Program-made: the position numbers and the translations under genes
Part shown: piece after piece, positions 1 through 64,000 of the stretch
Layout of the letters: each line of letters opens with the position of its first letter
Numbering within the stretch: position 1 is the first letter of the stretch
From: Candidatus Hydrogenedens sp.
GTDB taxonomy: Bacteria > Hydrogenedentota > Hydrogenedentia > Hydrogenedentales > Hydrogenedentaceae
Direction: 5' to 3'
Length of the DNA stretch: 64,000 nt
NCBI GenBank assembly: GCA_049968235.1
Contig: JBMFRC010000005.1
Location: 1 to 64,000, forward strand
Notes under the pieces: generated by a model
Databases searched by the model: none
What the model saw: the letters and a program-made list of their open reading frames with translations, nothing else
Told to the model about the DNA's origin: nothing

Positions 1-1
1 C

Positions 2-118
2 GGTCCACAGGATTGGAAAATAGGTTTGTCTGAATTATTGCGGTTAATACAATTCTTCAATACAGGTGGTTATCACAGTTGCCCAGACAGCGAAGATGGC
101 TACTGTCCTGGATTATAG
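2..118 (+). CDS. 3' fragment (C-terminal 38 aa) of a secreted protein ending in a dockerin/EF-hand-like repeat (..DWKIGLSELLRLIQFFNTGGYHSCPDSEDGYCPGL*)
   Basis: Frame 2 is open from the window edge to TAG at 116-118. The tail is near-identical to the C-terminus of the 868-aa protein at 27690..30266 (IGFTELLRLIQIFNTGGYHYCPGESEDNFCPGL). Confidence 0.5.
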   Translation, partial: GPQDWKIGLSELLRLIQFFNTGGYHSCPDSEDGYCPGL

Positions 119-439
119 GAGAAGCAGTAGAAAAACAAAAGTTGATTTTAGTCACTTTGCAGGATGGTAGATAGAGTTACAATTATCATATGCGTATTAT
201 GAAAAGAAAGAAACAGAGACAGTTATTTAGTATAGAAGAACGCAGGTAAAAATGCCTGTACTCCATTCGTGCAAAAAATATTTCCCCCCTACATTTAGAA
301 TATTACGGGGGGAGGAATTTTTTGAATGGAGTTGTTTTTATGAATTTATGAAATATTGTATTGTATGATAAAATCGTTTTTGGATTAGTGGTTTTGTTGG
401 AATTAATATGAACATTTACAATATTGCGTGGGTAAACAA

Positions 440-847
440 TTATGCGGAGAGGGGAAATGGGTATGGAGAGGAATCGTTATCTTCAGGTTTAACTTTCCAT
501 ATATCAGGAGTCAGAGGAGGTAATCCGTAGGCAAGGCGTGCTTTATCACATTTTATTTCTGGATAGCCGTTTTTATAAGAAGGTTCTATTTCTCTGCATA
601 CAGATGGTCTTCGCCAATAAATTGTGCAGAAAACATGTTTCCCGATAGTTCCTAATAATGCAGTACAACGTGGATAGGGTTTGTTTGTTCCTTTCATAAC
701 ACAACGGAAATCATTGAGGTCTTCACATAATTCTTCGGGAACACCATCTGGTTTATATCTGCTTTGTTCTCTCCAGTAAAAAGAAACTCGGTAAAAAGCA
801 CAGCATGCACCACAAGTTAAACATGGATTTACCATATTTCCGTTCAT
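440..847 (-). CDS. YkgJ/UPF0153-family Cys-cluster protein (CxxCxxCC zinc/iron-chelating domain)
   Basis: N-terminal CLTCGACCAFYR motif (CxxCxxCC) plus further conserved Cys. The ORF is 135 aa. Confidence 0.55.
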   Translation of the reverse strand: MNGNMVNPCLTCGACCAFYRVSFYWREQSRYKPDGVPEELCEDLNDFRCVMKGTNKPYPRCTALLGTIGKHVFCTIYWRRPSVCREIEPSYKNGYPEIKCDKARLAYGLPPLTPDIWKVKPEDNDSSPYPFPLSA

Positions 848-909
848 GTCCTTATATTCGTATTCTCTCTCAAAACAAGAATATTTTGTATGGAATCAAT
901 ATCGGAGAT

Positions 910-1188
910 TTATTTTTTGTCTTTTCCCCAGATTGTATCTTTTTCTTTTTGTCTTTCTTCTTCTAATTTTTGTATTTCTTTACTCATTTCTGCTTTTATC
1001 ATTTCCAATTCTTCATAGGAAGAGGCGTTATTTAATTTGGATTCAAATGATATTTTTATTTCGGCAATTTTTGAATCGTATTTGCGATTTATTTCTGCAA
1101 TCTTTTCCTTTTGTTCCGGGGTTAACTTTTTTACTTCCCCGCTCATCTTATTCAGTCTTTCCATGGCTAATTCATAGGCACTTTTCAT
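910..1188 (-). CDS. hypothetical small coiled-coil protein (K/E-rich)
   Basis: 92-aa ORF with a charged heptad-like composition. A GGAGG-like sequence lies upstream. The antisense ORF at 846..1190 is low-complexity and was rejected. Confidence 0.4.
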   Translation of the reverse strand: MKSAYELAMERLNKMSGEVKKLTPEQKEKIAEINRKYDSKIAEIKISFESKLNNASSYEELEMIKAEMSKEIQKLEEERQKEKDTIWGKDKK

Positions 1189-1200
1189 AGTGTTCCCTCC

Positions 1201-1737
1201 TTAAAAAGAGAATTCATCGTCCAGTATTGAGGTAATAAATCGTTCTATTGAAATAGGATAATAACGGCTATCCGGTGTAATGAAGATACCTGTAGTAATA
1301 TCCTCTTTCCGTTCCAGTTCATCTAAACTATTTGATAATGCGGTATCAATATTTTCTTCCAGATGTTTGATTTCCAAAAATTCGGATTTGCATTCTACAG
1401 GTCGGTTCGGGAAACCTAAAAAGCCAAATATACGACCTGCAATTTCCATATTTACATTGTCTTCACCAAATAGGTCGCTATATTTAGTCTTATAGTAAGA
1501 GGGCGTGATAACAAATTGAGGTGATACATGAATTTTCCCACGAACGCATAAAGAGCGGTAACGGGCTTCTAATGCATCACCGAGGCAAATATAGGGCAAC
1601 TCATGATAACCCTTAATAATCCCATATCGGGGCTTCTTTATAATTACCGTCTCTGAGAAAATTCGATACATCTCTTCTCTATTTAGCGTCATAGTATTTC
1701 CCAGTACATAAGTTTGTGATAGCGTTTTAACCATCAA
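1201..1737 (-). CDS. hypothetical protein
   Basis: 178-aa ORF with no recognisable motif, in the same-strand cluster 440..5430. Confidence 0.4.
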   Translation of the reverse strand: MMVKTLSQTYVLGNTMTLNREEMYRIFSETVIIKKPRYGIIKGYHELPYICLGDALEARYRSLCVRGKIHVSPQFVITPSYYKTKYSDLFGEDNVNMEIAGRIFGFLGFPNRPVECKSEFLEIKHLEENIDTALSNSLDELERKEDITTGIFITPDSRYYPISIERFITSILDDEFSF

Positions 1738-1781
1738 TATTATCGTTTAATATTATAACGCTTGTGGGTTTATAATTTCTC

Positions 1782-2228
1782 TTAATTGTTACCCTGTCGT
1801 AAAGGCATACGGCTGTAAGATACAATTTCCACAGAACCTTTCCATTTGTTATAATGATATAAGATAGAAAGGGTATCCCCTGTATTTATATGTGAACAAA
1901 ATTCATCTTCCAGTGAAATTTCTTTCTGCACTTTTCGTCCGTTACGCATCGGAAATTCAACAATAAGCTGACACCCTATTTTATCTGAGCCGGGTAGGTT
2001 GTGTTCCTGCCCAACTATAATCGTTTTATTAATAACACTTCCTTCTGTGTAGATGAGTTTTTTTTCGGAGTTTTGTTGGTTCAGAAAAAGTCCGGAGAAA
2101 AGAAAAAGAGCCGTGCAAAGTACAAATAAAAAAAAGAAAATATTCCTTTTTTTGTATAGACGAGGTCCTGTTATCGGATGAAGGACTTCGCTTTGTATAT
2201 ATCCTGTTCTTTTATACTTTATGCCCAT
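1782..2228 (-). CDS. hypothetical membrane-anchored protein (single N-terminal TM; DUF3592-like architecture)
   Basis: Hydrophobic stretch FFFLFVLCTALFLFSGLFL followed by a soluble domain. Confidence 0.4.
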   Translation of the reverse strand: MGIKYKRTGYIQSEVLHPITGPRLYKKRNIFFFLFVLCTALFLFSGLFLNQQNSEKKLIYTEGSVINKTIIVGQEHNLPGSDKIGCQLIVEFPMRNGRKVQKEISLEDEFCSHINTGDTLSILYHYNKWKGSVEIVSYSRMPLRQGNN

Positions 2229-2261
2229 AAATAATTTCTTGTTTATGGATTATAGGTGTAA

Positions 2262-4067
2262 TCATTTTATATCTTTCAGAATCATTATATTTCCATTATA
2301 CTTTACAGGTAACAGCCAGAGGATATTCTTTTCGTGGAAGAATTTTTTCCAGTCGGAAAGGTCCTTATTGGGCAGAAATTCTAAAGGCTCTCTATTTAAT
2401 ATTAGGAGTCGAATATAGGTTTGTAGTTCTTTATCTCTCGTTTCCCAGAGTTCAGGAATAGGTTTATATATCATTTTTGCCAATTGGATACCTTTTTGTA
2501 TGCCTATGAGTGTTTGTATAAGGAGATTGGCTGTTTGCATATCACGATTTAAAGAATCTGTGAAAGATGGAGCCGGAAGTAAATCCCCCGGAATTTTCCA
2601 GAGGCAAAGGTTATCCATACTCCATGTAAACACATCCCATTGTTCACTTAAAAAATCTTTTTTCTCTGTAAAATTCATATTATTTGATAAAGCATAAACA
2701 ATAGAAATGAAATAAGCGGTTTGTGATATATCCATCCAATACTCTGGACATGCAGAAGTTCCATCAGGATAGACCCATAATGGGAAAGTTTGTTTCGCTG
2801 AAAGTTTCCGTTTCTTACCAACCTGATGCCAGAAAGAAATAAGTTTTTTGGAAAAGTCATACATGTCCATATTGTTCATAGATTGAATCAAGAAGTAACA
2901 ATCGTGTAATGAAATGCGATTTCCCCAAACAGGGTCAAAGGGATTTGTTAATATTGCTCCGGTTGTAGGGTCTGTGCATAATGTAATTTGTAACCAGTTT
3001 TTTGCAAAATTTTCTTTTATATCCTTCTTCGCTATTTCCCATCTGGATTTCCAGCAGGAAAATAAGGTTTCTTTCATCTGATTGTAATTTGTTGTTTTTA
3101 GCCATTGAACGGATTCTTCCATTTCTGAATAGTTGTGGGTAAAGATATAGAAAAAGGTTACTTCTTTTGTATTATCTATTGTCACGCTGGGTTGTATAAT
3201 TAAAGATGAACAATAATCATCGAATATATGGAAAGTTGTTGGGAAATTCTGTTTTGTGGTATTAGATAAGTCATTTGGGGTTATGGGATAATTTAGTATA
3301 TTTGCCCCTTTAACGGGATTTGTAGAGCAAATTCCAATATATACCCCTTCTTCAAATCTCTGCCAAAATTTTTTTGATATATTTGAAGTTTCCTTTATTT
3401 GCTCGAGTTTATATACATCAGAGTTCCCTGCATTATAGGGGCGAAAATGTATGAGTGTTTGTAATGTCATATCCCAGAACACACAAAAATCTTTCTGAAA
3501 ACCTTTCGGGTCGTTCAAGAAAGCATTTTCAATAATAGGCGGAGATTTAGGAGAAATATTTTGGTACGATATAAAATTTTCTGTTACATCTTTTTGTGTG
3601 TTTTTATTAAAACGGAAATGGATACAAATAATATCCCTGGAAGGATGAACAAACATTTCCTGTTTCCATGTTATATCATTATTTTTTGTTGTTCCTTCAA
3701 ATTCGAGCAAGGGAATCTCAGGTGATACATACTTTCCCGTGATATTTAAGTTCCCTTGCTCTGTAAGTGAGTAAATAGAATCCTGTATTTGCAACATATA
3801 TGTAGAAGAATCTATAAAAGGCTTTTTATCTTCTTTTTGCGGGACAGAACGATAGAGTGGTCCGAAATGATTACTACCTCCAATTCCACTCCATCTTGCA
3901 AAAGAAATATTTCCATCTGATTTTATGCCCACAAGCATATTCCCATTCCCAATCAGAAATTGAGTATCCGTTTTCGGAATTTCAGGGTAAGATGGTATAT
4001 GAATTATCACCACGATAAGCAAAATGTAGGGGTAATATTTTTTACTTTTCATTAACGAATCCCCCAC
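2262..4067 (-). CDS. hypothetical secreted protein (N-terminal signal/anchor; possibly an alpha/alpha-barrel glycosidase-like fold)
   Basis: 601 aa with hydrophobic N-terminus YILLIVVIIHIPSYP. W/Y-rich, with no catalytic motif I can assign confidently. Confidence 0.45.
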   Translation of the reverse strand: MGDSLMKSKKYYPYILLIVVIIHIPSYPEIPKTDTQFLIGNGNMLVGIKSDGNISFARWSGIGGSNHFGPLYRSVPQKEDKKPFIDSSTYMLQIQDSIYSLTEQGNLNITGKYVSPEIPLLEFEGTTKNNDITWKQEMFVHPSRDIICIHFRFNKNTQKDVTENFISYQNISPKSPPIIENAFLNDPKGFQKDFCVFWDMTLQTLIHFRPYNAGNSDVYKLEQIKETSNISKKFWQRFEEGVYIGICSTNPVKGANILNYPITPNDLSNTTKQNFPTTFHIFDDYCSSLIIQPSVTIDNTKEVTFFYIFTHNYSEMEESVQWLKTTNYNQMKETLFSCWKSRWEIAKKDIKENFAKNWLQITLCTDPTTGAILTNPFDPVWGNRISLHDCYFLIQSMNNMDMYDFSKKLISFWHQVGKKRKLSAKQTFPLWVYPDGTSACPEYWMDISQTAYFISIVYALSNNMNFTEKKDFLSEQWDVFTWSMDNLCLWKIPGDLLPAPSFTDSLNRDMQTANLLIQTLIGIQKGIQLAKMIYKPIPELWETRDKELQTYIRLLILNREPLEFLPNKDLSDWKKFFHEKNILWLLPVKYNGNIMILKDIK

Positions 4068-5430
4068 GAATCATGAAATAGGTTTCTTGTTTATTTTCAA
4101 CAGGGCGAATAGTCAGTTTAAGAGTTCCTATTTCTTTTAGGAATTGTTTCCATGGTGAGAAAATCGCAGACATATCTCTTTCATTAATGCCGTTTAACAA
4201 TTCCTGTTTTGCGCACCAGAGAAAGATTTTTTCTATGTCCTCACTAATTTGTGGTATATTGATACTTATTATGTGAGATGTTTCTAAATCTTTTCTATTT
4301 TCATGAAGTTGGGTTATTATTTCTGCCAGAAAAGGTTCCTGAGTGCAAATAATCCATCCTTCTTTATAATAAACGAGAGAAAAACAAAAAGCATTGTTCC
4401 ACGCAGGAACGACATATCCCTCGAAAGAATTCCATTGGTGTGGATAAAATGGCAAATCTAAATCGAGTTCTGATAAGAGTCGCTTAATATCATTACTTTT
4501 ATAAGGGACCCAGAAACCAAAGATAGGAATAGGATTCAAAAATTTGTCTGACATACCCGAATAAAGAAAGACTCCTTTATTTAAAAGTCCTTTATCTCTA
4601 AATTGTAAATATAATTTTTCAGGAAAAGTGTCTTTAAAAGAAGATAAAAATATTAAAACAGGGTTTAAGGCTTTTGGGGGTATAAATGACAAAAGGGTAT
4701 TTTTTAATGAGTTCTCTAAGAGTATATCCTTTAACGGACTACACAAAAGAATGGATGAAATATTAGAATTAGAAAAATCCGAAAAAGGATTAATGTAATC
4801 TTCTGTTCTTCTATTATTAATATGCCCCTCGACAAACAAATTGTTTTCGGAATGAACTGAAAGGGATACTTTAACTTTTTCCCCTAATTCTATATAAGCC
4901 ATATAATTGTTTATACTTAACGGTTTTCTGGAACAAGGGACAACCTGATTTAGAATCGTATCTTTATTACTAATTAAAAGTTCATTCCCTTTCCATATGC
5001 AGTAATATTCTCTGTTATCAATAATATTGTTAGACATATTCCATAAAGATAAAAGAAACAATCGAAATAATCGTCCCGGTTTGATAGATACCAGATAATC
5101 TCCCTGTTTATTCCAACTGATGAGTAAAGGTTTTCCCACCCATAAATACCAGCGGAATGGAGTAGGTCTTATACCCCATTTTTTCCTAAAAAATAGTTCC
5201 ATATTATATAAATATTCAAAAAGATATTTACTTGCAGAGATAGTTATTGGCTGTTTCTTTACAGAACTCCAGAAATAAGGAAAATCTGGAAAATATATGG
5301 ATAAATTGGTATCCTGAATTACATACCCATGAAAACCCTGTTCAGGAGTTAGTATAAAAAAGATAAACCCTATGATACAAAAAGATAGAAAAATAATGAA
5401 TATTAAAAACTTTTTATATCTTCGTTTCAT
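4042..5430 (-). CDS. hypothetical membrane-anchored protein
   Basis: 462 aa with an N-terminal TM (FLIFIIFLSFCIIGFIFFIL). It overlaps the downstream gene by 26 bp, which suggests an operon. Confidence 0.45.
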   Translation of the reverse strand: MKRRYKKFLIFIIFLSFCIIGFIFFILTPEQGFHGYVIQDTNLSIYFPDFPYFWSSVKKQPITISASKYLFEYLYNMELFFRKKWGIRPTPFRWYLWVGKPLLISWNKQGDYLVSIKPGRLFRLFLLSLWNMSNNIIDNREYYCIWKGNELLISNKDTILNQVVPCSRKPLSINNYMAYIELGEKVKVSLSVHSENNLFVEGHINNRRTEDYINPFSDFSNSNISSILLCSPLKDILLENSLKNTLLSFIPPKALNPVLIFLSSFKDTFPEKLYLQFRDKGLLNKGVFLYSGMSDKFLNPIPIFGFWVPYKSNDIKRLLSELDLDLPFYPHQWNSFEGYVVPAWNNAFCFSLVYYKEGWIICTQEPFLAEIITQLHENRKDLETSHIISINIPQISEDIEKIFLWCAKQELLNGINERDMSAIFSPWKQFLKEIGTLKLTIRPVENKQETYFMIRGGFVNEK

Positions 5431-5594
5431 TTCATTTTCTTATTGCACCTTGAAATTTAATTAAGTCCGAATATTTGATATAATAAAGCATATCTTATCA
5501 TCAAAAGAAAAATTGTTGGGCAATTTTTGGGTTTGTATTCTTTAAATAATTATATAACAACAACTTATGTTCTTGTAAAAAAATAGATTTAAAT

Positions 5595-5621
5595 TAAAGA
5601 AAAATTTTATTTTGCCGATAA
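5595..5621 (+). promoter_or_regulatory. sigma-28 (FliA) class-3 flagellar promoter: TAAAGAAA-N11-GCCGATAA
   Basis: TAAAGAAA at 5595-5602, an 11-nt spacer, then GCCGATAA at 5614-5621. This matches the consensus TAAAGTTT-N11-GCCGATAA and lies about 45 bp upstream of the flgM ATG. Confidence 0.55.
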
Positions 5622-5666
5622 GATATATGTAAAATAGAAAACAATACAGATTTGGAGGAAAGTGAA

Positions 5667-5987
5667 ATGGTTGGAATTCAGAGTGTCGGCGGAATACCGG
5701 AACCGGTCCCGGAAAAACCGACGAAAGTAAAAAGTGACCGCGATAGCGGTGTTAAAGATATACGAGGCTCCGGGAAAGTAGATACATTAAAAGAAGACCA
5801 GGTAGTTATCAGTTCTGAGGCACAAGCAGCAGCAGAACTATCGCGGTTAATACAAATCAGTAAAGAGCAGGAAACCGTTCGACCAGAGAAAGTCGAAGAA
5901 GCAAAACAGCATTTAGAACGCGGGGATTATAAAAAAACAGAAGTAGTTCAGAAAATAGCAGAGAGAATTTTGAAAATATTGAGATAA
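5667..5987 (+). CDS. flgM: anti-sigma-28 factor FlgM
   Basis: The C-terminal region VRPEKVEEAKQHLERGDYKKTEVVQKIAERILKIL matches the FlgM signature (...KV..lK.aI..G.Y.vD..kiA..ll). It is small (106 aa) with a disordered N-terminus. RBS GGAGGAA is at 5655-5661. The ORF track's TTG at 5652 is less likely than the ATG at 5667. Confidence 0.6.
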   Translation: MVGIQSVGGIPEPVPEKPTKVKSDRDSGVKDIRGSGKVDTLKEDQVVISSEAQAAAELSRLIQISKEQETVRPEKVEEAKQHLERGDYKKTEVVQKIAERILKILR

Positions 5988-6011
5988 CATATACTTAAAC
6001 TTGCTATTCTC

Positions 6012-6050
6012 AACGGCGTATGTTTTTCAACATACGCCGTTTATTTTTTT
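6012..6050 (+). terminator. rho-independent terminator after flgM
   Basis: Stem ACGGCGTATG (6013-6022) pairs with CATACGCCGT (6031-6040), followed by TTATTTTTTT. Confidence 0.6.
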
Positions 6051-6122
6051 GATATTTACGGAAACATTGTATATACAAAAATCGTTTTTCATGATAGAAT
6101 ATTAAAATAAAGGAATATTGAT

Positions 6123-6857
6123 ATGAGATTATTTAGCATCACTTTATTATTTGCTCCCCTTATTCTTTCAAGTTGTGGAGTAGAATTGCTTACAACGACA
6201 GCCATTCAAGGAGAATTACAGGCACAACAACTAAAAAGTATGCAAAGACAGGTTCAAGGTATTGCTGACCAAACAGGTAAGATAAACTTAGAACGGGCTA
6301 TTCAAACCTTTCGTGCAGAAAATGGTAGATACCCGACATCGCTAAACGAATTAGTTCCCCAATATTTACCTTCATTGCCTTCTCCTTCCGGGAATAGTGC
6401 ATATAGTTTTGACCCGATAACAGGACAGATAATTACGGTTCCCTCAAGTATCCCGTCTGAAGATATCCGCAAGATGGAGCAGGTAAAATATGCAATTGCC
6501 CAATATGCACAGGCAACAGGTTATTACCCGGCAACATTGGACAGTCTCTATCCCTCTTATTTAAGTTTTCTTCCACGAACAAATGATGGACAGTTTTTTG
6601 TTTACAATGCACAAACGGGAAGTGTTTCTCATCCATTGCTTGCGGGGGCACAAACTTCTCAAACAACGACTCCCGGAGCACCCGCAGGTTCATATCCTAT
6701 GAACTCTGTTACAGGGGGAATGGTGGTTCAACAGCAACTCAATGGTATGACAAATTCCTCAGGTGCTGTAGGTTCTTATTCCCGCCAGAGTGTGCAACAT
6801 ATTCAGAATGATTATTCTAACAAACAAAATAAAGTTATGGATGATTTAGGGTTATAA
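6123..6857 (+). CDS. lipoprotein with two tandem GspG-like (type II secretion pseudopilin) globular motifs
   Basis: Lipobox LILSSC. The repeats are AIQTFRAENGRYPTSLNELVPQYLPSLP and AIAQYAQATGYYPATLDSLYPSYLSFLP. These resemble the GspG motif ...dnGrYPtteqGL.aLv..P. Confidence 0.5.
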   Translation: MRLFSITLLFAPLILSSCGVELLTTTAIQGELQAQQLKSMQRQVQGIADQTGKINLERAIQTFRAENGRYPTSLNELVPQYLPSLPSPSGNSAYSFDPITGQIITVPSSIPSEDIRKMEQVKYAIAQYAQATGYYPATLDSLYPSYLSFLPRTNDGQFFVYNAQTGSVSHPLLAGAQTSQTTTPGAPAGSYPMNSVTGGMVVQQQLNGMTNSSGAVGSYSRQSVQHIQNDYSNKQNKVMDDLGL

Positions 6858-6900
6858 GTAAGTCTGGGAAAGTGGTTTTTGAGCGTATTTGTAAAGACCT

Positions 6901-7614
6901 TTATAAAACTAAGGCACGCAAGATTCGAAGTTTCATTCCTTTATATGCTGTCCCTGTATTATGAAATGTAATACCTTTATAGCGGAAATTCCTTAATGGA
7001 ACATGGGTGTGACCAAAATATACCTCACTGATACCTGCATCTGTTCCAAGTTCCAGTTCATTTAGATACCAGAGTAAATTTCGAGCAGTTCTTCGATTTC
7101 GGAAGTAAATATGAGATATAGCTACATGTGTTCTCATGCTTACCGCTACATCATAAACCTGATTAACAAAGGAATTTCTCCGCAATGGTTTGCGTTCCCA
7201 ACGGTTCCGGTATTTTGTCAACTGGCTTTGGTTCATTTTGCGAATGGAAACATCACCATGAAGAAAAACAATCTTTCCTACTCTTAGATAATAGGGATGC
7301 CATGAGAAATTAGGGACTTCTTTTTCCATTTGAGTTAATAACTGGCAAAATTCACGACGATGGTCATGATTCCCTAAATTGAGATGAATATGACATTGAG
7401 GATATTTTTCTGCAAGTGTTTTTAAGAAATCGATAGATTTCTGAAAAATTTGTTCATTGGATTTTTCATTAACCCAGTGAAAATCAAAAGTATCTCCGTT
7501 AAAAACAAATATATCGGAAGATTGTAAGGCTTCCTCCACCGCATACAATTTTGCTTCCCAATTAGAGCGAGAACAAAATATATGTAAATCCGAAACAACG
7601 GAAATTCTTTTCAT
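6901..7614 (-). CDS. calcineurin-like metallophosphoesterase
   Basis: Motifs VVSDLH, NGDTFD, LGNHDH and GHTH are present in canonical order. Confidence 0.65.
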   Translation of the reverse strand: MKRISVVSDLHIFCSRSNWEAKLYAVEEALQSSDIFVFNGDTFDFHWVNEKSNEQIFQKSIDFLKTLAEKYPQCHIHLNLGNHDHRREFCQLLTQMEKEVPNFSWHPYYLRVGKIVFLHGDVSIRKMNQSQLTKYRNRWERKPLRRNSFVNQVYDVAVSMRTHVAISHIYFRNRRTARNLLWYLNELELGTDAGISEVYFGHTHVPLRNFRYKGITFHNTGTAYKGMKLRILRALVL

Positions 7615-7670
7615 GGAAGATTTACTTTTTTGTATGATATATTTTCTATGTTATATTTAAAAGGTATCCT

Positions 7671-9974
7671 ATGTATAAAAGTATAACTGATAAAAGATGT
7701 TTTGTGCATAAAATTTCTTTTTTACAACATTATTCCGGGTTATTTCTAATCGTCCTTTTTTTCTTTATTGGGTGCAATGGAACGGAAAATGCTGACCCGA
7801 ATGTTTCGATTCGGTTTTTTCATGCTACCTATCAATATCCCACCGGCGGTATCAGTCATTTCTTGACTTATGGCGATTTTAATCGCGATGGAGCACCTGA
7901 CATTGCAGTTACTAATTATAATACGGATAATGTGGCTGTTTTGTTACGCAATTCTGAAAAGGGGAATTTCCATTTGCATGTAGATTTTGCGGTAGGTAAA
8001 GGTCCGGGAATGATAAAAACAGAAGATATAGACGGAGATGGGTATGGGGATTTGGGTGTGGTAAATCAAAACGGTGATTCCATCTCCCTTCTTTATGGGA
8101 AAGAAGATGGGACTTTTGAAGATGCTCAAACAATTGCCCTAAAAGCGGGTGCAAAACCTTTGGCTCTGGTGTTTTTAGATATTAATAAGGATGGACTTGA
8201 GGATATTGTCGTAGCAGAATCAGGAATGGGGGAAATCAGTTATCTTATGAATGCAGGAAACAGGAATTGGGGTGAATTTCAATATATTCCATGTGGTAGT
8301 GGACCTCGCTGGCTTTTACCAGTTGACCTTGATAAAAATGGAGAAGTAGATTTGGTCGTTTCCAATCGCGATTCTAATAATATTTCTGTGTTATTAAGTC
8401 AGATTGACAATCCTTTTTCAGTAAAGGTAGATTATGCGGTTGGGACTTATCCTCGTTGTGTAGAAACGATGGATATTAATGGAGATACTTATCCGGATTT
8501 AATTGTTGCAAATGCAGGGAGCGGTAATTATTCTTTGTTAATAAATGATACACATGGAGGTTTCACATCTATAAATACTCTGCAATCACATGCACTTCCG
8601 ATGAAAATTTTGATTGAAGACCTGAATGAAGACGGTTATTTAGATATAGTTGGATTGTTATATGGGGAATTAACATTAAGCACAGGGGAAATTGCTAACG
8701 GACCTTTTGCGTCTGCAGAAATTTATTATGGTTCACAGGAAGGCAATTTTACATATCAAAAAATGATAAATCTAGGTGTAGGTGCTATTGATATAGAAAA
8801 AGTAGATTTAAACGCAGATACTAAAAAAGATTTAGTATTTACCCTTTCCGGATTGAATCATGTGGGTGTAATCTATGGAGATGGCAAAGCATTTAGTAGA
8901 GCGGAAACACGACCTCTATTTGATGGTGATATTGGAACACTGACTTTTGGTGATTATAACGAGGATTCTTCAAATGAAATTATTATCTGTTCTAATCGAA
9001 ATGCCTATTTTAGAGTTTTTCAGGTTGGCACAAACCTTTCCCTAACGGAGAAAGGAAAATGGGATGTCTCTGATGTTATTCAGTCTATTGTATCTGTTCC
9101 AATGGATAATAACAATAATTCCGTAGACCTTGTTTTTTGTGAAAAAGGAGTAATGGGTGTAACCGTTTATCTAAACAATGGACAAGGGGTTTTTCAAAAA
9201 AAAGGGACATATTCTATTAAAGAACCTACCTTCTCTCATACTCCATATCCATCATCAATTGCTGTAGGTGATGTTAATAATGATGGCAACAAAGATATTG
9301 TTACTGCGAATCCGGGAGCAGACACTATATCTGTTCTTTTAGGGGATGGAACAGGTGCTTTTGGTACTGCTAAAGAAACGATAGTGGGCAATTACCCTAT
9401 GGCTGTAAAATTAACAGATGTTAACCGTGATGGTAAATTGGATTTGTTATTTGTAAGCAGTAAAGACCCGGATGATGCAGATGACCAATCCCCCTCACGT
9501 TTTGTATGCTGGTTTGGTAATGGAGATGGAACATTTGACAAAACGACACAAAAGAGATATGCAACCAATGGGAACCCCCGGGGGCTACTGATGATAGATT
9601 TAGACCGGGATGGAGATTTAGAAGCAGTTACAATCCATCCTACTGGACAAACGGTTGTAATTTTTGGAGCAAAGCCAGACGGGACTTTTGTAAATACAGG
9701 CTCAATTAAGATAGGGAAAAATCCTAAATCCGTTTTTTCATGGGATATTGATAATAATGGATATCCTGATTTAATATCTATCAACGGGGATAGCACTATC
9801 TCGGTAGTATTGAACAATGGGAAATTAGAGTTTTCATCAGTATATTATTACTATGCGGGTCACAGCCCAATATCGGGGATACCGTTTGATATTGATAAAG
9901 ACGGCATTTATGATTTAATTCTTGCAAATAATGCTTCAAATGATTTATCCTTTGTTCTGGGAAGGAATCCATAA
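7671..9974 (+). CDS. FG-GAP/VCBS repeat-containing lipoprotein (predicted beta-propeller)
   Basis: Repeated FG...D.dGDG..D..v motifs (FNRDGAPDIAVTN, DIDGDGYGDLGVVN, INKDGLEDIVVA, DLDKNGEVDLVVSN, DINGDTYPDLIVAN ...). Lipobox FFFIGC. Length 767 aa. Confidence 0.7.
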   Translation: MYKSITDKRCFVHKISFLQHYSGLFLIVLFFFIGCNGTENADPNVSIRFFHATYQYPTGGISHFLTYGDFNRDGAPDIAVTNYNTDNVAVLLRNSEKGNFHLHVDFAVGKGPGMIKTEDIDGDGYGDLGVVNQNGDSISLLYGKEDGTFEDAQTIALKAGAKPLALVFLDINKDGLEDIVVAESGMGEISYLMNAGNRNWGEFQYIPCGSGPRWLLPVDLDKNGEVDLVVSNRDSNNISVLLSQIDNPFSVKVDYAVGTYPRCVETMDINGDTYPDLIVANAGSGNYSLLINDTHGGFTSINTLQSHALPMKILIEDLNEDGYLDIVGLLYGELTLSTGEIANGPFASAEIYYGSQEGNFTYQKMINLGVGAIDIEKVDLNADTKKDLVFTLSGLNHVGVIYGDGKAFSRAETRPLFDGDIGTLTFGDYNEDSSNEIIICSNRNAYFRVFQVGTNLSLTEKGKWDVSDVIQSIVSVPMDNNNNSVDLVFCEKGVMGVTVYLNNGQGVFQKKGTYSIKEPTFSHTPYPSSIAVGDVNNDGNKDIVTANPGADTISVLLGDGTGAFGTAKETIVGNYPMAVKLTDVNRDGKLDLLFVSSKDPDDADDQSPSRFVCWFGNGDGTFDKTTQKRYATNGNPRGLLMIDLDRDGDLEAVTIHPTGQTVVIFGAKPDGTFVNTGSIKIGKNPKSVFSWDIDNNGYPDLISINGDSTISVVLNNGKLEFSSVYYYYAGHSPISGIPFDIDKDGIYDLILANNASNDLSFVLGRNP

Positions 9975-10066
9975 AATCTCATAATCCTTTGAAACAAATT
10001 TGTTAAAGATAATGTCAGAATTAGGGATTTATTAATTTTAAACACTGTAATAAGGAGTTTTGTCTT

Positions 10067-11125
10067 ATGGATATGGTAAAGAAAACATTGAAATGGGTCG
10101 GTATCGTAATTCTTGCTTTAATTCTTGCTTTGCTTTTATTTAAATTCTATGCGGACCGCACCTATTTTAATAACTATGACCCCAAACTTCCCTTGAATGT
10201 TCGAGTAGAAGAAGTGAAGGAAATTAATGATGAGATAGAAGTTTTTAATATAAAGCGACCCAGACACTTCCAAAGTATTAAATTTTCATATGAAAGCAGA
10301 CCGGGGGAACGTGTCCCTGCTTTACTTTTGCTCCCTGCAGAGATAAAAGGGAAAGTTCCCTGTGTTATTTTTCTTCATGGGATTGGACAAAGTAAAGGTT
10401 TTATTCATGAAATAGGAGGACCTTTCACAGAAAAGGGATTTGCAATGGCAAGTTTTGACCAGAGTATGCAGGGGGAACGAAAAGTTCAGGGTGGATGGTT
10501 AAAACAGGCAATTGCATTTCGTCAGCGTCCATGGAAAACAATTAATGACGCAAGAAGACTTGTTGATTATTTGCAAACGCATCCGGATATTGACCCTAAT
10601 CGTCTTTATATGGTGGGTGCAAGTTATGGGGCTATTACGGGTTGCACATTTACTGCGTTCGATAAGCGGATAAAGGCTTCTATTCTCGTTGTAGGTGGCG
10701 GTAATATTAAAAGAATGTTGGATGCTCCAGCAATAAAAAATAATGCCCCTAAATGGCTCCATGCAATAGGAAAACCTATCGTTTCCTTCATCATGAATGT
10801 AGCAGACCCAATTCACTATGCCAAAAATACTTCACCCACACCGGTACTATTTCTAAATGGCGACCAGGATACACTGGTTACACCTGAAGCAGGAAAATTT
10901 TTGTTTGAGTCTGCAGGAGAACCTAAAGAAATACGCTGGTATCCTATTGACCACCCCGGTTTACGTGAAAGCGATGGAATTAAGGTAATTCAAATGTTAG
11001 ATGATGGACTTGCCTGGTTGGTTGAACAGGATAACAAGATTAAACAGAACAAAGTAGGATGGTACCGGGGCTGGGAGTCGAACCCAGGACATCTGGAACC
11101 ACAATCCAGTGCTCTAACCAACTGA
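10067..11125 (+). CDS. alpha/beta hydrolase (dienelactone hydrolase / S9-like), N-terminally membrane-anchored
   Basis: Nucleophile elbow GASYG. N-terminal TM IVILALILALLLF. The last ~22 codons run antisense through the tRNA-His gene. Confidence 0.6.
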   Translation: MDMVKKTLKWVGIVILALILALLLFKFYADRTYFNNYDPKLPLNVRVEEVKEINDEIEVFNIKRPRHFQSIKFSYESRPGERVPALLLLPAEIKGKVPCVIFLHGIGQSKGFIHEIGGPFTEKGFAMASFDQSMQGERKVQGGWLKQAIAFRQRPWKTINDARRLVDYLQTHPDIDPNRLYMVGASYGAITGCTFTAFDKRIKASILVVGGGNIKRMLDAPAIKNNAPKWLHAIGKPIVSFIMNVADPIHYAKNTSPTPVLFLNGDQDTLVTPEAGKFLFESAGEPKEIRWYPIDHPGLRESDGIKVIQMLDDGLAWLVEQDNKIKQNKVGWYRGWESNPGHLEPQSSALTN

Positions 11126-11138
11126 GCTACCCCGGCAC
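11060..11138 (-). tRNA. tRNA-His (anticodon GTG)
   Basis: The reverse complement reads GGTGCCGGGGTAGCTCAGTTGGTTAGAGCACTGGATTGTGGTTCCAGATGTCCTGGGTTCGACTCCCAGCCCCGGTACCA. This gives a D-arm GCTC/GAGC and an anticodon stem CTGGA/TCCAG with loop TTGTGGT. The T-arm is CTGGG-TTCGACT-CCCAG and a CCA-like 3' end appears to be encoded. The sequence is similar to E. coli tRNA-His. Confidence 0.75.
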
Positions 11139-11559
11139 CTAAGATTATTGTACAAAAAAACTACTAAAAAACGCAAGGTGTGGGATTCTTGTAAAAAAAC
11201 TTATAATGCCCATTACAATCAGGATAATGTAGGGGCGAAATATCTTTTACCCTTTCGTATAACTGCAATTATTCGTCATGTATATCCAGACATGAGTATT
11301 GGGTAATTAAAATGTTTGGATTCATTTCCAATTGTTTTTCAAATTCATACGGGGCGGATACATGTATATCTATGTATTTATTGGGACGAATGCTTATTCG
11401 TCTCTACATAGGCAAAAAATATTTTAAGAATAAACAAAAATCAATAGGTTACGTCATTAGGGGAAATAACTGTTCCCTTGTGTTTTCTTTGTTATTGAAT
11501 ATTGAATTATAATTAAGACATAATACAAGCATATTTTTAAGTAAGAAGGGCATATAATA

Positions 11560-11853
11560 ATGTTTGTCGTTTTTGTGTATGTGCATGTTAAACCTGAATT
11601 CATAGAAGCATTTCGTGTTGAATCGGAACATAATGCCCGAGAAAGCCGAAAAGAAACCAGTGTGGTTCGTTTTGATATACTTCAACAGGTGGATGACCCA
11701 ACACGATTTGTTTTGTATGAAGTATATAAAGATGAAGATGGAGCAAAAGCACATAAAGAGACCAAACACTATGCACAATGGCGAGACGCAGTTGCCTTAA
11801 TGATGGCAGAACCGAGATATAGTGTAAAATATAATTTCTGTTTAGAGATATAA
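11560..11853 (+). CDS. antibiotic-biosynthesis-monooxygenase (ABM) domain protein, YgiN/LsrG-like
   Basis: About 97 aa. VHVKPEFIEAFR...RFDILQ...FVLYEVYKDEDGAKAHKETKHY is typical of the ABM/quinol monooxygenase fold. Confidence 0.55.
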   Translation: MFVVFVYVHVKPEFIEAFRVESEHNARESRKETSVVRFDILQQVDDPTRFVLYEVYKDEDGAKAHKETKHYAQWRDAVALMMAEPRYSVKYNFCLEI

Positions 11854-11886
11854 AGAAAAAATTTTACCTTTGGAGGAATCTAAAAG

Positions 11887-12387
11887 ATGATAAAAAAATA
11901 TAAATTAACAAACGCTGTTTTTATAATTTTACTGTCCATTATTTTCTTCTCAGGTTGCGCTCGAACGTTAAAAGATACCTCTGGCTTTGCAGAAGAAAAA
12001 GTCATTACTGTTAAGGCTCCCTTTGATAAGACATGGCAAGCAACTAAAGAAGCCTTGCGAGAGTTAAAATTGGAAATCTACACGCGGGACAAACGAGGTG
12101 TATTTGTCGCTTATGACCAACCTAAGAGAGAATGGATGCAATTGAAGCGAGTTAAATATGAGATTCAGTTAGGTTCTGTAAATTCTGAGGAGACACGCAT
12201 TTTTGTCTCTGCCATAAAACAAATTTATGGTGTCACTTTACTTACTAATCCTGATTGGCACGACCGTAAAATAACAGGGAAAACAAAAACAGATGAGATT
12301 ATAAATAAGATTATGGAAAAATCTGGTGATAAATCAGAAAGTTCTCCGACGGAGGTCAAGGTCCAGGAGTCAACACCCTCAAACTAA
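11887..12387 (+). CDS. lipoprotein, function unknown
   Basis: Signal peptide and lipobox FFSGC. RBS GGAGGAA upstream. Confidence 0.5.
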   Translation: MIKKYKLTNAVFIILLSIIFFSGCARTLKDTSGFAEEKVITVKAPFDKTWQATKEALRELKLEIYTRDKRGVFVAYDQPKREWMQLKRVKYEIQLGSVNSEETRIFVSAIKQIYGVTLLTNPDWHDRKITGKTKTDEIINKIMEKSGDKSESSPTEVKVQESTPSN

Positions 12388-12525
12388 TTTCTTTAAGTAT
12401 ATTACTATCTTTTTTTGTACTCATCTATTGATGTAATTCCCATTGACGCAAACTTTTATTTTTTTAGTTCCTTCGAATGTAATACCTCTCTACCTTTTTT
12501 TCTCTTTTATGGAATGTTCCGGTTG

Positions 12526-13641
12526 CTATTTGTTCGAGAAGGAGAAGACGAGTTTGATAATTTCCTCTGCAATGGTTTCAGAGGCAAGGGGTCGAGCTAA
12601 TTTTTTTGCAGAATTGGACATGTTTGCCAGTAAAGCGGTGTCGTTTATAATTTTACGGATACGGGGAAGTAATGTATCAGCGGAACAATCTTTATCAAGT
12701 AAAACTTCTGATGCTCCAATATTTTCGAGGGAACGGGCATTGTATTCCTGATGATTATCCGTAGCAAAGGGAAATGGTATCAGGATAGATGGTTTCCCTA
12801 ACACAGTAATTTCTGCTAATGTGGAAGCACCAGAACGAGCCACCAGTAAATCTGAAGCGGACATCAGGTCAGCCATATCTTCGTAAAATGGGTAAATTTT
12901 CAACGGAACTTTGGATTGTGATGTAAGGTTTTTATATTTATCATAATCATTATGTCCGGTTATCCAGAGCATCTGGAATTCATCGGGTTCTACTTTGTTT
13001 AACATATCAGAAACAGCAAGATTGATTGTATGTGCTCCCTGACTTCCTCCCACCACGAGGATAGTCTTATGTTCGGGATTTAATCCTAATTTAGCACAGA
13101 CCTGTTCTCTGGAAAGTGGGGACAGAAAGGCATGTCTTACAGGATTCCCTGTAATTACAAATTTGTCGGCAGGATAAACTTCTTCGGGTAGGTTTTCAGC
13201 CAGTGGAAAACTTAAAAATACTTTTTGTGCTTTTTTTGCGAGGATACGATTTGCCATGCCCAAAAGTGAATTTTGTTCATGTAGAACAGTAGGTATGTTT
13301 AGCATTTGAGCGGACCATAGAATCGGGAAGGAAACATACCCACCGACACCAATTACAATTTGAGGTTGAAATCGAAGTAATATCTGGAAGGAACGAATTA
13401 TGGATAGGGCTAATAAGGAAGCGGTTATTCCTTGCGAAATGATATGTTTTCTCGACCAGCCACGAATAGGAACACTTCGAAAAGGAATTCCTCTTTGCTG
13501 ACATATCTTCTCTTCCAGATTGCCTTTTTTCCCTACCCATTGCACCAGTAAGAGATGGTCACGCCGTTGCAATTCTTCCAGTATAGAAAGGGCAGGGAAG
13601 ATATGCCCACCGGTCCCACCACCTGTAATGATAACTTTCAT
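12526..13641 (-). CDS. murG: undecaprenyldiphospho-muramoylpentapeptide beta-N-acetylglucosaminyltransferase MurG
   Basis: N-terminal ITGGGTGGHIFPALS G-loop. Length 371 aa. The C-terminal GT-B half carries a UDP-GlcNAc binding signature. Confidence 0.85.
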   Translation of the reverse strand: MKVIITGGGTGGHIFPALSILEELQRRDHLLLVQWVGKKGNLEEKICQQRGIPFRSVPIRGWSRKHIISQGITASLLALSIIRSFQILLRFQPQIVIGVGGYVSFPILWSAQMLNIPTVLHEQNSLLGMANRILAKKAQKVFLSFPLAENLPEEVYPADKFVITGNPVRHAFLSPLSREQVCAKLGLNPEHKTILVVGGSQGAHTINLAVSDMLNKVEPDEFQMLWITGHNDYDKYKNLTSQSKVPLKIYPFYEDMADLMSASDLLVARSGASTLAEITVLGKPSILIPFPFATDNHQEYNARSLENIGASEVLLDKDCSADTLLPRIRKIINDTALLANMSNSAKKLARPLASETIAEEIIKLVFSFSNK

Positions 13642-13704
13642 ATAAGACCTCTAAATCATACAAGTTTATAGAATTATTTTCATCCGTTCTATAATATGTT
13701 ATAT

Positions 13705-15273
13705 CTATTTTTCTGTTTTTTGTTCCTGTGGGAAGGCATTCGGGTCTAATTGTTTCAGGACACTGCGGTAACCTTCCATATCTTCAAGACGCAGGAGCAT
13801 AATATTTACAATCCCGAAGCCATATGTTTTAGGAGCCATCGTTCGGGTATATTTTGGAGTTTGTTCTATACCTTCAAATCGGAGGGTATGTATTCCTTCG
13901 GAAAGTTCATGAATGTCTAAATAAACGGGAGCAATATCGAAGCCCGGAGCGGAGAAATCAATAGGCACTCCGAAAGGTTTACCATCCATGTAAGGTTGAA
14001 ATACACCGCTTAACAAAGAGAATATCATGTAGGAATCTATACGATAAGTCCCTTTTTGTTGAATCTCAAGGTCAAATTCAATACTTGCTTTGGGAGTCAG
14101 CGGTATATAATAAAGATAATATTCGGTCGGAACGGTTAGAATAGCAGGGTCAGCACGATAAACGAGGCTATCAAATTTCTGTGCTTTATATGGAGGGACT
14201 CGTTTATCTGCTGGAGGCAAAGGTTCATCCCATGTGGTAGGGGTTGTTTGATACCAGAAGGCTACGGAACTAACCCAATCCTGTCGTTCCTTGAAACCTG
14301 CAAGGTCCATTTTTGTTACAGGTGCTTTCTCATTCATGATACTGCCTTTATGTTCAATGACGACCTTCAAACTTTTTTCAAAATGTATAGGGTCAGGGAT
14401 ATGCCAGCGATATACACTTACACGGTCTCCAGCAAATACTCCTTCATACATGGGGACGCCATAGTAAGGAGCATAAAACTCACGGAAGCCCCATGCATCG
14501 TTAAAATAATCTTCTGTTCCTGTGCCTTTTAATTGGGGCATCTCTGCTCCGTCAATATAGAAGAAGTCATCCCCTTCTCCAAACCAGCCTGTTTCCATCT
14601 GTAAAGTAGAATAAACAGTCCCTACATAATATCCCTTCCCCTGTGTTTCAAGGAGGGTATAATTTCCGGGCTTTGCCGGATATTCCTGACGATAACGAGC
14701 ATGAAAATAAGGCGTATCCGGAGTCCATTCGTTAAGTTTTTTCCAGTCAATATAATAGTAAAAAGAACCTACCCGTATATCCGATTCATTTGTTACTGTT
14801 ACCTTGATGTGTTTCTGGAAAGGCATAGGCCAGAAACATGCACGAGCACGACCTCTGGATGTATTAACAACAACCTGGGATATAAATTCCTTATGTCCCG
14901 CCAGACCCAATCCGAAGAAATCACCAATAGGTGCTTCCACACTGGGTTTTTCCAGACCATCATAGTAAATTCTTAAAACGATACTGCGGGGATAAAATAA
15001 GTTTTCAGTAGCAATGGTGTTCCAGAAATGGGTAATCATTCCGGGACCCTCTTCATCCATCAGGACTAAAGTCTGATTCGGCTCAATAGCACGGGCATCT
15101 CCATTCTTCTCTATATCCTCAGCGGAGCTACTATTTCGCATACTTTGTCCAGCAAGTGGTTTCAGGAGAGATTCAAACGAAGTGTCTCCAAAGGTATTAT
15201 CCCCTACAAAAAGAATGGCTATAACGAGAGGGAATAATAGTGATAAAAAACAAACATCTTTACTGAGTTTCAT
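13705..15273 (-). CDS. hypothetical secreted protein (possibly a DUF2961/GH172-like jelly-roll; low confidence)
   Basis: Signal peptide. Aromatic-rich 522 aa. No catalytic motif I can assign with confidence. Confidence 0.45.
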   Translation of the reverse strand: MKLSKDVCFLSLLFPLVIAILFVGDNTFGDTSFESLLKPLAGQSMRNSSSAEDIEKNGDARAIEPNQTLVLMDEEGPGMITHFWNTIATENLFYPRSIVLRIYYDGLEKPSVEAPIGDFFGLGLAGHKEFISQVVVNTSRGRARACFWPMPFQKHIKVTVTNESDIRVGSFYYYIDWKKLNEWTPDTPYFHARYRQEYPAKPGNYTLLETQGKGYYVGTVYSTLQMETGWFGEGDDFFYIDGAEMPQLKGTGTEDYFNDAWGFREFYAPYYGVPMYEGVFAGDRVSVYRWHIPDPIHFEKSLKVVIEHKGSIMNEKAPVTKMDLAGFKERQDWVSSVAFWYQTTPTTWDEPLPPADKRVPPYKAQKFDSLVYRADPAILTVPTEYYLYYIPLTPKASIEFDLEIQQKGTYRIDSYMIFSLLSGVFQPYMDGKPFGVPIDFSAPGFDIAPVYLDIHELSEGIHTLRFEGIEQTPKYTRTMAPKTYGFGIVNIMLLRLEDMEGYRSVLKQLDPNAFPQEQKTEK

Positions 15274-15313
15274 AATCTACCCTTTATCGTTAAATTATAT
15301 TTCATTTATCTTT

Positions 15314-17131
15314 TTATTTTAGCAAAAGTTCCTTGAGTTGGGATACTCTTTCATTCAGATGATTCATAGCGGTCTGTATAGGTTCAGGAGTGGATAAATC
15401 AACGCCAGTAGATTTAAGTTGTTCCAGCGGATATTTTGACCCACCCATACTCAAAAATTCTAAATAATTTTTCTTCGCTTGTTTGTCGCCTTCAATTAAT
15501 TTCTTTGCAATCGCAATAGCAGAAGATATTCCTGTGGCGTATTTATAAACATAAAAAGCATGATAAAAATGTGGTATACGAAGGCATTCTAATTCCAGTT
15601 GTGGGTCGATAGTTAAGGCTCCACCGAAATAAATATTAAGCAGGTTCCGATACTCGTTGCGGAAGACATCCAGAGTCAAGGGTTGCCCCTGTTCTGCAAG
15701 AGTATGGATTCGCAATTCAAATTCTGCAAACATGGTTTGACGAATTAATGTTGTGCGAATCTCATCAATTTCACGGCATATCAAACGGATACGGTCTTCT
15801 TTTGAAGGTAAGTTCCGGAGATAATAATGAACGAGGAGTTGTTCGTTGACTGTGGATGCCACTTCTGCCACAAAAATGGTGTAGTGGCTATAATGGAATG
15901 GCTGTTTTTTATCACTGAGATAACTATGCATGGAATGCCCCGCTTCATGAGCCAGGGTAAACACAGAATCTTCTAACTCCTCTTTATAATTCATCAGGAT
16001 ATAGGGTGGACAACGGTAACAGCCCCAGGAAAATGCACCACTTCGTTTCCCTTTATTTTCATATCGGTCCACCCAACGCTTTTTTATTAGACCTTCTTCC
16101 AGTGTCTGGGTATATTCTTTACCTAAGGGTGCTAATGCGGATGTGATGTCCTTAACCGCTTCTTCGTATTTTCGTTTTCTCTGTTTCATATCAATAAGAG
16201 GAACAAACAGGTCATAGGCATGAATATCTTTTATTTTCAACACTTGTTTCCTCAGTTGGAGATATTCAACCAGCGGTGTAATGTTCTCTTTTACTGTATT
16301 TAGTAGGTTATGATATACGGATGCCGGAATATTTTCCTCAAAAAGAGCATTTTCCAGAACTGAATTGTATTTTCTTGCACGAGAACGGAATACATCTTCT
16401 AAGATAGATGCGGATAAAGAAGCGGAAATTGTGTTTGCATGTTCTTCATAGGCTTTGTAGTATTGGAAAAATGCCTTTTTACGGAGGGTCCTATTTTTAT
16501 TTTCCATAAAGACACGAAAATTTCCATGAGTTAATTCGAGTTTATTGCCTTTATCATCGGTAATTGAACCGAATTTCAAATCCGCATCATTCAATTGCTC
16601 AAATATTTTTCCTGCTCCTCCTGCACTTTCCGTATGTAAGGCAAGTAGATATTCCTCTTTCTCTGAAAGGATATGGGGCTTAAATCTTCTCAGATTTTCT
16701 AGTGAGAATCGGTATTTTTCCAATTCTTTGCTTGATAGAAATTTCTGAAACTTTTTATCAGGTATGGATTGAATTTCAGGAGCAATAAAACTAACCGCTT
16801 GAGCCAATAGCATACTTAAATATTGAACCTTTCCAGCAAGGGCTAAATATGTTGTGTTAGATATGTCCTCACATGCTTTCAGGTTTGCATATACACTTAA
16901 TCTTTCGAGTATCTGTCCTGCGTTACTTTCGAGTTCAAGGCACGAGTAGAGTATCTTTGGTGAATGTGCAAGTTTCTTACGGAATTGTGAAAATTTAGGT
17001 ATTTCCTTTTCAAGGTTTTGATATGCCTTTTCCCATGCTTTATCATCCGGGAATACGGGAGATAAATTCCAGGTAAACTCTACGGGAACATCCGAACGAG
17101 GAGGAAGTTTTTTTATTTTTGAAGTGGACAT
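15314..17131 (-). CDS. pepF: oligoendopeptidase F-like M3B metallopeptidase
   Basis: HEAGHSMHS zinc-binding HExxH with the downstream Glu region. Length 605 aa, typical of PepF. Confidence 0.75.
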   Translation of the reverse strand: MSTSKIKKLPPRSDVPVEFTWNLSPVFPDDKAWEKAYQNLEKEIPKFSQFRKKLAHSPKILYSCLELESNAGQILERLSVYANLKACEDISNTTYLALAGKVQYLSMLLAQAVSFIAPEIQSIPDKKFQKFLSSKELEKYRFSLENLRRFKPHILSEKEEYLLALHTESAGGAGKIFEQLNDADLKFGSITDDKGNKLELTHGNFRVFMENKNRTLRKKAFFQYYKAYEEHANTISASLSASILEDVFRSRARKYNSVLENALFEENIPASVYHNLLNTVKENITPLVEYLQLRKQVLKIKDIHAYDLFVPLIDMKQRKRKYEEAVKDITSALAPLGKEYTQTLEEGLIKKRWVDRYENKGKRSGAFSWGCYRCPPYILMNYKEELEDSVFTLAHEAGHSMHSYLSDKKQPFHYSHYTIFVAEVASTVNEQLLVHYYLRNLPSKEDRIRLICREIDEIRTTLIRQTMFAEFELRIHTLAEQGQPLTLDVFRNEYRNLLNIYFGGALTIDPQLELECLRIPHFYHAFYVYKYATGISSAIAIAKKLIEGDKQAKKNYLEFLSMGGSKYPLEQLKSTGVDLSTPEPIQTAMNHLNERVSQLKELLLK

Positions 17132-17417
17132 AAAATTTCTCCTTTGAAATCAAATCTTATTGGAGTTAAGAGAAGAAACCAATGATTATATATGATAGGG
17201 AATAAGAAGAATAAAAAACAAAAGAGGTGATTCTTGGGCAGGCATTTTAGTAATGGGATTTATGGAACCGATGAAAGTAATGGGCAGAGAGGACAAAAAT
17301 AAACTTTATAAAAGGATTTATAATAGATTGCTTTATTATTAAAAACAGTTATGTGCATGTTATACTTAATACATAAAAAGTTGTTACTCAAACAATTATC
17401 AGGAAAAGGATATTGTT

Positions 17418-17939
17418 ATGAAATATGCATGTGGATTTGTTTTGATAACTTTACTTGTTTTATCTTCCTGTCAGTCAGGACCTGAAGGGGGAGTTGTAAA
17501 TAAGGTTCTTTCCGATTTTGGGTTACGTGAAAAGCCGGAAGGATATGTCAGCGAAACGGATAAGGTATTCCAGCGTCTGGGTGAGATTGGTGCTACAGAA
17601 TTGCAACGACTAAACCTTGAAAATCGTCATGGTGAAATTAAATTTGAACAAAAAGGAGCAAGGGGCGAATACTACAAAGAGGTAAAAGTATATTCACAGT
17701 ATTATCCAATAGATGCAAAGTCGATTAGTCATTCTGGTGAAAGTGGGCAATCCTATACCGCTACCATTGAATATGCATATAGCATTTATCGTAGTGCATC
17801 AAAACCGACACGTGCTGAGGCACAGGAATCCACAGCGGATATACCTGCTGGAATAGAAGGACGGGAGACTTATCGGTATTCTTTGGGTCCGGGAGGAGTG
17901 TGGAATGGAGAAAAGGGGCAGAAAGTTAAGAGTAATTGA
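17418..17939 (+). CDS. lipoprotein, function unknown
   Basis: Lipobox LVLSSC. Length 173 aa. Confidence 0.5.
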   Translation: MKYACGFVLITLLVLSSCQSGPEGGVVNKVLSDFGLREKPEGYVSETDKVFQRLGEIGATELQRLNLENRHGEIKFEQKGARGEYYKEVKVYSQYYPIDAKSISHSGESGQSYTATIEYAYSIYRSASKPTRAEAQESTADIPAGIEGRETYRYSLGPGGVWNGEKGQKVKSN

Positions 17940-17948
17940 AAATATACC

Positions 17949-18809
17949 TTAATCAAAAATGATGGTTCTTCTCCGATAAACCATGATTCGGTCATCCGCA
18001 TGTGCTTTAACAGCCTCCGATAATACCTTTTTTTCTATGTCTCTACCCATAGCAATTAAATCTTCAACACTGTGTGTATGGTTCACATGAATACATTCCT
18101 GATAGATAATCGGACCTTCATCCAAATCTTCTGTTACATAATGGCTTGTTGCCCCGATTAATTTTACTCCCCGCTCATAGGCTTGATGATAGGGTTTGGC
18201 TCCTACAAAAGCAGGTAGGAAACTATGATGCACATTAATAATGTTATTGCGATATTTTTGTACGAAATCAGAACTTAATATCTGCATATAACGTGCTAAT
18301 ACGACAAAATGAATATAGTGATGTTCAAATAGTTCAAGAGTTTGTTTTTCTGCCTGTGCTTTTGTCCCCGGTGTTACAGGTATATAAAAGAAGGGTATTG
18401 AAAAATTCTCTGCTACGGGTTCCAGGTCCGGGTGATTACTAACAATTAAACAAATATCTGCATTGATTTCTCCGTATTTGTGTTTTAAAAATAGGTCATA
18501 TAAGCAATGGTCATATTTGGAAACCATGATAGCCATTCTTTTTCGGTCATCACCGAAAGAAATAGAAGTTTCCATACGGAATTGTTCTGCTAATTCTGCC
18601 AACTCTTTTTGGAATTGTGATTTGGTGACATTCATGTCAGAACAATCAAATTTCACTCGCATAAAGAAACGATTATCAATCTCTTCTTTATGCTGTTGTG
18701 CATGAATAATATTTCCGCCTCGTTCGAATATAAATCGTGCAACATTGTAAACGATACCCGGTACATCTGTGCAATGTAACCGTAGCACAGCGGTTTTACT
18801 ATTCTTCAT
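17949..18809 (-). CDS. purU: formyltetrahydrofolate deformylase PurU (ACT domain + formyltransferase domain)
   Basis: N-terminal ACT-like region, then formyltransferase motifs NHP, HHSFLPAF and SHYVTEDLDEGPII. Length 286 aa. Confidence 0.8.
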   Translation of the reverse strand: MKNSKTAVLRLHCTDVPGIVYNVARFIFERGGNIIHAQQHKEEIDNRFFMRVKFDCSDMNVTKSQFQKELAELAEQFRMETSISFGDDRKRMAIMVSKYDHCLYDLFLKHKYGEINADICLIVSNHPDLEPVAENFSIPFFYIPVTPGTKAQAEKQTLELFEHHYIHFVVLARYMQILSSDFVQKYRNNIINVHHSFLPAFVGAKPYHQAYERGVKLIGATSHYVTEDLDEGPIIYQECIHVNHTHSVEDLIAMGRDIEKKVLSEAVKAHADDRIMVYRRRTIIFD

Positions 18810-18934
18810 CAGTTTGTTCCTTTATGATACGAATATTCCTAAATAATGAATTAATTATAATCAACATGGTTCCTTTATGACTAATTTTCAAGAGTTCTTT
18901 TTCGATTTCGTTTCTTTATTAAATAAAAATGCCT

Positions 18935-20623
18935 TTATACTTTCTTTGCAGGAATAACACAGCGAAAACCAACTGTATTAAGTTTTGATTCCGGGAATAG
19001 TCCCTTGCGTGCTGTGCAGGTAATTCCTTCCGGTCCGGAATTCCAACAGCCACCGCGTAATGTTCTCAGTGGAGGATTGGGAACTGTTTCAGGATGGCTT
19101 CTCGCTATAGGGTAGGGTAGGTAGTAATCTCGTGTCCATTCCATAACATTTCCTGCAAGGTCATAAACACCTTCGGGTGTTTTTCCTTCTTCATGCATGG
19201 TTACAATGGAAGGCATGCCTAAATAATCATTAAAATTGCAATGGATTGTATCGGGTGGTGTATTGCCCCAGGGATATTTCCGATTTTCTTTTCCTCTTGC
19301 GGTGAATTCCCATTCCTTTTCTGAGGGTAACATTTTACCTGCCCATTGTGCATAAGCGTTGGCTTCAAACCATGAAATACCGACAATAGGTTGGTCCGGA
19401 CCGTTCAACATGGGGTCGTACCAATAGCGGGGAAGCGGTGCAGATGTCGCCTCGATATATTTTTTGTATTCTGCAACTGTTACAGGAAAAATATCTATCC
19501 AGAAGGGTTCTACAAATACTTCTTCTTCTGGCGCCTCTTCTGGAACTGCGTTGTTCCCCATAAGAAAATACCCACCCTCGATAAAAACCATATTTTCGGT
19601 AGATATGGCTTTATTCGATTCGGATGAAGTAATAATATGTATGGATTTCTCTTTATAGGAACTTTCAAAACTTTGTTCAAGAGCCATACGGAAATCTCGT
19701 GCCGTTTGCCAACGGTCCTCACGGTCTTCGGCAAGTGCTTTGTTCAGGACATCGTTGATAGATGGTGATATATCATTTCTTGTTTGTAAAAGGGGGACAT
19801 ACTGGTCAACAGGGGAACGTAATGTTAGTAATTCATATAAAATAAGCCCTACGGTATATAAATCAGAGCGTGTATCTGAGGGCCACATCTTCTTTTGCTC
19901 AGGTGAAGCATACGCATAAGTTCCGACAACACTCTGCTGTTGTGAAGGACTGACATTCGCGGTTGCTTGAGATATGGATTCTTCTACTGCAATAGCAAGA
20001 CCAAAATCCAGAACTTTTATCTTTTCTCCCGGCATAACCATAACATTTTCGGGCTTTAAATCACGATGGGTTACCCAACGGTGAGCGTATTCTAATGCCT
20101 GCAGTATTTGCAAGGTAAATTGTATGGCGATTCGTATTGGTAAAAACTGGCGGTCTATCCGTTGCTTTCGTAACATGTTCCGCAGAGATTGTCCTTCTAA
20201 GTATTCCATGCTCAAAAATAAAAACCCTTCGTTTGTATATGCTACATCGTGAACTGCAACAATATTTTCATGTCGTAAACGCCGTGCCAATTGTGCCTCT
20301 TTAATAAATAATTGCCCCGCTTTGGGTGTTTTCAATAAACTGGGATGCAAAAATTTCAACGCTACTACATCATCCAGTAATTCATCACGTGCTTTATACA
20401 CATACCCCATCCCTCCTTTTCCTATGATTCCTTCAATTATATACCGGTCATCAACACGGTCTCCTTCACGAAATTCAATTCGAAGAGATGCATCGTTCCC
20501 CATATTCGGTACCACAATAGGTTGGTGGCAATTAAAACAATAACTCGTTTTCCCTTGCACCACAGCAGGTACCCATATTTTTAAACCACAACTTTTACAT
20601 ATTACAGCAATAATAGGTTGCAT
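18935..20623 (-). CDS. Ser/Thr protein kinase fused to a C-terminal formylglycine-generating-enzyme (FGE-sulfatase) domain, with an N-terminal Zn-ribbon
   Basis: Kinase motifs GKGGMGYVYKA, VALK, HRDLKPEN, DFGLA and SPEQ. The C-terminal region (FIEGGYFLMGNN...RGGCWNS...) is typical of PF03781. N-terminal CKSCG...CFNCHQP. Confidence 0.75.
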   Translation of the reverse strand: MQPIIAVICKSCGLKIWVPAVVQGKTSYCFNCHQPIVVPNMGNDASLRIEFREGDRVDDRYIIEGIIGKGGMGYVYKARDELLDDVVALKFLHPSLLKTPKAGQLFIKEAQLARRLRHENIVAVHDVAYTNEGFLFLSMEYLEGQSLRNMLRKQRIDRQFLPIRIAIQFTLQILQALEYAHRWVTHRDLKPENVMVMPGEKIKVLDFGLAIAVEESISQATANVSPSQQQSVVGTYAYASPEQKKMWPSDTRSDLYTVGLILYELLTLRSPVDQYVPLLQTRNDISPSINDVLNKALAEDREDRWQTARDFRMALEQSFESSYKEKSIHIITSSESNKAISTENMVFIEGGYFLMGNNAVPEEAPEEEVFVEPFWIDIFPVTVAEYKKYIEATSAPLPRYWYDPMLNGPDQPIVGISWFEANAYAQWAGKMLPSEKEWEFTARGKENRKYPWGNTPPDTIHCNFNDYLGMPSIVTMHEEGKTPEGVYDLAGNVMEWTRDYYLPYPIARSHPETVPNPPLRTLRGGCWNSGPEGITCTARKGLFPESKLNTVGFRCVIPAKKV

Positions 20624-20752
20624 TCTGCCTCTTTACTCCACCACGAAAAATAATATTATCTTTACATGAATCGTGTATAATTTATTGTCAGTAATATCTT
20701 ATTATATTTGGAGTATTTTAGTCGAATTTATAAAATCATATAGGAAACCATA

Positions 20753-21661
20753 ATGTGGGAAAAGAGGTTTACTATTCTTTTTGTATTTATTGGATTTTGT
20801 TTTTTTTCTCTATCAAGCAATGCAGTAGAGGTAGTTATACCTTCCGTTTCTGTTAATACGGGAGAATGCTTCGCAATAAATATTAACTTATATAGAGTTG
20901 AAGATGAAGATATTCGTACATCTGTAATTGCTTTTGCGTTTGACCCTTTGAAGATACAAATAGGTTGTAATAATTCGTTAAACTCGGATACTAACGGTGA
21001 ACCCTGGGTATATGACTCAGAAACATCTGACGGAGAACAGCCGATTGTATTAAACAATTCACTATTGAGCATAGGTATAAAATATCGCGTTGCTATATAT
21101 CCACAGGGGGTGATGATTGTAGTCCTCTGGGATGCTTCAGAGGCAATCCCTGCCGGCACATTATTTACAGTTCCATGTAAATTGAAGGATGGCGCCATAT
21201 CCGGGGATAAACTCAACACTCTCCTGATTTCAAAAGATTCGCCAATTTATATCATGAGAACCTTTCCGGATAATCATGTAGAAAACCTAACATTTTATTG
21301 TTCTTTTGCAGATATAAACGCTTTACCTGTAAATTCCACACTTATTTCAGGTTATGTTTATGTAAAGAACGCAACGGATGGAGAACCTGAAGGAGGAGAG
21401 GGCTATCTTGAAGGTGGATTTGAAGGAACTTCAATAGAAGGAACAACAGAGGGTAGTATTGTAGAAGGTATCACAGAAGGAACAAGTTCTGAAGGCATTC
21501 CCGAGGGAAATTCAACAGAAGGGGAAAGACCTATTTGTGGTTGCAGAGAAAGGTACTCTCCAGAACAAAGAAATATGATGTCCTTCTTACAAATTCTAAA
21601 ATTGAATAATATGAATATAGGATTTATGATTGCCCTTGTTGTAATACTTCGTCGATTGTAG
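20753..21661 (+). CDS. secreted protein with an EG-repeat low-complexity linker and a C-terminal hydrophobic+RRL tail
   Basis: Signal peptide. EGGFEGTSIEGTTEGSIVEGITEGTSSEGIPEGNSTEGE repeats, of the same type as in the 868-aa protein. Tail IGFMIALVVILRRL*. Confidence 0.5.
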   Translation: MWEKRFTILFVFIGFCFFSLSSNAVEVVIPSVSVNTGECFAININLYRVEDEDIRTSVIAFAFDPLKIQIGCNNSLNSDTNGEPWVYDSETSDGEQPIVLNNSLLSIGIKYRVAIYPQGVMIVVLWDASEAIPAGTLFTVPCKLKDGAISGDKLNTLLISKDSPIYIMRTFPDNHVENLTFYCSFADINALPVNSTLISGYVYVKNATDGEPEGGEGYLEGGFEGTSIEGTTEGSIVEGITEGTSSEGIPEGNSTEGERPICGCRERYSPEQRNMMSFLQILKLNNMNIGFMIALVVILRRL

Positions 21662-21721
21662 TTAAACTATCTCCAATCTAGAAGCAGGATAGTTAATTTA
21701 TCATTAATAGAAAGGAATAGC

Positions 21722-22540
21722 ATGAGACCTGTTCTTATTCATATTGGTATATTTGAACTTCATTCGTATGTTGTTTTTATGGCATTAGGACTTTTAGTGG
21801 GAGTATCACTTGCCTTGCGAGAGAATAATCGCCTCCCCCAACCTTATCCTGTATCGGGGAAAGTAGGAATCTGGGGGTTAATTGGCGGATTGATTGGAGC
21901 AAATGCTTATTTCATAATTCAATATGAAGGAATTCTACAACTGTATAAAATTATTTTTTTCTGGTCAGGTGGCTATGTGTTTTTTGGCGGTTTCATTGGT
22001 GGAGCCATTGGGGTCTGGCTTTATTTAAGGAAACAAAAAGTTCCTTTTCTTCCTTGTGCGGATATAGGTGCTCCTTATCTTGCTCTGGGGCATGCAATAG
22101 GGAGATTGGGTTGTTTTACAAACGGTTGCTGTTGGGGTGATTTATGTAACGCACCCTGGGGTATTGTATTCCCAAAAGATGATGGGATATATGCGTATCA
22201 CACCACTGAACATTTATTACATGTTGATGATTTGACGCCATTGCCTATTCATCCCACGCAATTATATGAAGTCTTCGGACTTATTATTATCTTTTTCTTA
22301 CTACGTATGATTTACCACAACAAACAATACAATGGACAGGTCCTATTATGGTATTTTTGCCTTTACGGAGCATGGCGATTTTTTGATGAAAATTTCCGCG
22401 GTGATAGTCCCCATGCAACATTTGGTATGACCACTTCTCAGTTGATTGCTTTATCTGCTTGCCTTATCAGTGGATTTATTATCTTTATATTCTATTTGCT
22501 TATAGTACGTAAAAAAGAAAAGTTGTCATCTAATAATTGA
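21722..22540 (+). CDS. lgt: prolipoprotein diacylglyceryl transferase Lgt
   Basis: Multi-TM protein with the Lgt signature GRLGCFTNGCCWG. Length 272 aa. Confidence 0.8.
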   Translation: MRPVLIHIGIFELHSYVVFMALGLLVGVSLALRENNRLPQPYPVSGKVGIWGLIGGLIGANAYFIIQYEGILQLYKIIFFWSGGYVFFGGFIGGAIGVWLYLRKQKVPFLPCADIGAPYLALGHAIGRLGCFTNGCCWGDLCNAPWGIVFPKDDGIYAYHTTEHLLHVDDLTPLPIHPTQLYEVFGLIIIFFLLRMIYHNKQYNGQVLLWYFCLYGAWRFFDENFRGDSPHATFGMTTSQLIALSACLISGFIIFIFYLLIVRKKEKLSSNN

Positions 22541-22550
22541 TGGGCTAAAT

Positions 22551-24881
22551 TTACAAAGATTGCCATTCCAGCATAATTGCAGAAAGAGGAGGTATTTCGA
22601 TAGTAATCGTTCCATCGGTATCCGGTTTTACGGGTATTGGTGAAGTGGTATTGTTGGGTTGATTATATAACATCATATTATCACGGTAATCTTCAGGCAA
22701 ATGTAAAATTGCTTTTTGTGTTTCTGGCAGATAATTAACTAAAAACTGGGCGGAACGATTTTTATATGCCCATCGACAGGTAAGAATAGAACGGAAATGA
22801 ATGATGTCTTTTCTCGGTGTTATCATTGGCACATCTTTATCACCACTATACGGGAATGGTTTTAACATTCTGCCAAAGAAGAGATAGGCATGCCCATTCC
22901 CAGTTCTCCAGAGATTCAGGTTACGAACCAAAGTTAATATCTCCTGCTGGTCAGGCCCTTTATCCCATGGGGCTGAACTCCATTCCCATGCTATTTCCCC
23001 ATTTTTCCGCAGGTTAAGGCTTAACATATCTCCCTGAACGAAAGAGATAGCTACACGCTGGTGCATATTGTAAGTGCTTTTTTCTTCATCAATAAAATGG
23101 CTTGTTCCGTTCTGGTTCCCCATAAAATTGTTTAAATATTCATGGAAAACATAGCCATAAGCAGGGACCGGCACACCAATTGCAAGACTGAGATAAGAAC
23201 GACTGTCATTAAACAAAAGATAAGGAATGAACGGCTCGGCTGAGTTGGCTTCACAGCCGATTAGCATATTGGGATTATGCTGATGAATAAGTTCAAGTAT
23301 TCTACGGTAGAGGTCTTTCATAGATTCTGTTTGCCACAATCCGGGTCCCGGGGGATGCCCATGTGTATGCGAATAACAGCGATAACAATTCCCTCCTAAA
23401 TTCTGGTCAAAATACTGTAAGTAATCAATGTTATATGGAACAATTTTTGCAATTTCATTTACTACGACTTCTTTTACCCATTCATTGGCAGGACACAAGT
23501 CATAGCCAATCCGTTGTGCATGAGGACCTGCACAAATACCGTTCTCCGCAGGCTTACCATCAGGGGCATAAGTAACATATCGCACAATCCGTTTTTCCTG
23601 AAATTCTTTCCTCATATCGTAAGCAGGGTCGGTATTACTGTGAATTGTATACGCCACTCCACTGGCATACAAGCCGATAAGATTCCCCGATTTATGCAAT
23701 TCCTCACAAAAACGAACAAAATCCTGCAAATCGCCATATGGAGGCCAGACATACGGTGGTGCCCATGGAGCACTACCTTCCCAATGCATTAGTAATGCCA
23801 TTACAGGAGATGATAATTCTTCTGCATATTTTTGCAGAATGGGCAAAGCGTTGGTATACGGATAATATTCTGGATTGGGAGTCATTTCTACACCTAAATC
23901 ACGCTGTCCTCTCACGGGATACATGATAATTACCGGCGACTTAAAATACCAATCAGGTATCATCTTGTTTTCTTCCAATTTCGGTGGTTTATACATTGCT
24001 GAATTTTCCCACCAGTTTCGGTATATATCCCCCGCATCATGCCAATCCCCCTGAAACGTTCCTAATACCATCGGATATGGGAGAATATATTCTGTTTCAC
24101 AAACGGGACCGGTAAAAAGACGAAAGTCAAGATAAATACCTCCAGAAGGATGTTTATGAAATTCAACACCTTTAGGTGTTCCTTTGGAGTCATGAGCCGA
24201 AAAATACAAACCTGCACGAGGCGTGTAATATGCCATAAATTGCATCTGGGCAGGCCCAGGATAAGTGCCATTCCAGCCCATTGTCGGATGCTCTATGGGC
24301 TGCCAGCGTAACCAACTTTTTTCACGAAGTTCCGAATCCTCAACGATAACCCCTTCTCCACCCGGCCAAAAAATTCGTGCATCTCCACCGGAATTAGGTA
24401 AGTCATTAGGAACCACAACCACAGGAAAATCTATATGTTCCAACCACAAACCCGTTTCATTCTTTACCTTCATCGTCCAATATGTTAATGATGATTCTAA
24501 AGGACAATTTATAAAAACAGTTACATCTAAAGGTTTTTTGTCCATTTGAAAAAACTCAATTTCAACCTGTATTTCTTTTTTCTCCACATTATCTTTTCGG
24601 GAAAAACGAATTTGAGAGGATTGTAAAGAAGTCAGGTCTATTGCCTCACCATTATCATTACGAAGTCGCAGTTTAAAAAGTTCACGAGGCTGGTCCGATG
24701 AGAAAATTAATTCCTGACCATTACTTTCCAGGGATTTTATTTCTCCGGTAACCTCATCCAATCGCAAAGCATAATGCTCCGTTTTTATCTCATGTATCAT
24801 ATCTGAATATACTCCCTGAAATTGAAATGTAGTAAATAACAAAAATAAAACTGCGCATATAAAAACTCTCGACCATAACAT
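22551..24881 (-). CDS. hypothetical secreted protein (large; glycoside-hydrolase-like?)
   Basis: Signal peptide. 776 aa, W/Y-rich. No assignable catalytic motif. Confidence 0.5.
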   Translation of the reverse strand: MLWSRVFICAVLFLLFTTFQFQGVYSDMIHEIKTEHYALRLDEVTGEIKSLESNGQELIFSSDQPRELFKLRLRNDNGEAIDLTSLQSSQIRFSRKDNVEKKEIQVEIEFFQMDKKPLDVTVFINCPLESSLTYWTMKVKNETGLWLEHIDFPVVVVPNDLPNSGGDARIFWPGGEGVIVEDSELREKSWLRWQPIEHPTMGWNGTYPGPAQMQFMAYYTPRAGLYFSAHDSKGTPKGVEFHKHPSGGIYLDFRLFTGPVCETEYILPYPMVLGTFQGDWHDAGDIYRNWWENSAMYKPPKLEENKMIPDWYFKSPVIIMYPVRGQRDLGVEMTPNPEYYPYTNALPILQKYAEELSSPVMALLMHWEGSAPWAPPYVWPPYGDLQDFVRFCEELHKSGNLIGLYASGVAYTIHSNTDPAYDMRKEFQEKRIVRYVTYAPDGKPAENGICAGPHAQRIGYDLCPANEWVKEVVVNEIAKIVPYNIDYLQYFDQNLGGNCYRCYSHTHGHPPGPGLWQTESMKDLYRRILELIHQHNPNMLIGCEANSAEPFIPYLLFNDSRSYLSLAIGVPVPAYGYVFHEYLNNFMGNQNGTSHFIDEEKSTYNMHQRVAISFVQGDMLSLNLRKNGEIAWEWSSAPWDKGPDQQEILTLVRNLNLWRTGNGHAYLFFGRMLKPFPYSGDKDVPMITPRKDIIHFRSILTCRWAYKNRSAQFLVNYLPETQKAILHLPEDYRDNMMLYNQPNNTTSPIPVKPDTDGTITIEIPPLSAIMLEWQSL

Positions 24882-25237
24882 GAGTTATCTCCTGTGCTGG
24901 TTATTGTTACTTCAATTATTATACTATTTATGCTGATTATCTATTCCATCAGTGTGATAGAGATTAAATGTAATGTATAAAAACATTGTTACAATGATAC
25001 TAACAAAACCTAAATTTCTTCAAACAATCGGCGAAATACATGCAATTTATTCTACAAAACTTCACCAACACACCTTAACAGAATACTAATGTCCCTTAAT
25101 CCCCCAGATATGTACCCTGCCTATATCAAATTTCTGAATTATACAATATATGTAGGATGTAAGATATCTTATATAAATACCTATGGATAAGAGTTAGGAT
25201 AAAAAGATATTAGTAGAAGAGCAAAAAGGAGAAATAT

Positions 25238-25363
25238 ATGTCTGCGATTAAGTATCGCCCGAATGCAAAAACTACCCTGCAAATGCGAACGATGATTAAA
25301 GAATCGAAAGAACCGATGACAGCACTATCAAAAATGAGTAAAAGAATTATAAAAATTTTTTAG
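25238..25363 (+). mobile_element. remnant of an IS481-family transposase N-terminus (41-aa ORF MSAIKYRPNAKTTLQMRTMIKESKEPMTALSKMSKRIIKIF*)
   Basis: Resembles the conserved IS481-family N-terminal HTH region (...HKNAKTT...R..I...v.e...p...vA..fgiS..T.yKW). It is truncated by a stop codon, and no DDE domain follows. Confidence 0.35.
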
Positions 25364-25476
25364 ATTTCTATTCTACAAATTTTTTTGTTTAAATTTGATT
25401 TCTAAATCCAAACTTTTACAGGATATAAGGTAATAAAAGGGGTTAAATTAACTTTTTTTAGGGATAGGATATAGCG

Positions 25477-27381
25477 ATGACAATGAACAGGTTTAGAACT
25501 AAGGTAAGGGTAAGATGTTTGGTGTTTTTTCTTTTTTTGGGTATGTCTTGTATGTGGGTGTTTGGAAGTGATGGGGATGAGGAGACAGGTTTTGTGTTGG
25601 TAAGAAAAGGGAAGCCTGCTTGTTGTATTGTTGTGTCGGAAAATCCGACGCCTTCAGCACGCCTTGCATCGTTGGAATTGAAATATCATATTTTAAAGAT
25701 GACCGGTGTAGAATTACCTATAAAAAATGATACGCAGGTTGTGTCGGGGCGGAAAATACTTGTCGGGGATAGTCATCTTGCTAATGATTTAGGTTTTCGG
25801 TGTTCGGACCTGGCTCCACAGGAATATATTATTGCTTTTCGCCCAGATACGCTTATTCTTTTAGGTCGGGACTGGGAGGATACGGAAGCAAATCGTCATG
25901 AACTGGGCAGACCGATGAGTTGCGGAAATACCCTTGCGGATACGCGTCAGAAAATTGATTACTGGCAAACTGTGGGTATGCCATCGCGTAGTCAGGGGGA
26001 AATGGAATTGCCCGGTGTATATGATGACCAGGGGACATGTTATGCGGTATATCATTTTCTTGAACAGTTTTGTGGCATACGCTGGTATGGTCCGAATGAG
26101 ATAAATATTATTATTCCCACTCAATCCACGCTTATAGTAAAAGGCATGGATATTTGCCGTTCACCTGCGTTGAAATATCGGGACGCTTTATGGTCGGGTT
26201 CCTGGCCTTTTATGCAAAAGCAATGGGGGACGGTATCCCGTTCTGAAGTATTTCTATTCTGGCGACGATTGCGTTTAGGAGGTGAGAAATGGGCAGGGAA
26301 TCATACATTCCATAAACAGACAATTGAGAAGTATTTCACCGACCCGGAATATCAGGCAAAAGGCTCTGGCTCCGGAACACAACTGTGTTATACTCATCCC
26401 AAACTGATACAAGAAGTCTCGCAAATGGCAGATGACTTTTTTGACGGAACTAAGAATGTGCCGGAGGGCTGGAAAGCAGTCGGAAACTATTTCGCTATTG
26501 TCCCTGATGACAATCTGAAATTCTGCCAATGTAACCGCTGTCGGGAATTAATAACCTCCGGTCGCGATATGTGGACAGGACAATTTAGTAGTGGTCGCAT
26601 GAGTAACTATATCTTCTCCTTTATAAATGCGGTGGCAAGGGAATTGCAAAAGACGCATCCGGATAAATATATAACCGCCCTTGCTTATTGGGAATATGCC
26701 TTACCTCCCCGCGGTTTTGATATTGAATCGAATGTTTCAATAGCCCCATGTTTACATACATGCTACTATGCCATTCACAAAGAAATGCGAGAGAACGATA
26801 TGAACCTATACCATGAATGGCTGAAAAAGGCACAGTCGCCTGTTTTCTTATGGAATTATTATCACCATCCGATGGAAGCTGGCTTAGTTGGGGGATTTAA
26901 ATGTTTCCCAAATATCATGGTTCATAAGACAGCACAAATTATGAGGATGTTTATCGAAGATGGAATACGCGGTATTTTTATATGTGGTGAACAGGATATG
27001 TTAGAAGGGTATATCATTGCTAAAATATGGGACGACCCGACACAGGATGTAAATGTAATATTAGATGAGTTTTTTCACCTTTACTTTGGTAATGCCAGCG
27101 AACCTATGAAAATTTTTTACTTACAAATTGAGCAAATTGCATGCAATCCGGAGAACTACCCCAAACCCTATTACAAGCCAAATGGGATTGACTGGAAAAA
27201 TGTAGCGTGGACTACCTTAGGCACAGAAGAACGAATGAAAGAATTAGAAAAACTCATTTCACAGGCACAGTCCTCCGCAAAAACTGATACAGAAAAACAG
27301 AGAGTTCAACAATGGCGGGAAGCACTATGGGAATGGATGCTTAAAGGCAGAGAAAAATATCTTTCACAATTAACTAAATAA
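25477..27381 (+). CDS. hypothetical secreted protein (DUF4838-like / glycoside-hydrolase-like TIM barrel?)
   Basis: Signal peptide. Cys cluster CQCNRC. Length 634 aa. Confidence 0.5.
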   Translation: MTMNRFRTKVRVRCLVFFLFLGMSCMWVFGSDGDEETGFVLVRKGKPACCIVVSENPTPSARLASLELKYHILKMTGVELPIKNDTQVVSGRKILVGDSHLANDLGFRCSDLAPQEYIIAFRPDTLILLGRDWEDTEANRHELGRPMSCGNTLADTRQKIDYWQTVGMPSRSQGEMELPGVYDDQGTCYAVYHFLEQFCGIRWYGPNEINIIIPTQSTLIVKGMDICRSPALKYRDALWSGSWPFMQKQWGTVSRSEVFLFWRRLRLGGEKWAGNHTFHKQTIEKYFTDPEYQAKGSGSGTQLCYTHPKLIQEVSQMADDFFDGTKNVPEGWKAVGNYFAIVPDDNLKFCQCNRCRELITSGRDMWTGQFSSGRMSNYIFSFINAVARELQKTHPDKYITALAYWEYALPPRGFDIESNVSIAPCLHTCYYAIHKEMRENDMNLYHEWLKKAQSPVFLWNYYHHPMEAGLVGGFKCFPNIMVHKTAQIMRMFIEDGIRGIFICGEQDMLEGYIIAKIWDDPTQDVNVILDEFFHLYFGNASEPMKIFYLQIEQIACNPENYPKPYYKPNGIDWKNVAWTTLGTEERMKELEKLISQAQSSAKTDTEKQRVQQWREALWEWMLKGREKYLSQLTK

Positions 27382-27689
27382 TAACTTCCTTAAAACATAA
27401 ATTTTATATAATATTTTCTAAATATATATGTCAAATATTTGACATGTTATTTAAATAATAGATAAAATAATATGAAATAAGCAAAAAATATAATAAAAAA
27501 TTTAGTTTTTATTTAGTTGATAAATATTTATTTGCCATTGACTTAGAATTTTATAAAAAAAAAAAAATAATAATGTAAAATAAGTGTAGTTGTGATATAA
27601 TTAAAACATTAGTTTCATGAGAAGGGAATTGTACCTTTGGTTAATAAAGTTACTCAACAGTGAATCAAAAATTTAAAGGAGCAATATTT

Positions 27690-30266
27690 ATGTTAAAAAA
27701 ATTTTTTGAACCATCATTAAAAAATCATGCAGGGATGATAGGGTTATTTTTGATTCTATCATTTTTTGTGATTGTAAACACAGGTTGGTCTGCAATCTTG
27801 ATTGATAATATCGAGGATTTGCAGAAAATCGGAAATGACCCGGAGTATCCGATAAACGAGTCATATGAGTTATCGCAGGATATTGATGCAAGTATCACAT
27901 ATTCCTGGAACGAAGGATCTGGCTTTCAGCCGATAGGGTCGTCATCCAATCCGTTTAGTGGAACTCTGGATGGGAAAGGTTATCAGATTTTTAATTTATA
28001 CATTAACCGTTCCTCGGAGGATTATGTAGGTTTGTTTGGTAGGGTAAGTAGTAACGGAAAAATTCTAAACTTAGGTTTGGAAAATAATATAGTTATTGGT
28101 AAAAACTATGTTGGAGGGCTTATCGGTTCGAATGAAGGTCGTGCTGATACTTGCTATGCCAACGGTTCTGTTTCAGGCACAAATAATGTAGGTGGACTTG
28201 CTGGAAATAATACAGGGACATTGAATAAATGTTATTCTACAAATATAGTTGCTGGTGCTACGACTGTTGGTGGTTTAGCGGGAAGGAATGCCGGCACAAT
28301 TTCCCAATGCTATTCCACAAGTAATGTATCGGGGACATCCGCTGTAGGCGGTCTCATTGGTGCGAATGCAACATGGAACGCATCCCTGCGTAGATGTTAT
28401 GCTGGAGGAAATGTTTCAGGCACATCCAATATCGGCGGACTCATTGGAAGTATGTCGTGGGGCTGGGCATTTGAAACATATTCTATAGGACATGTAAGTG
28501 GCTCCTCAAGAATAGGCGGTCTCGTGGGATACCGTTTCTTCCTTGCATTTATATTCATGAGTTATTGGGATAAGGATACATCCGGTCTTGCCACATCAAG
28601 TGGCGGAACTGCCAAAACAACAGAACAAATGAAACAGCAGTCCACATATACAAATTGGTCTTTTGGTTCTGTATGGGGCATTATTCCCGGTGTAACCTAT
28701 CCATACTTTATCTGGACTTATCCCGTCCCAAATCTCTTAGGTTTAACGGTGGAAGAGGCAAATAGCGTTCTTACCAGCACGGGTTATGTGTTGGGAACGG
28801 TATCTGAACAATGTAGTTTCACTACTCCTGCCGGGTTAATAATGATTCAACAACCATTTCCAGGACAGTATTTAGAACCAGGCAGTCCTGTAAATGTAAC
28901 TATATCTACAGGACCCTGTCCACCAAATACTGTACCTAATGTTGTAGGATTAAAACAATCTATTGCTGAAAATGAGATTGTTTCTGCAGGATATGTTGTG
29001 GGAACAGTAGGAGAACAATGCAATAATACAATTCCTGCGGGTTATGTTATAAGTCAGGAACCTGCTGGGGGTGAGGAATTGGAACCTGGAAATGCGGTCA
29101 ATATTATTGTATCAACAGGTCCATGTCCTATTGCAGTGCCGAATGTGGTGGGTATGACCGAAGAGAATGCGGATGTAACATTAGTATCTGCAGGATTATT
29201 CTTAGGTGTCGTAAGCGAACAATGTAGCGACACTATTCCGCAAGGTAGAATTATCAGTCAGAACCCATTGGCAGGAACACAGGTCATTCCAGGAAGTTAT
29301 GTTGATGTAGTAATATCCTCAGGTCCTTGTGGAGAAGGGACGTCCGAAGGTATTCCTGAAGGAACACTGGAAGGTATAGAAGAAGGTATTGTGGAAGGAA
29401 CTCCGGAAGGTATTCCGGAAGGAGTTGAGGAAGGTATAATTGAAGGAATCCCTGAAGGTATTTTAGAAGGAACACCGGAAGGTGTAGAAGAAGGTATAGT
29501 GGAAGGAACACCGGAAGGAACGCCAGAAGGTTCTATTGAAGGCGAAAATGTAATTACTCCAAATGTTGTTGGGCAACCATTTGTAAATGCGGTATTCGCT
29601 ATTAATAATGCTCAATTGGTAGTCGGTGTAATTACTGAAGTTTGCACTGATGAATACCCGTTTGGTGTTATAATTGCTCAGGAACCTGTTGGTGGTTCGA
29701 TAGTAGAAATCGGGTCTATGGTCAATCTATGGGTATCCATAGGTCCCTGCCCACCTGAAGGAGAAGGAGTTGTTGAAGGGACACCCGAAGGAACACCGGA
29801 AGGTATTCCCGAGGGAGTTGTTGAAGGAACGCCTGAAGGAACACTCGAAGGAGTTGTTGAAGGGACACCCGAAGGAACACCGGAAGGTATTCCCGAGGGA
29901 GTTGTTGAAGGAACGCCTGAAGGTACATCCGAAGGAACCCCAGAAGGTATAGAAGAAGGCGAGGGAGAAATCATAGGAAGACATAGTGCAGACCAGAATA
30001 ACGATAAACGGATAAGTTTTACTGAACTGCTTCGTGTAATTCAATTATTTAATTCCTGGGGCTATCATTGTCAATCTGGAACTGAAGATGGATTTGCTCC
30101 GGGTGCCGGTGGAGATACCTCATGCACTCCACATACTTCTGATTACAATCCCCCTGATTGGAAAATAGGTTTTACTGAGCTACTGCGACTGATACAAATC
30201 TTTAATACGGGTGGCTATCATTATTGTCCGGGAGAAAGTGAAGATAACTTCTGCCCAGGATTGTAA
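27690..30266 (+). CDS. secreted mosaic protein: GLUG-motif repeats + 4 PASTA domains + TPEG/EG low-complexity linkers + twin dockerin/EF-hand-like C-terminal repeats
   Basis: GLUG-type repeats (VGGLIGSNEG..., VGGLAGNNTG..., VGGLAGRNAG..., VGGLIGAN...). Four PASTA-like units (VPNVVGLKQSIAENEIVSAGYVVGTVGEQ...STGP etc.). EGTPEGIPEGVEEG... repeats. C-terminal DQNNDKRISFTELLRVIQLFN... and DWKIGFTELLRLIQIFNTGGYHYC. The likely start is ATG 27690 with RBS AAAGGAG, rather than the ORF-track GTG at 27660. Confidence 0.65.
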   Translation: MLKKFFEPSLKNHAGMIGLFLILSFFVIVNTGWSAILIDNIEDLQKIGNDPEYPINESYELSQDIDASITYSWNEGSGFQPIGSSSNPFSGTLDGKGYQIFNLYINRSSEDYVGLFGRVSSNGKILNLGLENNIVIGKNYVGGLIGSNEGRADTCYANGSVSGTNNVGGLAGNNTGTLNKCYSTNIVAGATTVGGLAGRNAGTISQCYSTSNVSGTSAVGGLIGANATWNASLRRCYAGGNVSGTSNIGGLIGSMSWGWAFETYSIGHVSGSSRIGGLVGYRFFLAFIFMSYWDKDTSGLATSSGGTAKTTEQMKQQSTYTNWSFGSVWGIIPGVTYPYFIWTYPVPNLLGLTVEEANSVLTSTGYVLGTVSEQCSFTTPAGLIMIQQPFPGQYLEPGSPVNVTISTGPCPPNTVPNVVGLKQSIAENEIVSAGYVVGTVGEQCNNTIPAGYVISQEPAGGEELEPGNAVNIIVSTGPCPIAVPNVVGMTEENADVTLVSAGLFLGVVSEQCSDTIPQGRIISQNPLAGTQVIPGSYVDVVISSGPCGEGTSEGIPEGTLEGIEEGIVEGTPEGIPEGVEEGIIEGIPEGILEGTPEGVEEGIVEGTPEGTPEGSIEGENVITPNVVGQPFVNAVFAINNAQLVVGVITEVCTDEYPFGVIIAQEPVGGSIVEIGSMVNLWVSIGPCPPEGEGVVEGTPEGTPEGIPEGVVEGTPEGTLEGVVEGTPEGTPEGIPEGVVEGTPEGTSEGTPEGIEEGEGEIIGRHSADQNNDKRISFTELLRVIQLFNSWGYHCQSGTEDGFAPGAGGDTSCTPHTSDYNPPDWKIGFTELLRLIQIFNTGGYHYCPGESEDNFCPGL
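29330..29960 (+). repeat. in-frame tandem DNA repeats encoding (T/I)PEG/EG linkers (two blocks, 29330-29540 and 29755-29960)
   Basis: Near-identical ~70-bp units, for example gttgttgaagggacacccgaaggaacaccggaaggtattcccgagggagttgttgaaggaacgcctgaagg twice at ~29770 and ~29850. Confidence 0.8.
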
Positions 30267-30294
30267 TAAGTTAAGTTATTAGAGAACTAACTTG

Positions 30295-30328
30295 CAGGGA
30301 CTTATTTATTAAGTCCCTGCTTTTTTTA
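30295..30328 (+). terminator. bidirectional rho-independent terminator between convergent genes
   Basis: GCAGGGACTT-atttatt-AAGTCCCTGC followed by TTTTTTT. Confidence 0.65.
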
Positions 30329-30393
30329 CTTTAAAGAAATAAACAGATAAATACATGGGGATATATAAGGGTATTATTAATTTACCAATTGAT

Positions 30394-31713
30394 TTATACT
30401 TGAGGTATTAGTTTCCGATAGAAAAGTGTGAAAATCGTAAAGATAACCATTGCTAAAGCGGAAAGAGAAGCCCCGCTTAAAAAAGCGATTGCAGGTCCTA
30501 AAAGCCCCCAGAAAACACCAAATATAAGACTGGCGGGTAAAGCAGATATACCTATGAGGGAATGATATAAACCATAGGCGGAACCTCTTAATTCAGGTGG
30601 GACTAAATCCGCTACCAGTGCTTTTTCTACACCTTCTGTAAACCCGTAGTATGCTCCATATATAAGAAGCAATAACCAAAAAAGTAATGATGTCTGTATA
30701 AAACCCATAGCAAGATATACAAAGGTGTAAATTGTCCACCCGGCAAGTATGACTCTGAAACGACCAAATTTATCTGATAATCTACCGCCGGGGAAACTGA
30801 AACATACTTTGGATATGTGCAATAACACCCAAGCAATAATAACGCCCAAAGGACCATAATGAAATTTTTCGCTACCATAAAAAACAAGGAATAAATCTGA
30901 ACTATTACCAAGAGCAAACACAGAAACACTTGCAAGATAGAGGTAGAATATTTTAGGTAATGAGGGTGCTTTTTTTTCTGAATTTATTGCATGTGTAATG
31001 GATTCTTTCTTAGCAGGTAAAACTTCTTTAAGGAAAAAAGCGAGAACTAAAACCGCAATAAGCCCTGGAATAACAGATAGAAAAAAGAGCATTCGTAAAG
31101 AAAATAAATTTGCTCGTTCCGGTGCTGTTTCCATAAAAGGTAAAAATTTTTCGTTTAGAACAAGGTATAAAATAATGACAGATAAGATAGGTCCGGTTAC
31201 TGCACCCAAATGGTCCATAGCCCGATGGAAACTAAAAGCGAGCCCCCGATGTTCAATAGGAGTAGATTCACTAAGCAGTGCATCACGAGGTGATGTGCGG
31301 ATACCTTTGCCAATGCGGTCGAGAAATCGGAATAAAACGACTTGCAAGCCCGTTTGAGAAAAAGCCATAAAGAAACGGCATATGGTTGAAATGAGATACC
31401 CCGCAACTGTTAGTGTCTTTCTGCGTGATAATTTATCGCTGATATATCCCGAAACGAGTTTTAATAAACTTGCGGTGCTTTCTGCAATACCTTCCATAAG
31501 CCCGATATATATTACTGCACTTCCTGCAGGAACAAGCCCCGCAATAAATAAAGGTAAAAGTGGATATACCATTTCTGAAGACATATCCGTAAACAGACTT
31601 GTAAGACCGAGATACAGGACATTTCCTTTTAAGATACTTTTCCATCCTATCTGCTGAGGAGGATTACCTAAAGTATTGTTTCCATTGGTCCCATTGCAAG
31701 ACATGCTGGGCAA
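30394..31713 (-). CDS. MFS transporter
   Basis: About 12 predicted TM segments with an MFS-like loop motif (D-R-x-G-K/R-like: LDRIGKGIRTSPRDALLSE). Length 439 aa. The 5' end overlaps the upstream gene by 50 bp, so the true start may be an internal Met. Confidence 0.7.
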   Translation of the reverse strand: MPSMSCNGTNGNNTLGNPPQQIGWKSILKGNVLYLGLTSLFTDMSSEMVYPLLPLFIAGLVPAGSAVIYIGLMEGIAESTASLLKLVSGYISDKLSRRKTLTVAGYLISTICRFFMAFSQTGLQVVLFRFLDRIGKGIRTSPRDALLSESTPIEHRGLAFSFHRAMDHLGAVTGPILSVIILYLVLNEKFLPFMETAPERANLFSLRMLFFLSVIPGLIAVLVLAFFLKEVLPAKKESITHAINSEKKAPSLPKIFYLYLASVSVFALGNSSDLFLVFYGSEKFHYGPLGVIIAWVLLHISKVCFSFPGGRLSDKFGRFRVILAGWTIYTFVYLAMGFIQTSLLFWLLLLIYGAYYGFTEGVEKALVADLVPPELRGSAYGLYHSLIGISALPASLIFGVFWGLLGPAIAFLSGASLSALAMVIFTIFTLFYRKLIPQV

Positions 31714-33562
31714 ATCCTTCTATTACCGCACTGTAAGTTTGTTCCGGGATAGCGGTTAAATCCCAGACCCAATATAAATCACCAATATATCCCATTTGAT
31801 AAGCCTGCTGTAAAAATTCTATCAACATGGTTTTTGCCTGTTCAACAGAAACATTCTGGAAGACACCATATTCTCCAACAATTACAGGCTTTTTTACCAG
31901 ACCATGTTCATGACATTCAGGATTAACTTTAGATGTATTATCCCATGGATAAATATGTATATCAATGAAATCAAGTGAAGATGCTTCTCCACCTACTATT
32001 GCTGGTCGTGGTGGAAATCGTGCATCTTTATTGTCAAATAACAATCCACAGGAAGGTTTTCTTCCTGCAGAATCACTTGTCCACATTCCAGCGGTTACTA
32101 ACGCTGTAGGGTCAACAGATTTTACTGCTTTTGTTAATTCATTCGCCCAGTATATTATGACCCTATCATATATTTTTTGTCGTTCTTCTTCGGTAGATAC
32201 TTTTCCTTTACTACTATCAAATAGGAGTACTTCTGCTGTAAATGTAGAAAAGGGACCTTCAGAGTTCATCAGGTAAATCTCATTTTGTAAAGACCATGCA
32301 AGAACTGTAGAGAGCAAGGATGCGTCGGTATCTTTTATATATTCAATGAACTGTTTTATGGCAATGGCTTTTGCTTTAATAAACGAGTTCCAAAAGAATT
32401 GACGATTATAACCTGTTACATGTAGGTCATCTCTTTCAGATTGGGCATGGAATTCCATCAATATTGTTTCAAAATTACCAAATTTAGGATACTCATCCAG
32501 TATAGGGATTACATAGATATTATATAGGGTTGCTTTACGGAGGAAGTCTATGAAATTGTTCATGTATTCTTCATTAATGAGTTTCTCCTCTCTGTTTGAA
32601 ATAAAGCCATATTCATTTTGTGTTCCCCATGCCCATACACGGATAACATTGCCTCCGCATTCCGATATTTGTTTCAGCACCAGGTCCATCTTATCAGGTT
32701 GATAAACATTTGTATTAAACAAGGCATGCCAACCCGAATTGCCGTGTTCCAGAACTACATGATTAAATCCACGAGGAACAAATACTTCTTCGTTATCCGT
32801 TTTAAAAAAAACTTTTTTCCCCTTTCTTTCACCCAGCCGAATTCGAGAAAGGGATTTAGGAGTCCCTTCCTTTATCTTTTGGGTAGTGGTTCGGACAAGA
32901 TTTGGTTCGTAAACTGTATTTTTCTGTTTTTGTTCATGTTTTACCAATGATAATTTGAAGTTTTTAAAAACTGCTGAACAAGACTGTATATATATTACGG
33001 GATAAAGATGAGACGAGAGATGAATAGAAGGGATAATAGAGAATTTTTTGTTGTTTACTCTAATGTCGTATGAATTATTCTCCTTTTGTACCGATATTTT
33101 TATATCTTCATTTTCAGGAACAGTAAAAGACATTTTAGGAGAAAAATTTAAAGGATTTACTCTAATTTCATTTCCTTTTAATATTCCAACCTCGAAAGAG
33201 GTTCTGGGATTATTCATTTTCATTTCTGCAAGACCTAATCCTGCACAAAAGTCATCGTTGTATTTGTTCTTTATTTGAAAGGTTACTTCCCATAACATTA
33301 TGTCTATAGGTTGATTAAAGGTAGGGAATGCATAGGCTATATGAGTTCCCCTTGGGTCTAATTGTAATTCGTCAGAATTATTGATTGGCATATATCCACG
33401 CGTAACTGTCCAGAAGGGAACAAGGTCCCCGGTCTGGTATAAAACAAAGGATTCGTCACCTCTCCCCTGTAGTGAAATAACACAAGTGAAGAGAACAAAA
33501 AAAATAGGGATATTCTTAATGAAAAATAAATTATTATTCTGTCTTTTTTGTCCCTTTTTCAC
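31664..33562 (-). CDS. secreted glycoside hydrolase, clan GH-A (GH5-like TIM barrel), with an N-terminal beta-sandwich
   Basis: Signal peptide. NVIRVWAW and the candidate acid/base motif WSLQNEIY. Confidence 0.5.
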   Translation of the reverse strand: MKKGQKRQNNNLFFIKNIPIFFVLFTCVISLQGRGDESFVLYQTGDLVPFWTVTRGYMPINNSDELQLDPRGTHIAYAFPTFNQPIDIMLWEVTFQIKNKYNDDFCAGLGLAEMKMNNPRTSFEVGILKGNEIRVNPLNFSPKMSFTVPENEDIKISVQKENNSYDIRVNNKKFSIIPSIHLSSHLYPVIYIQSCSAVFKNFKLSLVKHEQKQKNTVYEPNLVRTTTQKIKEGTPKSLSRIRLGERKGKKVFFKTDNEEVFVPRGFNHVVLEHGNSGWHALFNTNVYQPDKMDLVLKQISECGGNVIRVWAWGTQNEYGFISNREEKLINEEYMNNFIDFLRKATLYNIYVIPILDEYPKFGNFETILMEFHAQSERDDLHVTGYNRQFFWNSFIKAKAIAIKQFIEYIKDTDASLLSTVLAWSLQNEIYLMNSEGPFSTFTAEVLLFDSSKGKVSTEEERQKIYDRVIIYWANELTKAVKSVDPTALVTAGMWTSDSAGRKPSCGLLFDNKDARFPPRPAIVGGEASSLDFIDIHIYPWDNTSKVNPECHEHGLVKKPVIVGEYGVFQNVSVEQAKTMLIEFLQQAYQMGYIGDLYWVWDLTAIPEQTYSAVIEGFAQHVLQWDQWKQYFR

Positions 33563-33609
33563 AAAACAACCTTATGCAGTGTATTAATATATGTATATTC
33601 CAAACACAT

Positions 33610-34902
33610 TTATGGTTTACTTAGAATTCGGATGGCTTGCTGGAAGAAGATGGATTGAAGTGGCTTTATAGCCAGGAGTGCTTTGCCCGGAGTTGTTTTT
33701 TCAAGAATAGATAATATGCGAGCAAAGGCACGATATGATAATTTTTCAGGGTTTTCTAAAATTAAATCAGAAAGTTTTCCTCTTTCAATAGCCCGTTGAA
33801 CCATACGGTCAAAAGCAGTTTCAGGGGGTAATACCCGTTGAGAACGGGGCTTCATGGAAATTGCTCCCGATTTACATACAGTTGCACATACTCCACACCC
33901 CAGGCATAATGTCTCATCTAATTCTGCCATGTTATGACCTTTATTCCCATCCATACTTATATGTTTTTTTATATCGATTGCATCCACAGGGCAGACTTGT
34001 TCACATTTTCCACAACCTTTACATATCTCTGTATTAATAGACATTATCCAATTTGAAGTTTTGATAGCATGTTTAATATTACATGTGCGTATCGCATTCA
34101 ACAAAGAACAACAGCAGGAACAGCAATTGCATAAATAGGTAACCTGTTGTTGAACATTATCCCCTATCTGGACCAATTGTTGAGACTTGCATTCCTCCAC
34201 GATTTTCATGGCATCTCTGGCTGTGATTTTCTTAGAAATTTGCATTTGTATCATGGCATCTGCTCCACCATTTACGGATATGCAGGTTTCTAAAGGAGCA
34301 GAACAGGCTTTCCCGAGATGCTGATTGTTATGACGACAGGCACATAACCCCAAACTCAAATTTGAAGCCGTTTCGATAACCTTTGAGACTCTTTCCCAAT
34401 CTAATATCTCTGTGCTATTCGTTTCCGATGACGCTAATGTTTCTTCACGAACAAAAGTTCGAGCAAAAGGATAGTCCGTATCAAAAGCACTATATATAAA
34501 TTCTTTGTTCTTTTTTAAGTAATTATCAAAAAGTTGGGCTAATTCCGATATAGGCAGATTATCCCGAACACGCATCATGATAAATTCAAAAATACCACCT
34601 AATACGGGGGATAAAGAGAAAAAGTGCTTATCTCCTTTCTTAACATCTACAACAAGCCCTCGAAGTGCTAAATCACAAAGTTTATCCTCCAGAGCTGTGG
34701 GTTCTACATTTAATTGTTTTGCCAATTTATCTAAAGAGACCGGTCGTGTAGGTAATTGTCGAGTAAGTTGTGCTTCTTCAGGAGTAAACAATATTTTTAA
34801 TATTTCGGTTAAGACGGGTGAAGGAGGAACTGAGGTTATTGAATTATCCATTTGCTGTTGTAATAAACGATATTCTCGCTCTGAATTAACTATATGCCCC
34901 AT
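33610..34902 (-). CDS. Cys-rich 4Fe-4S ferredoxin-domain protein of unknown function
   Basis: Two CxxCxxCxxxCP motifs (CKGCGKCEQVCP; CLGCGVCATVCK) plus additional Cys clusters (CACRHNNQHLGKAC; CNCCSCCCS). Confidence 0.55.
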   Translation of the reverse strand: MGHIVNSEREYRLLQQQMDNSITSVPPSPVLTEILKILFTPEEAQLTRQLPTRPVSLDKLAKQLNVEPTALEDKLCDLALRGLVVDVKKGDKHFFSLSPVLGGIFEFIMMRVRDNLPISELAQLFDNYLKKNKEFIYSAFDTDYPFARTFVREETLASSETNSTEILDWERVSKVIETASNLSLGLCACRHNNQHLGKACSAPLETCISVNGGADAMIQMQISKKITARDAMKIVEECKSQQLVQIGDNVQQQVTYLCNCCSCCCSLLNAIRTCNIKHAIKTSNWIMSINTEICKGCGKCEQVCPVDAIDIKKHISMDGNKGHNMAELDETLCLGCGVCATVCKSGAISMKPRSQRVLPPETAFDRMVQRAIERGKLSDLILENPEKLSYRAFARILSILEKTTPGKALLAIKPLQSIFFQQAIRILSKP

Positions 34903-35047
34903 AGGGTTATCTCCGAAAGAGATTTAATTGCTGTAATAAGTATAATCTATCTTAGAGATATAAAAAAACTAAAACCTGTTAGAATATTTTGAATGTTAGT
35001 AGTTATACAAAGCGACATGGACTCTTGTTAAAATCATGCAACTATCG

Positions 35048-35082
35048 AATAAAAAGACAGGGGCGTATTCATACGCCTCTGA
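35048..35082 (-). terminator. candidate rho-independent terminator for the gene ending at 35104
   Basis: Hairpin AGGGGCGT-attcat-ACGCCTCT (35057-35080) with a T-run on the minus strand. Confidence 0.35.
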
Positions 35083-35103
35083 TTTTTAGTGTATTGAAAG
35101 TCC

Positions 35104-35850
35104 TTATTTCCCGTTTGCAGGAGGGGTAGGGGGCGTTGCAGGAATTTGAAATATTTCGTTAGGAATATCCACACCTGTCTTTACATTTTTATATTCAATG
35201 AGGAACATAGGTGTTGAGTCCTTGCCAATGATTTCCAGTCTCCGGATAATTCCTAAATCGGGGTCCATCAGTACATTTGCGGAAGAAAAATCTCCGCCGG
35301 GTCCTTCTTTTGGTTCGAGTTTTAGTTTTATCATTTTCTTACCGTCCCATTCTGTTTCAGGTTCTACTGTAATATTCATCTTCTCTTTGACAGCATCGAA
35401 CATTTTCTTCCCTCCGATAGGAATTGCCCCTTTGGTAATGTCAGGTGATGTTTTGATGGTGTCTGTAACAGCAAGTAGTTGGTAAGTAACAAAAAATTCT
35501 TTGCCATCGAAAATCACTGTGGCTTTTGCAATAGGCGTATTTAATAGTGCTGAATTTCCAGATTCTACCGCTGAAGCAGGGAACGCAGAAAGTTTCTGGG
35601 CAAATTTCTCATTATCCCCATCACGCTTGATGAATAATTCTCCAATCCCCTTTAACTTCATAGTATTGGTATTATTTATGGGGAAATTAGCATCCGCTCC
35701 TACATCTGCTTTAACAGTTTTTTGTTTTTCCCATGCAGAAATTAACTTTGTAGATACTTCATCCAGAGATGCTTCCGCAAAGGTTAGCATAGAAAAGGAA
35801 CATAAAAGAATAAGGGTTAAACAATGGGTTTTGTTGAAGTGTTTTAGCAT
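35104..35850 (-). CDS. hypothetical secreted protein (LolA/outer-membrane-lipoprotein-sorting-like fold suspected)
   Basis: Signal peptide. Length 248 aa. No catalytic motif. Confidence 0.4.
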   Translation of the reverse strand: MLKHFNKTHCLTLILLCSFSMLTFAEASLDEVSTKLISAWEKQKTVKADVGADANFPINNTNTMKLKGIGELFIKRDGDNEKFAQKLSAFPASAVESGNSALLNTPIAKATVIFDGKEFFVTYQLLAVTDTIKTSPDITKGAIPIGGKKMFDAVKEKMNITVEPETEWDGKKMIKLKLEPKEGPGGDFSSANVLMDPDLGIIRRLEIIGKDSTPMFLIEYKNVKTGVDIPNEIFQIPATPPTPPANGK

Positions 35851-35870
35851 TTTAGATTCTCCTTATCGGT

Positions 35871-36812
35871 TTAATTTCCAATCGGTGTTATTGTTACTGT
35901 TGTCATAAAGCCATTATGGTCACTTAATCGGGTAGGTTTACCCGAAGAATCCTTTCCTTCCTGGAGTTCTAGTGTTTCCAATACATCAAACTGATAGTAG
36001 GGACTTTTTCTCGCATAAATATGGTCAATATTTGATTCAATGTTCATAATTCGTATAAGGTTGGCAATTACTACGAGGCTATCATGGGCATTATCACCTC
36101 TGCGTGTATTTAAGTCTCCGACCAAAATAACCGGAAATTCTGTCCAGCAGGATGTATTAATGAAATCTGCCAGTTCTTTACACTGAGCCTCTTTTACAAT
36201 ACGATAACGTGGATTTCCATAACCTGCCTGTATGTGTGTGTTATAAAAATCAAGAAAGCCTATCCCGGGGATTTCAATTCGAGCCAGTCCAGAACCTTTA
36301 CCTGCCCACCAATCACCTTCCCAGAAACGATACCAGTCACCGGTAACTTTATAACGATAAAAGAAATGTTCACGAATAGGGAAAGCACTCATAGTAAATT
36401 TCCCACTACCTATCAGACCACTGTGGTAATATTGGTAGTATTTTAGTCTGCTTTTTGATGTTAATTCTTTAATAAGAATATCACGGTCTTTTTTTATGAA
36501 AGACTCTTGAAAACCGACAATATCTGGGTCAAGTTCCGCTAATGTTCGTGCTATGGCATACATACGTTCGGGACGGTTTCTGCCTACAACCCAGGTATCT
36601 TGAATATTATAGGTTACAATTTTTAATGTGATAGGTCTGGCAAGGGGTTTCCGCTCTACATCTTTATATATACTTTGTCGGAAATCCCATGGCATAGGAT
36701 TATGGTGGGCACTGTAATAAGCAAGTGCTAAAAATGTAATCACGGGAAACAGAATAGGGGCTAAAATGAAAAAGCTCCAGAATAACAATTTTCGTTTTCT
36801 CTCTGGTAACAT
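35871..36812 (-). CDS. endonuclease/exonuclease/phosphatase (EEP) family protein, membrane-anchored
   Basis: EEP motifs TYNIQ, GFQE, GDLN and SDH. N-terminal TM. Confidence 0.65.
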   Translation of the reverse strand: MLPERKRKLLFWSFFILAPILFPVITFLALAYYSAHHNPMPWDFRQSIYKDVERKPLARPITLKIVTYNIQDTWVVGRNRPERMYAIARTLAELDPDIVGFQESFIKKDRDILIKELTSKSRLKYYQYYHSGLIGSGKFTMSAFPIREHFFYRYKVTGDWYRFWEGDWWAGKGSGLARIEIPGIGFLDFYNTHIQAGYGNPRYRIVKEAQCKELADFINTSCWTEFPVILVGDLNTRRGDNAHDSLVVIANLIRIMNIESNIDHIYARKSPYYQFDVLETLELQEGKDSSGKPTRLSDHNGFMTTVTITPIGN

Positions 36813-36824
36813 AGAAACACCTTT

Positions 36825-39668
36825 TTAGTTTATTGCTTGTGCGATAACCTGTATAAAATGTTCCGCTTTTCGATTTGTTATATATGAAATTTGTTGCCTA
36901 CAACTGGTACCGGAAGCAATAATTTTTGTATCAATGGGTAATATTTCTATTAATTCTTTTAGATGTTCTCCTACCTCCATTGAGAGTTCATAAGTATCTT
37001 TCATTATTCCGTAGGCACCTGCCATTCCACAACAGGCGGAAGGTAGTATTTGGACTTGTGCATTTGGAATGTGGGACAGAACATCCTTCATAGGTATGCT
37101 TCCACGAGTTGCTTTCGTATGGCAATGGGTATGCACTGCGATTTGCATGGATTTGTTATGAGAAAAAGGCAAAGCGGAAGAATCGTTCTCCAGCAGGTTT
37201 GCTAAAAATTCTTCTAAAAGCATAGACTTTTCTATAATCATTTCTGCCGATTCCAGTTTTAGTTCTTTATAATCCTCATAGAACATTGTAAAACAAGAAG
37301 GTTCTAAAAATAAGATAGGTTCTTTTCTATCTTTTAAGATTTTTATATTTTGTTCACCTTTTTTTCGGGCATTGTTAAGATTTCCGACACTAAATGCAGG
37401 TCTTCCACAACAAGTTTTGTCAGGTAGTATTTCTACTTGAAATCCTGCAGATGTTAACACTTTTACGGCATCCTTCCCGATTTCGGGTTCATGATAGCGA
37501 ATAAAACAATCATCCCAGAGTATAACAGTACCTCGCGTCCCTTTAGCCGTTTTCCAACCGTTATAGGTTCGATAAAACCAACGATGGAATGATTCATGAG
37601 CATACAAGGGTAAAGGTCGGTTCGCTATAATTCCGGAGAAATGCTCCAGAATATTTCGCAACCACATATTTTTAAGACTAAAATTTGCTAATAACGGTGT
37701 CAAACTTGCAATTTTGCCAAGTGTATCTATGTTGCTTAGCAGGAATTTTGTAAATCGGGGGATGTATTTTTTGTTTATAGCATGGAGCAATTCTGCTTTT
37801 AATAGAGACATATTTACATTAGAGGGGCATTCCACAGTACAGGCACGACAGGCAAGACAGTATTTTATAGCCTGTTCAAGTTCGGAGGAGTATAATATCT
37901 CCGGATTGTGTGCGGATTCTTCAATTACATGGCGGATAATGTTGGCTCTACCTCGTGTGGAAAGGATTTCTTCACCACGGGCTATAAAGGTAGGACACAT
38001 GGTGGGGGTTTCTTTTCGGCAGGCGCCACATCCATTACATTGTTCTAAATTGCCGATAAAAGATTCGTCTTTTGAAGAAAATGCCAGACATGGTTCAAAA
38101 GGAAGGGTCAATTTTCGCCATCGTAGATTTTCATCAAAACGAAACTGAGATAAGTCTGTTATTTTACCGGGATTCATCAAAGATAGTGGGTCAAAGGTAT
38201 GCTTGATTTGCACCATAAGTTGGAAAAGGTCTTCTCCAATTTGTTCTTTCATGAATTCGGAATGAGCCATTCCTACTCCATGTTCCCCGGTAAAAGTTCC
38301 ACGATATTTTCGAACTAAGGCAAACACTTCCTCCGCCAGTTTGCGAAATTTTTTTATATCTGCGGGTTCATGTAAATCCAATACAGGACGGACATGCAAA
38401 AGCCCTGCGGATGCGTGTCCATAGAAAGAAGCCTGCACTCCGTAGCGGTGCATGATTTCGGATAATTCCTGAACATACAAATTCAAATCTTCGGGACGAA
38501 CTGCAGTATCCTCAACACCTGTAACAGGTTTCCTGGCACCTTTCATTCCTGTAAGTAAAGATAATCCCGCTTTACGGAATTCCCAGAGCATATTGCGTTG
38601 TTGAACATCTTTACAGTAAAGTGAATTTGCACCTAATTTTAGGTTTAATACCTCATCGATAAGGTCCTGCGGGGGCTCAAAAAACTCCACAAAAAGAAGT
38701 GATTTATATTGAGTATTATCCAGATCTAACAATTTACGAACAGGCTCAAAATTCCGTTGCCCTTGAGTTTGGTTAAAGAGAATATCGTCAATATGCTCAA
38801 TACTTGCAGGTTTAAAATGAAGTAAAGGTGTAATTGAGTTCATGGCTTCTTCGATAGTGTTAAACATGAAAACAATTAAAGTCCTTTGTCCGGGAATGGG
38901 AACAAGATTCAGTTTGGCTCGAGTAATAATTCCAAGTGTTCCTTCACTACCCCCAAGAAGAGGAACCGGACAGGGAAGAATTTTACAATAACGGTCTAAT
39001 GCATATCCGGGCCAGCGTTTTTTTATACCATCATGAAACAGGGTTTGTATCTCGGATATAAATGGTTTCACCAAATCTGCAATAGGTTCTAAACGCTTCC
39101 ATGTTTCAGGTGAATCTTTATCAAGGATTTGTTTCTCACCCGTAGATGTAATTATTTCAATAGCTCGAACATGGTCTATCGTAACTCCATAATGATGAAC
39201 AAAGGCACCGGAGGAATTGTTCGCAATCATTCCACCGATGGTTGCCCGTGAACTTGTTGCCACATCCGGACCGAACATCATTCCCTCCGTTTTCAACGAG
39301 TCGTTTAATTTATCTAATACCGTTCCAGCATCAACCCATATAGACTGTTCTTCTTTGTTGATTTCAGAAATACTTCGCATATAACGAGAAAGGTCAACAA
39401 CCAACCCTTCACCAATAGCACCACCACCTAAACCCGAACCGGCACCTCTGGGGATTAGTGGAATACCTTCATTTACACATAAAACAACTAACTTTTGAAC
39501 CTCATCTGTATTCCTGGGGAATGCCACCCCCGCAGGAACAAGTTCGTATATGGATGCATCGGTTGCATATAACCAGCGTGATAAACGGTCTGTACATATA
39601 TCCAGTGATGGATTTGTTCTGGCTATCTTTTCAAGTGACTTATTCCAATCCATAGTCTCATTCTCCAA
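36825..39668 (-). CDS. YdiJ-type fusion oxidoreductase: FAD-linked oxidase (GlcD-like) + 4Fe-4S + CCG (GlcF-like) domains
   Basis: FAD-binding PCMH region (RGAGSGLGGGAIG). Ferredoxin-type CNGCGACRKETPTMCP and CLACRACTVECP. C-terminal Cys-rich CCG repeats. Length 947 aa. Confidence 0.7.
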   Translation of the reverse strand: MENETMDWNKSLEKIARTNPSLDICTDRLSRWLYATDASIYELVPAGVAFPRNTDEVQKLVVLCVNEGIPLIPRGAGSGLGGGAIGEGLVVDLSRYMRSISEINKEEQSIWVDAGTVLDKLNDSLKTEGMMFGPDVATSSRATIGGMIANNSSGAFVHHYGVTIDHVRAIEIITSTGEKQILDKDSPETWKRLEPIADLVKPFISEIQTLFHDGIKKRWPGYALDRYCKILPCPVPLLGGSEGTLGIITRAKLNLVPIPGQRTLIVFMFNTIEEAMNSITPLLHFKPASIEHIDDILFNQTQGQRNFEPVRKLLDLDNTQYKSLLFVEFFEPPQDLIDEVLNLKLGANSLYCKDVQQRNMLWEFRKAGLSLLTGMKGARKPVTGVEDTAVRPEDLNLYVQELSEIMHRYGVQASFYGHASAGLLHVRPVLDLHEPADIKKFRKLAEEVFALVRKYRGTFTGEHGVGMAHSEFMKEQIGEDLFQLMVQIKHTFDPLSLMNPGKITDLSQFRFDENLRWRKLTLPFEPCLAFSSKDESFIGNLEQCNGCGACRKETPTMCPTFIARGEEILSTRGRANIIRHVIEESAHNPEILYSSELEQAIKYCLACRACTVECPSNVNMSLLKAELLHAINKKYIPRFTKFLLSNIDTLGKIASLTPLLANFSLKNMWLRNILEHFSGIIANRPLPLYAHESFHRWFYRTYNGWKTAKGTRGTVILWDDCFIRYHEPEIGKDAVKVLTSAGFQVEILPDKTCCGRPAFSVGNLNNARKKGEQNIKILKDRKEPILFLEPSCFTMFYEDYKELKLESAEMIIEKSMLLEEFLANLLENDSSALPFSHNKSMQIAVHTHCHTKATRGSIPMKDVLSHIPNAQVQILPSACCGMAGAYGIMKDTYELSMEVGEHLKELIEILPIDTKIIASGTSCRQQISYITNRKAEHFIQVIAQAIN

Positions 39669-39685
39669 AATGGAAATGCATACAA

Positions 39686-40615
39686 TTAATGGGTATCTCT
39701 TACTTCTTTTGGAAGTTCAAAATGGACATTTTCCAATGCAACACATATTTCTTCGATACTACAGGTCTCGATAGAAGACAAAAACTGAATAACACCTTGA
39801 ACATGTTTTTCAGGAACGGATGCCCCGGAAGTGATTAATATTGTTTTTACACCATTCAACCACTCTGAATGAATTTCGGAAGCATCCAGGACTAAATATG
39901 CAATTTTCCCGGCACTTTTGGCTATTTCTGCAAGTCGGCGACTGTTTGCACTTTCCGAATCACCGACAACAATTACGATATCTGCTTTTTCAGATAAAGA
40001 TAATACCGCTTTTTGACGATTTGTCGTAGCATAACAGATATTTCCCCGAGACGGAGATTGTAAGTGAGGAAAACGTCGGTAGAGAATATCCACAATTTTT
40101 TTACAATCTTCCACACTCAAAGTTGTCTGTGTGATATAAGCAATGTGTTGCGTTTCAGGAATATCAATAGTTTCGGCATCGTGTATATTCTGGACTAAAA
40201 ACACATTCCTTTTGGCCCAGCCCATAGTGCCGATGGTTTCATCATGTCCCGCATCTCCGATAAGTAATATTGTATATCCCTGTTCCGCATATTTCTTTGC
40301 CAAATGATGAACCCGCTGTACCAGAGGGCAGGTTGCATCAATTATATTTAACTTTTTTTCTTTGGCTTTTTCCCATTGTTCAGGACCAACTCCATGTGCA
40401 CTGAATAGCAAAATAGCATTCTCCGGAACTTCTTCTATATTCCGCACAAAAATGGCTCCCTGTCTCTTTAACGACTCAACAACATGGGTATTATGAACAA
40501 TGTGATTTAATACATATACCGGTTCCCCAAATAATTCTAGAGCCCGCTCAACAGAATGAATGGCTCTTTCAACACCAGCACAAAATCCACGAGGTTTCGC
40601 TAATATGATATGCAT
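39686..40615 (-). CDS. ispH: 4-hydroxy-3-methylbut-2-enyl diphosphate reductase IspH/LytB
   Basis: MHIILAKPRGFCAGVERAI N-terminus with conserved Cys, ATCP and SG...V motifs. Length 309 aa. Confidence 0.85.
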   Translation of the reverse strand: MHIILAKPRGFCAGVERAIHSVERALELFGEPVYVLNHIVHNTHVVESLKRQGAIFVRNIEEVPENAILLFSAHGVGPEQWEKAKEKKLNIIDATCPLVQRVHHLAKKYAEQGYTILLIGDAGHDETIGTMGWAKRNVFLVQNIHDAETIDIPETQHIAYITQTTLSVEDCKKIVDILYRRFPHLQSPSRGNICYATTNRQKAVLSLSEKADIVIVVGDSESANSRRLAEIAKSAGKIAYLVLDASEIHSEWLNGVKTILITSGASVPEKHVQGVIQFLSSIETCSIEEICVALENVHFELPKEVRDTH

Positions 40616-40856
40616 CTATTCTTCCCTAAATAAAACATTTTATACATTAAACAAGTTCCTTTATTATAATTATTCTCCAATATAGATTTCTTAACAGCAA
40701 TAAATCGAGAATACATTACCTATGTTCATTTACATTATTTATAATTTGTTTTTACTTATTTATGGAGTTTAGTCTATTGAAATAGCATAAGATTCTCATT
40801 TATCATGCATATATGATTTAATATAATCATTGAACCAAACACTGGAGGGTTTGAAA

Positions 40857-43106
40857 GTGGAAATTATTGACCTGGATGTAAAAGCATATAAGAAACAATC
40901 CCCTTATCGCACGGTATTTAGTTTTATTTTAGGTGTGTTAGTTGGAATCGCCTTGTTTTATATGTATTTACAATTCAATCCTCCTCCGAAAGAAACACCT
41001 CCTCCTATTCCACCAACAAGCCCAACCGCAGAAGTACCCAGGGAAAAAGCACCAAAACCCGCAGAACAAACTCAGGTAAATGAGGAACAAAAATTACTTG
41101 CTGAATTAGAGACAATTTCTCCTTTTATTTATATTGTGAACGAAAATAAGTTTTCGGATTCAACAATAGATATGCTAAATCAGATTCGCCCTTTTGCCAT
41201 AGTTGTAAAGCCAGACCAAGGAAGCAGTGATAAAGATAAATTTTTGAATTTACTACAAAATATCCGTGACAGGGTGCGGAGCAATGTCCCTGATTTACCG
41301 CTCCTGGCTATGGACCTTGATTTCCATTTCTTGCAGTCTTTGCCTGAGTTTCAACAATTACCGAAACTTACTGATTTTAATACAAGCACAGATATAATAA
41401 AAATAACGGATGCAGGTAATTTATATGCCCAAAAAATTCGTGAATGGGGCATCTCCATGCTATTTGGACCTATGATAGAAATTTATGTAACGGGACGGGT
41501 CCCGGAAATAGAAAAGGGAAATTATATTGGAGATACGACAGAAGCAATACAATGGATAGGGTTATCCTTCAGTCAGGGAATCTGGCAAGGAAAAGTAGCA
41601 CCAGTAATCAAGAGTTTCCCCAGCAAAACACTTGCGGGTAAAAAAGAGGTAGATGGTAAAGTCTGTTTTGCACTGGAAGTTGACAAAGCCGGCGAAGATA
41701 TGAATCAAGCCATATCGCAATTGGCTACATGGTTGTTCCCATTCTCGGAAGCGGTTTATCAAAATCTACCCGCACTGTTAGTATCTCATGTATCCATACC
41801 TTTACTGGATGATGAAAATCCTTATCTACCTGCAACTGTATCACAAAAAATTATTTATGGTTTAATTCGTGGGAAATGGGGTTATGATGGTATTATTATC
41901 GCTGATGATATAGCCGAGTATCCTTTAAATGGAACGACAAGCTATTCAGATGTGGCTTTGCAAATGATAGGTGTAGGTATAGACCTGATTTGTTCTTCTC
42001 TGGAAGACGCAATTGAAATGACAAAGATGGTTACTATGATTGAACAAAATATTTCCAGGGAAGCCAAAGAAAAGAGGTGTATGCGATTAGCCAGATTAAT
42101 GTCAGCAGTTTGTCCCCTTCCTAAAAAAGAAAAACAAGAAATGGCACCCTCTGTAGAGCCAGTTCTAACCGCACAGCAATCACAAACATCTTCCCCCGTT
42201 ATAGAAACATCAACACCTCCTTCCTCAGAAAAATCTCCTGTAGAAACAACGGAAACTTCATCTGCATCTCATCAAGAACCTATTGCACCTCCTACGGAAA
42301 TTGAAACTACTCAGGCTGAAACAACTACAGAATCTACTCCAGTGGATAGCAATGTAACACTTTCTCCAAATACCCAGCCTACAGAGACAAGTATTGCTCA
42401 AGACCTAACGCAAATTGCTACAGAAAAAAAAGAAGAAACTGTAAAAACGGCTATGGAACCCCCAAAAGAAGATGTTGAGCCAGAGGAACAAAAATCTGCT
42501 CCCTCCAAAGAAATAACTGAAATTAAATCTATTGAAAAAGCTCCCCAACCCCCAGGGACAAAAGAAATAAAACATAAAATTGTGCGAGGCGAAACTTTAT
42601 ACAACATCGCTCAGAAATACCAGGTAAAGCCCAAAGACCTTATGGCATGGAATGGAATACAAGACCCTAACCTTATTAAATATGGATTACATTTAGTTGT
42701 ATATGTTCCTCAAGGGATAGAAGTGAAACAACAACCTGAAAAGACGATTACTACACAGGAAAAAACCAAAACACCCCCTGCTGAAAAACCTGCTCCTATA
42801 ACTTTACCTGAGGTAGAAAATAAAGCCAGTACTACAGATACACAAACAACACCTGCAACTACAACCACAGAGGAAAAAACTAATAGTGGCGAAACCGTAC
42901 CTCAGGAATCTTCAAGCCCTTCATCTCCAACAGGAGAGACTATTATATACACAGTGAAATATGGCGATACCCTCGATTCTATAGCACGGGATATGCGTGT
43001 AACGAAAGAGGAAATTATCCAACTTAACAATTTAAAGAAGCCCTATCTTCTACCCGCAGGTAGGAAACTGAAAGTCCCGCGTGTTCCCAAGATAGGGTTC
43101 AATTAA
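40857..43106 (+). CDS. membrane-anchored protein with a glycosidase-like middle domain, a long P/T/E-rich linker and two C-terminal LysM domains
   Basis: LysM units HKIVRGETLYNIAQKYQVKPKDLMAWNG... and YTVKYGDTLDSIARDMRVTKEEIIQLNN.... N-terminal TM. The start is ambiguous: GTG 40857 with GGAGGG RBS, or TTG 40830 as in the ORF track. Confidence 0.6.
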   Translation: MEIIDLDVKAYKKQSPYRTVFSFILGVLVGIALFYMYLQFNPPPKETPPPIPPTSPTAEVPREKAPKPAEQTQVNEEQKLLAELETISPFIYIVNENKFSDSTIDMLNQIRPFAIVVKPDQGSSDKDKFLNLLQNIRDRVRSNVPDLPLLAMDLDFHFLQSLPEFQQLPKLTDFNTSTDIIKITDAGNLYAQKIREWGISMLFGPMIEIYVTGRVPEIEKGNYIGDTTEAIQWIGLSFSQGIWQGKVAPVIKSFPSKTLAGKKEVDGKVCFALEVDKAGEDMNQAISQLATWLFPFSEAVYQNLPALLVSHVSIPLLDDENPYLPATVSQKIIYGLIRGKWGYDGIIIADDIAEYPLNGTTSYSDVALQMIGVGIDLICSSLEDAIEMTKMVTMIEQNISREAKEKRCMRLARLMSAVCPLPKKEKQEMAPSVEPVLTAQQSQTSSPVIETSTPPSSEKSPVETTETSSASHQEPIAPPTEIETTQAETTTESTPVDSNVTLSPNTQPTETSIAQDLTQIATEKKEETVKTAMEPPKEDVEPEEQKSAPSKEITEIKSIEKAPQPPGTKEIKHKIVRGETLYNIAQKYQVKPKDLMAWNGIQDPNLIKYGLHLVVYVPQGIEVKQQPEKTITTQEKTKTPPAEKPAPITLPEVENKASTTDTQTTPATTTTEEKTNSGETVPQESSSPSSPTGETIIYTVKYGDTLDSIARDMRVTKEEIIQLNNLKKPYLLPAGRKLKVPRVPKIGFN

Positions 43107-43112
43107 AGTCTT

Positions 43113-43799
43113 TTATTTTTCTAATAAACAGGAAAGATAGAATTCCAATTCGGAAAGAATCGGGTGTTGCCAATCTTTTTTCAATGCCCGAAGAATTTCA
43201 CGATAATACCAAAGAGTACCTTCTTTTTTTCCATTGAATTGCGACCAGATATCATCTCCCATCCGGCAGTAATCATGATATAACGAATACAAATTGTGCC
43301 ATTTATCACATGCAATAATAAGTTTTACATCAGATGACATTGAATAACAGCGGTCTATAAATTCTTCTTTCCTTTGTTTCCAGGGTTTTTTGGGATAGGT
43401 AAAGGAATCGGAACATTGTATTACATAATAGGCAACCTTAGAACCAAATATAATTTCGATTTTTTTCAACAATTCAAAAGCATCTTTATTCTCTTCCTTT
43501 TTATTCATCCAGGAGACCCGAAAAGAATCAACATCTATTTCCCTCTCATTTTCTAATACTTCAATAAATCTATCTGCCATTTTCAATTTAGTGGGCTGAC
43601 TTTGGTCTTCGACAGAATCATGTAATAATGCTGAAATAAACTGGTCTTCATCTCCACCCTCTTCAAGGACCTTACTTGCAACACTAAACAAATGGGTTAT
43701 ATAAGGGACATTTCGACCTTTCCTCTTTTGCTCTTTATGTAAAGTCATCACTAAATCTATTGCCTGCAAAACCCTTCCCGTATTTAATTGAATCATCAA
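43113..43799 (-). CDS. HD-domain hydrolase of the RelA/SpoT (p)ppGpp-hydrolase type (small alarmone hydrolase-like)
   Basis: HLFSVASKVLEEGGDEDQFISALLHDSVED matches the H...ALLHDvvED HD signature. Length 228 aa. The start overlaps the upstream GDPD stop (ATGA). Confidence 0.55.
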   Translation of the reverse strand: MMIQLNTGRVLQAIDLVMTLHKEQKRKGRNVPYITHLFSVASKVLEEGGDEDQFISALLHDSVEDQSQPTKLKMADRFIEVLENEREIDVDSFRVSWMNKKEENKDAFELLKKIEIIFGSKVAYYVIQCSDSFTYPKKPWKQRKEEFIDRCYSMSSDVKLIIACDKWHNLYSLYHDYCRMGDDIWSQFNGKKEGTLWYYREILRALKKDWQHPILSELEFYLSCLLEK

Positions 43800-44623
43800 T
43801 CCTTATTCCTTTTTTGACCTCGTTTTTCTAAATATTCGATAAGTTGAAGGGGAGAATCTGTTTGTATTCCGTCAACACCTCGTTTTAATGATTCTTCCCA
43901 GGAGTCAGGACCTGCATCATCCATAAAAACAATCGTTCCCTGTTCATGACAGATGCTGACAAAACTTGCTGTGCATGATTTGAAATCCGAAGCAACCACA
44001 GGTGGTGAAAACCGTTTAAGGATATATTCAAGATGTTTTTCGGTTCCCGGGTCAGGCATGATAAAACAATCCGGGCATTCTTTTTTTATGGTTTCAAGGT
44101 CTCGCAGACCTCCATACCAAACAACACGGTGTTTCATTCCATATTTTTCAAGTTTTTCAAGAACCTTTTTCGGGTCTGCATTTTTCATATCCAGATATAG
44201 TCCCACTTTTCCCTGGCATAATTCTAATATTTCATCTAAAGTGGGTATTCTTTGGTTTGCAAATTCTGAACCGATACGACTACCAATATCTATTTTCTTC
44301 AATTCCTCTAATGTGAATTTTGAGACTTCTCCCTTTATATCTTTTGTATAATCGTCCACTCTACTATTATGTATACTTACGATTTCTCCATCTGCTGTTG
44401 TTCTCAAATCTATCTCGATAAAATCAACATTTAACTCAATGGCTTTTTGATATGCTATCAAGGTGTTTTCTGGATAACCCTGATGAAATCCACGATGTGC
44501 TATTACATATATTCCACCGTGTTTAGGTGTGGGTAAGGATAGTTTTCCCGTTTCTGCAAATAAAATAGAACTCGTTATGAGCAAACATATTACAATACAT
44601 CCCCAAAAAAAGGCTTTTTTCAT
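43796..44623 (-). CDS. glycerophosphodiester phosphodiesterase (GDPD) family, secreted
   Basis: VIAHRGFHQGYPENTLIAYQKAIELNVDFIEIDLRTTADGEIVSIHN. Signal peptide. Confidence 0.75.
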   Translation of the reverse strand: MKKAFFWGCIVICLLITSSILFAETGKLSLPTPKHGGIYVIAHRGFHQGYPENTLIAYQKAIELNVDFIEIDLRTTADGEIVSIHNSRVDDYTKDIKGEVSKFTLEELKKIDIGSRIGSEFANQRIPTLDEILELCQGKVGLYLDMKNADPKKVLEKLEKYGMKHRVVWYGGLRDLETIKKECPDCFIMPDPGTEKHLEYILKRFSPPVVASDFKSCTASFVSICHEQGTIVFMDDAGPDSWEESLKRGVDGIQTDSPLQLIEYLEKRGQKRNKD

Positions 44624-44655
44624 ATATAGATTTTCCTTATGTTCTTGTTATTTTT

Positions 44656-45204
44656 CTAATTCGTTATTTCTATTTTCCTTAGGGTAAGGAAAAGGGAAGT
44701 AAAAAGGATAACGATAAAATCCATACAATATGAAATCTTACTCCCTGAAGATTGACCACACCCAAAGATATAATACGCTTTGGGCGGTTTGTTCCCTACC
44801 CCTTTAAGAGTTATCTCTGCACTTTGATTTTCTGATGCAACTACTTTTAATTTGCCCTGATATTCTTTCGCTTTCAACGGAATAAATTGAATTTTAACTA
44901 CAGCAGATTGGTTTGCAAACAGTGAAAAGTTTGTATCCCCGGATATGAAAAATACTTTTTCGTTATCGGAATTGTTCTGCTCTTCATTTTCCAGTGTAAC
45001 AGAGCCCGATAATACTCCCTGTCCTGTGTTGATAATATACATTTCCTTTTCGGCGATTTTACCTACTTCTACGAAACCAAAAATATAATCATATTGTGGA
45101 GCCGGTTGAATAGTTAAAATAGGTGGATTATCAGACCACAATTGAAAGGGGATGGCAAGAAGGATAAGTAAAATAATAGGAAGAAAAAATAATTTTTTCA
45201 TCAA
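44656..45204 (-). CDS. hypothetical secreted protein
   Basis: Signal peptide. Length 182 aa. Confidence 0.4.
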   Translation of the reverse strand: MMKKLFFLPIILLILLAIPFQLWSDNPPILTIQPAPQYDYIFGFVEVGKIAEKEMYIINTGQGVLSGSVTLENEEQNNSDNEKVFFISGDTNFSLFANQSAVVKIQFIPLKAKEYQGKLKVVASENQSAEITLKGVGNKPPKAYYIFGCGQSSGSKISYCMDFIVILFTSLFLTLRKIEITN

Positions 45205-45394
45205 ACCTCTCCAATATAAATCAATTATTTTACATATATTATTATAATGTCTATTTATAAATTTTAGTCCTTACTATTGTAAAAAAACTGGACCCTTAAA
45301 TTAAATTCTGTTTTTCCCAAAAAAAATACAACCGACCCCTGCACCGGTGTTCGATGCAGGGGTCAGATTTACATTTTGCGTTATTTACTGCGGA

Positions 45395-48300
45395 TTAGTT
45401 AGTATTTGCTCTTTTCCTTCTGAGGACGAAGAACATTCCTACACCCGTCATTGTGATGAACATCAAATCACCAAGGTAATTGGGCACGCCTTCTGTTGGC
45501 GAACAAGAGATGAACAGGAATCTGCGCTTTGGCTTGTAACCTTCACCAGTAAGGTCAACATACACCTCTTTCGCAGGGGAGACACCATCCGATACAACGA
45601 ATAGCACCTTACCGGCATATGTTCCAACTTTTTTCGGAGCAAATGCAACTTCAACATACTTTGTTTCGCCGGAAGGTATCTCTATGTTCGCGGTCTCGAA
45701 TGTTACTGCAAATACATTATTGGCTGTATCCTTGACATCTATTGCTACATTGACAGGAATCTTACCTTTGTTTGCAAGGACAATCTTCTGCTTGTATGTC
45801 TTTTCTATTAACTGCTTACCAAAGTCAACGACAAGTGGCGTTATGGATAGATTTCCAGTTACCACTATAGGAGCCTCTTTTACAACAACTTTTCTACTAA
45901 CTTGTGCCTTATTGCCTGATGGGTCTTGTGCAGAGTAAACAAGTTCGTATGTAGCAGGAACACTGGTATTTACTTTACCAGATACCTGAACATTAAGATC
46001 TCCTGCACAGGCATCCGTCGCAGTTGCACCCGGGTCGTTAAAGGCTTGTCCTACCTGAATTTCGATTGTGCTATTTCCATTCAGGGTTATTGTCGGTTTC
46101 TGAGTATCAACGATACGAATAACACGCGTCTTAGAATCGGAATTACCTGAAGCATCAAAGGCTGTATAGGTCAGCGTATATTCACCCGGTACATTCACAT
46201 TTACACTACCAACGGTTTGTACTTCTAAGTTTCCACTACATCCATCTGTAGCCGTTGCACCTGGGTCGTTAAATGTAGACTTACATTCTAATACTACTTC
46301 CGAACTACCCAGTAGTGTTACCACCGGTTTTGTAGTATCTACGACATTGACGGTCCGGGTTACAGGTGTTGCGGAATTTCCTGAAGCATCTGCTGCCGTG
46401 TATGTAATTGTATATGAACCAATTACATTTGTATCTACGGTACCTGTAACAGAAACAGTAACCTGCGTGTCACATGTATCGCTTGCTGTTGCACCCGGGT
46501 CAGTAAAGTTAGACTTGCATTCTACACTAATCGTGTTTTCACCTAATAAAGTGATAACTGGTTTTGTAGTATCTACAATCTTAACGGGCATGTCTTTTGA
46601 TGACTTATTGCCAGAATCGTCCTCTGCCACATAGCGGACTACATATCCTTTTCCTGCAGAAGATGTATCTATCGTATAGACTTGATACATTGTTAAAGCA
46701 TCATATATCGCCGCTGCAGTTAGAACTTGTGTAACGCTACCACAGGAATCAATGGCGGTTGCTCCCGGATCTGTAAACACATCATTGCACTCAATGGTCA
46801 TTTCCTCTTGGTTAAGTGTTATTACAGGTGATGTAGTATCTACAATCTTAACGGGCATGTCTTTTGATGACTTATTGCCAGAATCGTCCTCTGCCACATA
46901 GCGGACTACATATCCTTTTCCTGCAGAAGATGTATCTATCGTATAGACTTGATACATTGTTAAAGCATCATATATCGCCGCTGCAGTTAGAACTTGTGTA
47001 ACGCTACCACAGGAATCAATGGCGGTTGCTCCCGGATCTGTAAACACATCATTGCACTCAATGGTCATTTCCTCTTGGTTAAGTGTTATTACAGGTGATG
47101 TAGTATCAATTATGTTAACCAACATATCTGCTTCTGATCTATTTTCAGAATTATCTGTGGCTACATAGCGGACTTTATATGTTTTGCCTACTGCACTTGT
47201 ATCAATGGCTTCTACCTCTTTATCACCATAAATAGCATCGACTTCATATATTGTTGCTGCAGTTAAAACAAGAGGTATTCCACCTTCGCATTTATCTAAT
47301 GCTGTTGCACCGGGGTCTGTAAATATACCATTGCACTCAATAGTCATTTCCTCTTGATTTAATGTAATTTCAGGACCTTGTGTATCTACAACATGAATTG
47401 TTCTTGTTTTACTTGCGCTATTATTAGCATTATCAACGGCTGTATATGTAAGTGTGTAATCACCTACCTGATTATCATATACATATCCGCTAACAATAAC
47501 ATCTAAAATACCGGAACATACATCCTCCGCAGTTGCACCCGGATCTACGAAGTTCAATCCACATTCATGAGTAATCTCACTGGCACCATTTAAGGTTACG
47601 GTAGGAGCCTGCGTATCTACTACATTCACGGTACGTATTGCTTGTCCTATTTTTCCAGCACGGTCTGTTGCCGTGTAAGTAATCTGGTAACTGCCTACCT
47701 GATTTGTATTAACAATACCTGTCTTATTTACTGTCAAGTTACCATCGCAAGCATCCGTAGCCGTTGCACCCGGGTCAGTAAATACAGAACCACACTGTAC
47801 TGTAAGCGGGTTAGCACCAACTATAGTTACTGTAGGTGGCAGATTATCGCTCACATTAACGACACGAGTCCTTGTTGCTGTATTTCCATTTGCATCAGTC
47901 GCCGTATAGGTTATTGTATATTGACCTGGCTCATTTGCATTGACCACGGTTGCCGAATTATTTGTAACCGATACAGTGCCCTGGCATGTGTCACTTGCGG
48001 TTGCACCCGGGTCATAATATACACTATGACATTCAAGGGCATAAGGATTCGGTCCTATAAGCGTAATTACGGGAGGTGTCGTATCTACAACCTTAACGGT
48101 GCGTATTACAGGGTCTGCATTATTGCCTGAATCATCCGCAGCGGTATAGGTTAATGTATACTCGCCAACAGCGTTAGTATCCACAGTCCCTGATACATTC
48201 ACTCCTACATTGGTATCGCAACTATCCGTCGCAGTTGCACCCGGGTCATTAAATGTTGATTTACACTCCACCACTAATGGATTGTCTCCTAATAAGTTTA

Positions 48301-49909
48301 TTACCGGTTTCGTTGTATCTACTACATGAACTATTCTTTGGGCTGTTACTGTATTATTGGAACTGTCGGTAACAGAATAATCAACAGTGTAATCACCCGG
48401 TACTGCTGTATTTACATTATTTGTTACCTCAATTTGAGCGGTTAAATCACCATCCGGAATATCTGTCGCTGTTGCTCCAGCATCAACATATGTCGTACCG
48501 CATTCAACTGTTACCTCCGCCTCTCCTAATAATGTCAAAACTGGCGGTGTATCGTCTATTAACTCACTTACTGCAATATCACTCAATAACTCGCCACCAC
48601 TCAAACGATACTTCGCACGTCCTGTAATTGTCTGTGGTCCCGAAGAACTTTCACTGGCTTTCATACGATATGTAAACGATGCACCTTGCCCCGTTAAATT
48701 CGGAACAAAAATATATGCAAAGGATAAGGTGCCTGTCGCTCCATAATTCGGGACTATCGGCGGTGTCGGATTCTCACTTGCCAACGGTCCTTCATATGTC
48801 CAACCCGCAGGGATAAATTCTTCATATCCTAATGCGGTTACTGAACTCGTACATGGACTATCCGGATTAATACGAATATTTATTGTAACTTCAACAACTT
48901 CACCTGGAATATAGTAGTTCCTCGTAAAACTCCGACTAACCAATAAGCAAGGAACTGCACCATCCAATTGCGTTTCCACTTTGGGTGAAAGTATGGCATC
49001 GCCACAGGTGCGATATACAACCGCACTCGATTTTGTCTCAGAATCCTCAACGATCTCTCCTCCTATAACGGCAATCCCTGTATATGAAATCGGAACATTT
49101 ACAATATAAGTAAATTCCGCAGGAAATGAAGGAACTGTAGTATATGCGAATTCTAACAAACCTGTTTTTCCTATTGTAGGCTCAACCGGCAGACTGCCTC
49201 CCTGCAATCCCTGATATGTCCAGCCTGCAGGTAATGTGTCCTGGAAACCTAATGCAGTTATTGGCTGAGGACCTTCCTTCTCTATACGAATGGTTACATA
49301 AATATTCTGACCCGGAATATAAAAATTATTGTTTACACCCGATATCCCCGGACCGGATAATTCACGTGTAAAGGAAAGACTTGTCGGCTCTAATTGAATA
49401 ACATTTATCGTAGGAGCGCTCTCTAATTGAGGTCCACTTGTGCGATACAAAACCTTACCTTGAAGTTGCCCTGGCTCGCAAATAGTAGGAGGACAGGCAA
49501 TTCGGTAGGTAAAGGTTGCCGGGAATGATGGAACAAAGATGTATGCAAAATTCAGTGTTCCTGTTTGATTCGCATTTGGGACGATAGGGGGTGTAGGATT
49601 TTCACTGGCTAATGGACCTGAATATGAAAAGCCCGGCGGAATTTGCTCCTCATATCCTAAAGCGGTAATTGTCCCTTCGGAATTATCATAATTTATCGTA
49701 ACTTGAACAGATAACTCCGCAGTGCCATTGACAAAATAACCATTAGCATCCAGCCCCGTTATCTGTTTTGTTACTGTTACCAATCCCTGGGCACTCATCG
49801 TTACCACAAGGAATCCCACCATCAGTAAACATACAGAGATGGTTGTGCGTGTGCTTGTTAAACTTACAATAGAGTTTCCTGCTTTCATTTTTTTGCCTCC
49901 ACTGTTCAT
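45395..49909 (-). CDS. giant surface protein: N-terminal signal, 3 long beta-rich repeats, ~13 DUF5011-like Ig domains (...C.s.F.DPGATAtD...G.YtvtYtA.D.sGN...), C-terminal PEP-CTERM-like TM+RRKR tail
   Basis: Repeating ~85-90-aa units carrying DPGATATD. C-terminus SPTEGVPNYLGDLMFITMTGVGMFFVLRRKRANTN*. The likely start is MKAGN (~49888) with a GGAGG RBS. Confidence 0.7.
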   Translation of the reverse strand: MNSGGKKMKAGNSIVSLTSTRTTISVCLLMVGFLVVTMSAQGLVTVTKQITGLDANGYFVNGTAELSVQVTINYDNSEGTITALGYEEQIPPGFSYSGPLASENPTPPIVPNANQTGTLNFAYIFVPSFPATFTYRIACPPTICEPGQLQGKVLYRTSGPQLESAPTINVIQLEPTSLSFTRELSGPGISGVNNNFYIPGQNIYVTIRIEKEGPQPITALGFQDTLPAGWTYQGLQGGSLPVEPTIGKTGLLEFAYTTVPSFPAEFTYIVNVPISYTGIAVIGGEIVEDSETKSSAVVYRTCGDAILSPKVETQLDGAVPCLLVSRSFTRNYYIPGEVVEVTINIRINPDSPCTSSVTALGYEEFIPAGWTYEGPLASENPTPPIVPNYGATGTLSFAYIFVPNLTGQGASFTYRMKASESSSGPQTITGRAKYRLSGGELLSDIAVSELIDDTPPVLTLLGEAEVTVECGTTYVDAGATATDIPDGDLTAQIEVTNNVNTAVPGDYTVDYSVTDSSNNTVTAQRIVHVVDTTKPVINLLGDNPLVVECKSTFNDPGATATDSCDTNVGVNVSGTVDTNAVGEYTLTYTAADDSGNNADPVIRTVKVVDTTPPVITLIGPNPYALECHSVYYDPGATASDTCQGTVSVTNNSATVVNANEPGQYTITYTATDANGNTATRTRVVNVSDNLPPTVTIVGANPLTVQCGSVFTDPGATATDACDGNLTVNKTGIVNTNQVGSYQITYTATDRAGKIGQAIRTVNVVDTQAPTVTLNGASEITHECGLNFVDPGATAEDVCSGILDVIVSGYVYDNQVGDYTLTYTAVDNANNSASKTRTIHVVDTQGPEITLNQEEMTIECNGIFTDPGATALDKCEGGIPLVLTAATIYEVDAIYGDKEVEAIDTSAVGKTYKVRYVATDNSENRSEADMLVNIIDTTSPVITLNQEEMTIECNDVFTDPGATAIDSCGSVTQVLTAAAIYDALTMYQVYTIDTSSAGKGYVVRYVAEDDSGNKSSKDMPVKIVDTTSPVITLNQEEMTIECNDVFTDPGATAIDSCGSVTQVLTAAAIYDALTMYQVYTIDTSSAGKGYVVRYVAEDDSGNKSSKDMPVKIVDTTKPVITLLGENTISVECKSNFTDPGATASDTCDTQVTVSVTGTVDTNVIGSYTITYTAADASGNSATPVTRTVNVVDTTKPVVTLLGSSEVVLECKSTFNDPGATATDGCSGNLEVQTVGSVNVNVPGEYTLTYTAFDASGNSDSKTRVIRIVDTQKPTITLNGNSTIEIQVGQAFNDPGATATDACAGDLNVQVSGKVNTSVPATYELVYSAQDPSGNKAQVSRKVVVKEAPIVVTGNLSITPLVVDFGKQLIEKTYKQKIVLANKGKIPVNVAIDVKDTANNVFAVTFETANIEIPSGETKYVEVAFAPKKVGTYAGKVLFVVSDGVSPAKEVYVDLTGEGYKPKRRFLFISCSPTEGVPNYLGDLMFITMTGVGMFFVLRRKRANTN
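46566..47100 (-). repeat. perfect 2 x 267-bp tandem duplication inside the giant gene (duplicates one Ig-like domain, 89 aa)
   Basis: An identical segment is repeated: PVITLNQEEMTIECNDVFTDPGATAIDSCGSVTQVLTAAAIYDALTMYQVYTIDTSSAGKGYVVRYVAEDDSGNKSSKDMPVKIVDTT. The DNA unit starting ...gtagtatctacaatcttaacgggcatgtc... occurs at 46566 and again at 46833. Confidence 0.85.
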
Positions 49910-50130
49910 TGTTTTATTAACCTAAATTCCTTTGTTTTCATTACAAATTTTTGTAAACGAAAAAACTATATCTTAAATATTACACAAATTTAACTCAATT
50001 GTCAAATAAAATTTTCTTATTTGCCTTACAGCAGGTTATATTATACTTATACCTTATTAATTTTTATAATGCAAATACAAAAATGTTACAATCATACAGT
50101 ATTTTAATTACCAATGAAGGAGTAACATTT

Positions 50131-51018
50131 ATGAGAACAAACGAGCAGAACTTAACACATAAAACATGCCGTCGTGATTTTATTAAATCTGTTTCCATCG
50201 CTACACTAACCTCACCTATTGTAGCCACAACTACATCTGCCCAGAATGCCTCACCCGCAAAAGGATGCATCAAACAATCCGTTTCACGCTGGTGTTATGG
50301 GAAAATTCCCATGCCCGATTTCTGCAAAGCGGTAAAAGAAATGGGACTGGTTGGTATTGATTTGCTTGACCCGAATGAATGGGCGATTGTTAAAGAGTAT
50401 GGACTTATCTGCACTATGGCAAACGGTCCCGGCGGAATTGAAAAAGGTTGGAATGACCCTGCTAATCATAAACGACTCATTGAGAATGCGGAGAAAAGAC
50501 TTCATGAGGTATCTTCTGCTGGCTTGCCAAATATGATTGTCTTTTCTGGCAATCGCGGTAAAATCGATGATAAAGAAGGTATGGATAATTGCGTCAAAGG
50601 CTTAAAAGAAATTATGCCTCTCGCTGAACAATTAGGGGTCAATGTTATCATGGAATTATTAAACAGCAAACGCGACCACAAAAACTATATGTGCGACCAT
50701 ACCGCATGGGGCGTTGAATTAGCGAAACGCATCGGTTCCCCGCGTTTCAAACTCCTCTACGATATTTACCATATGCAAATCATGGAAGGTGACATTATCC
50801 AGACACTCAAAGAAAATATCCAATACATTGGACATATCCATACCGGCGGTGTTCCAGGGAGAAATGATATCGATGATACACAAGAATTAAATTACCGCAG
50901 AATCTGTGAAGCACTGGTCGAACTCAATTATGAGGGTTTCGTTGCTCATGAATTCGTCCCCAAAAATCCCGAACCACTTCAATCCCTAAAAACAGCCTTT
51001 GACATATGTAATATCTAA
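50131..51018 (+). CDS. sugar phosphate isomerase/epimerase (xylose-isomerase-like TIM barrel; hydroxypyruvate-isomerase-like) with a Tat signal
   Basis: Tat motif RRDFIKS, then AP-endonuclease-2/XI-like TIM-barrel features (...IMELLNS..., HIHTGG, AHEF). The start ATG 50131 has a GAAGGAG RBS. The ORF-track TTG 49999 is unlikely. Confidence 0.6.
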   Translation: MRTNEQNLTHKTCRRDFIKSVSIATLTSPIVATTTSAQNASPAKGCIKQSVSRWCYGKIPMPDFCKAVKEMGLVGIDLLDPNEWAIVKEYGLICTMANGPGGIEKGWNDPANHKRLIENAEKRLHEVSSAGLPNMIVFSGNRGKIDDKEGMDNCVKGLKEIMPLAEQLGVNVIMELLNSKRDHKNYMCDHTAWGVELAKRIGSPRFKLLYDIYHMQIMEGDIIQTLKENIQYIGHIHTGGVPGRNDIDDTQELNYRRICEALVELNYEGFVAHEFVPKNPEPLQSLKTAFDICNI

Positions 51019-51325
51019 TATTGTAGTCTTTAATTTACCGTTAGAAGTGGATATTTCATTTTCCGTCCCCAATATAATTTATGCATTCCACAAAATGTGT
51101 AAGTATTCGCATAAAAAATCCGGTGTGTCCGGTTGTTGGACAGGTTCATTCTTAGACATATCCTCCGATAATTTCGACTTTGCCTCATCATTATCCGCCT
51201 TTACTTATTCATAATTGAAGAAAAAAACACATAATAGCGATAATTATCAAAATATGAACTATTATGCAATAAACTTTCATAATTATCCTCCTTTTTTATT
51301 CCTGTGTTAATTTTTTACTTAAACA

Positions 51326-51634
51326 TTATTTATTCTTGCGGAGAGATATAAAAATGGGAATCAACCCCCGAAGAACAAAGTATAATCCAATGCCAGCCCC
51401 TGTAAATATAAATAAATAATGAATTCCTATGTTTCTCCCCGATTCCATAAACTTTGTAATCAAACCGCTAAAGGGGGCACTTTTAGTCTCCGTCATAGAA
51501 CCGTCCGGGTTATATGTCGTTGTCCTATTGTCAAGACAACTTACTCTTTCTCTAACTTTACTCCCATCAGGTAATAATTTCACAACATCTGAACGAAATA
51601 ACTTATTCCCTAATCTATCAGATACTCCAATCAC
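51326..51634 (-). CDS. hypothetical small protein with a C-terminal TM
   Basis: 102-aa ORF in the AT-rich islet. Confidence 0.3.
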   Translation of the reverse strand: MIGVSDRLGNKLFRSDVVKLLPDGSKVRERVSCLDNRTTTYNPDGSMTETKSAPFSGLITKFMESGRNIGIHYLFIFTGAGIGLYFVLRGLIPIFISLRKNK

Positions 51635-51688
51635 TGTAATTACTCCTGCTAATGCTTTTGATGTTTTAGGATGATTTTCAAACTCATC

Positions 51689-52489
51689 CTAAATTTTACC
51701 TAACACACCTCTATCCTGCATCTTTTGACATAATACCCTTTTTCCCTTTTCCGTCAAATTGTCTAAAATATCTTTCCTCCGTAGTACTGTGATTACCTGG
51801 TTTGTGTCAAGATTTTTTACCACTTTTAAGTCTCCCTCTCCCAATTCTTCAGCAACTTGTTTACCTAATCCCGGATGCTTCGCTTCCACTTCTAAAATCT
51901 CTTTACCAAATGTCTTCACCAAAGGCACAAGTTCATCACCACGATTTAACATCGCTTTTATTGCTTTTTTGCCCGTCTCTTCCGGGACTTCTTTCAAAAT
52001 ACGTAATGTTTGCGATAAGCCATATTTCCGTGCCACTAAAAACACATCATCCCCATGTTTTAACATTTGCTCACCCAATTCTTTAAGTAACTTCTTCGCT
52101 CCTTCCTCTCCAACTTCTTGTACAGTACGTTCTGCCAATTCTTCAGCTGCCTCTTTTCCCAGTTTTTTCCCGATATTTTCAGCAATTTCCTGCCCACCTT
52201 TCTTATCTATATATTCCATAACTTCTCTTACTATCCCTTTTGCTACAGCAGAGCCAACTCCCGCATGGGTATTCAGATTAACCAAAAGAATCCCTACCAA
52301 AACGAACAAACTCAATACAAAGACCCTCTCAATTCTCATAGAACAATTCCTCAAATTACATGTATCACTCTCTTGCTTACTCATACCTTTTCCTCCTTCT
52401 TTACTGTTTACATGTTTCATTGTTTTTGGATAAAAACTCATATCGATTCTCCTCCGTTCATCATTTATTGTATATGTGTTTTTCATCAT
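51689..52489 (-). CDS. hypothetical membrane-anchored K/E/G-rich protein
   Basis: TM VFVLSLFVLVGILLV, then a charged helical region. The antisense ORF 51759..52433 is low-complexity and was rejected. Confidence 0.35.
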   Translation of the reverse strand: MMKNTYTINDERRRIDMSFYPKTMKHVNSKEGGKGMSKQESDTCNLRNCSMRIERVFVLSLFVLVGILLVNLNTHAGVGSAVAKGIVREVMEYIDKKGGQEIAENIGKKLGKEAAEELAERTVQEVGEEGAKKLLKELGEQMLKHGDDVFLVARKYGLSQTLRILKEVPEETGKKAIKAMLNRGDELVPLVKTFGKEILEVEAKHPGLGKQVAEELGEGDLKVVKNLDTNQVITVLRRKDILDNLTEKGKRVLCQKMQDRGVLGKI

Positions 52490-52963
52490 CTGTTCTCCTA
52501 TGCTACTTTATTTCTTCATTGTACCCGTCCCTCTTTTAGACTCCAATTGTTTATATGTATTGTTATAAATTCTGTTTTTTATAACTAATCACTTTTGTTT
52601 TTTATTTACATCTATATTCATAATTTATCTATATTCATAATTTATCCTTCTTATTTTTGCTTCAATGAATTCATATTCAATTGTTGTTCTATTGATAACA
52701 ATCTCTGTGCCAACTGAATATATTTTTGATGAAATATATTCATGTTATTTATTAGCAATGAGATACAATATAATTGCGGTTTGGGAAATATTCTCTCTTC
52801 CCATTCCTTTCCCAAAATATGTAAAGAAGGATTTAAATCTTTTAAATTTCCTTTACGCCCATCACTTAGAAAACTCAACGAAATACTACACAACATAACA
52901 TCTATTTTCTTTTCCTCCATTTTGTCATTTAACCCGTTCATAAATTCCTCCTCTTCCTCCTCC

Positions 52964-53170
52964 TTATTTCCTATTCCGATATAATGCACTTATGCCCCTT
53001 GCCACAAAATAAAAAGATATACCCGAACCAACCAAAACAGAAAATAACCATATTACATTACAAAAAGCATTAGCTACCTTAATCCCTAATATCGATAAAA
53101 CAATCCCAACTATTATAACTATTTCCGATGATAATATCGCTTTTAATCCGCTTATAATTATACTCATCAT
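52964..53170 (-). CDS. small membrane protein (68 aa, 2 TM)
   Basis: Translationally coupled (ATGA) to the upstream 83-aa membrane protein. Confidence 0.3.
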   Translation of the reverse strand: MMSIIISGLKAILSSEIVIIVGIVLSILGIKVANAFCNVIWLFSVLVGSGISFYFVARGISALYRNRK

Positions 53171-53418
53171 ATCTTGTCCTCCTTATTTCTTAAGGTTTGT
53201 GTTGCAATATAAAAAACTACATGTATTCCCGCTATTACTCCACACAAAACTATTAACCAAAATATCATCTTCATTAACAAACTCATTACCTTCATTCCTA
53301 CAAAAAACACCGCAACTCCTATGGCTAACTTACCTAAAGGATGCACAGATCCCACATATTTCCAGATATTTTCAATAAACCACTTCATTGCACCCCTGAT
53401 ACTTTCCCATTTTTTCAT
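53167..53418 (-). CDS. small membrane protein (83 aa, 2 TM)
   Basis: Hydrophobic helices LAIGVAVFFVGMKVMSLL and IFWLIVLCGVIAGIHVVFYI. Confidence 0.3.
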   Translation of the reverse strand: MKKWESIRGAMKWFIENIWKYVGSVHPLGKLAIGVAVFFVGMKVMSLLMKMIFWLIVLCGVIAGIHVVFYIATQTLRNKEDKI

Positions 53419-53988
53419 TATATCTTCTATTATCGGCTACCTTTTCTTTCTCTTTGTTCTGTTTACCTCTACTATCTTACAGTTCTCGCCCAATGGCGAC
53501 ATCTTCCTCGTTTCTTCCGGTAACAACCCCACTGCTTCCGATTCACTCTCTCCTCCTCTAAATAACTCCTTTATACCCCAACCACAAGCAATATAAATAC
53601 CGTCATACATCCGGATATTATCACCATCCACACAATTAGTTTCGGCTTTAATGGTGAAGTCTATTCATTGATTACAGTCTCCGGCGACGGCGTCGTCAAC
53701 CATGATATAACAGGATATAAACCACCTACACCAATTACTGCCCATTTTGCTATTTCAAAAAATATACTCATATTGTTATTTCCTTTATTAAGTTAATATT
53801 CAATTGTACTTAATATTTAGCAATACCCATGCCAAGCAGAACAAATGATAGAATATTTCTTTATTAAACAAAATAAATAACTGATATATAATAACTTAAA
53901 ACAAAATAATTATTTATAATGATTATATAAACCCTGCACTACATAAAGAGTATTTAAATCGTATTTACGAATTTAAATCAAAGAATAT

Positions 53989-54420
53989 TTACGCCCCCTT
54001 ATTCATTCTCTCTAATCGCTCCGAAAGCACATGAATAATATTCATTAAAAAACGAACCGCAATCTTCGTATCCATCATAGTAGACAATTGATGCTCATCC
54101 ATCGTAAACACACGGACAGGCATAAGAGCGACCGCAGACGCTGTACGCGGGGTCCTATTCAAAACGGACATCTCACCAAATACATCCCCAACACCAACCA
54201 CTGCTATCTCTTTCGCCTTCTTATATAAGCCCACCTTGCCTGATAATACTACAAACAAAGCAGAACCTAATTGCCCTTCATAAAAAATTGTTTTCCCCTG
54301 CGGATAATCAAAAATCTTCCCCTGCTTTAGAAGACATGCAATTTCTTCAGGGGTTAGCCCTTTGAATAAAGATACCTTTTCTGCATATTGCTGATACTTT
54401 GCCAAATTCTCCATATTCAA
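53989..54420 (-). CDS. stand-alone cyclic-nucleotide-binding (cNMP/CAP-family) domain protein
   Basis: FYEGQLGSALFVVLSGKVGLYK...GDVFGEMSVLNRTPRTASAVA is a canonical cNMP-binding beta-roll (FGE..l, R.A.a). No HTH follows. Confidence 0.65.
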   Translation of the reverse strand: MNMENLAKYQQYAEKVSLFKGLTPEEIACLLKQGKIFDYPQGKTIFYEGQLGSALFVVLSGKVGLYKKAKEIAVVGVGDVFGEMSVLNRTPRTASAVALMPVRVFTMDEHQLSTMMDTKIAVRFLMNIIHVLSERLERMNKGA

Positions 54421-54529
54421 ACTCCAAAAATATTCTACTATAAAAATAACATAATTTTATACACATTTGTTTCCTATCGAGATTAACAAAAACCTTCTAT
54501 GGATTAACATCCATTATCCACAGATACAA

Positions 54530-54850
54530 TTTAATCATAATGGTATATAAGTTATATATGTTTTTACGAGATAAAATCCCAAGGAGAAATTAAAATACAA
54601 AAGTCTGTATCTCTACTTTTCCTATTTTATTTGCTGTTTTTCTGTCCGGTTTTCTATCTTTCGCTTACCTATGCATACTTCTCCTTTTGCCCCCTTAATT
54701 CCCCATACATCCCCTTCAAATTATAAGCAGTCAATAACAAGAAATGAGATACTCCTCTCTATATGCTCTTTCTTGTCCTCCGTGGTGAAAATTATCTCAT
54801 TGTTTTGCTGAAAGTCCTGCCAGCCGTGCGGTTTTTATAGACGCATCCTA
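54530..54850 (+). repeat. intergenic composite repeat, copy A (family of 3 in this window)
   Basis: Shares ...tatatatgttttta(c/t)gagataaaatcc(c/g)a.gagaaattaaaatacaa.agtct.tatctctactt..., ...ttatttgctgtttt(t)ctgtccg... and ...cttaattccccatacatcc.cttcaaattat... with copies B and C. Confidence 0.75.
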
Positions 54851-55403
54851 AATCCGCCTGCATGGCAAATGCATCTCTATGTAGGAGCGAATAATCATTT
54901 GCTCAAAAAACGGATATATGTTATTTGCATTTAACTATTAAAGGGAATAGAAGAATTAATGATGGCAACGAAATAAAATTTTTATTTCATACGGGCGAAA
55001 ATGCTTGTAATACATTAATGTAATTATTTTTGTAATGGTTACGATTTTCCGAAGTGAGGGAAGTTGAAAGAGTAGAAACCGATAAATATTAATACAACTT
55101 GTTGGTGTATTGGTTATGTTTACTACGGGGTTTTTGTATGAGACCAGATAAAAAGACTGCGGCGATTTTTGGGGACATGTTATAAGAGAAGTTGTAAGAT
55201 AAAATAAAATTAAAAGTTAAAATGCAGGAGAAATGAGAGATTTTATGGAAGATTTTGTATATTCGAGATGAGACAAATATAGAACGAACATACAGGTTTA
55301 CAGAGAATAAATTATGAGGGAAATAGGTGAAAAAATGTTTTGAAAAAGGAAAGCGTTTGAAGTAATATATGTATATAAATGAATATAATCAGGAGGAATT
55401 CTA

Positions 55404-55766
55404 ATGACACATACGACAAATCCTGAAGACAGAAGGAAGTATCCACGTAGTAAACATGGTCTGAAAATTCCTATTGAATCCAAAGGACCGGGAATACTCA
55501 ATCATGTAGATAATATTAGTGCCAATGGCGTTTTGTGCCATACGGTTCAGCCTATCCCGTTAATGACCCGGATGCAGATAGTAGTGGAACTCCCAAAACC
55601 TTTTAAACATCGAATTCTGGCAGAAGGAATTGTTGTCCGCTGTAATAAAGATGAACTGGGAGATGACCATTTTAAGGTGGGCATCGTTTTTACCCGCATC
55701 GATGAAAAAGACCAGGAAAAAATACGCGAATTTGTTGAACAGAGTCTCTCTAAAAAAGATGATTAG
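55404..55766 (+). CDS. PilZ-domain (c-di-GMP-binding) protein
   Basis: RRKYPRSKH (RxxxR) followed by DNISANGVLC (D.S.GG-like), which is the PilZ bipartite motif. RBS AGGAGGAA. Confidence 0.6.
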   Translation: MTHTTNPEDRRKYPRSKHGLKIPIESKGPGILNHVDNISANGVLCHTVQPIPLMTRMQIVVELPKPFKHRILAEGIVVRCNKDELGDDHFKVGIVFTRIDEKDQEKIREFVEQSLSKKDD

Positions 55767-55780
55767 ATAAGTATTTTAAT

Positions 55781-56590
55781 ATGATTAATGAAGTTGGTGC
55801 TATAAAAGAAAAACGCGGTAGAAAACAAAAGAAAATAGCTAATAGCCCTGAAAAAAAAATCCTCCTGTTCGGAAAAGATGTAAAAGAAATTCTACCTCTT
55901 TTTAAGAAATTTCCCCAATTAAAGATAGTCCAGGACGCCCCGGATTTTGTTTTAAGTTATGGAGGTGATGGCACATTACTTTCGGCTGAGTATGAATATC
56001 CTCACATACCCAAGATTCCTGTATTAAAAAGTTTGCGTGGGCATCGTTGCATCCATCATCCACCCGAAGAGGTATTGAGGAGATTAACAGAAGACAAACT
56101 CATACCGTATCGATATATGAAATTAATTTGCTCCCTTTATCCCGGAGGAACAACGAGTCCATCGCACCAATTTGAATCCTTAAATGAAGTAATGGTGGAA
56201 AAAGGGAAAATAAACACCGCTGTCCGATTTAAACTCTGGATTGATGGTATCTCTTATGAAGGGGATGATAAGGATATACTCGGTGATGGCTTTATGATAA
56301 GCACACCTTTTGGTAGCACAGCTTATTTTTCGAATGTTACGCGGGGTATTTTTTGGAATGGAATTGGTATCGCGTTTTTAGCAACCTCAGAAGCAGTAAC
56401 ACATATGATTTTATCAGAGGATAGTCTAGTTGAAGTAAAAATAACACGAGGACCTGCTATTCTCGCACATGATAATGCACCGGAATCCATACCGCTACAA
56501 GCGGGGGATATACTTGTTGTAAAAAAATCTCCAAAAGATGCCATTATCTATTCCTGCGGTGTAGTTCACAAATTATCCGAACCATTCTAA
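55781..56590 (+). CDS. nadK: NAD(+) kinase
   Basis: GGDGTLL motif (VLSYGGDGTLLSA), NE...E and DG...TPFGSTAYFSN motifs. It lies 14 bp downstream of the PilZ gene. Confidence 0.8.
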   Translation: MINEVGAIKEKRGRKQKKIANSPEKKILLFGKDVKEILPLFKKFPQLKIVQDAPDFVLSYGGDGTLLSAEYEYPHIPKIPVLKSLRGHRCIHHPPEEVLRRLTEDKLIPYRYMKLICSLYPGGTTSPSHQFESLNEVMVEKGKINTAVRFKLWIDGISYEGDDKDILGDGFMISTPFGSTAYFSNVTRGIFWNGIGIAFLATSEAVTHMILSEDSLVEVKITRGPAILAHDNAPESIPLQAGDILVVKKSPKDAIIYSCGVVHKLSEPF

Positions 56591-56890
56591 TTTAATATTC
56601 GAGACCTGTGAACAATTCGTGTAAGAGGTTAGGGTATAAATGGTATATATTTTTATGAGATAAAATTCCGATGAGAAATTAAAATACAAAAATCTGTATC
56701 TTTACTTTTACCCATTTTATTTCCTGTTTTCTGTCCGTTTTTTTTTCTTTTCACATGAAGCATTAACAAGAAAGGATAGATCCGCTCTCTGTGCCTCTCC
56801 GTGTCCTCCTTGCTGGAAAAAATATAATCACCACAGAGAACAAAGAGAAATCATCACTCACTACACAACAATGCATAAAATAGTAAGGAC
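56591..56890 (+). repeat. intergenic composite repeat, copy B
   Basis: Begins immediately after the nadK stop. Contains the conserved 5' module and the hairpin module ctctgtgcc.ctccgtgtcctc...aatataatca.ccacagagaaca.agagaaa. Confidence 0.75.
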
Positions 56891-57466
56891 AGAAGTTTTC
56901 GCTTTCCCCGGTTCGCCTTTATATACTCCTTTCTATATGCCCTCTGCTCAAATTTCTTTCCATGCTATCACCTCTTGCATCTGTCTCAAAAAAACATCTG
57001 CGACGGGTCGCTTTCTGATGGGGCAATTCGTAATCTATTAAACTTGTTTATTCTATCTTTTTACCAAACTGTGTTGACCTTTTTTCATTTTTAGTTTTTC
57101 CTTGCTTTGTTATTCAAGCCACAATACTTCTGCTATATTTATATCACTTCTTTCTCTTCTAAATTCATTTTTTCCTTCACTCCTTCTCGTATATAATTTA
57201 TATCCTCTAACTTTTATGACTTATTTATAGGTTTTATCCATTATTTTGAAGATTTTTTTCAGGGGCAATATCCTTTATTTAAAGTTTAATTGGAATAGTA
57301 ATATTCGTAAGTAATTGATATATATTACAATTATTAGGATTATGATATTTTAATAATGAAAAATTCCAAATATAAATGCAAATTTTTGTTATATATATTA
57401 TAATAATATTAATAAATAATTATTTATGTTATAAAATATAATAATAATTATGTAAGGGAGATAATT

Positions 57467-57946
57467 ATGTTGTATCGTAAAGAAACAAAAGATACATATC
57501 ATGTGATGTGTTCTTGTGGACAAACATATCCTATTGTTAATCCGGACCTAATCGCTCAGTTAACCTGTGGTGTTTGTGGGAAGATTATAAAAGTTAGTCA
57601 AGATAATTTGATCGAGCCTAATGAAAGCAATACAGCCATCTATCGTAGATTAAAAAACAGTCCGCCCATAGAACGAATAATAGAAGGAATTCGCCTTATT
57701 AAAGAGGGAAAATGGGAACATGCTTTTCCTTTATTCCAGTCTGTGGTAAATGAAAACAGACCAGTCCGCGAAGCCTTTTATGGCTTGGGATATTGTTATT
57801 ATAAAGAAAAAGACTATCTGAATAGTCTTATTTTTCTTGGAGTTGCGTTATATTTGGGGCATCCTCATGCCCAAACCCTGTATGAAAAAGTCAAACAAAT
57901 ATTAAAGATTGATGGGAGCATTATACCGCCGAAGTTGGGAGAATAA
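57467..57946 (+). CDS. hypothetical protein with an N-terminal Zn-ribbon (CSCG...CGVCG) and a TPR-like C-terminus
   Basis: Four Cys in a CxC...CxxC arrangement. YGLGYCYYKEKDYLNSL is a TPR-like helix. Extremely AT-rich upstream region. Confidence 0.45.
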   Translation: MLYRKETKDTYHVMCSCGQTYPIVNPDLIAQLTCGVCGKIIKVSQDNLIEPNESNTAIYRRLKNSPPIERIIEGIRLIKEGKWEHAFPLFQSVVNENRPVREAFYGLGYCYYKEKDYLNSLIFLGVALYLGHPHAQTLYEKVKQILKIDGSIIPPKLGE

Positions 57947-58164
57947 TTTGGCTTTGTATTCTTAAAATACGCTCCAATACTAACCTATTCTTTTTAGAAG
58001 TCATGTACTTGAAATATGTCTATTCTTTATAATTAAACTATTATAATATTTGGAATAACTTTGTTTTACTATTTATACGATAGACAGGATGTTACTAAAA
58101 TTATATTAGCCAAAATAGATTATTATTAACTTTATTGAAATATAATTAACAGAAGGAGATTATC

Positions 58165-58947
58165 ATGAGTTATAACTATCTACTTACAGAGAAAGTGAAT
58201 GCGAGTTTCTGGGTTACTCTGAACCGTCCCAAGGCGAATGCTCTTTCTCGCGAATTACTTATAGAGATTTACAACGCCATTGAGGAAGCAGAGAAAGACC
58301 CGAATGTGAGGGCTGTTATAATTACAGGAGGTGATGGGAAATTTTTTGCGGCAGGTGCAGATATTCCGACCATAGCAGAGGACCTTGATGACCCTATGGG
58401 CGAAGGGAAGATGCTTTCACAGGGGATAAAAACGATGAATCGCATAGAAGCATGCACAAAACCCGTGATTGCTGGGGTCAATGGTTTTGCTTTAGGTGGT
58501 GGTTGTGAACTGGCACTTGCCTGTCATATTCGAATTGCTTCTGCAATGGCGACATTTGGTCAACCTGAAATTAACTTAGGGATTATTCCCGGTTGGGGAG
58601 GAACATTTCGTCTCCCTCGTGTTGTTGGTGAAGGTCTCGCTATGGATTTGATATTAACAGGTAGAAGTATATCCGCAGAGGAAGCCTTACGGTATGGTCT
58701 GGTCAGTAAGGTTGTTCCTCATGAAGAACTGAGAAAAACGGCACAGGAATTGGCAGACCTGCTTACGAGCAAACCACCTGTGGCACTTCGTGAACTTATT
58801 TTATTGCAAAAAAAGCGAATAACAGAGCCTGCTCATGCTCCGGATTATGAAAAATCTGCATTTGAGCAATGTGCAAAAACAGCAGATGCTCGGGAAGGTG
58901 TAGAAGCATTTTTAAATAAACGTACGCCTCAATTTAAGGGCATATAA
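58165..58947 (+). CDS. enoyl-CoA hydratase/isomerase (crotonase) family
   Basis: Oxyanion-hole and catalytic motifs GGDGKFFAAGADI, NGFALGGGCELALACH and PE...G. Length 260 aa. RBS GAAGGAG. Confidence 0.8.
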   Translation: MSYNYLLTEKVNASFWVTLNRPKANALSRELLIEIYNAIEEAEKDPNVRAVIITGGDGKFFAAGADIPTIAEDLDDPMGEGKMLSQGIKTMNRIEACTKPVIAGVNGFALGGGCELALACHIRIASAMATFGQPEINLGIIPGWGGTFRLPRVVGEGLAMDLILTGRSISAEEALRYGLVSKVVPHEELRKTAQELADLLTSKPPVALRELILLQKKRITEPAHAPDYEKSAFEQCAKTADAREGVEAFLNKRTPQFKGI

Positions 58948-59138
58948 ACAGTACTTAAATCCAGGAACTTTTATAGCGTGTGAAGTATCCTCATGAAAAG
59001 TAAGAATGTTTACTCATTCAACACACTATTTTTTGTTCATTGGTAGATATATTACCATGTAAAATCAGTTGTTTTGACTGGTTTCGTCGTTCAGGATTGA
59101 GGTGCATATAGGGACCATATTACGGATGTTCTCTATAT

Positions 59139-60482
59139 ATGGTAATATATAGGTGTATATTAGAGAATGAATTTATGCTGATAGTAGATATAGTAAAATC
59201 GTTGAACAAAATGTTGGGTTTATTTAACCCACAATTAGCCCCGCATCTGGCACAGGTTACATATTTAAGTAAGAAAATAGGTGAACATCTGGGCTTGTCT
59301 CCACAGGCAATGCAGGACTTAGTAATAGCCTCGTCTATTCATGATATTGGTTTACTGTCTTTATCTCAGAAAGAAAGTTATTTGCTTTTAGAAGAGAGTT
59401 TCCCTGCGACGCATTCATTAACAGTCTTTTTATTGTTTAATAATATCCCATTTTTTCATCAGCCATCTAAGATCGTTAAATATCATCATGCTAATTATGA
59501 TAGGCGGGGCATCCATTCTTTTCAAAATAACTTTGATGATGGTTCAATTCCATTAGAAAGTTATATCATTAGATTGGCAGATCGATTGGCGGTTCATATA
59601 AATCCGTTGCAACCGATTCTCGAGCAGGTAGAGGATGTTTATCGATACATCGAGGTAAGCAAGGATCTTTACCATCCTGAAGTATTAGATGTATTTAATT
59701 CTGTTATTAAGAAGCAGGACTATCTATGGCTTGAATTAGTAACCATTCCCCCCGATTTGATGTTGGAAAAAATTTTATTAGAGAGTATGAGCCGGGTGCC
59801 GGAAAAAAATATATTTTCAGAAATAGCAGAAATAATCGGGTATTTAATTGATTTTAAAAGTCAATTTACAGCAAGTCATAGTTATTGTGTTGCGGAAATA
59901 TCTTCGTGGTTATTTCATTCCGGTAAGTTCCCCGTGGAAGAGCCGTGTGATATTATTCGAGAGGCAGGTTTCCTGCATGATATAGGGAAATTGGCTATAC
60001 CTATAGAGATACTTGAGAAACCGGGGCAACTCAATTCAAAAGAGTGGAATATTATGCGAGCCCATGTGTATTACAGTCATATTGCATTAGAGACTATGTA
60101 TAAGGAATATCCGTGTTTGAGGTATACGCCATATCATCATGAAAAATTAGATGGTTCGGGTTATCCATTCGGCTTAAAGGGAGAAGATATTCCTGTTATT
60201 GCTCGAATTATTGCTGTATCCGATGTATTTACTGCAATTACAGAGAACAGACCATACCGTGGCGAATTAACCGAAAGTGAAGTTGTAAAAATCATGAAGC
60301 CTATGGCAGTTTCAAAGAAGTTAGATGAAGATATAGTAAATTATGTCCTTGCCCATTTTAAAGAAGCAAAAGAACGGCGTGATGAGGCGGAATCTTTAGC
60401 CCGGCATGTTTATAACGGGTTTAGAGAAGATATTAGAAAGTATTACGAAAATGAACTAAAGAGTAAAAGAATAAGTGTATAA
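59139..60482 (+). CDS. tandem HD-GYP-domain protein (c-di-GMP phosphodiesterase family); the N-terminal copy looks degenerate
   Basis: C-terminal copy HSYCVAE...FLHDIGKLAIP...YHHEKLDGSGYPFGL (HD ... HHExxDGSGYP). N-terminal copy AQVTYLSKKIGE...SIHDIGLL...KYHHANYDRRG. Confidence 0.7.
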   Translation: MVIYRCILENEFMLIVDIVKSLNKMLGLFNPQLAPHLAQVTYLSKKIGEHLGLSPQAMQDLVIASSIHDIGLLSLSQKESYLLLEESFPATHSLTVFLLFNNIPFFHQPSKIVKYHHANYDRRGIHSFQNNFDDGSIPLESYIIRLADRLAVHINPLQPILEQVEDVYRYIEVSKDLYHPEVLDVFNSVIKKQDYLWLELVTIPPDLMLEKILLESMSRVPEKNIFSEIAEIIGYLIDFKSQFTASHSYCVAEISSWLFHSGKFPVEEPCDIIREAGFLHDIGKLAIPIEILEKPGQLNSKEWNIMRAHVYYSHIALETMYKEYPCLRYTPYHHEKLDGSGYPFGLKGEDIPVIARIIAVSDVFTAITENRPYRGELTESEVVKIMKPMAVSKKLDEDIVNYVLAHFKEAKERRDEAESLARHVYNGFREDIRKYYENELKSKRISV

Positions 60483-60507
60483 ATTGATTGTTCCGTAACA
60501 AAGATAT

Positions 60508-61089
60508 CTATTCGTGAGTATAAATAACCGCTAATATACAAGCCTTTTCTTCATTGGCTGAACGAACTTCATGTGGCGTGGTAGAATCGTAATAAATACT
60601 ATCCCCGGGAGATAAAATGAATATATCCGAACCATACGACACCTGTATTTTCCCGGAGAGAACGTAAATAAACTCTTCCCCTTCATGTACAGAGAACATA
60701 CAATCCTCAGATACGGTAGGATGAATATCAATTAAGAAAGGTTCCATATGTCTACCTGCTTTGTTACAGGCTAAAGGATGAAACTCGAGAGTGCTGGTGT
60801 CCGAAGCAACACGGATACCGGAAAAACGAACAATTGGGCTTTCTTTATCTCCCTTACGAGTAATTACAGGACCAGCATGAGTTTTTTCATCCAATAGGGT
60901 ACCTAAATGAACACCCAATCCACGGGCTATCTGGAGAAGCGGGGCTAAAGAAGGAGATAGATGTCCTTCTTCCAGTGCTTCAATGATTTCTGGTTTGCAA
61001 TGACTCCGTTGGGCTAACTCTTCACGAGAAATCCCTTTCTTCTCACGAAGTCGTGCTATATGTTGCCCCAAACTGCTTGAAAGTGCCAT
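60508..61089 (-). CDS. XRE-family HTH transcriptional regulator with a C-terminal cupin domain
   Basis: N-terminal HTH_3 (IARLREKKGISREELAQRS). The C-terminal cupin carries H..E...H-like residues (FSVHEGEEFIYVLSG ... TPHEV). Confidence 0.7.
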   Translation of the reverse strand: MALSSSLGQHIARLREKKGISREELAQRSHCKPEIIEALEEGHLSPSLAPLLQIARGLGVHLGTLLDEKTHAGPVITRKGDKESPIVRFSGIRVASDTSTLEFHPLACNKAGRHMEPFLIDIHPTVSEDCMFSVHEGEEFIYVLSGKIQVSYGSDIFILSPGDSIYYDSTTPHEVRSANEEKACILAVIYTHE

Positions 61090-61170
61090 AATGATTTCTC
61101 CTGTTCAGTTTAAAAATCCAGAAGTGTTTGTATCTATCATATCATAAGATTATGATTTATTAATATCCCT

Positions 61171-61977
61171 ATGATAACCAAAAACAAAATTCTGAAAATA
61201 CGAAACATTTTTGACAGGGTATATACCCGGTATCATCACAAACAATTTGCCTTGAACGACCCGGTACACTGGATTTATTCTTATCCTAACAATGAGGACA
61301 AGGAAATAATTGGACTTATCTCGGCACTTTTTGCTTTTGGGAATGCGAAATCATTTAATAGCAAGATAAAAAAAATTATCTCCTTATGGCATTCCCCGTC
61401 AAAAGAACTATTGAATTGGTCTTATAGTGATTTTCAATTGTCTCTTGCAGGGTTCCAACATAGATTTGTAAGTGGTGGAACTGTCGCTAATTTTTTATAT
61501 GGGCTCCGCCGAATTCGGGAAGAGTATGGAACGATAGGCTTTTGTATGTTACAGCATTATAAACAATCCTCGGGAAATTTATGGCATACATTACAAAGCA
61601 TTACAGATGAATTGCGTAAATTAGCGGAGTGTCCACTACATTTTTTAGTTCCTATGCCGAATAATGGGGGTGCCTGTAAACGGCTCTGGCTTTACCTTCG
61701 CTGGATGGTGCGAAGGGATGAAATTGATGTCGGTTGTTGGGATTTTATAAGACCCTCTCAATTAATTATTCCTTTAGATACTCACATATACCAATGGGCT
61801 ATATCCCTTCGTCTTATTTCTCCGCGTTCTCTAAATGCAAAAACCGCAATGTTATTAACGGAAATATTTCGTCAGATATGCCCTGAGGACCCTTTGCGGT
61901 ATGATTTTTCCCTTTGTCAGGCGGGTATGTTGGGAATGCGAGATAAAATCTTATATGATGAAAGGAAAGGAAAGTAA
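61171..61977 (+). CDS. hypothetical protein (DUF2400/TIGR02757-like)
   Basis: 268 aa. The N-terminal ...DPVHWIY.....EDKEIIGLISALFAFGN... resembles TIGR02757. It is adjacent to a nucleotide-sugar dehydrogenase. Low confidence. Confidence 0.4.
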   Translation: MITKNKILKIRNIFDRVYTRYHHKQFALNDPVHWIYSYPNNEDKEIIGLISALFAFGNAKSFNSKIKKIISLWHSPSKELLNWSYSDFQLSLAGFQHRFVSGGTVANFLYGLRRIREEYGTIGFCMLQHYKQSSGNLWHTLQSITDELRKLAECPLHFLVPMPNNGGACKRLWLYLRWMVRRDEIDVGCWDFIRPSQLIIPLDTHIYQWAISLRLISPRSLNAKTAMLLTEIFRQICPEDPLRYDFSLCQAGMLGMRDKILYDERKGK

Positions 61978-61991
61978 TAACTATTAAGGAT

Positions 61992-63284
61992 ATGTTTATG
62001 GAAACAGGATTGATAAAGAAAGTAGGTGTGTTAGGTTTAGGATATGTAGGGCTTCCTCTTGCATTGGAATTTCACAGGAGCGGTTTGCAAGTATGGGGAA
62101 TTGATACGGACAGGGAAAGAATTCATCATCTGAAATCCGGCATATCCTATATTGATGATGTATCCTCCGAAGTTATTCAGCAAGCGATGAAGACAAATCG
62201 CTTCCTTGTAACGGATGAGTATGAAATACTCAGGGAAATAGAAGCAATTTGTATTTGTGTCCCTACCCCTTTGAATAAGATTCAAGAACCGGACCTGTCT
62301 TTTATTATACAGGCGGTTGATGCTATAGAACCTTATCTGCATCAGGGGATGCTGATTGTGCTCGAAAGTACCACCTATCCCGGAACCACAGAAGAAGTGG
62401 TATTGCCCCGTTTGTCGAAATCAGGCTTGTGTGCAGGGAAAGACTTCTTCCTTGCTTTTTCACCAGAACGCTATGACCCGGGGAATAAACAATTCAATAT
62501 ACGAAATACACCCAAGATTATAGGCGGGATTACACCTGCATGTACTCAGAAAGCGAAAGAACTCTATCAAAATATCATTGCTGAAATTGTGCCTGTATCC
62601 AATGCAAAAACAGCAGAAATGGTGAAGTTACTGGAAAATACTTTTCGTGCTGTCAACATCGCACTTGTCAACGAAATGGCAATGATGTGTGATGCATTAG
62701 GCATAGATATATGGGAGGTAATAGATTCCGCTCGCACTAAACCATTTGGTTTTATGCCTTTCTATCCGGGACCCGGATTGGGGGGACATTGCATCCCTGT
62801 TGACCCGGTATATCTTTCCTGGAAAATGAAGACATTGAATTATACTGCACGATTTATAGAATTGGCGCGAACGATTAATTCTTCTATGCCAAAATATGTA
62901 GTAGAGAAAATGGCAGATAGCTTAAACAAGCAGAAAAAAAGTATTCAGGGAAGTAAAATTTTAATTTTAGGTGTAACTTATAAAAAGGATATTTCAGACC
63001 TTCGAGAGTCTCCTGCATTGGATATTATTTCATTACTGACAAGAAAAGGGGCGGATGTATATTTCTCTGACCCGTATGTAAGCCAATTAGAAGTTGAGGA
63101 GAAACAGTTACAATCTTACCCAATAACCGAGGACCTATCCTTATTTGACCTCGTAGTTATAATTACTGACCACTCCATCTATAACTATGAAGATATCGTT
63201 AAAAAAGCACAGTTCGTTTTAGATACGCGTAATGCGACAAAAAATATTAGCCCATTCTTAAAAGAAAAGGTAATAAAACTATAA
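61992..63284 (+). CDS. UDP-glucose/GDP-mannose-family nucleotide-sugar dehydrogenase (WecC/TviB/Ugd-like)
   Basis: N-terminal Rossmann VGVLGLGYVGLPLALEF. Catalytic Cys region GGHCIPVDP. Length 430 aa. Confidence 0.8.
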   Translation: MFMETGLIKKVGVLGLGYVGLPLALEFHRSGLQVWGIDTDRERIHHLKSGISYIDDVSSEVIQQAMKTNRFLVTDEYEILREIEAICICVPTPLNKIQEPDLSFIIQAVDAIEPYLHQGMLIVLESTTYPGTTEEVVLPRLSKSGLCAGKDFFLAFSPERYDPGNKQFNIRNTPKIIGGITPACTQKAKELYQNIIAEIVPVSNAKTAEMVKLLENTFRAVNIALVNEMAMMCDALGIDIWEVIDSARTKPFGFMPFYPGPGLGGHCIPVDPVYLSWKMKTLNYTARFIELARTINSSMPKYVVEKMADSLNKQKKSIQGSKILILGVTYKKDISDLRESPALDIISLLTRKGADVYFSDPYVSQLEVEEKQLQSYPITEDLSLFDLVVIITDHSIYNYEDIVKKAQFVLDTRNATKNISPFLKEKVIKL

Positions 63285-63480
63285 ATAGCAATAACGCTCC
63301 TGTATGCCTCTTTAATTCTGGGGAAATTATCTTGTACAAAATTCATTATATAACCCCTGCCTAGTATTTATACTAAATATCCTTGTAGTCTTTTACAAAA
63401 AATCTCCGCATTCTCTCTGTGTTACTCTCCCGTTAAAAATTGTATTCTACTCATTTCTGTTCGTTTAATTCATGATTAAA

Positions 63481-63800
63481 AATATGAGAGACTTCTGAAC
63501 AATCAGTGTAAGAGGTAATGTTATAAATTATACATGTTTTTATGAGATAAAATCCCGATGAGAAATTAAAATACAAGAGTCTATATCTCTACTTCTATCC
63601 GTTTATATATCTTTTTGTATCGATGCATATTTGTCCTTTTGCTCCCTTAATTCCCCATACATCCACTTCAAATTATTGCGGACATTAACAAAAAATGATA
63701 TGCTCATCTTCTATGCATCTCTGTGCCCCTCCGTGTCCTCTGTGGTGAAAAGAATATAATCAACCACAGAGAACACAGAGAAACACGGAGAAAAAAGGAT
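63481..63800 (+). repeat. intergenic composite repeat, copy C
   Basis: Begins ~200 bp after the dehydrogenase stop. Carries all four modules, including the clear hairpin CTCTGTGGT-gaaaagaatataatcaa-CCACAGAG. Confidence 0.75.
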
Positions 63801-64000
63801 AAGAAAAATATAAATCAGGGAAAGATTATTAGCGTTTTATAGTTTAAGATTGGGAAAGTGTGATAAAATAAATAACAGAGGTTCGTTATTTCGTTTTATT
63901 AAATGGAGATATAAATATGAATAGTGGTGGACAAATAAAAAAAATCATTTATAGTTTAAGTATAGTATGTTTTTTATTTACCAATATATCCCTTCTTGCA

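What the first reader, a model, noticed from the sequence alone, without database searches (positions are those of the whole stretch)
1..30266. A recurrent C-terminal module (I.F(T/S)ELLR.IQ.FN.GGYH.C....ED..CPGL) shared by at least two proteins in the window: a possible new sorting or docking tag
The partial ORF at 2..118 ends ...DWKIGLSELLRLIQFFNTGGYHSCPDSEDGYCPGL*. This is almost identical to the last 33 aa of the 868-aa GLUG/PASTA protein at 30170-30266. That protein carries the module twice, while the partial one shows at least one copy. The conserved terminal -CPGL* with paired Cys and the dockerin-like helix suggest either a cohesin-binding dockerin variant or a C-terminal secretion or attachment signal. 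A third protein (20753..21661) shares the upstream EG-repeat linker but ends in a different hydrophobic+RRL tail.
Basis: seen in the sequence. Interest (0 to 1): 0.65.

Follow-up and report, generated by a model that had tools for sequence, protein, structure and literature searches.

The report
Dockerin-like C-terminal docking domain, Hydrogenedentota
The recurring tail is a real, uncatalogued 95-residue calcium-loop domain found at the very end of dozens of secreted proteins per genome in Hydrogenedentota bacteria; it looks like a divergent dockerin, and the same window encodes a membrane-anchored cohesin that could be its receptor.

Summary
The partial ORF at 2..118 and the 868-aa GLUG/PASTA protein (27660..30266) end in the same module: 29/38 residues identical, with many synonymous DNA differences.

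Each half has an EF-hand-type loop, a helix (ELLRVIQFFN) and GGYHC...TEDG[FY]xPG. Two Cys pairs are gained and lost together, which suggests two disulfides.

The domain is not local. It occurs in 2830 representative protein clusters and in at least 28 loci of one MAG, in records of 35-64% GC. In 139 of 149 top hits it lies within 5 residues of the C-terminus, behind many different surface or enzyme domains.

No Pfam or NCBIfam model reaches its threshold. Sub-threshold hits are EF-hand and Dockerin_1, and dockerins head the weak fold matches.

Best reading (about 0.45): a Ca2+- and disulfide-stabilised dockerin-like docking tag with this cohesin as receptor. Binding is untested, and the cohesin family was found only in Ca. 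Hydrogenedens-like (36-41% GC) DNA.

The parts
2..118 (+). 3' end of a gene cut by the window edge: second half of the C-terminal module (GPQDWKIGLSELLRLIQFFNTGGYHSCPDSEDGYCPGL) plus the stop codon
27660..30266 (+). 868-aa secreted carrier protein: N-terminal signal-like hydrophobic segment (27690..27794), GLUG x4, PASTA x4, two EG-repeat linkers, C-terminal module
29331..29546 (+). first EG-repeat linker of the 868-aa protein (aa 558-629)
29754..29969 (+). second EG-repeat linker (aa 699-770), directly upstream of the module. The 40 aa upstream of the module are at least 40% E+G in 60 of 146 carriers elsewhere.
29976..30263 (+). complete ~95-aa C-terminal module (aa 773-868). AF2 model: two helices (module residues 15-26 and 66-78), pLDDT 74.
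29982..30104 (+). half 1 of the module (aa 775-815): HSAD-QNNDKRISFTE loop, ELLRVIQLFN helix, GYHC, TEDGFAPG
29991..30026 (+). loop 1, DQNNDKRISFTE: canonical 12-residue EF-hand Ca2+-loop signature (D1, N3, D5, I8, E12)
30129..30260 (+). half 2 of the module (aa 824-867): PHTSDYNPPDWKIGFTE, ELLRLIQIFN helix, GGYHYCP...SEDNFCPG with the terminal Cys pair
30141..30179 (+). loop 2, DYNPPDWKIGFTE: 13-residue, non-canonical variant of the loop
20753..21661 (+). 302-aa candidate receptor. Signal peptide (20753..20824), cohesin-fold domain (20825..21367), EG linker (21377..21526), conserved CGC (21536..21544), C-terminal hydrophobic segment plus RRL (21614..21658).
21722..22540 (+). lgt (prolipoprotein diacylglyceryl transferase). 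It lies directly downstream of, and co-directional with, the cohesin gene in every homologous locus examined. Listed as conserved context, not as a proven part.

Best explanation
The tail is a previously uncatalogued, folded, ~95-residue extracytoplasmic domain. It arose by tandem duplication of a ~45-residue unit. Each unit has an EF-hand-type Ca2+ loop, an exiting helix (ELLR[VL]IQF[FY]N) and a GGYHC...TEDG[FY]xPG extension. The architecture is that of a dockerin (two loop-helix 'F-hands'), enlarged and stapled by two inferred disulfides (C32-C53 and C87-C97 in profile numbering). It is fused, usually through a flexible EG-rich or similar linker, to the extreme C-terminus of dozens of Sec-exported adhesin-like and enzyme proteins per genome across Hydrogenedentota. 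Proposed mechanism: after export the domain folds with Ca2+ and disulfides. It then acts as a docking tag that tethers its passenger non-covalently to a cell-bound receptor. In this organism the best candidate receptor is the single-cohesin protein at 20753..21661, held at the envelope by its own EG linker and C-terminal hydrophobic/RRL tail. This would parallel the OlpA/OlpC-type single-cohesin anchors of Clostridium thermocellum. Shown: the domain, its duplication, its loop signature, its C-terminal position, its breadth and passenger diversity, and the cohesin fold of the neighbouring protein. Inferred: Ca2+ binding, the disulfides, surface location and, above all, module-cohesin binding.
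Confidence: 0.45

Rival explanations
1. The module is a folded C-terminal export or sorting domain, analogous in role to the T9SS C-terminal domain. It would be recognised in the periplasm by an outer-membrane translocon or sorting enzyme, and might be cleaved or replaced by an anchor. It would not be a cohesin ligand.
For: The position is almost always the extreme C-terminus (139/149). There are dozens of carriers per genome with very diverse passengers, as for T9SS CTD or PEP-CTERM proteins. Terminal copies keep the last Cys pair (136/141) far more often than internal copies (11/30), so the terminal version is special. The module is much more widespread than the cohesin family.
Against: No known signal domain is built from EF-hand loops. 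There is no hit to any T9SS, PEP-CTERM, LPXTG or other sorting model in Pfam or NCBIfam. The module is helical, not the beta-sandwich of the T9SS CTD. Sixteen of 149 proteins carry 2-4 copies, including internal ones, which suits a binding module better than a signal. No candidate sorting enzyme recurs next to carrier genes.
Confidence: 0.2
2. The module is a Ca2+-dependent envelope anchor. It would bind a non-protein or non-cohesin component (LPS or capsular glycan, S-layer, peptidoglycan-associated polymer), in the way SLH or LysM domains hold proteins at the surface. The cohesin would serve another, unidentified partner.
For: The breadth across 35-64% GC genomes, without the Hydrogenedens cohesin being found there, fits a universal envelope ligand. 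The acidic loops and the conserved His, Tyr and Trp residues could form a Ca2+-mediated glycan site.
Against: The module shows no similarity to any known carbohydrate-binding or wall-binding family. The recurrent structural neighbours are dockerins, which bind proteins. An orphan cohesin with no other dockerin-like family in sight would be left unexplained.
Confidence: 0.2
3. The similarity is only a recent local duplication between two paralogues, or a low-complexity coincidence, with no wider meaning.
For: Only two genes in this 64-kb window carry it.
Against: The two copies are 76% identical at the protein level, with many synonymous DNA changes. There are thousands of homologous clusters with E-values down to 1e-131 and hundreds of loci in many genomes.
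Confidence: 0.01

Closest known systems
Type I dockerin modules of cellulosomal enzymes (Pfam PF00404; e.g. PDB 2vn5_B, 2ccl_B, 4fl4_A, 8x39_B)
   Same: Both are tandem duplications of a Ca2+-loop plus helix (F-hand). Both are usually placed C-terminally behind a linker on many different secreted passengers per genome. Dockerins are the recurrent top structural neighbours. Dockerin_1 gives sub-threshold hits spanning both halves.
   Different: The module is about 95 aa rather than about 60-70. Each repeat carries an extra GGYHC...TEDG[FY]xPG extension, and four conserved Cys suggest two disulfides. Loop 2 has 13 residues and is non-canonical. Position 12 is Glu, as in classic EF-hands. Loop positions 10-11 are L-[ST], not the S/T pair described in PMC13487519. 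It does not reach the PF00404 threshold. It occurs in a putatively diderm candidate phylum, on adhesin-like rather than cellulase passengers.
Single-cohesin cell-surface anchors OlpA/OlpC of Clostridium thermocellum (PDB 3ul4_A, 4dh2_C) and non-cellulosomal cohesins (e.g. Archaeoglobus fulgidus 2xdh_A, C. perfringens 2vo8_A)
   Different: The anchor is a C-terminal CGC motif plus hydrophobic segment plus RRL, not SLH repeats. The Pfam Cohesin match is only sub-threshold (E=0.027). The family is confined to Ca. Hydrogenedens-like DNA. Its ligand is unknown.
EF-hand Ca2+-binding motifs (Pfam EF-hand_1/5/6/7)
   Same: Loop 1 fits the canonical D-x-[DN]-x-[DN]-x-x-I-x-x-x-E loop. Between 19 and 27 of 40 module sequences give sub-threshold EF-hand hits.
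   Different: No entering helix is evident (loop plus exit helix only). The domain is extracytoplasmic and Cys-stapled. All hits are below the gathering cut-offs.
Genome-wide C-terminal tags of surface proteins (T9SS C-terminal domain; PEP-CTERM, LPXTG and MYXO-CTERM signals)
   Same: The genomic behaviour is the same: a strictly C-terminal element shared by dozens of otherwise unrelated secreted proteins in one lineage.
   Different: There is no transmembrane helix or basic tail, no beta-sandwich and no model hit. Multi-copy and internal occurrences exist.

Membership tests
Dockerin type I (Pfam PF00404) | Two tandem duplicated segments, each a Ca2+-binding loop followed by a helix (F-hand) | tested here: met
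   Half 1 versus half 2 hhalign gives probability 99.8%, E 6.5e-29. The AF2 model places helices at module residues 15-26 and 66-78, each directly after a loop.
Dockerin type I (Pfam PF00404) | Match to the family HMM above the gathering threshold (22.9 bits) | tested here: not met
   The window protein gives no Dockerin_1 hit at E<=1. Six of 40 module sequences hit it, best E 0.0037. The P0056 hit scores 17.8 bits (E 0.004), below the 22.9-bit cut-off.
Dockerin type I (Pfam PF00404) | [quoted passage not shown] | tested here: not met
   Loop 1 is canonical (104/171 fit the EF-hand pattern). Loop 2 is 13 residues long and 0/171 fit.
Dockerin type I (Pfam PF00404) | [quoted passage not shown] | tested here: not met
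   Position 10 is Leu (84-86%). Position 11 is Ser/Thr (81-84%) in both halves.
Dockerin type I (Pfam PF00404) | Fold superposes on solved dockerins | tested here: inconclusive
Dockerin type I (Pfam PF00404) | Ca2+-dependent binding to a cohesin | not testable with these tools
   This needs a complex prediction or biochemistry. Only same-genome co-occurrence is shown (window; MAG DAOOVZ01).
Cohesin (Pfam PF00963), for the protein at 20753..21661 | Match to the family HMM above the gathering threshold (24.1 bits) | tested here: not met
   15.1 bits, E 0.027, profile positions 1-109 of 139. A profile of the family gives no significant PDB sequence hit.
Cohesin (Pfam PF00963), for the protein at 20753..21661 | Nine-stranded jelly-roll beta-sandwich that superposes on solved cohesins | tested here: met
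Cohesin (Pfam PF00963), for the protein at 20753..21661 | Binds a dockerin | not testable with these tools
   No binding assay or complex model was available.
EF-hand (Pfam EF-hand_1/5/6/7) | Family HMM above threshold and a helix-loop-helix with a 12-residue loop | tested here: inconclusive
   The loop 1 signature is met. HMM hits occur in 19-27 of 40 sequences but all below the cut-offs (best 23.1 vs 25.9 bits). No entering helix appears in the model.
Transmembrane-type C-terminal sorting signals (PEP-CTERM, LPXTG, MYXO-CTERM, GlyGly-CTERM and others) | Short signature motif, then a hydrophobic transmembrane stretch, then a basic tail at the C-terminus | tested here: not met
   The module ends ...EDNFCPGL with no hydrophobic stretch. 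NCBIfam gives no hit even at E<=10.
T9SS C-terminal sorting domain | Beta-sandwich CTD recognised by the TIGR04183/Pfam models | tested here: not met
   No Pfam or NCBIfam hit. The predicted structure is two helices plus loops.
GC-type dockerin domain (NCBIfam; existence and name recalled from memory, not verified) | Match to the NCBIfam model | tested here: not met
   No NCBIfam release 20.0 family matched the module at E<=10. No paper with that term was found.

The most novel reading that the evidence does not exclude
Hydrogenedentota organise much of their surface proteome with a non-cellulosomal cohesin-dockerin-type system built on a new dockerin class, a 95-aa disulfide-stapled double F-hand. 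Dozens of adhesins and enzymes per cell would plug into envelope-anchored cohesins. The Ca. Hydrogenedens cohesin at 20753..21661 would be one lineage's receptor, with still-unrecognised divergent cohesins (or other receptors) in the rest of the phylum.
Probability: 0.3. Interest if true: 0.75.

Novelty: new variant of a known kind. Interest (0 to 1): 0.55.

Why it matters
Hydrogenedentota are uncultured, widespread bacteria of digesters, sediments and sludge, and their cell biology is essentially unknown. This domain marks dozens of secreted proteins per genome and more than 2800 protein clusters overall, yet no Pfam or NCBIfam model reaches its threshold on it. A model for it would immediately annotate the predicted surface and secreted proteome of a phylum. 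If it is a dockerin class with a cohesin receptor, cohesin-dockerin assembly would extend from cellulosomes to general surface display in a putatively diderm candidate phylum. It would also supply a new orthogonal, disulfide-stabilised docking pair for protein engineering. If it is instead a sorting domain, it points to an undescribed secretion or attachment pathway.

Tried and rejected
1. Sequence searches of the module and of the cohesin family against PDB chains found nothing significant, only weak EF-hand and dockerin hints.

2. I tested for conserved clustering of cohesin and module genes. None of the 18 other cohesin loci has a module gene within 10 kb. The 6-kb spacing in the window is therefore coincidental.

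3. I searched for a recurrent partner gene (sortase, peptidase or cohesin) next to module genes in 78 loci. The only large 'families' were antisense ORFs of the module- and linker-coding DNA. No other protein combining an EG linker with a transmembrane tail was found there.

4. I asked whether the ~130-aa beta domain that follows internal module copies in giant proteins (P0034, P0035, P0037, P0039, P0040) is a cis cohesin. hhalign against the window cohesin family gave probability 0.3%, and no PDB sequence matched. Pfam sees only a partial NPCBM_assoc/NEW3 match. This is not supported at the sequence level; the fold could not be tested.

5. A regex scan for canonical dockerins in about 0.9 Mb of sampled loci found none. 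The power is low because whole genomes could not be scanned.

6. NCBIfam sorting-domain models were run against the Cys + transmembrane + basic tails of the cohesin and two other window proteins. Only a sub-threshold Loki-CTERM hit appeared.

7. Literature searches for this module, for Hydrogenedentota surface proteins and for 'GC-type dockerin' found no description.

8. The AFDB fold library was unavailable.
Full report
**1. The observation**

Translating 2..121 gives GPQDWKIGLSELLRLIQFFNTGGYHSCPDSEDGYCPGL followed by a stop. The 868-aa ORF at 27660..30266 ends ...SDYNPPDWKIGFTELLRLIQIFNTGGYHYCPGESEDNFCPGL* and carries a related stretch about 50 residues upstream, DQNNDKRISFTELLRVIQLFNSWGYHCQSGTEDGFAPG.

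The two termini share 29 of 38 residues (E=2e-20). The upstream stretch shares 18 of 35. At the DNA level the copies differ at many synonymous positions, so this is conserved protein sequence and not a recent duplication.

A six-frame pattern scan of the whole window finds only these three stretches. Pfam confirms PASTA x4 and GLUG x4 in the 868-aa protein and finds nothing at threshold in its last 100 residues, only EF-hand_1 at E=0.22. NCBIfam has no model for the tail even at E<=10. The window is 37% GC.

**2. One domain, not two copies**

Homologues from the 5.8-billion-protein collection align over about 95 residues. Where named, nearly all are from Candidatus Hydrogenedens or Hydrogenedentota MAGs. 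Many are short 'partial' proteins.

The consensus from 171 domain instances is:
- Half 1: H-[ST]-A-D-x-[ND]-x-[DN]-x-x-I-x-L-[ST]-E-L-L-R-V-I-Q-F-[FY]-N-x-G-G-[YF]-H-C ... T-E-D-G-[YF]-x-P-G
- Half 2: ... C-x-P-H-x-S-D-Y-x-P-x-D-W-x-I-x-L-[ST]-E-L-L-R-[LV]-I-Q-F-[FY]-N-x-G-G-Y-H-x-C-P-x-x-x-T-E-D-G-[FY]-C-P-G

Profiles of the two halves match each other at hhalign probability 99.8%, E=6.5e-29. The unit of conservation is therefore a single, internally duplicated domain. In the window it spans aa 773-868, DNA 29976..30263. The partial ORF at 2..118 shows only its second half because the window starts there.

**3. Anatomy**

- **Loop 1.** Loop 1 (DQNNDKRISFTE in the window) has the canonical EF-hand spacing: D1, N/D3, D/N5, I8, E12. 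It fits the PROSITE EF-hand pattern (recalled from memory) in 104 of 171 instances, including the window copy.
- **Loop 2.** Loop 2 (DYNPPDWKIGFTE) is one residue longer and never fits that pattern. In divergent relatives such as P0056 it is a canonical DLNGDWKINGTE.
- **Cysteines.** The four conserved Cys are present or absent in pairs. For C32/C53 the counts are both 162, neither 6, one only 3. For C87/C97 they are 147, 22 and 2. C32 is often present without C87 (16 cases). This points to two disulfides (inference).
- **Terminal versus internal copies.** Terminal copies keep the last Cys pair in 136 of 141 cases. Internal copies keep it in 11 of 30.
- **Predicted structure.** The AlphaFold2 model (pLDDT 74, pTM 0.68) has two helices, at module residues 15-26 and 66-78. 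Each lies on the ELLRxIQxFN stretch directly after a loop.

**4. Relation to known folds and families**

- **Pfam.** Among 40 module sequences scanned at E<=1, 27 hit EF-hand_6, 21 EF-hand_1, 20 EF-hand_7, 19 EF-hand_5 and 6 Dockerin_1. All are below the curated cut-offs. In P0056 the Dockerin_1 profile (positions 3-54 of 57) spans both loop-helix halves of one module.
- **Foldseek.** Foldseek finds nothing significant, yet 12 of its 28 listed matches are dockerins, with target-normalised TM about 0.5.
- **PDB sequence searches.** These give only weak EF-hand and dockerin hints.

The module is best described as a divergent, enlarged member of the EF-hand/dockerin superfamily that no curated model covers. 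It has the dockerin architecture of two tandem F-hands. [quoted passage not shown]

**5. Distribution and passengers**

- **Breadth.** An exhaustive profile search of 1.84 billion cluster representatives finds 2830 proteins at E<=1e-3, 2153 at E<=1e-10 and 780 at E<=1e-30.
- **Position and copy number.** In 139 of the best 149 the module ends within 5 residues of the C-terminus. Of these, 133 carry one copy and 16 carry two to four.
- **Copies per genome.** Among the best 78 loci, 28 come from one Hydrogenedentota MAG (JAKQOG01). A further 21 and 16 come from two MAGs whose records are titled 'uncultured Nitrospirales', and 4 from Ca. Hydrogenedens terephthalaticus. Mean GC of these records ranges from 35% to 64%.
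- **Passengers.** Pfam on 67 full-length carriers finds 87 different families. These include InlB B-repeat, bacterial surface Ig-like, beta-helix, P-domain, LRR, Ig, Kelch, CHRD, PMP repeats, GLUG, FG-GAP and PKD.
- **Other features.** By a crude test, 68 of 102 full-length carriers have an N-terminal hydrophobic segment. In 60 of 146 an EG-rich linker precedes the module.

This is the behaviour of a lineage-wide tag on secreted and surface proteins.

**6. The third protein is a cohesin**

Pfam gives the protein at 20753..21661 only a sub-threshold Cohesin hit (E=0.027). Its family has 13-16 clusters of about 260-320 aa. The named ones are all Ca. Hydrogenedens sp..

The family has a conserved architecture:
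- a signal peptide;
- a ~180-aa domain;
- an EG linker;
- an invariant C-G-[C] motif;
- a hydrophobic stretch (NIGFMIALVVIL) followed by RRL.

**7. How strong is the link between module and cohesin?**

For:
- Both occur in the same genome here. Both also occur in MAG DAOOVZ01 (L081 and L060).
- A cohesin implies a dockerin-type ligand, and this module is the only dockerin-like family seen.
- No canonical dockerin pair occurs in about 0.9 Mb of sampled loci (low power).
- Both proteins use the same EG-type extended linker.

Against:
- The cohesin family was found only in low-GC (36-41%) Hydrogenedens-like DNA. The module is also in genomes of 53-64% GC.
- The cohesin gene sits in a conserved context, kinase-FGE(-) | cohesin(+) | lgt(+). 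No module gene lies within 10 kb in any of 18 other loci.
- No recurrent neighbour accompanies module genes.

I therefore give the docking-to-cohesin mechanism about 0.45. A sorting or export-domain role and a non-cohesin envelope-anchor role each get about 0.2.

**8. Novelty and verdict**

No Pfam (2025) or NCBIfam (June 2026) model reaches its threshold on the module, and no paper describing it was found. It is a new variant of a known kind: the EF-hand/dockerin superfamily, with the behaviour of a C-terminal tag.

Interest is moderate to fairly high. The domain is large and uncatalogued and defines the predicted surface proteome of a candidate phylum. A candidate cohesin receptor makes the hypothesis directly testable.

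Noticed in passing
window 21536..21658; 45395..49909 (-); 44656..45204 (-): Three secreted proteins end with a small Cys motif, about 15-25 residues, a hydrophobic stretch and a basic tail. The cohesin has ICGC ... NIGFMIALVVILRRL. The 1504-aa Ig-like/HYR protein has ISCS ... MFITMTGVGMFFVLRRKR. The adjacent 182-aa protein has FGCG ... FIVILFTSLFLTLRK. This looks like a second, MYXO-CTERM-like class of C-terminal sorting or anchoring signal. No NCBIfam sorting model reaches threshold; Loki-CTERM scores 14.2 against a cut-off of 19.9 bits.
   Followed up: partly
window 18935..22540; L079-L083, L084-L096: The gene order Ser/Thr kinase-FGE-sulfatase fusion (-), cohesin (+), lgt (+) is conserved in every cohesin locus where genes were called. 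Only about 50-60 bp separate the cohesin and lgt genes, so they may be co-transcribed. Given the invariant CGC motif before the cohesin's tail, a link to lipid modification is conceivable but was not tested.
   Followed up: partly
P0034, P0035, P0037, P0039, P0040 (relatives; not in the window): Giant multi-module proteins (up to 2552 aa with 4 modules) place internal module copies directly before a recurrent ~130-aa beta domain (motif ...ALGVxLxLPxGWxF...). Pfam sees only a partial NPCBM_assoc/NEW3 match. The domain shows no sequence relation to the window cohesin (hhalign 0.3%). Its fold and any interaction with the module are unknown.
   Followed up: partly
P0043, P0056, P0156 (relatives; not in the window): Divergent module copies occur as internal tandem domains in proteins with a C-terminal transmembrane helix and a Lys-rich tail. 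Some have a canonical 12-residue second loop (DLNGDWKINGTE) and lack the terminal Cys pair. Their source organisms are unnamed. They bridge the module toward ordinary dockerin and EF-hand sequences.
   Followed up: partly
window 1..118; hits P0001-P0020; loci at contig ends (e.g. L001, L003, L030, L059): Many module-bearing genes are truncated at contig ends just upstream of the module, as in this window. The likely cause is that the repetitive EG-linker DNA breaks assemblies. Carrier counts and passenger catalogues from MAGs are therefore underestimates.
   Followed up: no
L002, L004, L005 and others (CAYYRW01, CAYXPO01, CAZJTZ01): Records titled 'uncultured Nitrospirales' hold dozens of module copies, 61-71% identical to the Hydrogenedens one over most of the module. 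One hit is labelled Kiritimatiellae. Either the module crosses phyla or these bins are mislabelled. This was not resolved.
   Followed up: no
window 13705..15273 (-), 22551..24881 (-), 25477..27381 (+), 31664..33562 (-), 40830..43106 (+): The window holds several signal-peptide-bearing putative glycan-active proteins without the module: DUF2961, DUF6259, DUF4838, a GH5-like protein and a GH3+LysM protein. The tag is therefore not universal on secreted proteins of this organism.
   Followed up: no
window 18935..20623 (-): A Ser/Thr protein kinase domain is fused to an FGE-sulfatase (formylglycine-generating-enzyme-like) domain. The gene is conserved next to the cohesin gene in all related loci.
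   Followed up: no

What the first reader, a model, noticed from the sequence alone, without database searches (positions are those of the whole stretch)
5595..6050. Textbook sigma-28 promoter driving flgM, with an intrinsic terminator: evidence for a flagellar regulon
TAAAGAAA-N11-GCCGATAA at 5595-5621 is an almost perfect FliA consensus. It sits ~45 bp upstream of a small ORF whose C-terminus matches FlgM, and flgM is classically a class-3, sigma-28-dependent gene. A strong hairpin+T-tract terminator follows at 6012-6050, making this a monocistronic unit. The flanking genes are not flagellar, so the flagellar hierarchy is dispersed. The adjacent lipoprotein has GspG-like motifs.
Basis: partly seen in the sequence, partly recalled or inferred. 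Interest (0 to 1): 0.5.

Follow-up and report, generated by a model that had tools for sequence, protein, structure and literature searches.

The report
Sigma-28 promoter driving lone flgM
A small stand-alone gene for the flagellar anti-sigma factor FlgM sits between a perfect sigma-28 promoter and a strong terminator in an uncultured Hydrogenedens bacterium; this is the textbook feedback arrangement, and the same promoter sits upstream of flgM in all 50 distinct related loci examined.

Summary
TAAAGAAA-N11-GCCGATAA lies at 5595-5621 (+) and is the only match in 64 kb, against 0.02 expected by chance. It ends 45 nt before the ATG at 5667 of a 106-aa ORF. That ORF hits Pfam FlgM above the gathering score. 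A 13-bp hairpin with a T-tract follows at 6012-6050 (z = -6.2).

The window comes from a Hydrogenedens species (phylum Hydrogenedentota), about 83% DNA identity to an H. terephthalicus-like contig. In 50 distinct flgM loci of this FlgM clade (GC 34-66%), the core cTAAAG-N14/15-GCCGATAa is nearly invariant while the surrounding sequence is unrelated. About 36 of 50 loci also have a hairpin plus T-tract after the stop codon.

flgM is always a lone gene among non-flagellar neighbours, so the "dispersed" reading is supported. No fliA or flagellar gene lies in the window. I could not scan this genome for them. Published KEGG tables list fliA, fliG, cheA and MCP genes in H. terephthalicus assemblies.

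Verdict: an ordinary sigma-28-dependent flgM unit with negative feedback, and a new member of a known kind. The "GspG-like" neighbour is only a sub-threshold match. Relatives also carry sigma-28-type motifs in front of two small non-coding-looking units and unknown proteins.

The parts
5595..5621 (+). Sigma-28 (FliA-type) promoter. The -35 element TAAAG is at 5595-5599 and the -10 element GCCGATAA is at 5614-5621 (TAAA-N15-GCCGATAA).
   Evidence: Only exact match in the window, 0.02 expected. The same bipartite motif lies upstream of flgM in all 50 distinct related loci with enough upstream DNA; core positions are 47-50 of 50 conserved.
5628..5666 (+). Predicted 5' untranslated region. The transcription start is inferred about 7 nt after the -10 element. 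The Shine-Dalgarno GGAGGA is at 5654-5659.
   Evidence: Sequence read directly. The start site is inferred from the usual sigma-28 promoter geometry and was not measured. In relatives the distance from the -10 end to the ATG is 38-56 nt in most loci, median 55.
5667..5987 (+). flgM coding sequence, 106 aa plus stop; the anti-sigma-28 factor.
   Evidence: PF04316 scores 32.5 bits against a gathering score of 25. TIGR03824 scores 31.2 bits, below its equivalog cut-off of 40.75. There are 92 homologues, several named FlgM by NCBI or JGI. A profile of the family weakly reaches a solved FlgM chain, 9wsf_B, E = 0.006.
6012..6050 (+). Intrinsic (Rho-independent) terminator. The 13-bp stem spans 6012-6024 and 6029-6041, with loop TTTC, followed by a T-tract.
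   Evidence: Terminator scan. Fold energy -19 kcal/mol, z = -6.2. Close relatives keep the hairpin, with an A-T to G-C change at the pair 6020/6033. About 36 of 50 distinct loci have a hairpin plus T-tract after flgM.

Best explanation
This is a self-contained, monocistronic flgM transcription unit of a Hydrogenedens species, read by RNA polymerase carrying the flagellar sigma factor sigma-28 (FliA).

The holoenzyme recognises TAAAG at -35 and GCCGATAA at -10. It starts about 7 nt downstream and makes a roughly 420-nt mRNA that ends at the hairpin and U-tract at 6012-6050. The product, FlgM, binds sigma-28 and holds it inactive.

Because flgM depends on sigma-28, the pair forms a negative feedback loop. 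Any free sigma-28 raises FlgM synthesis, which caps sigma-28 activity. By analogy with enteric bacteria and Bacillus, sigma-28 is released when the completed hook-basal body exports FlgM.

Shown here: the motif, its statistical significance, its conservation across this FlgM clade, the FlgM family assignment, the terminator, and the absence of flagellar neighbours.

Inferred: recognition by sigma-28, the start site, FlgM-sigma-28 binding, export of FlgM, and the presence of fliA in this particular genome.
For: - The motif is perfect and unique in the window.
- A census of 1.62 Mb (both strands) of related DNA found 89 sites matching at least 12 of 13 positions of TAAAG-N14/15-GCCGATAA. All but 10 site rows (7 distinct sites) are flgM promoters. 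By my calculation, uniform base composition predicts about 0.05 perfect sites.
- In 50 distinct loci the counts are C 43, T 50, A 48, A 50, A 50, G 50 at -35, and T 47, G 48, C 49, C 50, G 50, A 49, T 49, A 48, A 35 at -10. Positions around these blocks are unconserved and locus GC ranges from 0.34 to 0.66.
- The Pfam FlgM hit is above threshold. Sources name homologues FlgM or anti-sigma-28 factor, including two from Candidatus Hydrogenedentes MAGs.
- The terminator is strong and conserved.
- One clade member, L058, encodes a flagellar rod/hook/HAP C-terminal domain (PF06429, 60.5 bits) 4 kb from its flgM.
- Published KEGG annotation lists fliA (K02405) in 100 of the 179 catalogued Hydrogenedentota genomes by the table's percentage (55.9%), including two H. 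terephthalicus assemblies. It lists fliG in 108, and flagellar assembly genes in 72% of genomes (PMC11406978 supplements).
Against: - No fliA, flagellar or chemotaxis gene lies in the 64-kb window.
- No sigma-factor gene was detected in 811 kb of related DNA by tblastn with E. coli FliA.
- fliA presence rests on a published table for a sister species that shares about 83% DNA identity with the window, not on this genome.
- The TIGR03824 equivalog cut-off is not reached.
- No transcript data are available.
- The other genes carrying the motif in relatives are small non-coding-looking units and proteins of unknown family, not recognisable flagellar genes.
Confidence: 0.85

Rival explanations
1. 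The promoter is read by a sigma-28-family factor whose regulon in this lineage is mainly non-flagellar, as with WhiG in Streptomyces or sigma-28 in Chlamydia. The FlgM-like protein then gates that regulon without flagellar export.
For: flgM is never next to flagellar genes in any lineage examined. The other motif-bearing units in relatives are sRNA-like elements and proteins with no Pfam family. The published survey finds no flagellar assembly genes in 28% of Hydrogenedentota genomes.
Against: H. terephthalicus assemblies are listed with fliA, fliG, cheA and MCP genes. L058 has a flagellar axial-protein gene 4 kb from flgM. From general knowledge, FlgM-family anti-sigma factors are tied to flagellar systems, and WhiG and chlamydial sigma-28 use other partners. 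The sample of about 0.8 Mb is too small for the lack of flagellar targets to carry weight.
Confidence: 0.08
2. flgM is driven by two overlapping promoters, a housekeeping sigma-70 promoter plus the sigma-28 one. FlgM would then be made before sigma-28 becomes active, as with the class 2 plus class 3 transcription of flgM in Salmonella.
For: In L005 and L006 a TTGACA lies 17 nt upstream of TAAAGT, so the sigma-28 -35 element doubles as a sigma-70-like -10. In the window a weak TTGTAA-N16-TAAAGA occupies the same place.
Against: The 10 positions upstream of TAAAG show no conserved -35-like hexamer across 50 loci apart from the adjacent C. The sigma-70 scan of 5300-6300 found no plus-strand site upstream of flgM, and its total count equals the chance expectation of 4 against 3.9.
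Confidence: 0.1
3. The motif is a chance match in AT-rich intergenic DNA and has no promoter function.
For: The window is 37% GC, and 2 of 100 shuffles gave one match.
Against: The same bipartite motif, at the same spacing and a similar distance from the ATG, is present in 50 distinct loci. These include loci of 55-66% GC where the flanking sequence is unrelated.
Confidence: 0.01

Closest known systems
Class 3 (sigma-28-dependent) flgM promoter of Salmonella enterica and E. coli (own knowledge; E. coli flgM and flgN annotation seen)
   Same: A TAAAG...GCCGATAA promoter directly upstream of flgM. FlgM inhibits the sigma factor that transcribes it, giving negative feedback.
   Different: In enterics flgM lies inside the flgAMN cluster, is co-transcribed with flgN, and also has a class 2 promoter. 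Here it is a lone monocistronic gene with its own terminator and non-flagellar neighbours, and no conserved second promoter was found.
Bacillus subtilis sigma-D-dependent flgM operon (own knowledge)
   Same: A sigma-28-family promoter (TAAA-N15-GCCGATAT type) upstream of flgM in a bacterium without FlhDC. The published Hydrogenedentota table finds FlhDC in only one genome.
   Different: B. subtilis flgM is part of a multi-gene operon with flgK and flgL. Here the gene stands alone.
FlgM of the marine flagellar cluster in L090-L092 (flgFG-flgA-flgH-flgI-flgJ-flgM-flgN-flgK-flgL)
   Same: It also carries a sigma-28-like motif (TAAAGTTTT...GCCGAAAA) upstream of flgM.
   Different: That FlgM is a generic family member lacking the MVGIQG N-terminus, sits in a classical flagellar cluster, and comes from another lineage.
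Sigma-28-dependent small RNAs of E. coli. FlgO, MotR and FliX are annotated in NC_000913; their sigma-28 dependence is from my own knowledge.
   Same: This is a precedent for the sRNA-like units with sigma-28 motifs seen in relatives L007 and L015.
   Different: The E. coli sRNAs derive from UTRs of flagellar mRNAs. The Hydrogenedens units are free-standing, match no Rfam family, and are absent from the window.

Membership tests
FlgM anti-sigma-28 factor (Pfam PF04316) | Score above the Pfam gathering threshold over the C-terminal sigma-28-binding region | tested here: met
   32.5 bits against 25; residues 44-103 match model positions 1-55 of 55.
FlgM anti-sigma-28 factor (Pfam PF04316) | Small protein of about 90-110 aa with a variable N-terminal half and a conserved helical C-terminal half | tested here: met
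   106 aa. Alignment of 31 homologues shows a variable middle (residues about 20-43) and a conserved ISSEAQAAA...VR.ERV..A...I..G.Y core. No structure was predicted.
FlgM anti-sigma-28 factor (Pfam PF04316) | Cognate fliA (sigma-28) gene in the same genome | tested here: inconclusive
   None in the window or in 811 kb of related loci. The genome collection could not be scanned again. Published tables list fliA in H. terephthalicus assemblies GCA_000380785.1 and GCA_000493945.1.
FlgM anti-sigma-28 factor (Pfam PF04316) | Binds sigma-28 and is exported by the flagellar type III apparatus | not testable with these tools
   Requires biochemistry or genetics.
NCBIfam TIGR03824 FlgM equivalog | Score above the curated equivalog cut-off | tested here: not met
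   31.2 bits against 40.75, although the alignment spans 17-102 of the protein and 18-94 of 98 model positions. So this is a divergent FlgM by that stricter model. I file it at the Pfam family level only.
Sigma-28 (FliA/SigD/WhiG)-dependent promoter | -35 TAAA(G) and -10 GCCGATAA separated by 15 (+/-1) nt | tested here: met
   Exact match at 5595-5621.
Sigma-28 (FliA/SigD/WhiG)-dependent promoter | Located at promoter distance upstream of a gene and conserved relative to its flanks | tested here: met
   45 nt before the ATG. Conserved in 50 distinct loci with unconserved flanks; spacing is N15 in 20 loci and N16 in 30.
Sigma-28 (FliA/SigD/WhiG)-dependent promoter | Transcription start and dependence on sigma-28 shown experimentally | not testable with these tools
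   No transcript data available.
Intrinsic (Rho-independent) terminator | GC-rich hairpin immediately followed by a U-tract, more stable than chance | tested here: met
   13-bp stem with 6 GC pairs, followed by TATTTTTTT. Energy -19 kcal/mol, z = -6.2.
Type II secretion pseudopilin GspG (claimed for the neighbouring gene 6123-6857) | PF08334 above gathering threshold and an N-terminal prepilin leader with hydrophobic helix | tested here: not met
   PF08334 scores 15 bits against a cut-off of 21, E = 0.026, over residues 55-78 only. The N-terminus has a lipoprotein-type signal (LILSSC), not a prepilin motif. It resembles only the short G.YP..L..L motif, which occurs twice in the protein.

The most novel reading that the evidence does not exclude
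In Hydrogenedentota, FlgM and sigma-28 have become an autonomous regulatory module, physically uncoupled from flagellar genes. The module is marked by a nearly invariant FlgM N-terminus (MVGIQGxGGxPEP) that could be a lineage-specific export or docking signal. Its regulon may extend to free-standing small RNAs and to proteins of unknown family with no recognisable flagellar role.
Probability: 0.2. Interest if true: 0.45.

Novelty: new member of a known kind. Interest (0 to 1): 0.25.

Why it matters
The unit is a clean, experimentally usable sigma-28 promoter and terminator pair for an uncultured phylum.

It also shows that the sigma-28 recognition code (TAAAG / GCCGATAA) is unchanged in Hydrogenedentota. 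The motif can therefore be used directly to define the late flagellar regulon in these genomes.

It does not change current understanding of flagellar regulation. The modest added value is the clade-wide conservation of a lone, autoregulated flgM, together with hints of sigma-28-driven small transcripts in close relatives.

Tried and rejected
- **Searching the window for fliA, flagellar or che genes.** A Pfam scan of 45 ORFs found none.
- **Weaker copies of the motif in the window.** With up to 2 mismatches the count (14 and 11 for the two spacings) equals the chance level of about 9. Only 53430-53456 (-) has a perfect -10 and the right spacing. One such near-match is not significant, and the segment is absent from L015.
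- **tblastn with 42 E. coli flagellar, chemotaxis and FliA proteins against 811 kb of related DNA.** This gave one real flagellar hit (L058 FlgK-like) plus response-regulator and kinase noise. The sample is too small and too clustered to prove presence or absence.
- **Using the L058 fragment to reach Hydrogenedentota flagellar clusters.** The homologues were contig-edge or scaffold-gap fragments. The long contigs (L090-L093) belong to other lineages with a different FlgM.
[quoted passage not shown] 2015.** The paper is not held in the library.
- **Rfam.** It gave only sub-threshold terminator look-alikes in the window and nothing for the sRNA-like units.
- **PDB profile search.** It reached a solved FlgM only weakly, at E = 0.006; the other hits are chance.
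- **A minus-strand sigma-70-like site at 5633-5604 overlapping the promoter.** Ignored, because the site count equals chance.

Full report
**1. Observation**

Window 5595-5621 (+) reads TAAAGAAAAATTTTATTTTGCCGATAA. This is TAAAGAAA-N11-GCCGATAA, equivalently TAAA-N15-GCCGATAA. It is the only exact match on either strand of the 64-kb window; dinucleotide-preserving shuffles give 0.02 expected. Only four GCCGATAA octamers exist in the window.

Downstream, the ORF finder lists 5652-5987 starting at a TTG. The biological start is the ATG at 5667. A GGAGGA Shine-Dalgarno lies at 5654-5659, and 30 of the 31 aligned homologues begin MVG.

The 106-aa product matches Pfam FlgM (PF04316) at 32.5 bits against a gathering score of 25. 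The match covers residues 44-103 and the entire model. The stricter NCBIfam equivalog TIGR03824 aligns over residues 17-102 but scores 31.2 bits, below its cut-off of 40.75. A profile of the family reaches a solved FlgM chain (9wsf_B) only weakly, at E = 0.006.

A 13-bp hairpin at 6012-6041 is followed by a T-tract. Its energy is -19 kcal/mol, z = -6.2, and no shuffle out of 200 folds as well.

**2. Origin**

An identical 7-kb contig exists in assembly GCA_049969095.1. The closest named relative is Candidatus Hydrogenedens terephthalaticus (FlgM 93% identical). The window is 37.4% GC. It shares about 83% DNA identity and synteny over 0.4-11.2 kb with an H. terephthalicus-like metagenome contig, L015. 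The window therefore comes from a Hydrogenedens species, phylum Hydrogenedentota.

**3. Is the promoter real?**

The strongest evidence is comparative. I collected flgM loci from genomes, from contigs encoding specific homologues, and from metagenomes using an alignment of 31 FlgM homologues. These loci total about 747 kb, or about 811 kb including the window.

The best match to the sigma-28 consensus within 200 nt upstream of flgM was 10-12 of 12 positions in all but one locus with enough upstream DNA, most at 11 or 12. In the exception (L085) the search window began inside the gene, and a perfect site lies further upstream. Locus GC ranges from 0.34 to 0.66.

A census of all this DNA (1.62 Mb counting both strands) found 89 sites matching at least 12 of 13 positions of TAAAG-N14/15-GCCGATAA. 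All but 10 site rows, representing 7 distinct sites, are flgM promoters. My own arithmetic with uniform base composition predicts about 0.05 perfect sites by chance.

Over 50 distinct loci the counts are:
- -35 block: C 43, T 50, A 48, A 50, A 50, G 50.
- -10 block: T 47, G 48, C 49, C 50, G 50, A 49, T 49, A 48, A 35.

The surrounding columns are unconserved. Spacing is N15 in 20 loci and N16 in 30. The -10 element ends a median of 55 nt before the ATG.

This is a phylogenetic footprint of a sigma-28-type promoter. The chance-match explanation can be dismissed.

**4. Transcription unit**

Close relatives keep the same terminator hairpin, with a compensatory A-T to G-C change at the pair 6020/6033. 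More distant, GC-rich relatives have unrelated hairpins plus T-tracts at the same place. By a crude criterion, about 36 of 50 loci have one. In a few lineages (L011, L058) an RlpA-like gene follows directly.

In the window, the next gene starts 136 nt after the flgM stop codon, beyond the terminator, and has its own sigma-70-like site at 6072-6100. The monocistronic reading is supported.

**5. Flagellar context**

Pfam scans of 45 ORFs found no flagellar, chemotaxis or sigma-factor gene in the window. The neighbours of flgM differ completely among L007, L009, L011 and L013 and are never flagellar.

tblastn with 42 E. coli flagellar, chemotaxis and FliA proteins (taken) against all 811 kb gave one genuine flagellar hit. 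It is the C-terminus of a FlgK-like axial protein at the edge of L058, 4 kb from that locus's flgM. It is confirmed as PF06429 at 60.5 bits and is itself followed by non-flagellar genes.

Flagellar genes make up about 1.5% of a genome and are clustered (my estimate). The sample is therefore too small for the lack of further hits to mean anything.

I could not scan the genome collection again for fliA. The published survey of 179 Hydrogenedentota genomes (PMC11406978) states that 72% of genomes carry flagellar assembly genes. Its Data Set S1 lists:
- fliA (K02405) in 100 genomes, including GCA_000380785.1 and GCA_000493945.1. Both are classified there as Hydrogenedens terephthalicus, GC 36.9%.
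- fliG in 108 genomes, apparently including all three H. terephthalicus assemblies (the third accession is cut off in the stored table).
- MCP genes in all three H. terephthalicus assemblies, and cheA in two of them.

**6. Mechanism**

Shown: a perfect, conserved sigma-28 promoter; a Shine-Dalgarno site; a FlgM-family ORF; a terminator.

Inferred from established knowledge of FliA and FlgM in Salmonella, E. coli, Bacillus and Aquifex: the sigma-28 holoenzyme starts about 7 nt after GCCGATAA, near 5628. The roughly 420-nt mRNA encodes FlgM, which sequesters sigma-28. Because flgM needs sigma-28, the pair forms a negative feedback loop. Export of FlgM through the finished hook-basal body releases sigma-28 for late gene expression.

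I put this at 0.85.

Rivals:
- A sigma-28-family factor with a largely non-flagellar regulon (0.08).
- An additional overlapping sigma-70 promoter (0.10). This is suggested only in L005 and L006, where TTGACA-N17-TAAAGT overlaps the -35 element, and is not conserved elsewhere.
- Chance (0.01).

**7. Comparison with known systems**

This is the class 3 flgM arrangement known from enteric bacteria and the sigma-D-dependent flgM of Bacillus. It differs in three ways:
- The gene is isolated from all flagellar genes and has its own terminator.
- No conserved second promoter was found.
- The FlgM clade has a nearly invariant N-terminus, MVGIQGxGGxPEP, which the TIGR model does not cover.

NCBI and JGI already name homologues FlgM in Hydrogenedentes MAGs. 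The literature searches found no description of the promoter in this phylum. I rate it a new member of a known kind, with low to moderate interest.

**8. The neighbouring lipoprotein (6123-6857)**

It has a lipoprotein-type signal (LILSSC) and two copies of a G.YP.(S/T)L..L motif. The T2SSG match is sub-threshold: 15 bits against a cut-off of 21, over residues 55-78. "GspG-like motifs" is a fair description of a short resemblance, but the protein is not a pseudopilin. The gene stays next to flgM across the low-GC clade, down to L005, L006 and L021.

**9. Other sigma-28-type sites in relatives (outside the window)**

Perfect or near-perfect motifs also precede:
- Two tandem units of about 150 nt in L007, each ending in a hairpin and T-tract, with no conserved ORF. 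One of them is conserved in L015. Neither matches an Rfam family and neither is present in the window.
- A protein family sharing ...LQEGHFKGVADVRLRINF... in L041 and L064, and another unknown protein in L077. None has a Pfam family.

These are candidate regulon members and are the main reason the novel reading cannot be excluded.

Noticed in passing
L015 14065-14211 and L007 18601-18750 (relatives; not in the window): A sigma-28-type motif (perfect in L015, 12 of 13 in L007) is followed by about 105 nt and a hairpin plus T-tract. The unit is 90% identical between the two genomes. An indel breaks the only ORF, so it looks like a small RNA. Alternatively it could be a leaderless micro-ORF, since an ATG lies 6 nt after the -10 element. 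In L015 it sits upstream of the cNMP-binding gene whose orthologue is window 53989-54420 (-). No Rfam family matches.
   Followed up: partly
L007 18867-19024 (identical in L008 and L017): A second free-standing unit: a perfect sigma-28 motif, about 95 nt, then a terminator. It contains UACCUCCUU at 18976-18984, an anti-Shine-Dalgarno-like stretch. There is no ORF, no Rfam match, and no homologue in the window.
   Followed up: partly
L041 2747-3581 (+) and L064 389-1 (-): Sigma-28-type motifs (12 of 13 and 13 of 13) precede homologous proteins sharing ...LQEGHFKGVADVRLRINF.... They have no Pfam family. The neighbours in L041 look like an ammonium transporter and a P-II protein (judged by eye from their N-termini, not scanned), not flagellar genes. 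This is a possible new sigma-28 regulon member in Hydrogenedentota.
   Followed up: partly
L077 1101-1 (-): A perfect sigma-28 motif lies upstream of a protein longer than 338 aa with no Pfam hit. The protein runs off the contig.
   Followed up: no
window 53430-53456 (-): CAAAG-N14-GCCGATAA (12 of 13, with a perfect -10) ends 11 nt before the ATG at 53418 of an 83-aa membrane protein, followed by a 68-aa one. No Shine-Dalgarno is present, so it would be nearly leaderless. A single near-match is not significant, and the roughly 3-kb segment (about 51.0-54.0 kb) is absent from L015.
   Followed up: partly
window 5667-5708 (FlgM residues 1-14): The N-terminus MVGIQGxGGxPEP is nearly invariant across 31 homologues that are otherwise 39-93% identical. 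The TIGR03824 alignment starts only at residue 17, so the motif is not covered by that model. It could be a lineage-specific export or docking signal. The L064 protein above starts with a vaguely similar MNVAGIGRG.
   Followed up: no
window about 11177 and about 54476; also 60501-63286: Synteny with L015, L016 and L007 ends at 11177. L015 continues into window 54476-53993 in inverted orientation, so the window carries an inversion or rearrangement of about 43 kb relative to the H. terephthalicus-like contig. In L007 the block HTH-cupin / DUF2400 / UDP-glucose dehydrogenase (window 60.5-63.3 kb) lies directly upstream of the flgM block (window 0.5-11.2 kb).
   Followed up: partly
window 6123-6857 (+): A lipoprotein with two internal repeats of an A.Q....G.YP.(S/T)L..L.P.YL motif. 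It has a sub-threshold T2SSG hit. Its position next to flgM is conserved across the low-GC clade, down to 60% protein identity (L005, L006, L021).
   Followed up: partly
L005 about 2905-2940 and L006 about 2905-2940: TTGACA-N17-TAAAGT: a sigma-70-like promoter whose -10 would be the sigma-28 -35 element. This suggests a possible dual promoter in these two lineages only.
   Followed up: partly
L058 2-202 (+): The C-terminus of a FlgK-like flagellar axial protein (PF06429, 60.5 bits) lies 4 kb upstream of that locus's flgM. It is followed by three ORFs that resemble metabolic enzymes (not scanned against Pfam) rather than by flgL, so flagellar genes are scattered in this lineage too.
   Followed up: yes
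window 53989-54420 (-), 55404-55766 (+), 59139-60482 (+): Three second-messenger signalling genes lie close together: a cNMP-binding protein, a PilZ-domain protein and an HD_5 (HD-GYP-like) protein. None has a sigma-28 motif upstream.
   Followed up: no
L005 (CAZZMK010000060.1): This contig is labelled 'uncultured Nitrospirales bacterium'. It carries the Hydrogenedentota-type FlgM, promoter, terminator and adjacent lipoprotein at 38% GC, so it is probably a binning or labelling error.
   Followed up: no

What the first reader, a model, noticed from the sequence alone, without database searches (positions are those of the whole stretch)
27690..30266. Unusual mosaic secreted protein: GLUG repeats + four PASTA domains (with no kinase or PBP) + TPEG linkers + twin dockerin/EF-hand-like Cys-containing C-terminal module
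PASTA domains are normally attached to PknB-type kinases or class-B PBPs and sense muropeptides. Here four PASTA units (...VPNVVG...G.V.GTV.EQC....P.G.vISQ.P..G....G..V...vStGPCP) are combined with GLUG-motif repeats (VGGLIG.N.G....CY..G.VSGT) typical of secreted M26/IgA-protease-like proteins. Each PASTA unit also carries a conserved Cys pair (EQC...GPC), suggesting disulfide-stabilised extracytoplasmic PASTA. The C-terminus has two ~32-aa repeats, DQNNDKRISFTELLRVIQLFNSWGYHCQ and DWKIGFTELLRLIQIFNTGGYHYC...EDNFCPGL. The first has a canonical EF-hand/dockerin Ca-loop (D-x-N-x-D-x-x-I-x-x-x-E-L).
Basis: partly seen in the sequence, partly recalled or inferred. Interest (0 to 1): 0.7.

Follow-up and report, generated by a model that had tools for sequence, protein, structure and literature searches.

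The report
Dockerin-like calcium tag on Hydrogenedentota exoproteins
The gene encodes a real secreted, non-enzymatic surface protein whose domain mix is routine in its uncultured phylum (Hydrogenedentota); the notable part is its C-terminal calcium-binding module, an undescribed dockerin-like tag shared by thousands of secreted proteins there and probably used to dock them to a common, still unknown receptor.

Summary
ORF 27690..30266 (+) encodes 858 aa: a Sec signal peptide, a GLUG beta-helix, three PASTA units, an (EGxx)n linker, a fourth PASTA unit, a second linker, and a 95-aa duplicated C-terminal module. PASTA (180 bits) and GLUG (35 bits) both pass Pfam thresholds. The GLUG region models as the non-catalytic beta-helix of M26 IgA1 proteases, and there is no protease, kinase or PBP domain.

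The mosaic is not unusual in context. GLUG+PASTA proteins are common in Candidatus Hydrogenedens relatives, and 19 of 72 tag-bearing proteins carry the same Cys-pair PASTA just before the linker and tag.

Best reading: a Ca-dependent docking tag for an unidentified common receptor. Rival: a sorting signal. No partner was identified.

The parts
27676..27681 (+). Ribosome-binding site AAGGAG, 8 nt upstream of the ATG, at the end of a ~300-bp AT-rich intergenic region
   Evidence: Read directly from the sequence
27690..27794 (+). Sec-type signal peptide, aa 1-35 (MLKKFF...IVNTGWSA|ILID). There is no lipobox Cys.
   Evidence: Sequence features. The N-terminus matches orthologue P0047. The cleavage site is inferred, not predicted with a tool.
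27795..28724 (+). GLUG beta-helix domain, aa 36-345. It has six ~26-aa VGGLxG...CY..G.VSG turns and resembles the non-catalytic N-terminal domain of M26 IgA1 proteases.
   Evidence: Pfam Glug 35.2 bits. AF2 pLDDT 98.0, pTM 0.94, all-beta solenoid. Foldseek PDB: 3n6z E = 9e-8 and TM 0.64, plus 7uvk and 6xja IgA1 protease.
28725..29333 (+). PASTA units 1-3 (aa 346-411, 415-480, 483-548), each with a Cys pair (EQC ... GPC)
   Evidence: Pfam PASTA 180.4 bits, 4 stretches. PDB sequence hit to S. aureus Stk1 PASTA 3py9, E = 4e-16. Cys positions. Cys-pair co-variation.
29334..29549 (+). Acidic linker 1, (E-G-x-x)n, aa 549-620, encoded by 12-nt tandem repeats
   Evidence: TRF arrays at 29346-29531. 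Composition E22 G19 of 74 residues.
29556..29753 (+). PASTA unit 4 (aa 623-688) with Cys pair 652/687
29754..29975 (+). Acidic linker 2, (E-G-T-P / E-G-V-V)n, aa 689-762
   Evidence: TRF arrays at 29763-29959
29979..30263 (+). C-terminal twin Ca-loop/helix/beta-hairpin module (the tag), aa 764-858. Repeat 1 is aa 765-805 (nt 29982-30104) and repeat 2 is aa 815-857 (nt 30132-30260). Invariant Cys are 794, 812, 846 and 855.
2..118 (+). 3' end of a second tag-bearing gene, cut by the window edge (...DWKIGLSELLRLIQFFNTGGYHSCPDSEDGYCPGL*)
   Evidence: Six-frame motif search

Best explanation
The gene encodes a Sec-exported, non-catalytic surface or adhesin-type protein of a Candidatus Hydrogenedens-like bacterium.

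Shown:
- It has a signal peptide, a GLUG beta-helix 'head' homologous to the non-catalytic N-terminal domain of M26 IgA1 proteases, and four PASTA units.
- It has two acidic (EGxx)n spacers.
- It has a C-terminal module made of two duplicated units, each a Ca-loop, a helix and a beta-hairpin.
- That module is shared, nearly invariant, by thousands of otherwise unrelated secreted proteins of the phylum.

Inferred:
- Each PASTA unit is locked by a co-varying Cys pair, probably a disulfide.
- The module binds Ca2+ through its two EF-type loops, folds like a dockerin (F-hand pair), and docks the protein non-covalently to one common receptor at the cell surface. The receptor could be a cohesin-like protein or an envelope glycan and has not been identified.
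- The acidic linkers hold the passengers away from the docking point.
- In this protein the PASTA stalk and beta-helix head provide ligand binding, plausibly to peptidoglycan or glycan material, rather than catalysis or signalling.
For: Domain identities.

No catalytic, kinase or transmembrane part: Pfam lists only PASTA, Glug and low-complexity artefacts.

The tag is an ordered, duplicated Ca-loop+helix fold:
- AF2 gives pLDDT 94.4, with one helix per repeat starting at loop position 10 and no entering helix, which is the dockerin F-hand layout.
- Loop 1 is a canonical EF loop.
- 19 of 41 members hit EF-hand models and 8 of 41 hit Dockerin_1, best E = 4.4e-6.

Tag-like distribution:
- At least 592 genomic matches, dozens per MAG.
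- 3,102 clusters at 50% identity.
- 74 different Pfam families among 52 passengers.
- Signal peptides and EG linkers in nearly all carriers.

One common partner is implied because R, Q and N of ELLRxIQFxN, and many other residues, are at least 99% invariant across 86 paralogues whose passengers are unrelated.

Docking rather than export signal:
- The module also occurs directly after the signal peptide followed by the linker (P0209, P0247), internally and in several copies (P0166, P0168), and on TM-anchored proteins of CPR and DPANN organisms.
- 16 of the 150 best representatives do not have it at the C-terminus.

GLUG relatives in other phyla carry a T9SS tail in the equivalent position, so this position is where localisation modules go.
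Against: - No partner was identified. No cohesin or other candidate appears among about 20 window genes scanned.
- Loop position 12 is Glu (EF-hand-like) rather than the Asp usual in dockerins (from general knowledge).
- Each repeat carries an extra Cys/His-rich beta-hairpin that dockerins lack.
- The strong C-terminal bias (134 of 150) also fits a sorting signal.
- Ca2+ binding, the disulfides and surface localisation are all untested.
- I could not inspect model coordinates, so the claim that the invariant R/Q/N face is exposed is inference.
Confidence: 0.5

Rival explanations
1. The C-terminal module is a sorting or secretion signal, functionally analogous to the T9SS C-terminal domain. A dedicated outer-membrane translocon or processing enzyme would recognise it, and it might be cleaved and replaced by a covalent anchor.
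For: - 134 of the 150 best representatives carry it at the extreme C-terminus.
- There are dozens of copies per genome, on diverse Sec-dependent passengers.
- Sequence invariance is extreme, as expected for recognition by one machine.
- Homologous GLUG proteins in other phyla carry a T9SS tail (PF18962) in the same position.
Against: - Bona fide copies sit directly after the signal peptide with a mirrored tag-linker-passenger order (P0209, P0247).
- Other copies are internal or tandem (P0166, P0168), or on TM-anchored CPR and DPANN proteins. A strictly C-terminal export signal would not work in those positions.
- The fold is a Ca-binding helix pair, not the beta-sandwich of known C-terminal sorting domains.
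- No sorting machinery was identified.
Confidence: 0.22
2. The module is a Ca2+-dependent glycan- or envelope-binding (lectin-like) domain. It would attach proteins to LPS, capsule, S-layer glycan or to substrate or prey surfaces, rather than to a protein scaffold.
For: - Aromatic residues next to the Ca-binding loops are invariant (Y56, W61, Y80, F/Y39, F91).
- The module occurs at the distal end of TM-anchored surface proteins in episymbiotic CPR and DPANN lineages. Those proteins are already anchored, so the module must bind something else.
- No cohesin was seen in the window.
Against: No structural match to any lectin or CBM, and no binding data. This overlaps with the best explanation and differs only in the nature of the receptor.
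Confidence: 0.18
3. The protein is a muropeptide or beta-lactam sensor, or a peptidoglycan-synthesis factor, like PknB/Stk1 or PBP2x. This is the conventional reading of PASTA domains.
For: The PASTA units are genuine and most similar to the Stk1/PknB extracellular domains.
Against: - There is no kinase, transpeptidase or transmembrane segment after the signal peptide.
- In this phylum the same Cys-type PASTA is fused to many unrelated secreted passengers, usually as a stalk next to the linker and tag.
- NCBIfam PknB_PASTA_kin scores 144.8 bits against a cut-off of 450.
Confidence: 0.05
4. The protein is an M26-type IgA1-protease-like metallopeptidase.
For: The GLUG beta-helix is structurally closest to the N-terminal domains of IgA1 proteases. 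Some homologues carry PF05342, Peptidase_M26_N.
Against: Only the non-catalytic N-terminal beta-helix is present. There is no Peptidase_M26_C or any other peptidase hit, and the rest of the protein is fully accounted for by PASTA, linkers and tag.
Confidence: 0.02

Closest known systems
Type I dockerin modules of cellulosomes (Pfam PF00404), e.g. C. cellulolyticum Cel5A dockerin 2vn5_B and the C. thermocellum double dockerin 8x39_B
   Same: - It is a tandem duplication of a Ca-binding loop followed by a single helix (an F-hand pair), with internal two-fold sequence symmetry.
- It is usually C-terminal behind a flexible linker, with dozens of copies per genome on diverse secreted proteins.
- Dockerins are the best structural neighbours, and some family members hit PF00404 weakly.
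   Different: - Each repeat is about 42 aa instead of about 22, because of an added beta-hairpin bracketed by invariant Cys and His.
- Loop position 12 is Glu, and the second loop has 13 residues.
- No cohesin partner is known.
- The host is an uncultured phylum, not a cellulolytic Firmicute.
EF-hand Ca2+-binding domains (PF00036, PF13405, PF13202, PF13499)
   Same: Loop 1 is canonical, D-x-[ND]-x-[DN]-x-x-[IV]-x-x-x-E, with the exiting helix starting at position 10. About half of the family members give weak EF-hand hits. A profile search against PDB finds only EF-hand proteins (hippocalcin E = 0.009).
   Different: - All hits on this protein are below the curated thresholds.
- The model has no entering helix.
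- The setting is extracellular, and the module carries Cys-rich hairpins.
T9SS C-terminal domain (PF18962) and other C-terminal sorting tags
   Same: The genomic logic is the same: one conserved terminal module on many unrelated Sec-dependent exoproteins. GLUG homologues in other phyla carry PF18962 where this protein carries the tag.
   Different: The fold is unrelated (helical Ca-binding pair versus beta-sandwich). The module is not strictly C-terminal. No cognate machinery is known.
PASTA domains of PknB/Stk1 kinases and class B PBPs (PF03793; 3py9, 2kui)
   Same: Clear sequence homology: 180 bits in Pfam and E = 4e-16 to the S. aureus Stk1 PASTA region. The units are arranged as tandem beads.
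   Different: - There is no kinase or PBP.
- The protein is secreted rather than membrane-anchored.
- Each unit has a lineage-specific co-varying Cys pair that is absent from Stk1.
- The units are used as a generic stalk on many passengers in this phylum.
N-terminal beta-helix domain of M26 IgA1 proteases and BACOVA_03286 (3n6z, 7uvk, 6xja; GLUG motif PF07581)
   Same: Same beta-solenoid fold built from GLUG repeats (Foldseek E = 9e-8, TM 0.64).
   Different: There is no metalloprotease domain. The helix is fused to PASTA units and the Ca-binding tag.

Membership tests
PASTA (PF03793) | Score above the Pfam gathering threshold; repeated ~65-aa units | tested here: met
   180.4 bits against 23.2, in 4 stretches. 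Homology to the Stk1 PASTA structure 3py9, E = 4e-16.
PknB/Stk1-type PASTA kinase (NF033483) | Cytoplasmic Ser/Thr kinase domain plus TM helix plus extracellular PASTA; NCBIfam cut-off 450 bits | tested here: not met
   144.8 bits, and only model positions 365-563 (the PASTA part) match. No Pkinase hit.
GLUG motif proteins (PF07581) | Score above the Pfam gathering threshold; beta-helix built of GLUG turns | tested here: met
   35.2 bits against 20.5. AF2 beta-solenoid with pLDDT 98. Best match 3n6z, E = 9e-8.
M26 IgA1 metalloprotease | Catalytic Zn-metallopeptidase domain (Peptidase_M26_C) | tested here: not met
   No peptidase family in the Pfam scan at E <= 1. The rest of the sequence is fully assigned to PASTA, linkers and tag.
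Dockerin type I (PF00404) | Match to the Dockerin_1 profile above threshold | tested here: not met
   No hit at E <= 1 for the full protein or at E <= 0.1 for the isolated module (part A). 8 of 41 family members hit weakly, best E = 4.4e-6 (part B).
Dockerin type I (PF00404) | Duplicated Ca-binding loop plus single helix (F-hand) with internal symmetry | tested here: met
   The two halves are 56% identical, E = 3e-15. The AF2 model has one helix per repeat after each loop and no entering helix. Loop residues are conserved.
Dockerin type I (PF00404) | Three-dimensional similarity to solved dockerins | tested here: inconclusive
   [not shown]
Dockerin type I (PF00404) | A cohesin partner encoded in the same genome, and Ca-dependent cohesin binding | not testable with these tools
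   No cohesin among about 20 window proteins scanned.
EF-hand (PF00036, PF13405, PF13499) | Helix-loop-helix with a 12-residue loop; score above the gathering threshold | tested here: not met
   Loop 1 is canonical, but EF-hand_1 scores 16.2 bits against 25.4. There is no entering helix in the model, and loop 2 has 13 residues.
T9SS C-terminal sorting domain (PF18962) | Match to the Por_Secre_tail profile; strictly C-terminal beta-sandwich | tested here: not met
   No Pfam hit. The fold is a helical Ca-binding pair. N-terminal and internal copies exist.

The most novel reading that the evidence does not exclude
The tag, the acidic linker and (often) the Cys-PASTA stalk together form the address cassette of a previously unrecognised exoproteome display or assembly system that spans the phylum Hydrogenedentota. 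This would be functionally a Gram-negative 'cellulosome-like' or T9SS-like organisation, built on a new dockerin-derived Ca2+ module. Its receptor would be neither a canonical cohesin nor any known sorting machinery. Simpler relatives of the module would be used by CPR bacteria and DPANN archaea on their attachment proteins.
Probability: 0.3. Interest if true: 0.75.

Novelty: new variant of a known kind. Interest (0 to 1): 0.55.

Why it matters
Hydrogenedentota are globally distributed, uncultured and thought to live by degrading polymers and necromass. How they organise their large secreted proteome is unknown.

A single near-invariant module on thousands of their secreted hydrolases and adhesins gives three things:
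- a handle for defining that exoproteome computationally, because an HMM would annotate several thousand 'hypothetical' proteins;
- a bait for finding the receptor or scaffold;
- a possible new orthogonal Ca-dependent docking pair for protein engineering.

It also shows PASTA domains used as generic, Cys-pair-bearing extracellular stalks, outside the kinase and PBP context in which they are normally interpreted. The repetitive linkers explain why these genes are systematically fragmented in MAGs and therefore overlooked.

Tried and rejected
- **Curated models for the tag.** Pfam and NCBIfam have no dedicated model. The FliH (NCBIfam) and Yae1_N (Pfam) hits fall on the E/G-rich linkers and are low-complexity artefacts.
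- **Tag profile against PDB sequences.** Only marginal EF-hand hits, E >= 0.009.
- **Foldseek of the tag against PDB.** Nothing significant (E > 3). I use it only for the enrichment of dockerins among the top hits.
- **Partner search in the window.** Pfam scans of 20 neighbouring or large ORFs found no cohesin or obvious scaffold, and no operon logic. The neighbours are DUF6259, DUF4838, an MFS transporter, GH5, Fe-S and FAD oxidoreductases, LytB and GH3+LysM.
- **Synteny with the orthologous contig.** It is partly conserved but gave no partner clue.
- **Literature.** Hydrogenedentes+dockerin, general Hydrogenedentota papers, GLUG+PASTA, and noncellulosomal dockerin-like modules. None describes the module.
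- **Strand-skewed region at 52-54 kb.** I suspected another minus-strand EG-linker gene. It contains only small Lys/Glu-rich ORFs and is unrelated.
- **Zn site versus disulfides.** The invariant HC...CxxH and HxC...C residues could form a Zn site instead of disulfides.
- **PknB-like sensor and M26 protease readings.** Both rejected for lack of the defining catalytic domains.
Full report

Yes. The window has one long ORF at 27660/27690..30266 on the + strand. The ATG at 27690 has an AAGGAG ribosome-binding site 8 nt upstream, after about 300 bp of AT-rich intergenic DNA. The N-terminus of the closest full-length orthologue (P0047, 77% identical, 820 aa) matches this start.

Pfam gives PASTA at 180.4 bits (threshold 23.2, four stretches) and Glug at 35.2 bits (threshold 20.5). 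Reading the translation directly shows:
- six GLUG-type turns of about 26 aa;
- four PASTA units, each with two Cys exactly 35 residues apart;
- two (E-G-x-x)n linkers;
- a duplicated C-terminal module.

The linkers are 12-nt tandem arrays at the DNA level. The two halves of the C-terminal module are 56% identical over 43 aa, E = 3e-15. Pfam Dockerin_1 does not hit the protein. EF-hand_1 is sub-threshold.

**2. Organism and context**

The protein is 100% identical to two partial proteins from a Candidatus Hydrogenedens sp. MAG: P0046 (717 aa, N-terminal part) and P0001 (139 aa, C-terminal part). In that public assembly the gene is broken in the repetitive linker. The window holds it intact.

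The neighbouring genes are functionally unrelated: DUF6259, DUF4838, an MFS transporter, GH5, Fe-S and FAD oxidoreductases, LytB and GH3+LysM. The gene looks monocistronic. The orthologous contig is partly syntenic.

**3. The passenger**

Residues 36-345 model with very high confidence (pLDDT 98.0, pTM 0.94) as a beta-solenoid. The best solved matches are a B. ovatus 'putative IgA1 protease' fragment (3n6z, E = 9e-8, TM 0.64) and the N-terminal beta-helix domains of G. haemolysans and S. pneumoniae IgA1 proteases (7uvk, 6xja). No peptidase domain is present.

The PASTA region is homologous to the extracellular part of S. aureus Stk1 (3py9, E = 4e-16). There is no kinase, PBP or membrane anchor. 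NCBIfam PknB_PASTA_kin reaches only 144.8 of the 450 bits required, and only over its PASTA part.

The Cys pair is absent from Stk1 (alignment). It co-varies across 160 homologous units in which both columns are present: 113 have both Cys, 30 have neither, 17 have only the second and none has only the first. Fisher p is about 1e-20, but the paralogues are not independent. This fits a disulfide that staples each unit, but it is an inference.

**4. Is the mosaic unusual?**

Not in this phylum. The passenger search returned 3,954 hits. Dozens of the top 120 clusters combine PF07581 and PF03793, and these are already named 'PASTA domain-containing protein [Candidatus Hydrogenedens sp.]'.

PASTA is also fused there to Flg_new_2, PhoPQ_related and FGE-sulfatase passengers. 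Among 72 complete tag-bearing proteins, 19 have this Cys-type PASTA, mostly as a tandem pair immediately before the linker and tag. All three PASTA proteins on the orthologous contig end in the tag. So passenger-PASTA(n)-linker-tag is a recurrent cassette.

**5. The C-terminal module is the real finding**

*Coverage by existing resources.* No Pfam or NCBIfam model covers it. None of the literature searches found a description.

*Abundance.*
- A second gene, at the very start of the window, ends in it.
The best 80 are all in Hydrogenedentota MAGs, with more than 25 loci each from two MAGs.
- An exhaustive profile search of 1.84 billion cluster representatives found 3,102 proteins at E <= 1e-3 and 2,754 at E <= 1e-10.

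*Carriers.* They are 200-2,500 aa long and have N-terminal signal peptides and EG-rich linkers. Their passengers are extremely diverse, with 74 Pfam families in 52 proteins. These include proteases C1 and M6, proprotein-convertase P domains, LRR, Ig, FG-GAP, beta-propellers, beta-helices, CHRD, InlB-B repeats, PASTA and GLUG.

*Conservation.* Across 86 paralogous copies the module is almost invariant. D5, E16, L17, L18, R19, Q22, N25, C31, E36, D37, C49, D55, Y56, W61, E67, L69, R70, Q73, N76, C83, D89 and C92 are at least 99% conserved.

**6. Fold of the module**

AF2 with a 41-sequence alignment gives pLDDT 94.4 and pTM 0.85. Each repeat is an unstructured Ca-type loop, one helix that starts at loop position 10, and a beta-hairpin. 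No helix precedes the loop. This is the F-hand layout of dockerins, not the helix-loop-helix of classical EF-hands.

- Loop 1 is a canonical 12-residue EF loop ending in Glu.
- Loop 2 (D-Y-N-P-Q-D-W-x-I-x-L-S-E) has one extra residue.
- The four invariant Cys bracket the two hairpins. They could be disulfides or, together with the invariant neighbouring His, a metal site. I could not inspect coordinates to decide.

I therefore treat the module as a divergent, extended relative of the dockerin/EF-hand class. It is not a member of PF00404.

**7. How it most likely works**

Near-invariance of one small module on hundreds of unrelated exoproteins per lineage implies recognition by one common partner. 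Two readings compete: a docking module or a sorting signal.

Evidence favouring docking:
- Genuine copies lie directly after the signal peptide, followed by the EG linker and then the passenger (P0209 with LRR, P0247 with a sulfatase-like domain).
- Internal and multiple copies occur in a 2,552-aa Hydrogenedentota LRR protein (P0166).
- A triple tandem occurs in P0168.
- Divergent copies sit on TM-anchored surface proteins of a Nanoarchaeota MAG and a Ca. Buchananbacteria MAG.
- Of the 150 best representatives, 134 carry the module at the C-terminus, 6 at the N-terminus and 10 internally.

A position-independent, linker-flanked, duplicated Ca-binding module behaves like a dockerin. The strong C-terminal bias, and the fact that homologous GLUG proteins in other phyla carry a T9SS tail in the same place, keep the sorting-signal rival alive.

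The receptor is unknown. It could be a cohesin-like protein or an envelope glycan. No candidate was seen in the window.

For this particular protein I infer a non-catalytic binding or adhesin role. The beta-helix would be the head, the PASTA units a stalk with possible peptidoglycan or glycan affinity, and the acidic linkers extended spacers.

**8. Range outside the phylum**

A profile built only from the divergent copies again retrieved mostly Hydrogenedentota fragments. It also found one Paceibacterota 'EF-hand domain-containing protein' and one Kiritimatiellae MAG protein. In these divergent forms the first Cys pair and the two HxxD histidines remain invariant, while the second Cys pair is usually lost. 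The fold is therefore broader than the phylum, but the large expansion as a tag is in Hydrogenedentota.

**9. Verdict**

The 'unusual mosaic' framing is not supported, because this is a standard architecture in its phylum.

The undescribed element is the dockerin-like Ca-binding tag family, which I rate as a new variant of a known kind. It has at least 3,100 clusters and no curated model. It points to an uncharacterised exoproteome-anchoring or sorting system in an uncultured phylum. The mechanism (Ca-dependent docking to a common receptor) is inferred at about 50% confidence. Partner identity, Ca binding, disulfides and localisation all remain to be tested.

Noticed in passing
window 2-118 (+): This is the 3' end of another gene, cut by the window edge. 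It ends in the same C-terminal tag (...DWKIGLSELLRLIQFFNTGGYHSCPDSEDGYCPGL*), so the 64-kb window holds two tagged genes.
   Followed up: partly
window 29346-29531 and 29763-29959; public proteins P0046 and P0001: The 12-nt (EGxx) tandem arrays appear to break short-read assemblies. The identical gene in the public Ca. Hydrogenedens MAG is split into a 717-aa and a 139-aa partial protein on two contigs. Most database hits to the tag are short 'partial' proteins at contig ends. Tagged genes are therefore probably systematically under-annotated.
   Followed up: partly
window 18935-20623 (-): This ORF fuses a Ser/Thr protein kinase domain to an FGE-sulfatase (formylglycine-generating-enzyme-like) domain. 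It has no PASTA. FGE-sulfatase+PASTA+tag proteins also exist among the homologues (P0054, P0058).
   Followed up: no
window 45395-49909 (-): A 1,504-aa surface protein with eight Bact_surface_Ig-like repeats plus HYR and Cep192/ASH-type Ig domains. It does not end in the tag, so not all large exoproteins of this genome use it.
   Followed up: no
window 40830-43106 (+): A GH3-family glycosidase fused to two C-terminal LysM (peptidoglycan-binding) domains. This is another secreted protein here with a cell-wall-binding module, which fits a peptidoglycan or necromass-scavenging lifestyle.
   Followed up: no
window 52000-54000: GC skew is strongly negative (-0.47) here. The region holds only small Lys/Glu-rich minus-strand ORFs and one 17-nt repeat of 2.2 copies (52610-52646). 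There is no linker-type array and no link to the finding.
   Followed up: partly
P0168, P0173, P0175, P0274, P0285 (proteins): Divergent copies of the module occur in tandem (three copies in P0168) or at the N-terminal, distal end of proteins with C-terminal TM anchors and Cys/Asp-rich regions. The sources include a Nanoarchaeota MAG and a Ca. Buchananbacteria MAG. In these forms helix 1 is variable while helix 2 keeps SELLRLxQFYN.
   Followed up: partly
window 2262-4067 (-), 4042-5430 (-), 35104-35850 (-): Three sizeable ORFs (601, 462 and 248 aa) have no Pfam match at E <= 1e-3.
   Followed up: no

What the first reader, a model, noticed from the sequence alone, without database searches (positions are those of the whole stretch)
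45395..49909. 1504-aa Ig-repeat surface protein with a perfect 2 x 267-bp tandem duplication and a PEP-CTERM-like tail
About 13 DUF5011-like Ig domains (DPGATATD...YTvtYtAtDasGN) form a long stalk. One domain is duplicated without a single mismatch (46566-46832 and 46833-47099), indicating a very recent expansion or a hot spot for phase- or length-variation. Alternatively it is an assembly collapse or expansion artefact. A third, diverged copy (about 60% identical) lies immediately upstream. The C-terminus (SPTEGVPNY-LGDLMFITMTGVGMFFVL-RRKRANTN) has the P(E/T)x motif + TM + Arg-cluster architecture of exosortase (PEP-CTERM) substrates. No exosortase is in the window.
Basis: partly seen in the sequence, partly recalled or inferred. 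Interest (0 to 1): 0.6.

Follow-up and report, generated by a model that had tools for sequence, protein, structure and literature searches.

The report
Giant surface protein with cysteine-tagged tail
This is a very long stalk-like cell-surface protein of an uncultured Hydrogenedentota bacterium in which one stalk unit was copied very recently, and its tail is not the proposed PEP-CTERM signal but a cysteine-containing anchoring signal, found across that phylum, that matches no curated model.

Summary
The ORF at 45395-49909 (-) encodes 1504 aa, probably 1497 from the start at 49888. It contains a 543-nt perfect period-267 repeat (46565-47107), which is an exact in-frame duplication of one Ig-like domain. 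There are 11 PF16403 domains, not about 13. They are joined by one ASH/HYDIN-type Ig domain and three N-terminal beta-sandwich modules.

Two other assemblies of the same species carry two units (A+B) or one A/B hybrid, where the window has A+B+B. About eight orthologues have the two-unit length. Stalk length therefore varies, always in frame. Read support for the extra copy cannot be checked here.

The PEP-CTERM reading is not supported. There is no PEP motif, and no PEP-CTERM model matched any of 20 tails. The tail belongs to a conserved C-terminal module: hydrophobic-[G/S]-C-[A/G/S]-P, then G-D 12-13 residues after the Cys, a hydrophobic helix and an Arg/Lys cluster. The downstream 182-aa neighbour has the same tail. 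A profile search found 54 protein clusters that carry it at the extreme C-terminus, on different passenger domains. All named members are Hydrogenedentota. The nearest curated models are MYXO-CTERM and JDVT-CTERM, both below cutoff. The most likely mechanism is myxosortase-like sorting, and no enzyme for it was found. I rate it a new variant of a known kind, of moderate interest.

The parts
49977..50005 (-). Promoter-like site (TTGACA-17-TAATAT) upstream of the gene
   Evidence: 10 of 12 consensus positions. This is a consensus match only; the region as a whole has no excess of such sites.
45395..49909 (-). Giant surface protein gene: 1504-aa ORF, probable start at 49888 (1497 aa)
   Evidence: Orthologues are annotated 'immunoglobulin-like / DUF5011 domain-containing protein [Candidatus Hydrogenedens sp.]'.
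49787..49888 (-). Sec-type signal peptide (MKAGNSIVSLTSTRTTISVCLLMVGFLVVTMSA|QG)
   Evidence: Read directly from the sequence: a basic/polar N-region, a hydrophobic core and an A-x-A-like site. No predictor was run.
48548..49786 (-). Three N-terminal beta-sandwich modules (aa 42-454), the distal tip of the molecule
   Evidence: AlphaFold model with pLDDT 90.6, all beta strand. Best PDB matches are the PrgB Ig-like domains, antigen I/II C-domains and integrin alpha legs. One weak DUF11-type repeat hit, TIGR01451.
45875..48547 (-). Array of 11 PF16403 Ig-like domains of 75-93 aa each (the stalk)
   Evidence: 11 stretches, 513.9 bits against a cutoff of 27; domain boundaries.
47099..47377 (-). 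Unit A: older, diverged paralogue of the duplicated domain (aa 845-937, 93 aa)
   Evidence: 64% protein identity to B (DNA roughly two-thirds identical by eye). Present in all full-length orthologues.
46832..47098 (-). Unit B, copy 1 (aa 938-1026, 89 aa)
46565..46831 (-). Unit B, copy 2 (aa 1027-1115), identical to copy 1. This extra copy is absent from L002, L003 and the orthologues.
46565..47107 (.). Full extent of the perfect period-267 repeat (543 nt). It includes 9 nt shared with the end of unit A.
45539..45850 (-). ASH/HYDIN/PapD-like Ig domain (aa ~1354-1457) directly before the tail
   Evidence: (PF22544, 36.1 bits against 25.5).
45398..45538 (-). C-terminal tripartite tail YKPKRRFLFISCSPTEGVPNYLGDLMFITMTGVGMFFVLRRKRANTN. 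The invariant Cys1469 is encoded at 45503-45505 and the invariant Asp1481 at 45467-45469.
   Evidence: 61.9 bits to the tail HMM built here.
45332..45366 (-). Terminator-like hairpin (15-bp stem, 10 G-C pairs, then a T run) 29 nt after the stop codon
44656..45204 (-). Downstream 182-aa paralogue: signal peptide + ASH-type Ig domain + the same Cys...Asp tail (…YYIFGCGQSSGSKISYCMDFIVILFTSLFLTLRK…)
   Evidence: Cep192_D4/Ig_CFAP65; BLASTP E 6e-9, the alignment runs through the tail; 37.1 bits. Conserved next to the giant gene in L004-L007.
43113..44623 (-). Conserved downstream neighbours: secreted GDPD phosphodiesterase (43796-44623) and an HD_4 hydrolase (43113-43799). A functional link is unproven.
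   Evidence: The synteny is kept in L004-L007 and L009, down to 43% identity of the giant protein.

Best explanation
The gene encodes a Sec-exported, fibre-like cell-surface protein, probably an adhesin, of an uncultured Hydrogenedentota bacterium close to Candidatus Hydrogenedens.

The anatomy is shown. Three beta-sandwich modules form the distal tip. Eleven tandem PF16403 Ig-like domains form a stalk. One ASH-type Ig domain leads into a C-terminal tail.

One stalk domain (unit B, 89 aa) was duplicated very recently and exactly, in frame. This probably happened by unequal recombination or replication slippage between the older paralogous units A and B (inferred). The same segment has also been shortened in a sister strain. 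The number of stalk domains, and hence the protein's reach from the cell, therefore varies within the species.

The tail is not PEP-CTERM. It is a lineage-wide module of the form [hydrophobic]-[G/S]-Cys-[A/G/S]-Pro, about 9 residues, Gly-Asp, a helix of about 16-18 hydrophobic residues, and an Arg/Lys cluster.

The mechanism is inferred by analogy with MYXO-CTERM (Guo, Haft & Wall 2025, PMC11980579). After export, the helix holds the protein in the inner membrane with the basic cluster in the cytoplasm. The invariant Cys, which sits in a lipobox-like context, is lipidated. An intramembrane protease removes the helix. The lipid-anchored protein is then moved to the cell surface.

The downstream 182-aa protein carries the same tail and would use the same route.
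For: Architecture:
- PF16403 in 11 stretches (E 4.9e-158) and ASH/HYDIN Ig.
- N-terminal model with pLDDT 90.6, three beta-sandwiches resembling adhesin Ig arrays.

Duplication:
- 543-nt perfect repeat, exactly one domain, in frame.

Length variation:
- The same species in two NCBI MAGs has A+B (L002, 1408 aa) or one A/B hybrid (L003, 1315 aa).
- The L003 junction lies in a shared stretch of only 14 nt, too short for a k-mer collapse.
- Eight orthologues are 1408-1417 aa, which is the A+B form.
- An independent near-perfect 234-bp x 2.2 duplication of another domain occurs in a distant orthologue on a 1.43-Mb contig.

Tail:
- Cys and Asp are the only invariant columns in 20 tails.
- A profile search of 1.84 billion proteins gave 55 clusters at E <= 1e-3, 54 of them matching at the extreme C-terminus.
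- Passenger domains differ: ASH Ig, PASTA, an HExxH protease-like protein, a DUF11-like module and a 3712-aa protein.
- In 81 tails the Cys-to-Asp spacing is 12-13 residues in 68. Pro is at +2 in 49, and [FG/LG/IS] precedes the Cys in 60.
- All named members are Hydrogenedentota, across 38-65% GC.
- MYXO-CTERM (16.4 bits, cutoff 20) and JDVT-CTERM (19.8, cutoff 27) are sub-threshold but full-domain matches and the only Cys-type ones; GVDTG_CTERM scored similarly (20.9, cutoff 29).
- lgt is present in the window. A BamC-like lipoprotein match suggests a diderm envelope.
Against: - No processing enzyme was found. There is no CPBP, exosortase, rhomboid or sortase domain among the 43 scanned window ORFs or in the ±10-kb neighbourhoods of six tail-bearing genes. 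Whole genomes could not be searched.
- Cleavage and lipidation are pure analogy.
- The window's own tail scores nothing against MYXO-CTERM or JDVT-CTERM. Its only hit is Loki-CTERM at 14.9 bits, below the 19.9 cutoff, on the helix alone.
- The invariant Asp at the start of the helix is unlike MYXO-CTERM, whose helix lacks charged residues (10.1101/2023.06.07.544157).
- The three-unit allele is not on record in any other assembly.
- L002, which is 5 substitutions away over about 14 kb, has one B copy. This could be a collapse in L002 or an over-expansion in the window.
- An adhesin function is inferred from the fold only.
Confidence: 0.6

Rival explanations
1. The tail is only a permanent C-terminal membrane anchor. 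The protein stays tethered to the cytoplasmic membrane by its last helix, nothing is cleaved or lipidated, and the conserved Cys and Asp serve another role such as oligomerisation or membrane positioning.
For: No sorting enzyme was found in the window or in six neighbourhoods. No curated sorting-signal model reaches its cutoff. A charged Asp at the helix start is atypical of MYXO-CTERM.
Against: The module is always at the extreme C-terminus, on unrelated passenger domains, with a fixed Cys-to-Asp spacing and a basic cluster. That is the hallmark of processed sorting signals. A plain anchor needs no invariant Cys in a lipobox-like context 12-13 residues outside the helix. A protein of about 1,500 aa with 15 beta-sandwich modules tethered in the periplasm of a diderm would be hard to accommodate.
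Confidence: 0.25
2. The tail is a PEP-CTERM-type signal, cleaved by an exosortase encoded elsewhere in the genome.
For: The tail has a tripartite layout with a Pro-containing motif, a hydrophobic helix and RRKR. An exosortase elsewhere in the genome cannot be excluded.
Against: There is no P-E-P motif. 'PTE' lies 8 residues before the helix, and the following residues vary even among close orthologues. No PEP-CTERM (TIGR02595) hit was found at E <= 10 in any of 20 tails, whereas Cys-type signals do appear. The invariant residues are Cys and Asp, not Pro or Glu.
Confidence: 0.04
3. The second B copy is an assembly artefact (false expansion), and the real gene has the common A+B form.
For: The three-unit allele is found in no other assembly. 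L002 is nearly identical (5 substitutions over about 14 kb outside the repeat) and has a single B. About eight orthologues have the A+B length.
Against: Short-read assemblers usually collapse perfect tandem repeats rather than expand them, so L002 is the more likely one to be wrong. A 267-nt duplication is longer than the usual k-mer overlaps that cause false end duplications. The copy is exactly one domain and in frame. Real copy-number change in this segment is shown by the L003 hybrid junction, and by an independent duplication in L007.
Confidence: 0.2

Closest known systems
MYXO-CTERM sorting signal and myxosortase MrtX (Myxococcota; TIGR03901; Haft 2023 preprint 10.1101/2023.06.07.544157; Guo, Haft & Wall 2025 PMC11980579)
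   Same: Both have a tripartite C-terminal tag with an invariant Cys in a Gly-rich motif ('GC[GAS]'), then a hydrophobic helix and an Arg cluster. Both occur on many different large surface proteins of one phylum, including PF16403 Ig-repeat proteins (Myxococcaceae and Hyalangium homologues). One family member gives a full-length sub-threshold match of 16.4 bits.
   Different: No member reaches the cutoff of 20 bits, and the window's tail gives no hit at all. The spacer between the Cys and the helix is 12-13 residues long. There is an invariant Asp at the helix start, whereas the MYXO-CTERM helix lacks charged residues. Pro at Cys+2 is frequent. The phylum is different. No myxosortase homologue has been identified.
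JDVT-CTERM (NF033191) and CGP-CTERM, the other Cys-containing signals assigned to myxosortase-like CPBP proteases
   Same: Both have an invariant Cys followed at a fixed distance by an invariant Asp (JDVT has DP nine residues after the Cys). The Cys-Gly-Pro / Cys-Ala-Pro motif resembles CGP-CTERM. The best sub-threshold hit is 19.8 bits to JDVT-CTERM.
   Different: The score is below the cutoff of 27. The Asp is 12-13 residues from the Cys and is preceded by Gly, not followed by Pro. JDVT systems have one target next to its enzyme, whereas here there are many targets and no adjacent enzyme.
PEP-CTERM / exosortase (TIGR02595)
   Same: Only the general tripartite layout and the C-terminal position on secreted proteins of an environmental bacterium.
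   Different: There is no PEP motif and no model hit. The invariant residues are Cys and Asp.
Giant Ig-repeat surface proteins with PF16403/DUF5011, LapB-repeat or OmpL47-type domains, and repeat-number-variable adhesins of Gram-positive bacteria (Rib/alpha C, SasG/Aap; from general knowledge)
   Same: Long arrays of Ig-like domains act as a stalk. Near-identical tandem domain repeats change in number by recombination and alter the protein's length.
   Different: Only one domain is duplicated here, not a long identical array. The anchor is a Cys-containing C-terminal tag rather than LPXTG or a T9SS domain.

Membership tests
PEP-CTERM (TIGR02595) exosortase substrates | Pro-Glu-Pro signature motif directly before the hydrophobic helix | tested here: not met
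   The tail reads ...FISCSPTEGVPNYLGDLMF.... There is no PEP, and the residues between Cys and Asp vary among orthologues.
PEP-CTERM (TIGR02595) exosortase substrates | Match to the curated HMM at or above its cutoff | tested here: not met
   No PEP-CTERM hit at E <= 1 for the whole protein, or at E <= 10 for this tail and 19 related tails.
PEP-CTERM (TIGR02595) exosortase substrates | Exosortase (EpsH/Xrt) encoded in the same genome | not testable with these tools
   None among the window ORFs scanned with Pfam. The rest of the genome is not available.
MYXO-CTERM (TIGR03901) myxosortase substrates | Invariant Cys in the signature motif, then a hydrophobic helix and an Arg-rich cluster at the extreme C-terminus | tested here: met
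   The Cys is invariant in 20 aligned tails and the motif is seen in 81 collected tails. The match is C-terminal in 54 of 55 clusters.
MYXO-CTERM (TIGR03901) myxosortase substrates | Match to the curated HMM at or above its cutoff (20 bits) | tested here: not met
   The window's tail gives no hit. The best family member scores 16.4 bits.
MYXO-CTERM (TIGR03901) myxosortase substrates | Helix region free of charged and Pro residues (Haft 2023) | tested here: not met
   An invariant Asp opens the hydrophobic segment.
MYXO-CTERM (TIGR03901) myxosortase substrates | Cognate CPBP/Rce1-type myxosortase in the genome | not testable with these tools
   No CPBP-like ORF in the window or the loci, by regex and Pfam and by precomputed Pfam for the neighbourhoods.
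JDVT-CTERM (NF033191) | Cys motif with a near-invariant Asp-Pro nine residues downstream, and the HMM cutoff of 27 bits | tested here: not met
   The Asp is 12-13 residues from the Cys and is not followed by Pro. The best score is 19.8 bits.
PF16403 Bacterial surface protein Ig-like domain (DUF5011) | Match to the Pfam HMM above the gathering score | tested here: met
   513.9 bits against 27, in 11 stretches.
HYDIN/CFA65/VesB-like (ASH, PapD-like) Ig domain PF22544 | Match to the Pfam HMM above the gathering score | tested here: met
   36.1 bits against 25.5 in the whole protein, and 41.3 bits for the C-terminal fragment.

The most novel reading that the evidence does not exclude
The Cys...Gly-Asp tail is the substrate tag of a Hydrogenedentota-wide protein-sorting system that has not yet been described. 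Its Cys lies in a true lipobox-like context ([LIF]-x-[GS]-C, preceded by Lys/Arg). This could mean that Lgt lipidates a C-terminal signal directly. A dedicated intramembrane protease would then remove the helix. That protease could be a new myxosortase subfamily or an unrelated enzyme. The conserved secreted GDPD/HD_4 neighbours may take part in handling the anchor.
Probability: 0.3. Interest if true: 0.6.

Novelty: new variant of a known kind. Interest (0 to 1): 0.4.

Why it matters
Hydrogenedentota is an uncultured candidate phylum whose cell-surface biology is essentially unknown. A phylum-wide C-terminal tag that no curated model captures gives three things:
- a way to list its surface proteome from sequence alone;
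- a concrete target for finding the cognate sorting enzyme by phylogenetic profiling;
- one more data point for the emerging class of Cys-containing sorting signals, whose lipidation step is still unresolved even in Myxococcus.

The tandem duplication itself is ordinary. It shows within-species variation in stalk length in an adhesin-like protein, which is common in bacteria.

Tried and rejected
1. A word-indexed homology search with the C-terminal 161 aa found nothing. The full-length query was needed.

2. I considered a third tail candidate in the window, ORF 20753-21661, which ends ICGC...helix...RRL and sits next to lgt. It does not match the tail HMM built here, so I dropped it.

3. I looked for the sorting enzyme and found none.
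   - A regex for CPBP motifs in all ORFs of the window and the loci then held (L001-L006) gave no hit.
   - Pfam scans of 43 window ORFs gave no hit.
   - The ±10-kb neighbourhoods of six tail-bearing genes contain no CPBP, exosortase, rhomboid or sortase. One has a T2SS F gene.

4. I asked whether L002's apparent 99.3% identity and 15 gaps meant an indel-prone assembly. They are an alignment artefact of unit A laid over unit B. Outside the repeat there are only 5 substitutions.

5. I asked whether the L003 single-unit form was a k-mer collapse. Its junction lies in only 14 shared nucleotides, so a collapse is unlikely.

6. An exact look-up of the three-unit protein in other assemblies found nothing.

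7. The supplementary tables of the Haft preprint, which might show Hydrogenedentota in the species list, are not held.

8. Rfam gave only one tRNA in the window, which is irrelevant here.

Full report
**Observation**

The ORF 45395..49909 on the minus strand encodes 1504 aa. Orthologues and two other assemblies start at MKAGN (49888), which gives 1497 aa.

Tandem Repeats Finder reports a 267-nt unit in 2.0 copies at 100% identity over 46565-47107. A period-267 scan finds 276 consecutive matching positions, which is a 543-nt perfect repeat.

In frame, the two copies are aa 938-1026 and aa 1027-1115. Each runs from 'SPVITL...' to '...KIVDTT', which is exactly one Ig-like domain of 89 aa. I call this unit B.

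An older paralogue, unit A (93 aa, 47099-47377), lies directly upstream. It is 64% identical to B in protein and, by eye from the alignment, roughly two-thirds identical in DNA.

Pfam finds 11 stretches of PF16403 (E 4.9e-158) and a HYDIN/ASH-type Ig domain at aa ~1354-1457. NCBIfam adds LapB-repeat and OmpL47-type hits. The description is therefore confirmed, except that there are 11 PF16403 domains rather than about 13.

**Organism and relatives**

Exact-protein look-ups placed the locus in two NCBI MAGs, GCA_049969095.1 (L002) and GCA_049971155.1 (L003). NCBI names their giant protein as Candidatus Hydrogenedens sp..

A scan of species-representative genomes with the small neighbour found Candidatus Hydrogenedens terephthalaticus at 79% identity, plus two uncultured MAGs. 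The window has 37.4% GC. It belongs to a Hydrogenedentota bacterium.

**Copy-number variation**

| Assembly | Units | Length |
|---|---|---|
| Window | A+B+B | 1497 aa |
| L002 | A+B | 1408 aa |
| L003 | single A/B hybrid | 1315 aa |

- **L002.** Outside the repeat it differs from the window by only 5 substitutions over about 14 kb. Its single B could be a short-read collapse of a perfect repeat, or the window could be over-expanded.
- **L003.** It is 99.7-99.85% identical to the window. It switches from A-like to B-like sequence within a shared stretch of just 14 nt, CAAGAGGAAATGAC. That is too short for a k-mer collapse, so this looks like a real in-frame deletion.
- **Orthologues.** Eight orthologues at 65-89% identity are 1408-1417 aa, which is the A+B form. 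A+B is therefore ancestral, and the extra B is unique to the window.
- **Other assemblies.** The three-unit protein is not on record elsewhere.
- **An independent case.** The orthologue on a 1.43-Mb contig (L007, 54% identity) carries a 234-bp x 2.2 repeat at 98% identity in a different Ig domain. Its relative P0013 has only one copy of that domain.

Domain gain and loss is thus recurrent in this gene family. All variants keep the reading frame. This is length variation, not on/off phase variation. Without reads, I put the chance that the window's extra copy is an artefact at about 0.2.

**The rest of the protein**

The N-terminus has a Sec-type signal peptide (read from the sequence).

Residues 42-460 were modelled with an alignment of 22 homologues. 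The mean pLDDT is 90.6, and the model is all beta strand in three modules. Foldseek against the PDB returns arrays of Ig-like domains from adhesins (PrgB, antigen I/II C-domains) and integrin alpha legs. E-values are down to 7e-12, but TM-scores are low, as expected for multi-domain rods.

With a C-terminal anchor, these three modules would be the distal tip and the Ig array would be the stalk.

A promoter-like site (50005-49977) and a strong terminator-like hairpin (45366-45332) bracket the gene. These are consensus matches only.

**The tail**

No PEP-CTERM model matches the whole protein, the tail alone at E <= 10, or any of 20 related tails.

The 182-aa ORF immediately downstream (44656-45204) has a signal peptide, an ASH-type Ig domain and a clearly related tail. 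BLASTP gives E 6e-9, and the alignment runs through the tail.

In an alignment of 20 tails from homologues, the only invariant columns are one Cys and one Asp.

A profile of that alignment was searched against 1.84 billion representative proteins. It found 55 clusters at E <= 1e-3, and 54 of them match at the extreme C-terminus.

The passenger domains differ:
- ASH Ig domains;
- PASTA domains;
- an HExxH protease-like protein;
- a DUF11-like module on its own;
- a 3712-aa protein.

Statistics from 81 collected tails:

| Feature | Count |
|---|---|
| Cys-to-Asp spacing of 12-13 residues | 68 of 81 |
| Residues after the Cys are AP, GP or SP | 49 of 81 |
| Residues before the Cys are FG, LG or IS | 60 of 81 |
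| Residue before the Asp is Gly | 59 of 81 |

Members span 38-65% GC. Every member that carries a name is Hydrogenedentota.

An HMM built from these tails hits only two ORFs in the window. They are the giant gene (61.9 bits) and its small neighbour (37.1 bits).

**Comparison with known signals**

Among curated NCBIfam sorting-signal models, the Cys-type matches that cover the whole domain are MYXO-CTERM (16.4 bits, cutoff 20) and JDVT-CTERM (19.8, cutoff 27). GVDTG_CTERM scores 20.9 (cutoff 29). All are below cutoff, and each is for a single family member.

[quoted passage not shown] They are assigned to CPBP/Rce1-type myxosortases (10.1101/2023.06.07.544157). MrtX has been shown experimentally to cleave MYXO-CTERM in a Cys-dependent way. 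The proposed pathway is lipidation of the Cys, possibly by Lgt, followed by export through the type II secretion system (PMC11980579).

The present tail shares the class features: an invariant Cys, the tripartite design, and many passengers within one phylum. It differs in three ways:
- a spacer of 12-13 residues;
- an invariant Gly-Asp at the helix start;
- a frequent Cys-x-Pro.

It also has a more lipobox-like context before the Cys than MYXO-CTERM is described as having.

Neither paper mentions Hydrogenedentota, and a literature search linked no sorting signal to the phylum.

**What is missing**

No candidate enzyme was found in the window. This rests on Pfam scans of 43 ORFs, a motif regex, and the neighbourhoods of six tail-bearing genes. 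Whole genomes could not be searched. Cleavage, lipidation and surface display are therefore inferred, not shown.

The window does encode Lgt and a BamC-like lipoprotein. Both are consistent with a diderm that has a lipoprotein pathway.

The cluster of giant gene, small tail protein, secreted GDPD and HD_4 hydrolase is conserved down to 43% identity of the giant protein. Its meaning is unknown.

**Verdict**

The sequence observation is correct.

The protein is an ordinary kind of object, a giant Ig-repeat surface protein with a recent domain duplication and within-species length variation.

The PEP-CTERM interpretation is wrong.

The part worth attention is the tail. It belongs to a conserved Cys- and Asp-containing C-terminal module that is widespread in Hydrogenedentota and is not captured by the current Pfam or NCBIfam models. 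It is best read as a new variant of the MYXO-CTERM class of sorting signals, with its enzyme still to be found.

Noticed in passing
window 20753-21661 (+) and 21722-22540 (+): A 302-aa ORF with a weak cohesin-like hit ends in ...ICGC...hydrophobic helix...RRL. It sits directly upstream of lgt (PF01790, E 2.8e-56). Its tail does not match the Cys...Asp tail HMM.
   Followed up: partly
window 27660-30266 (+): An 868-aa protein with four PASTA domains and a GLUG motif ends in ...HTSDYNPPDWKIGFTELLRLIQIFNTGGYHYCPGESEDNFCPGL. A very similar C-terminal motif ends the unrelated-length protein P0056. This suggests another conserved C-terminal module of unknown role.
   Followed up: no
window 43113-44623 (-); L007 15188-16748; L009 14857-16256: A secreted glycerophosphodiester phosphodiesterase (GDPD) and an HD_4 hydrolase follow the giant gene in all close relatives, and still do in a relative at 43% identity. 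A link to anchor processing is conceivable but untested.
   Followed up: partly
L007 13168-13681: There is an independent near-perfect tandem duplication (234 bp x 2.2, 98%) of a different Ig domain in the orthologous gene of a distant Hydrogenedentota MAG, on a 1.43-Mb contig.
   Followed up: yes
L010 8817-10630: Two adjacent small proteins (328 and 209 aa) both carry the Cys...Asp tail in a 65% GC Hydrogenedentota MAG. A type II secretion F gene lies 1.4 kb upstream and a PF16403 protein lies directly downstream.
   Followed up: partly
window 52600-55400: This stretch of about 2.8 kb has only short ORFs (143 aa at most) and no Rfam match. It could be gene-poor or degraded sequence.
   Followed up: partly
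window 18935-20623 (-): A Ser/Thr protein kinase domain is fused to an FGE-sulfatase (formylglycine-generating enzyme-like) domain.
   Followed up: no
window 2262-5430 (-): Two overlapping ORFs of 601 and 462 aa have hydrophobic N-termini and no Pfam match at E <= 0.001.
   Followed up: no
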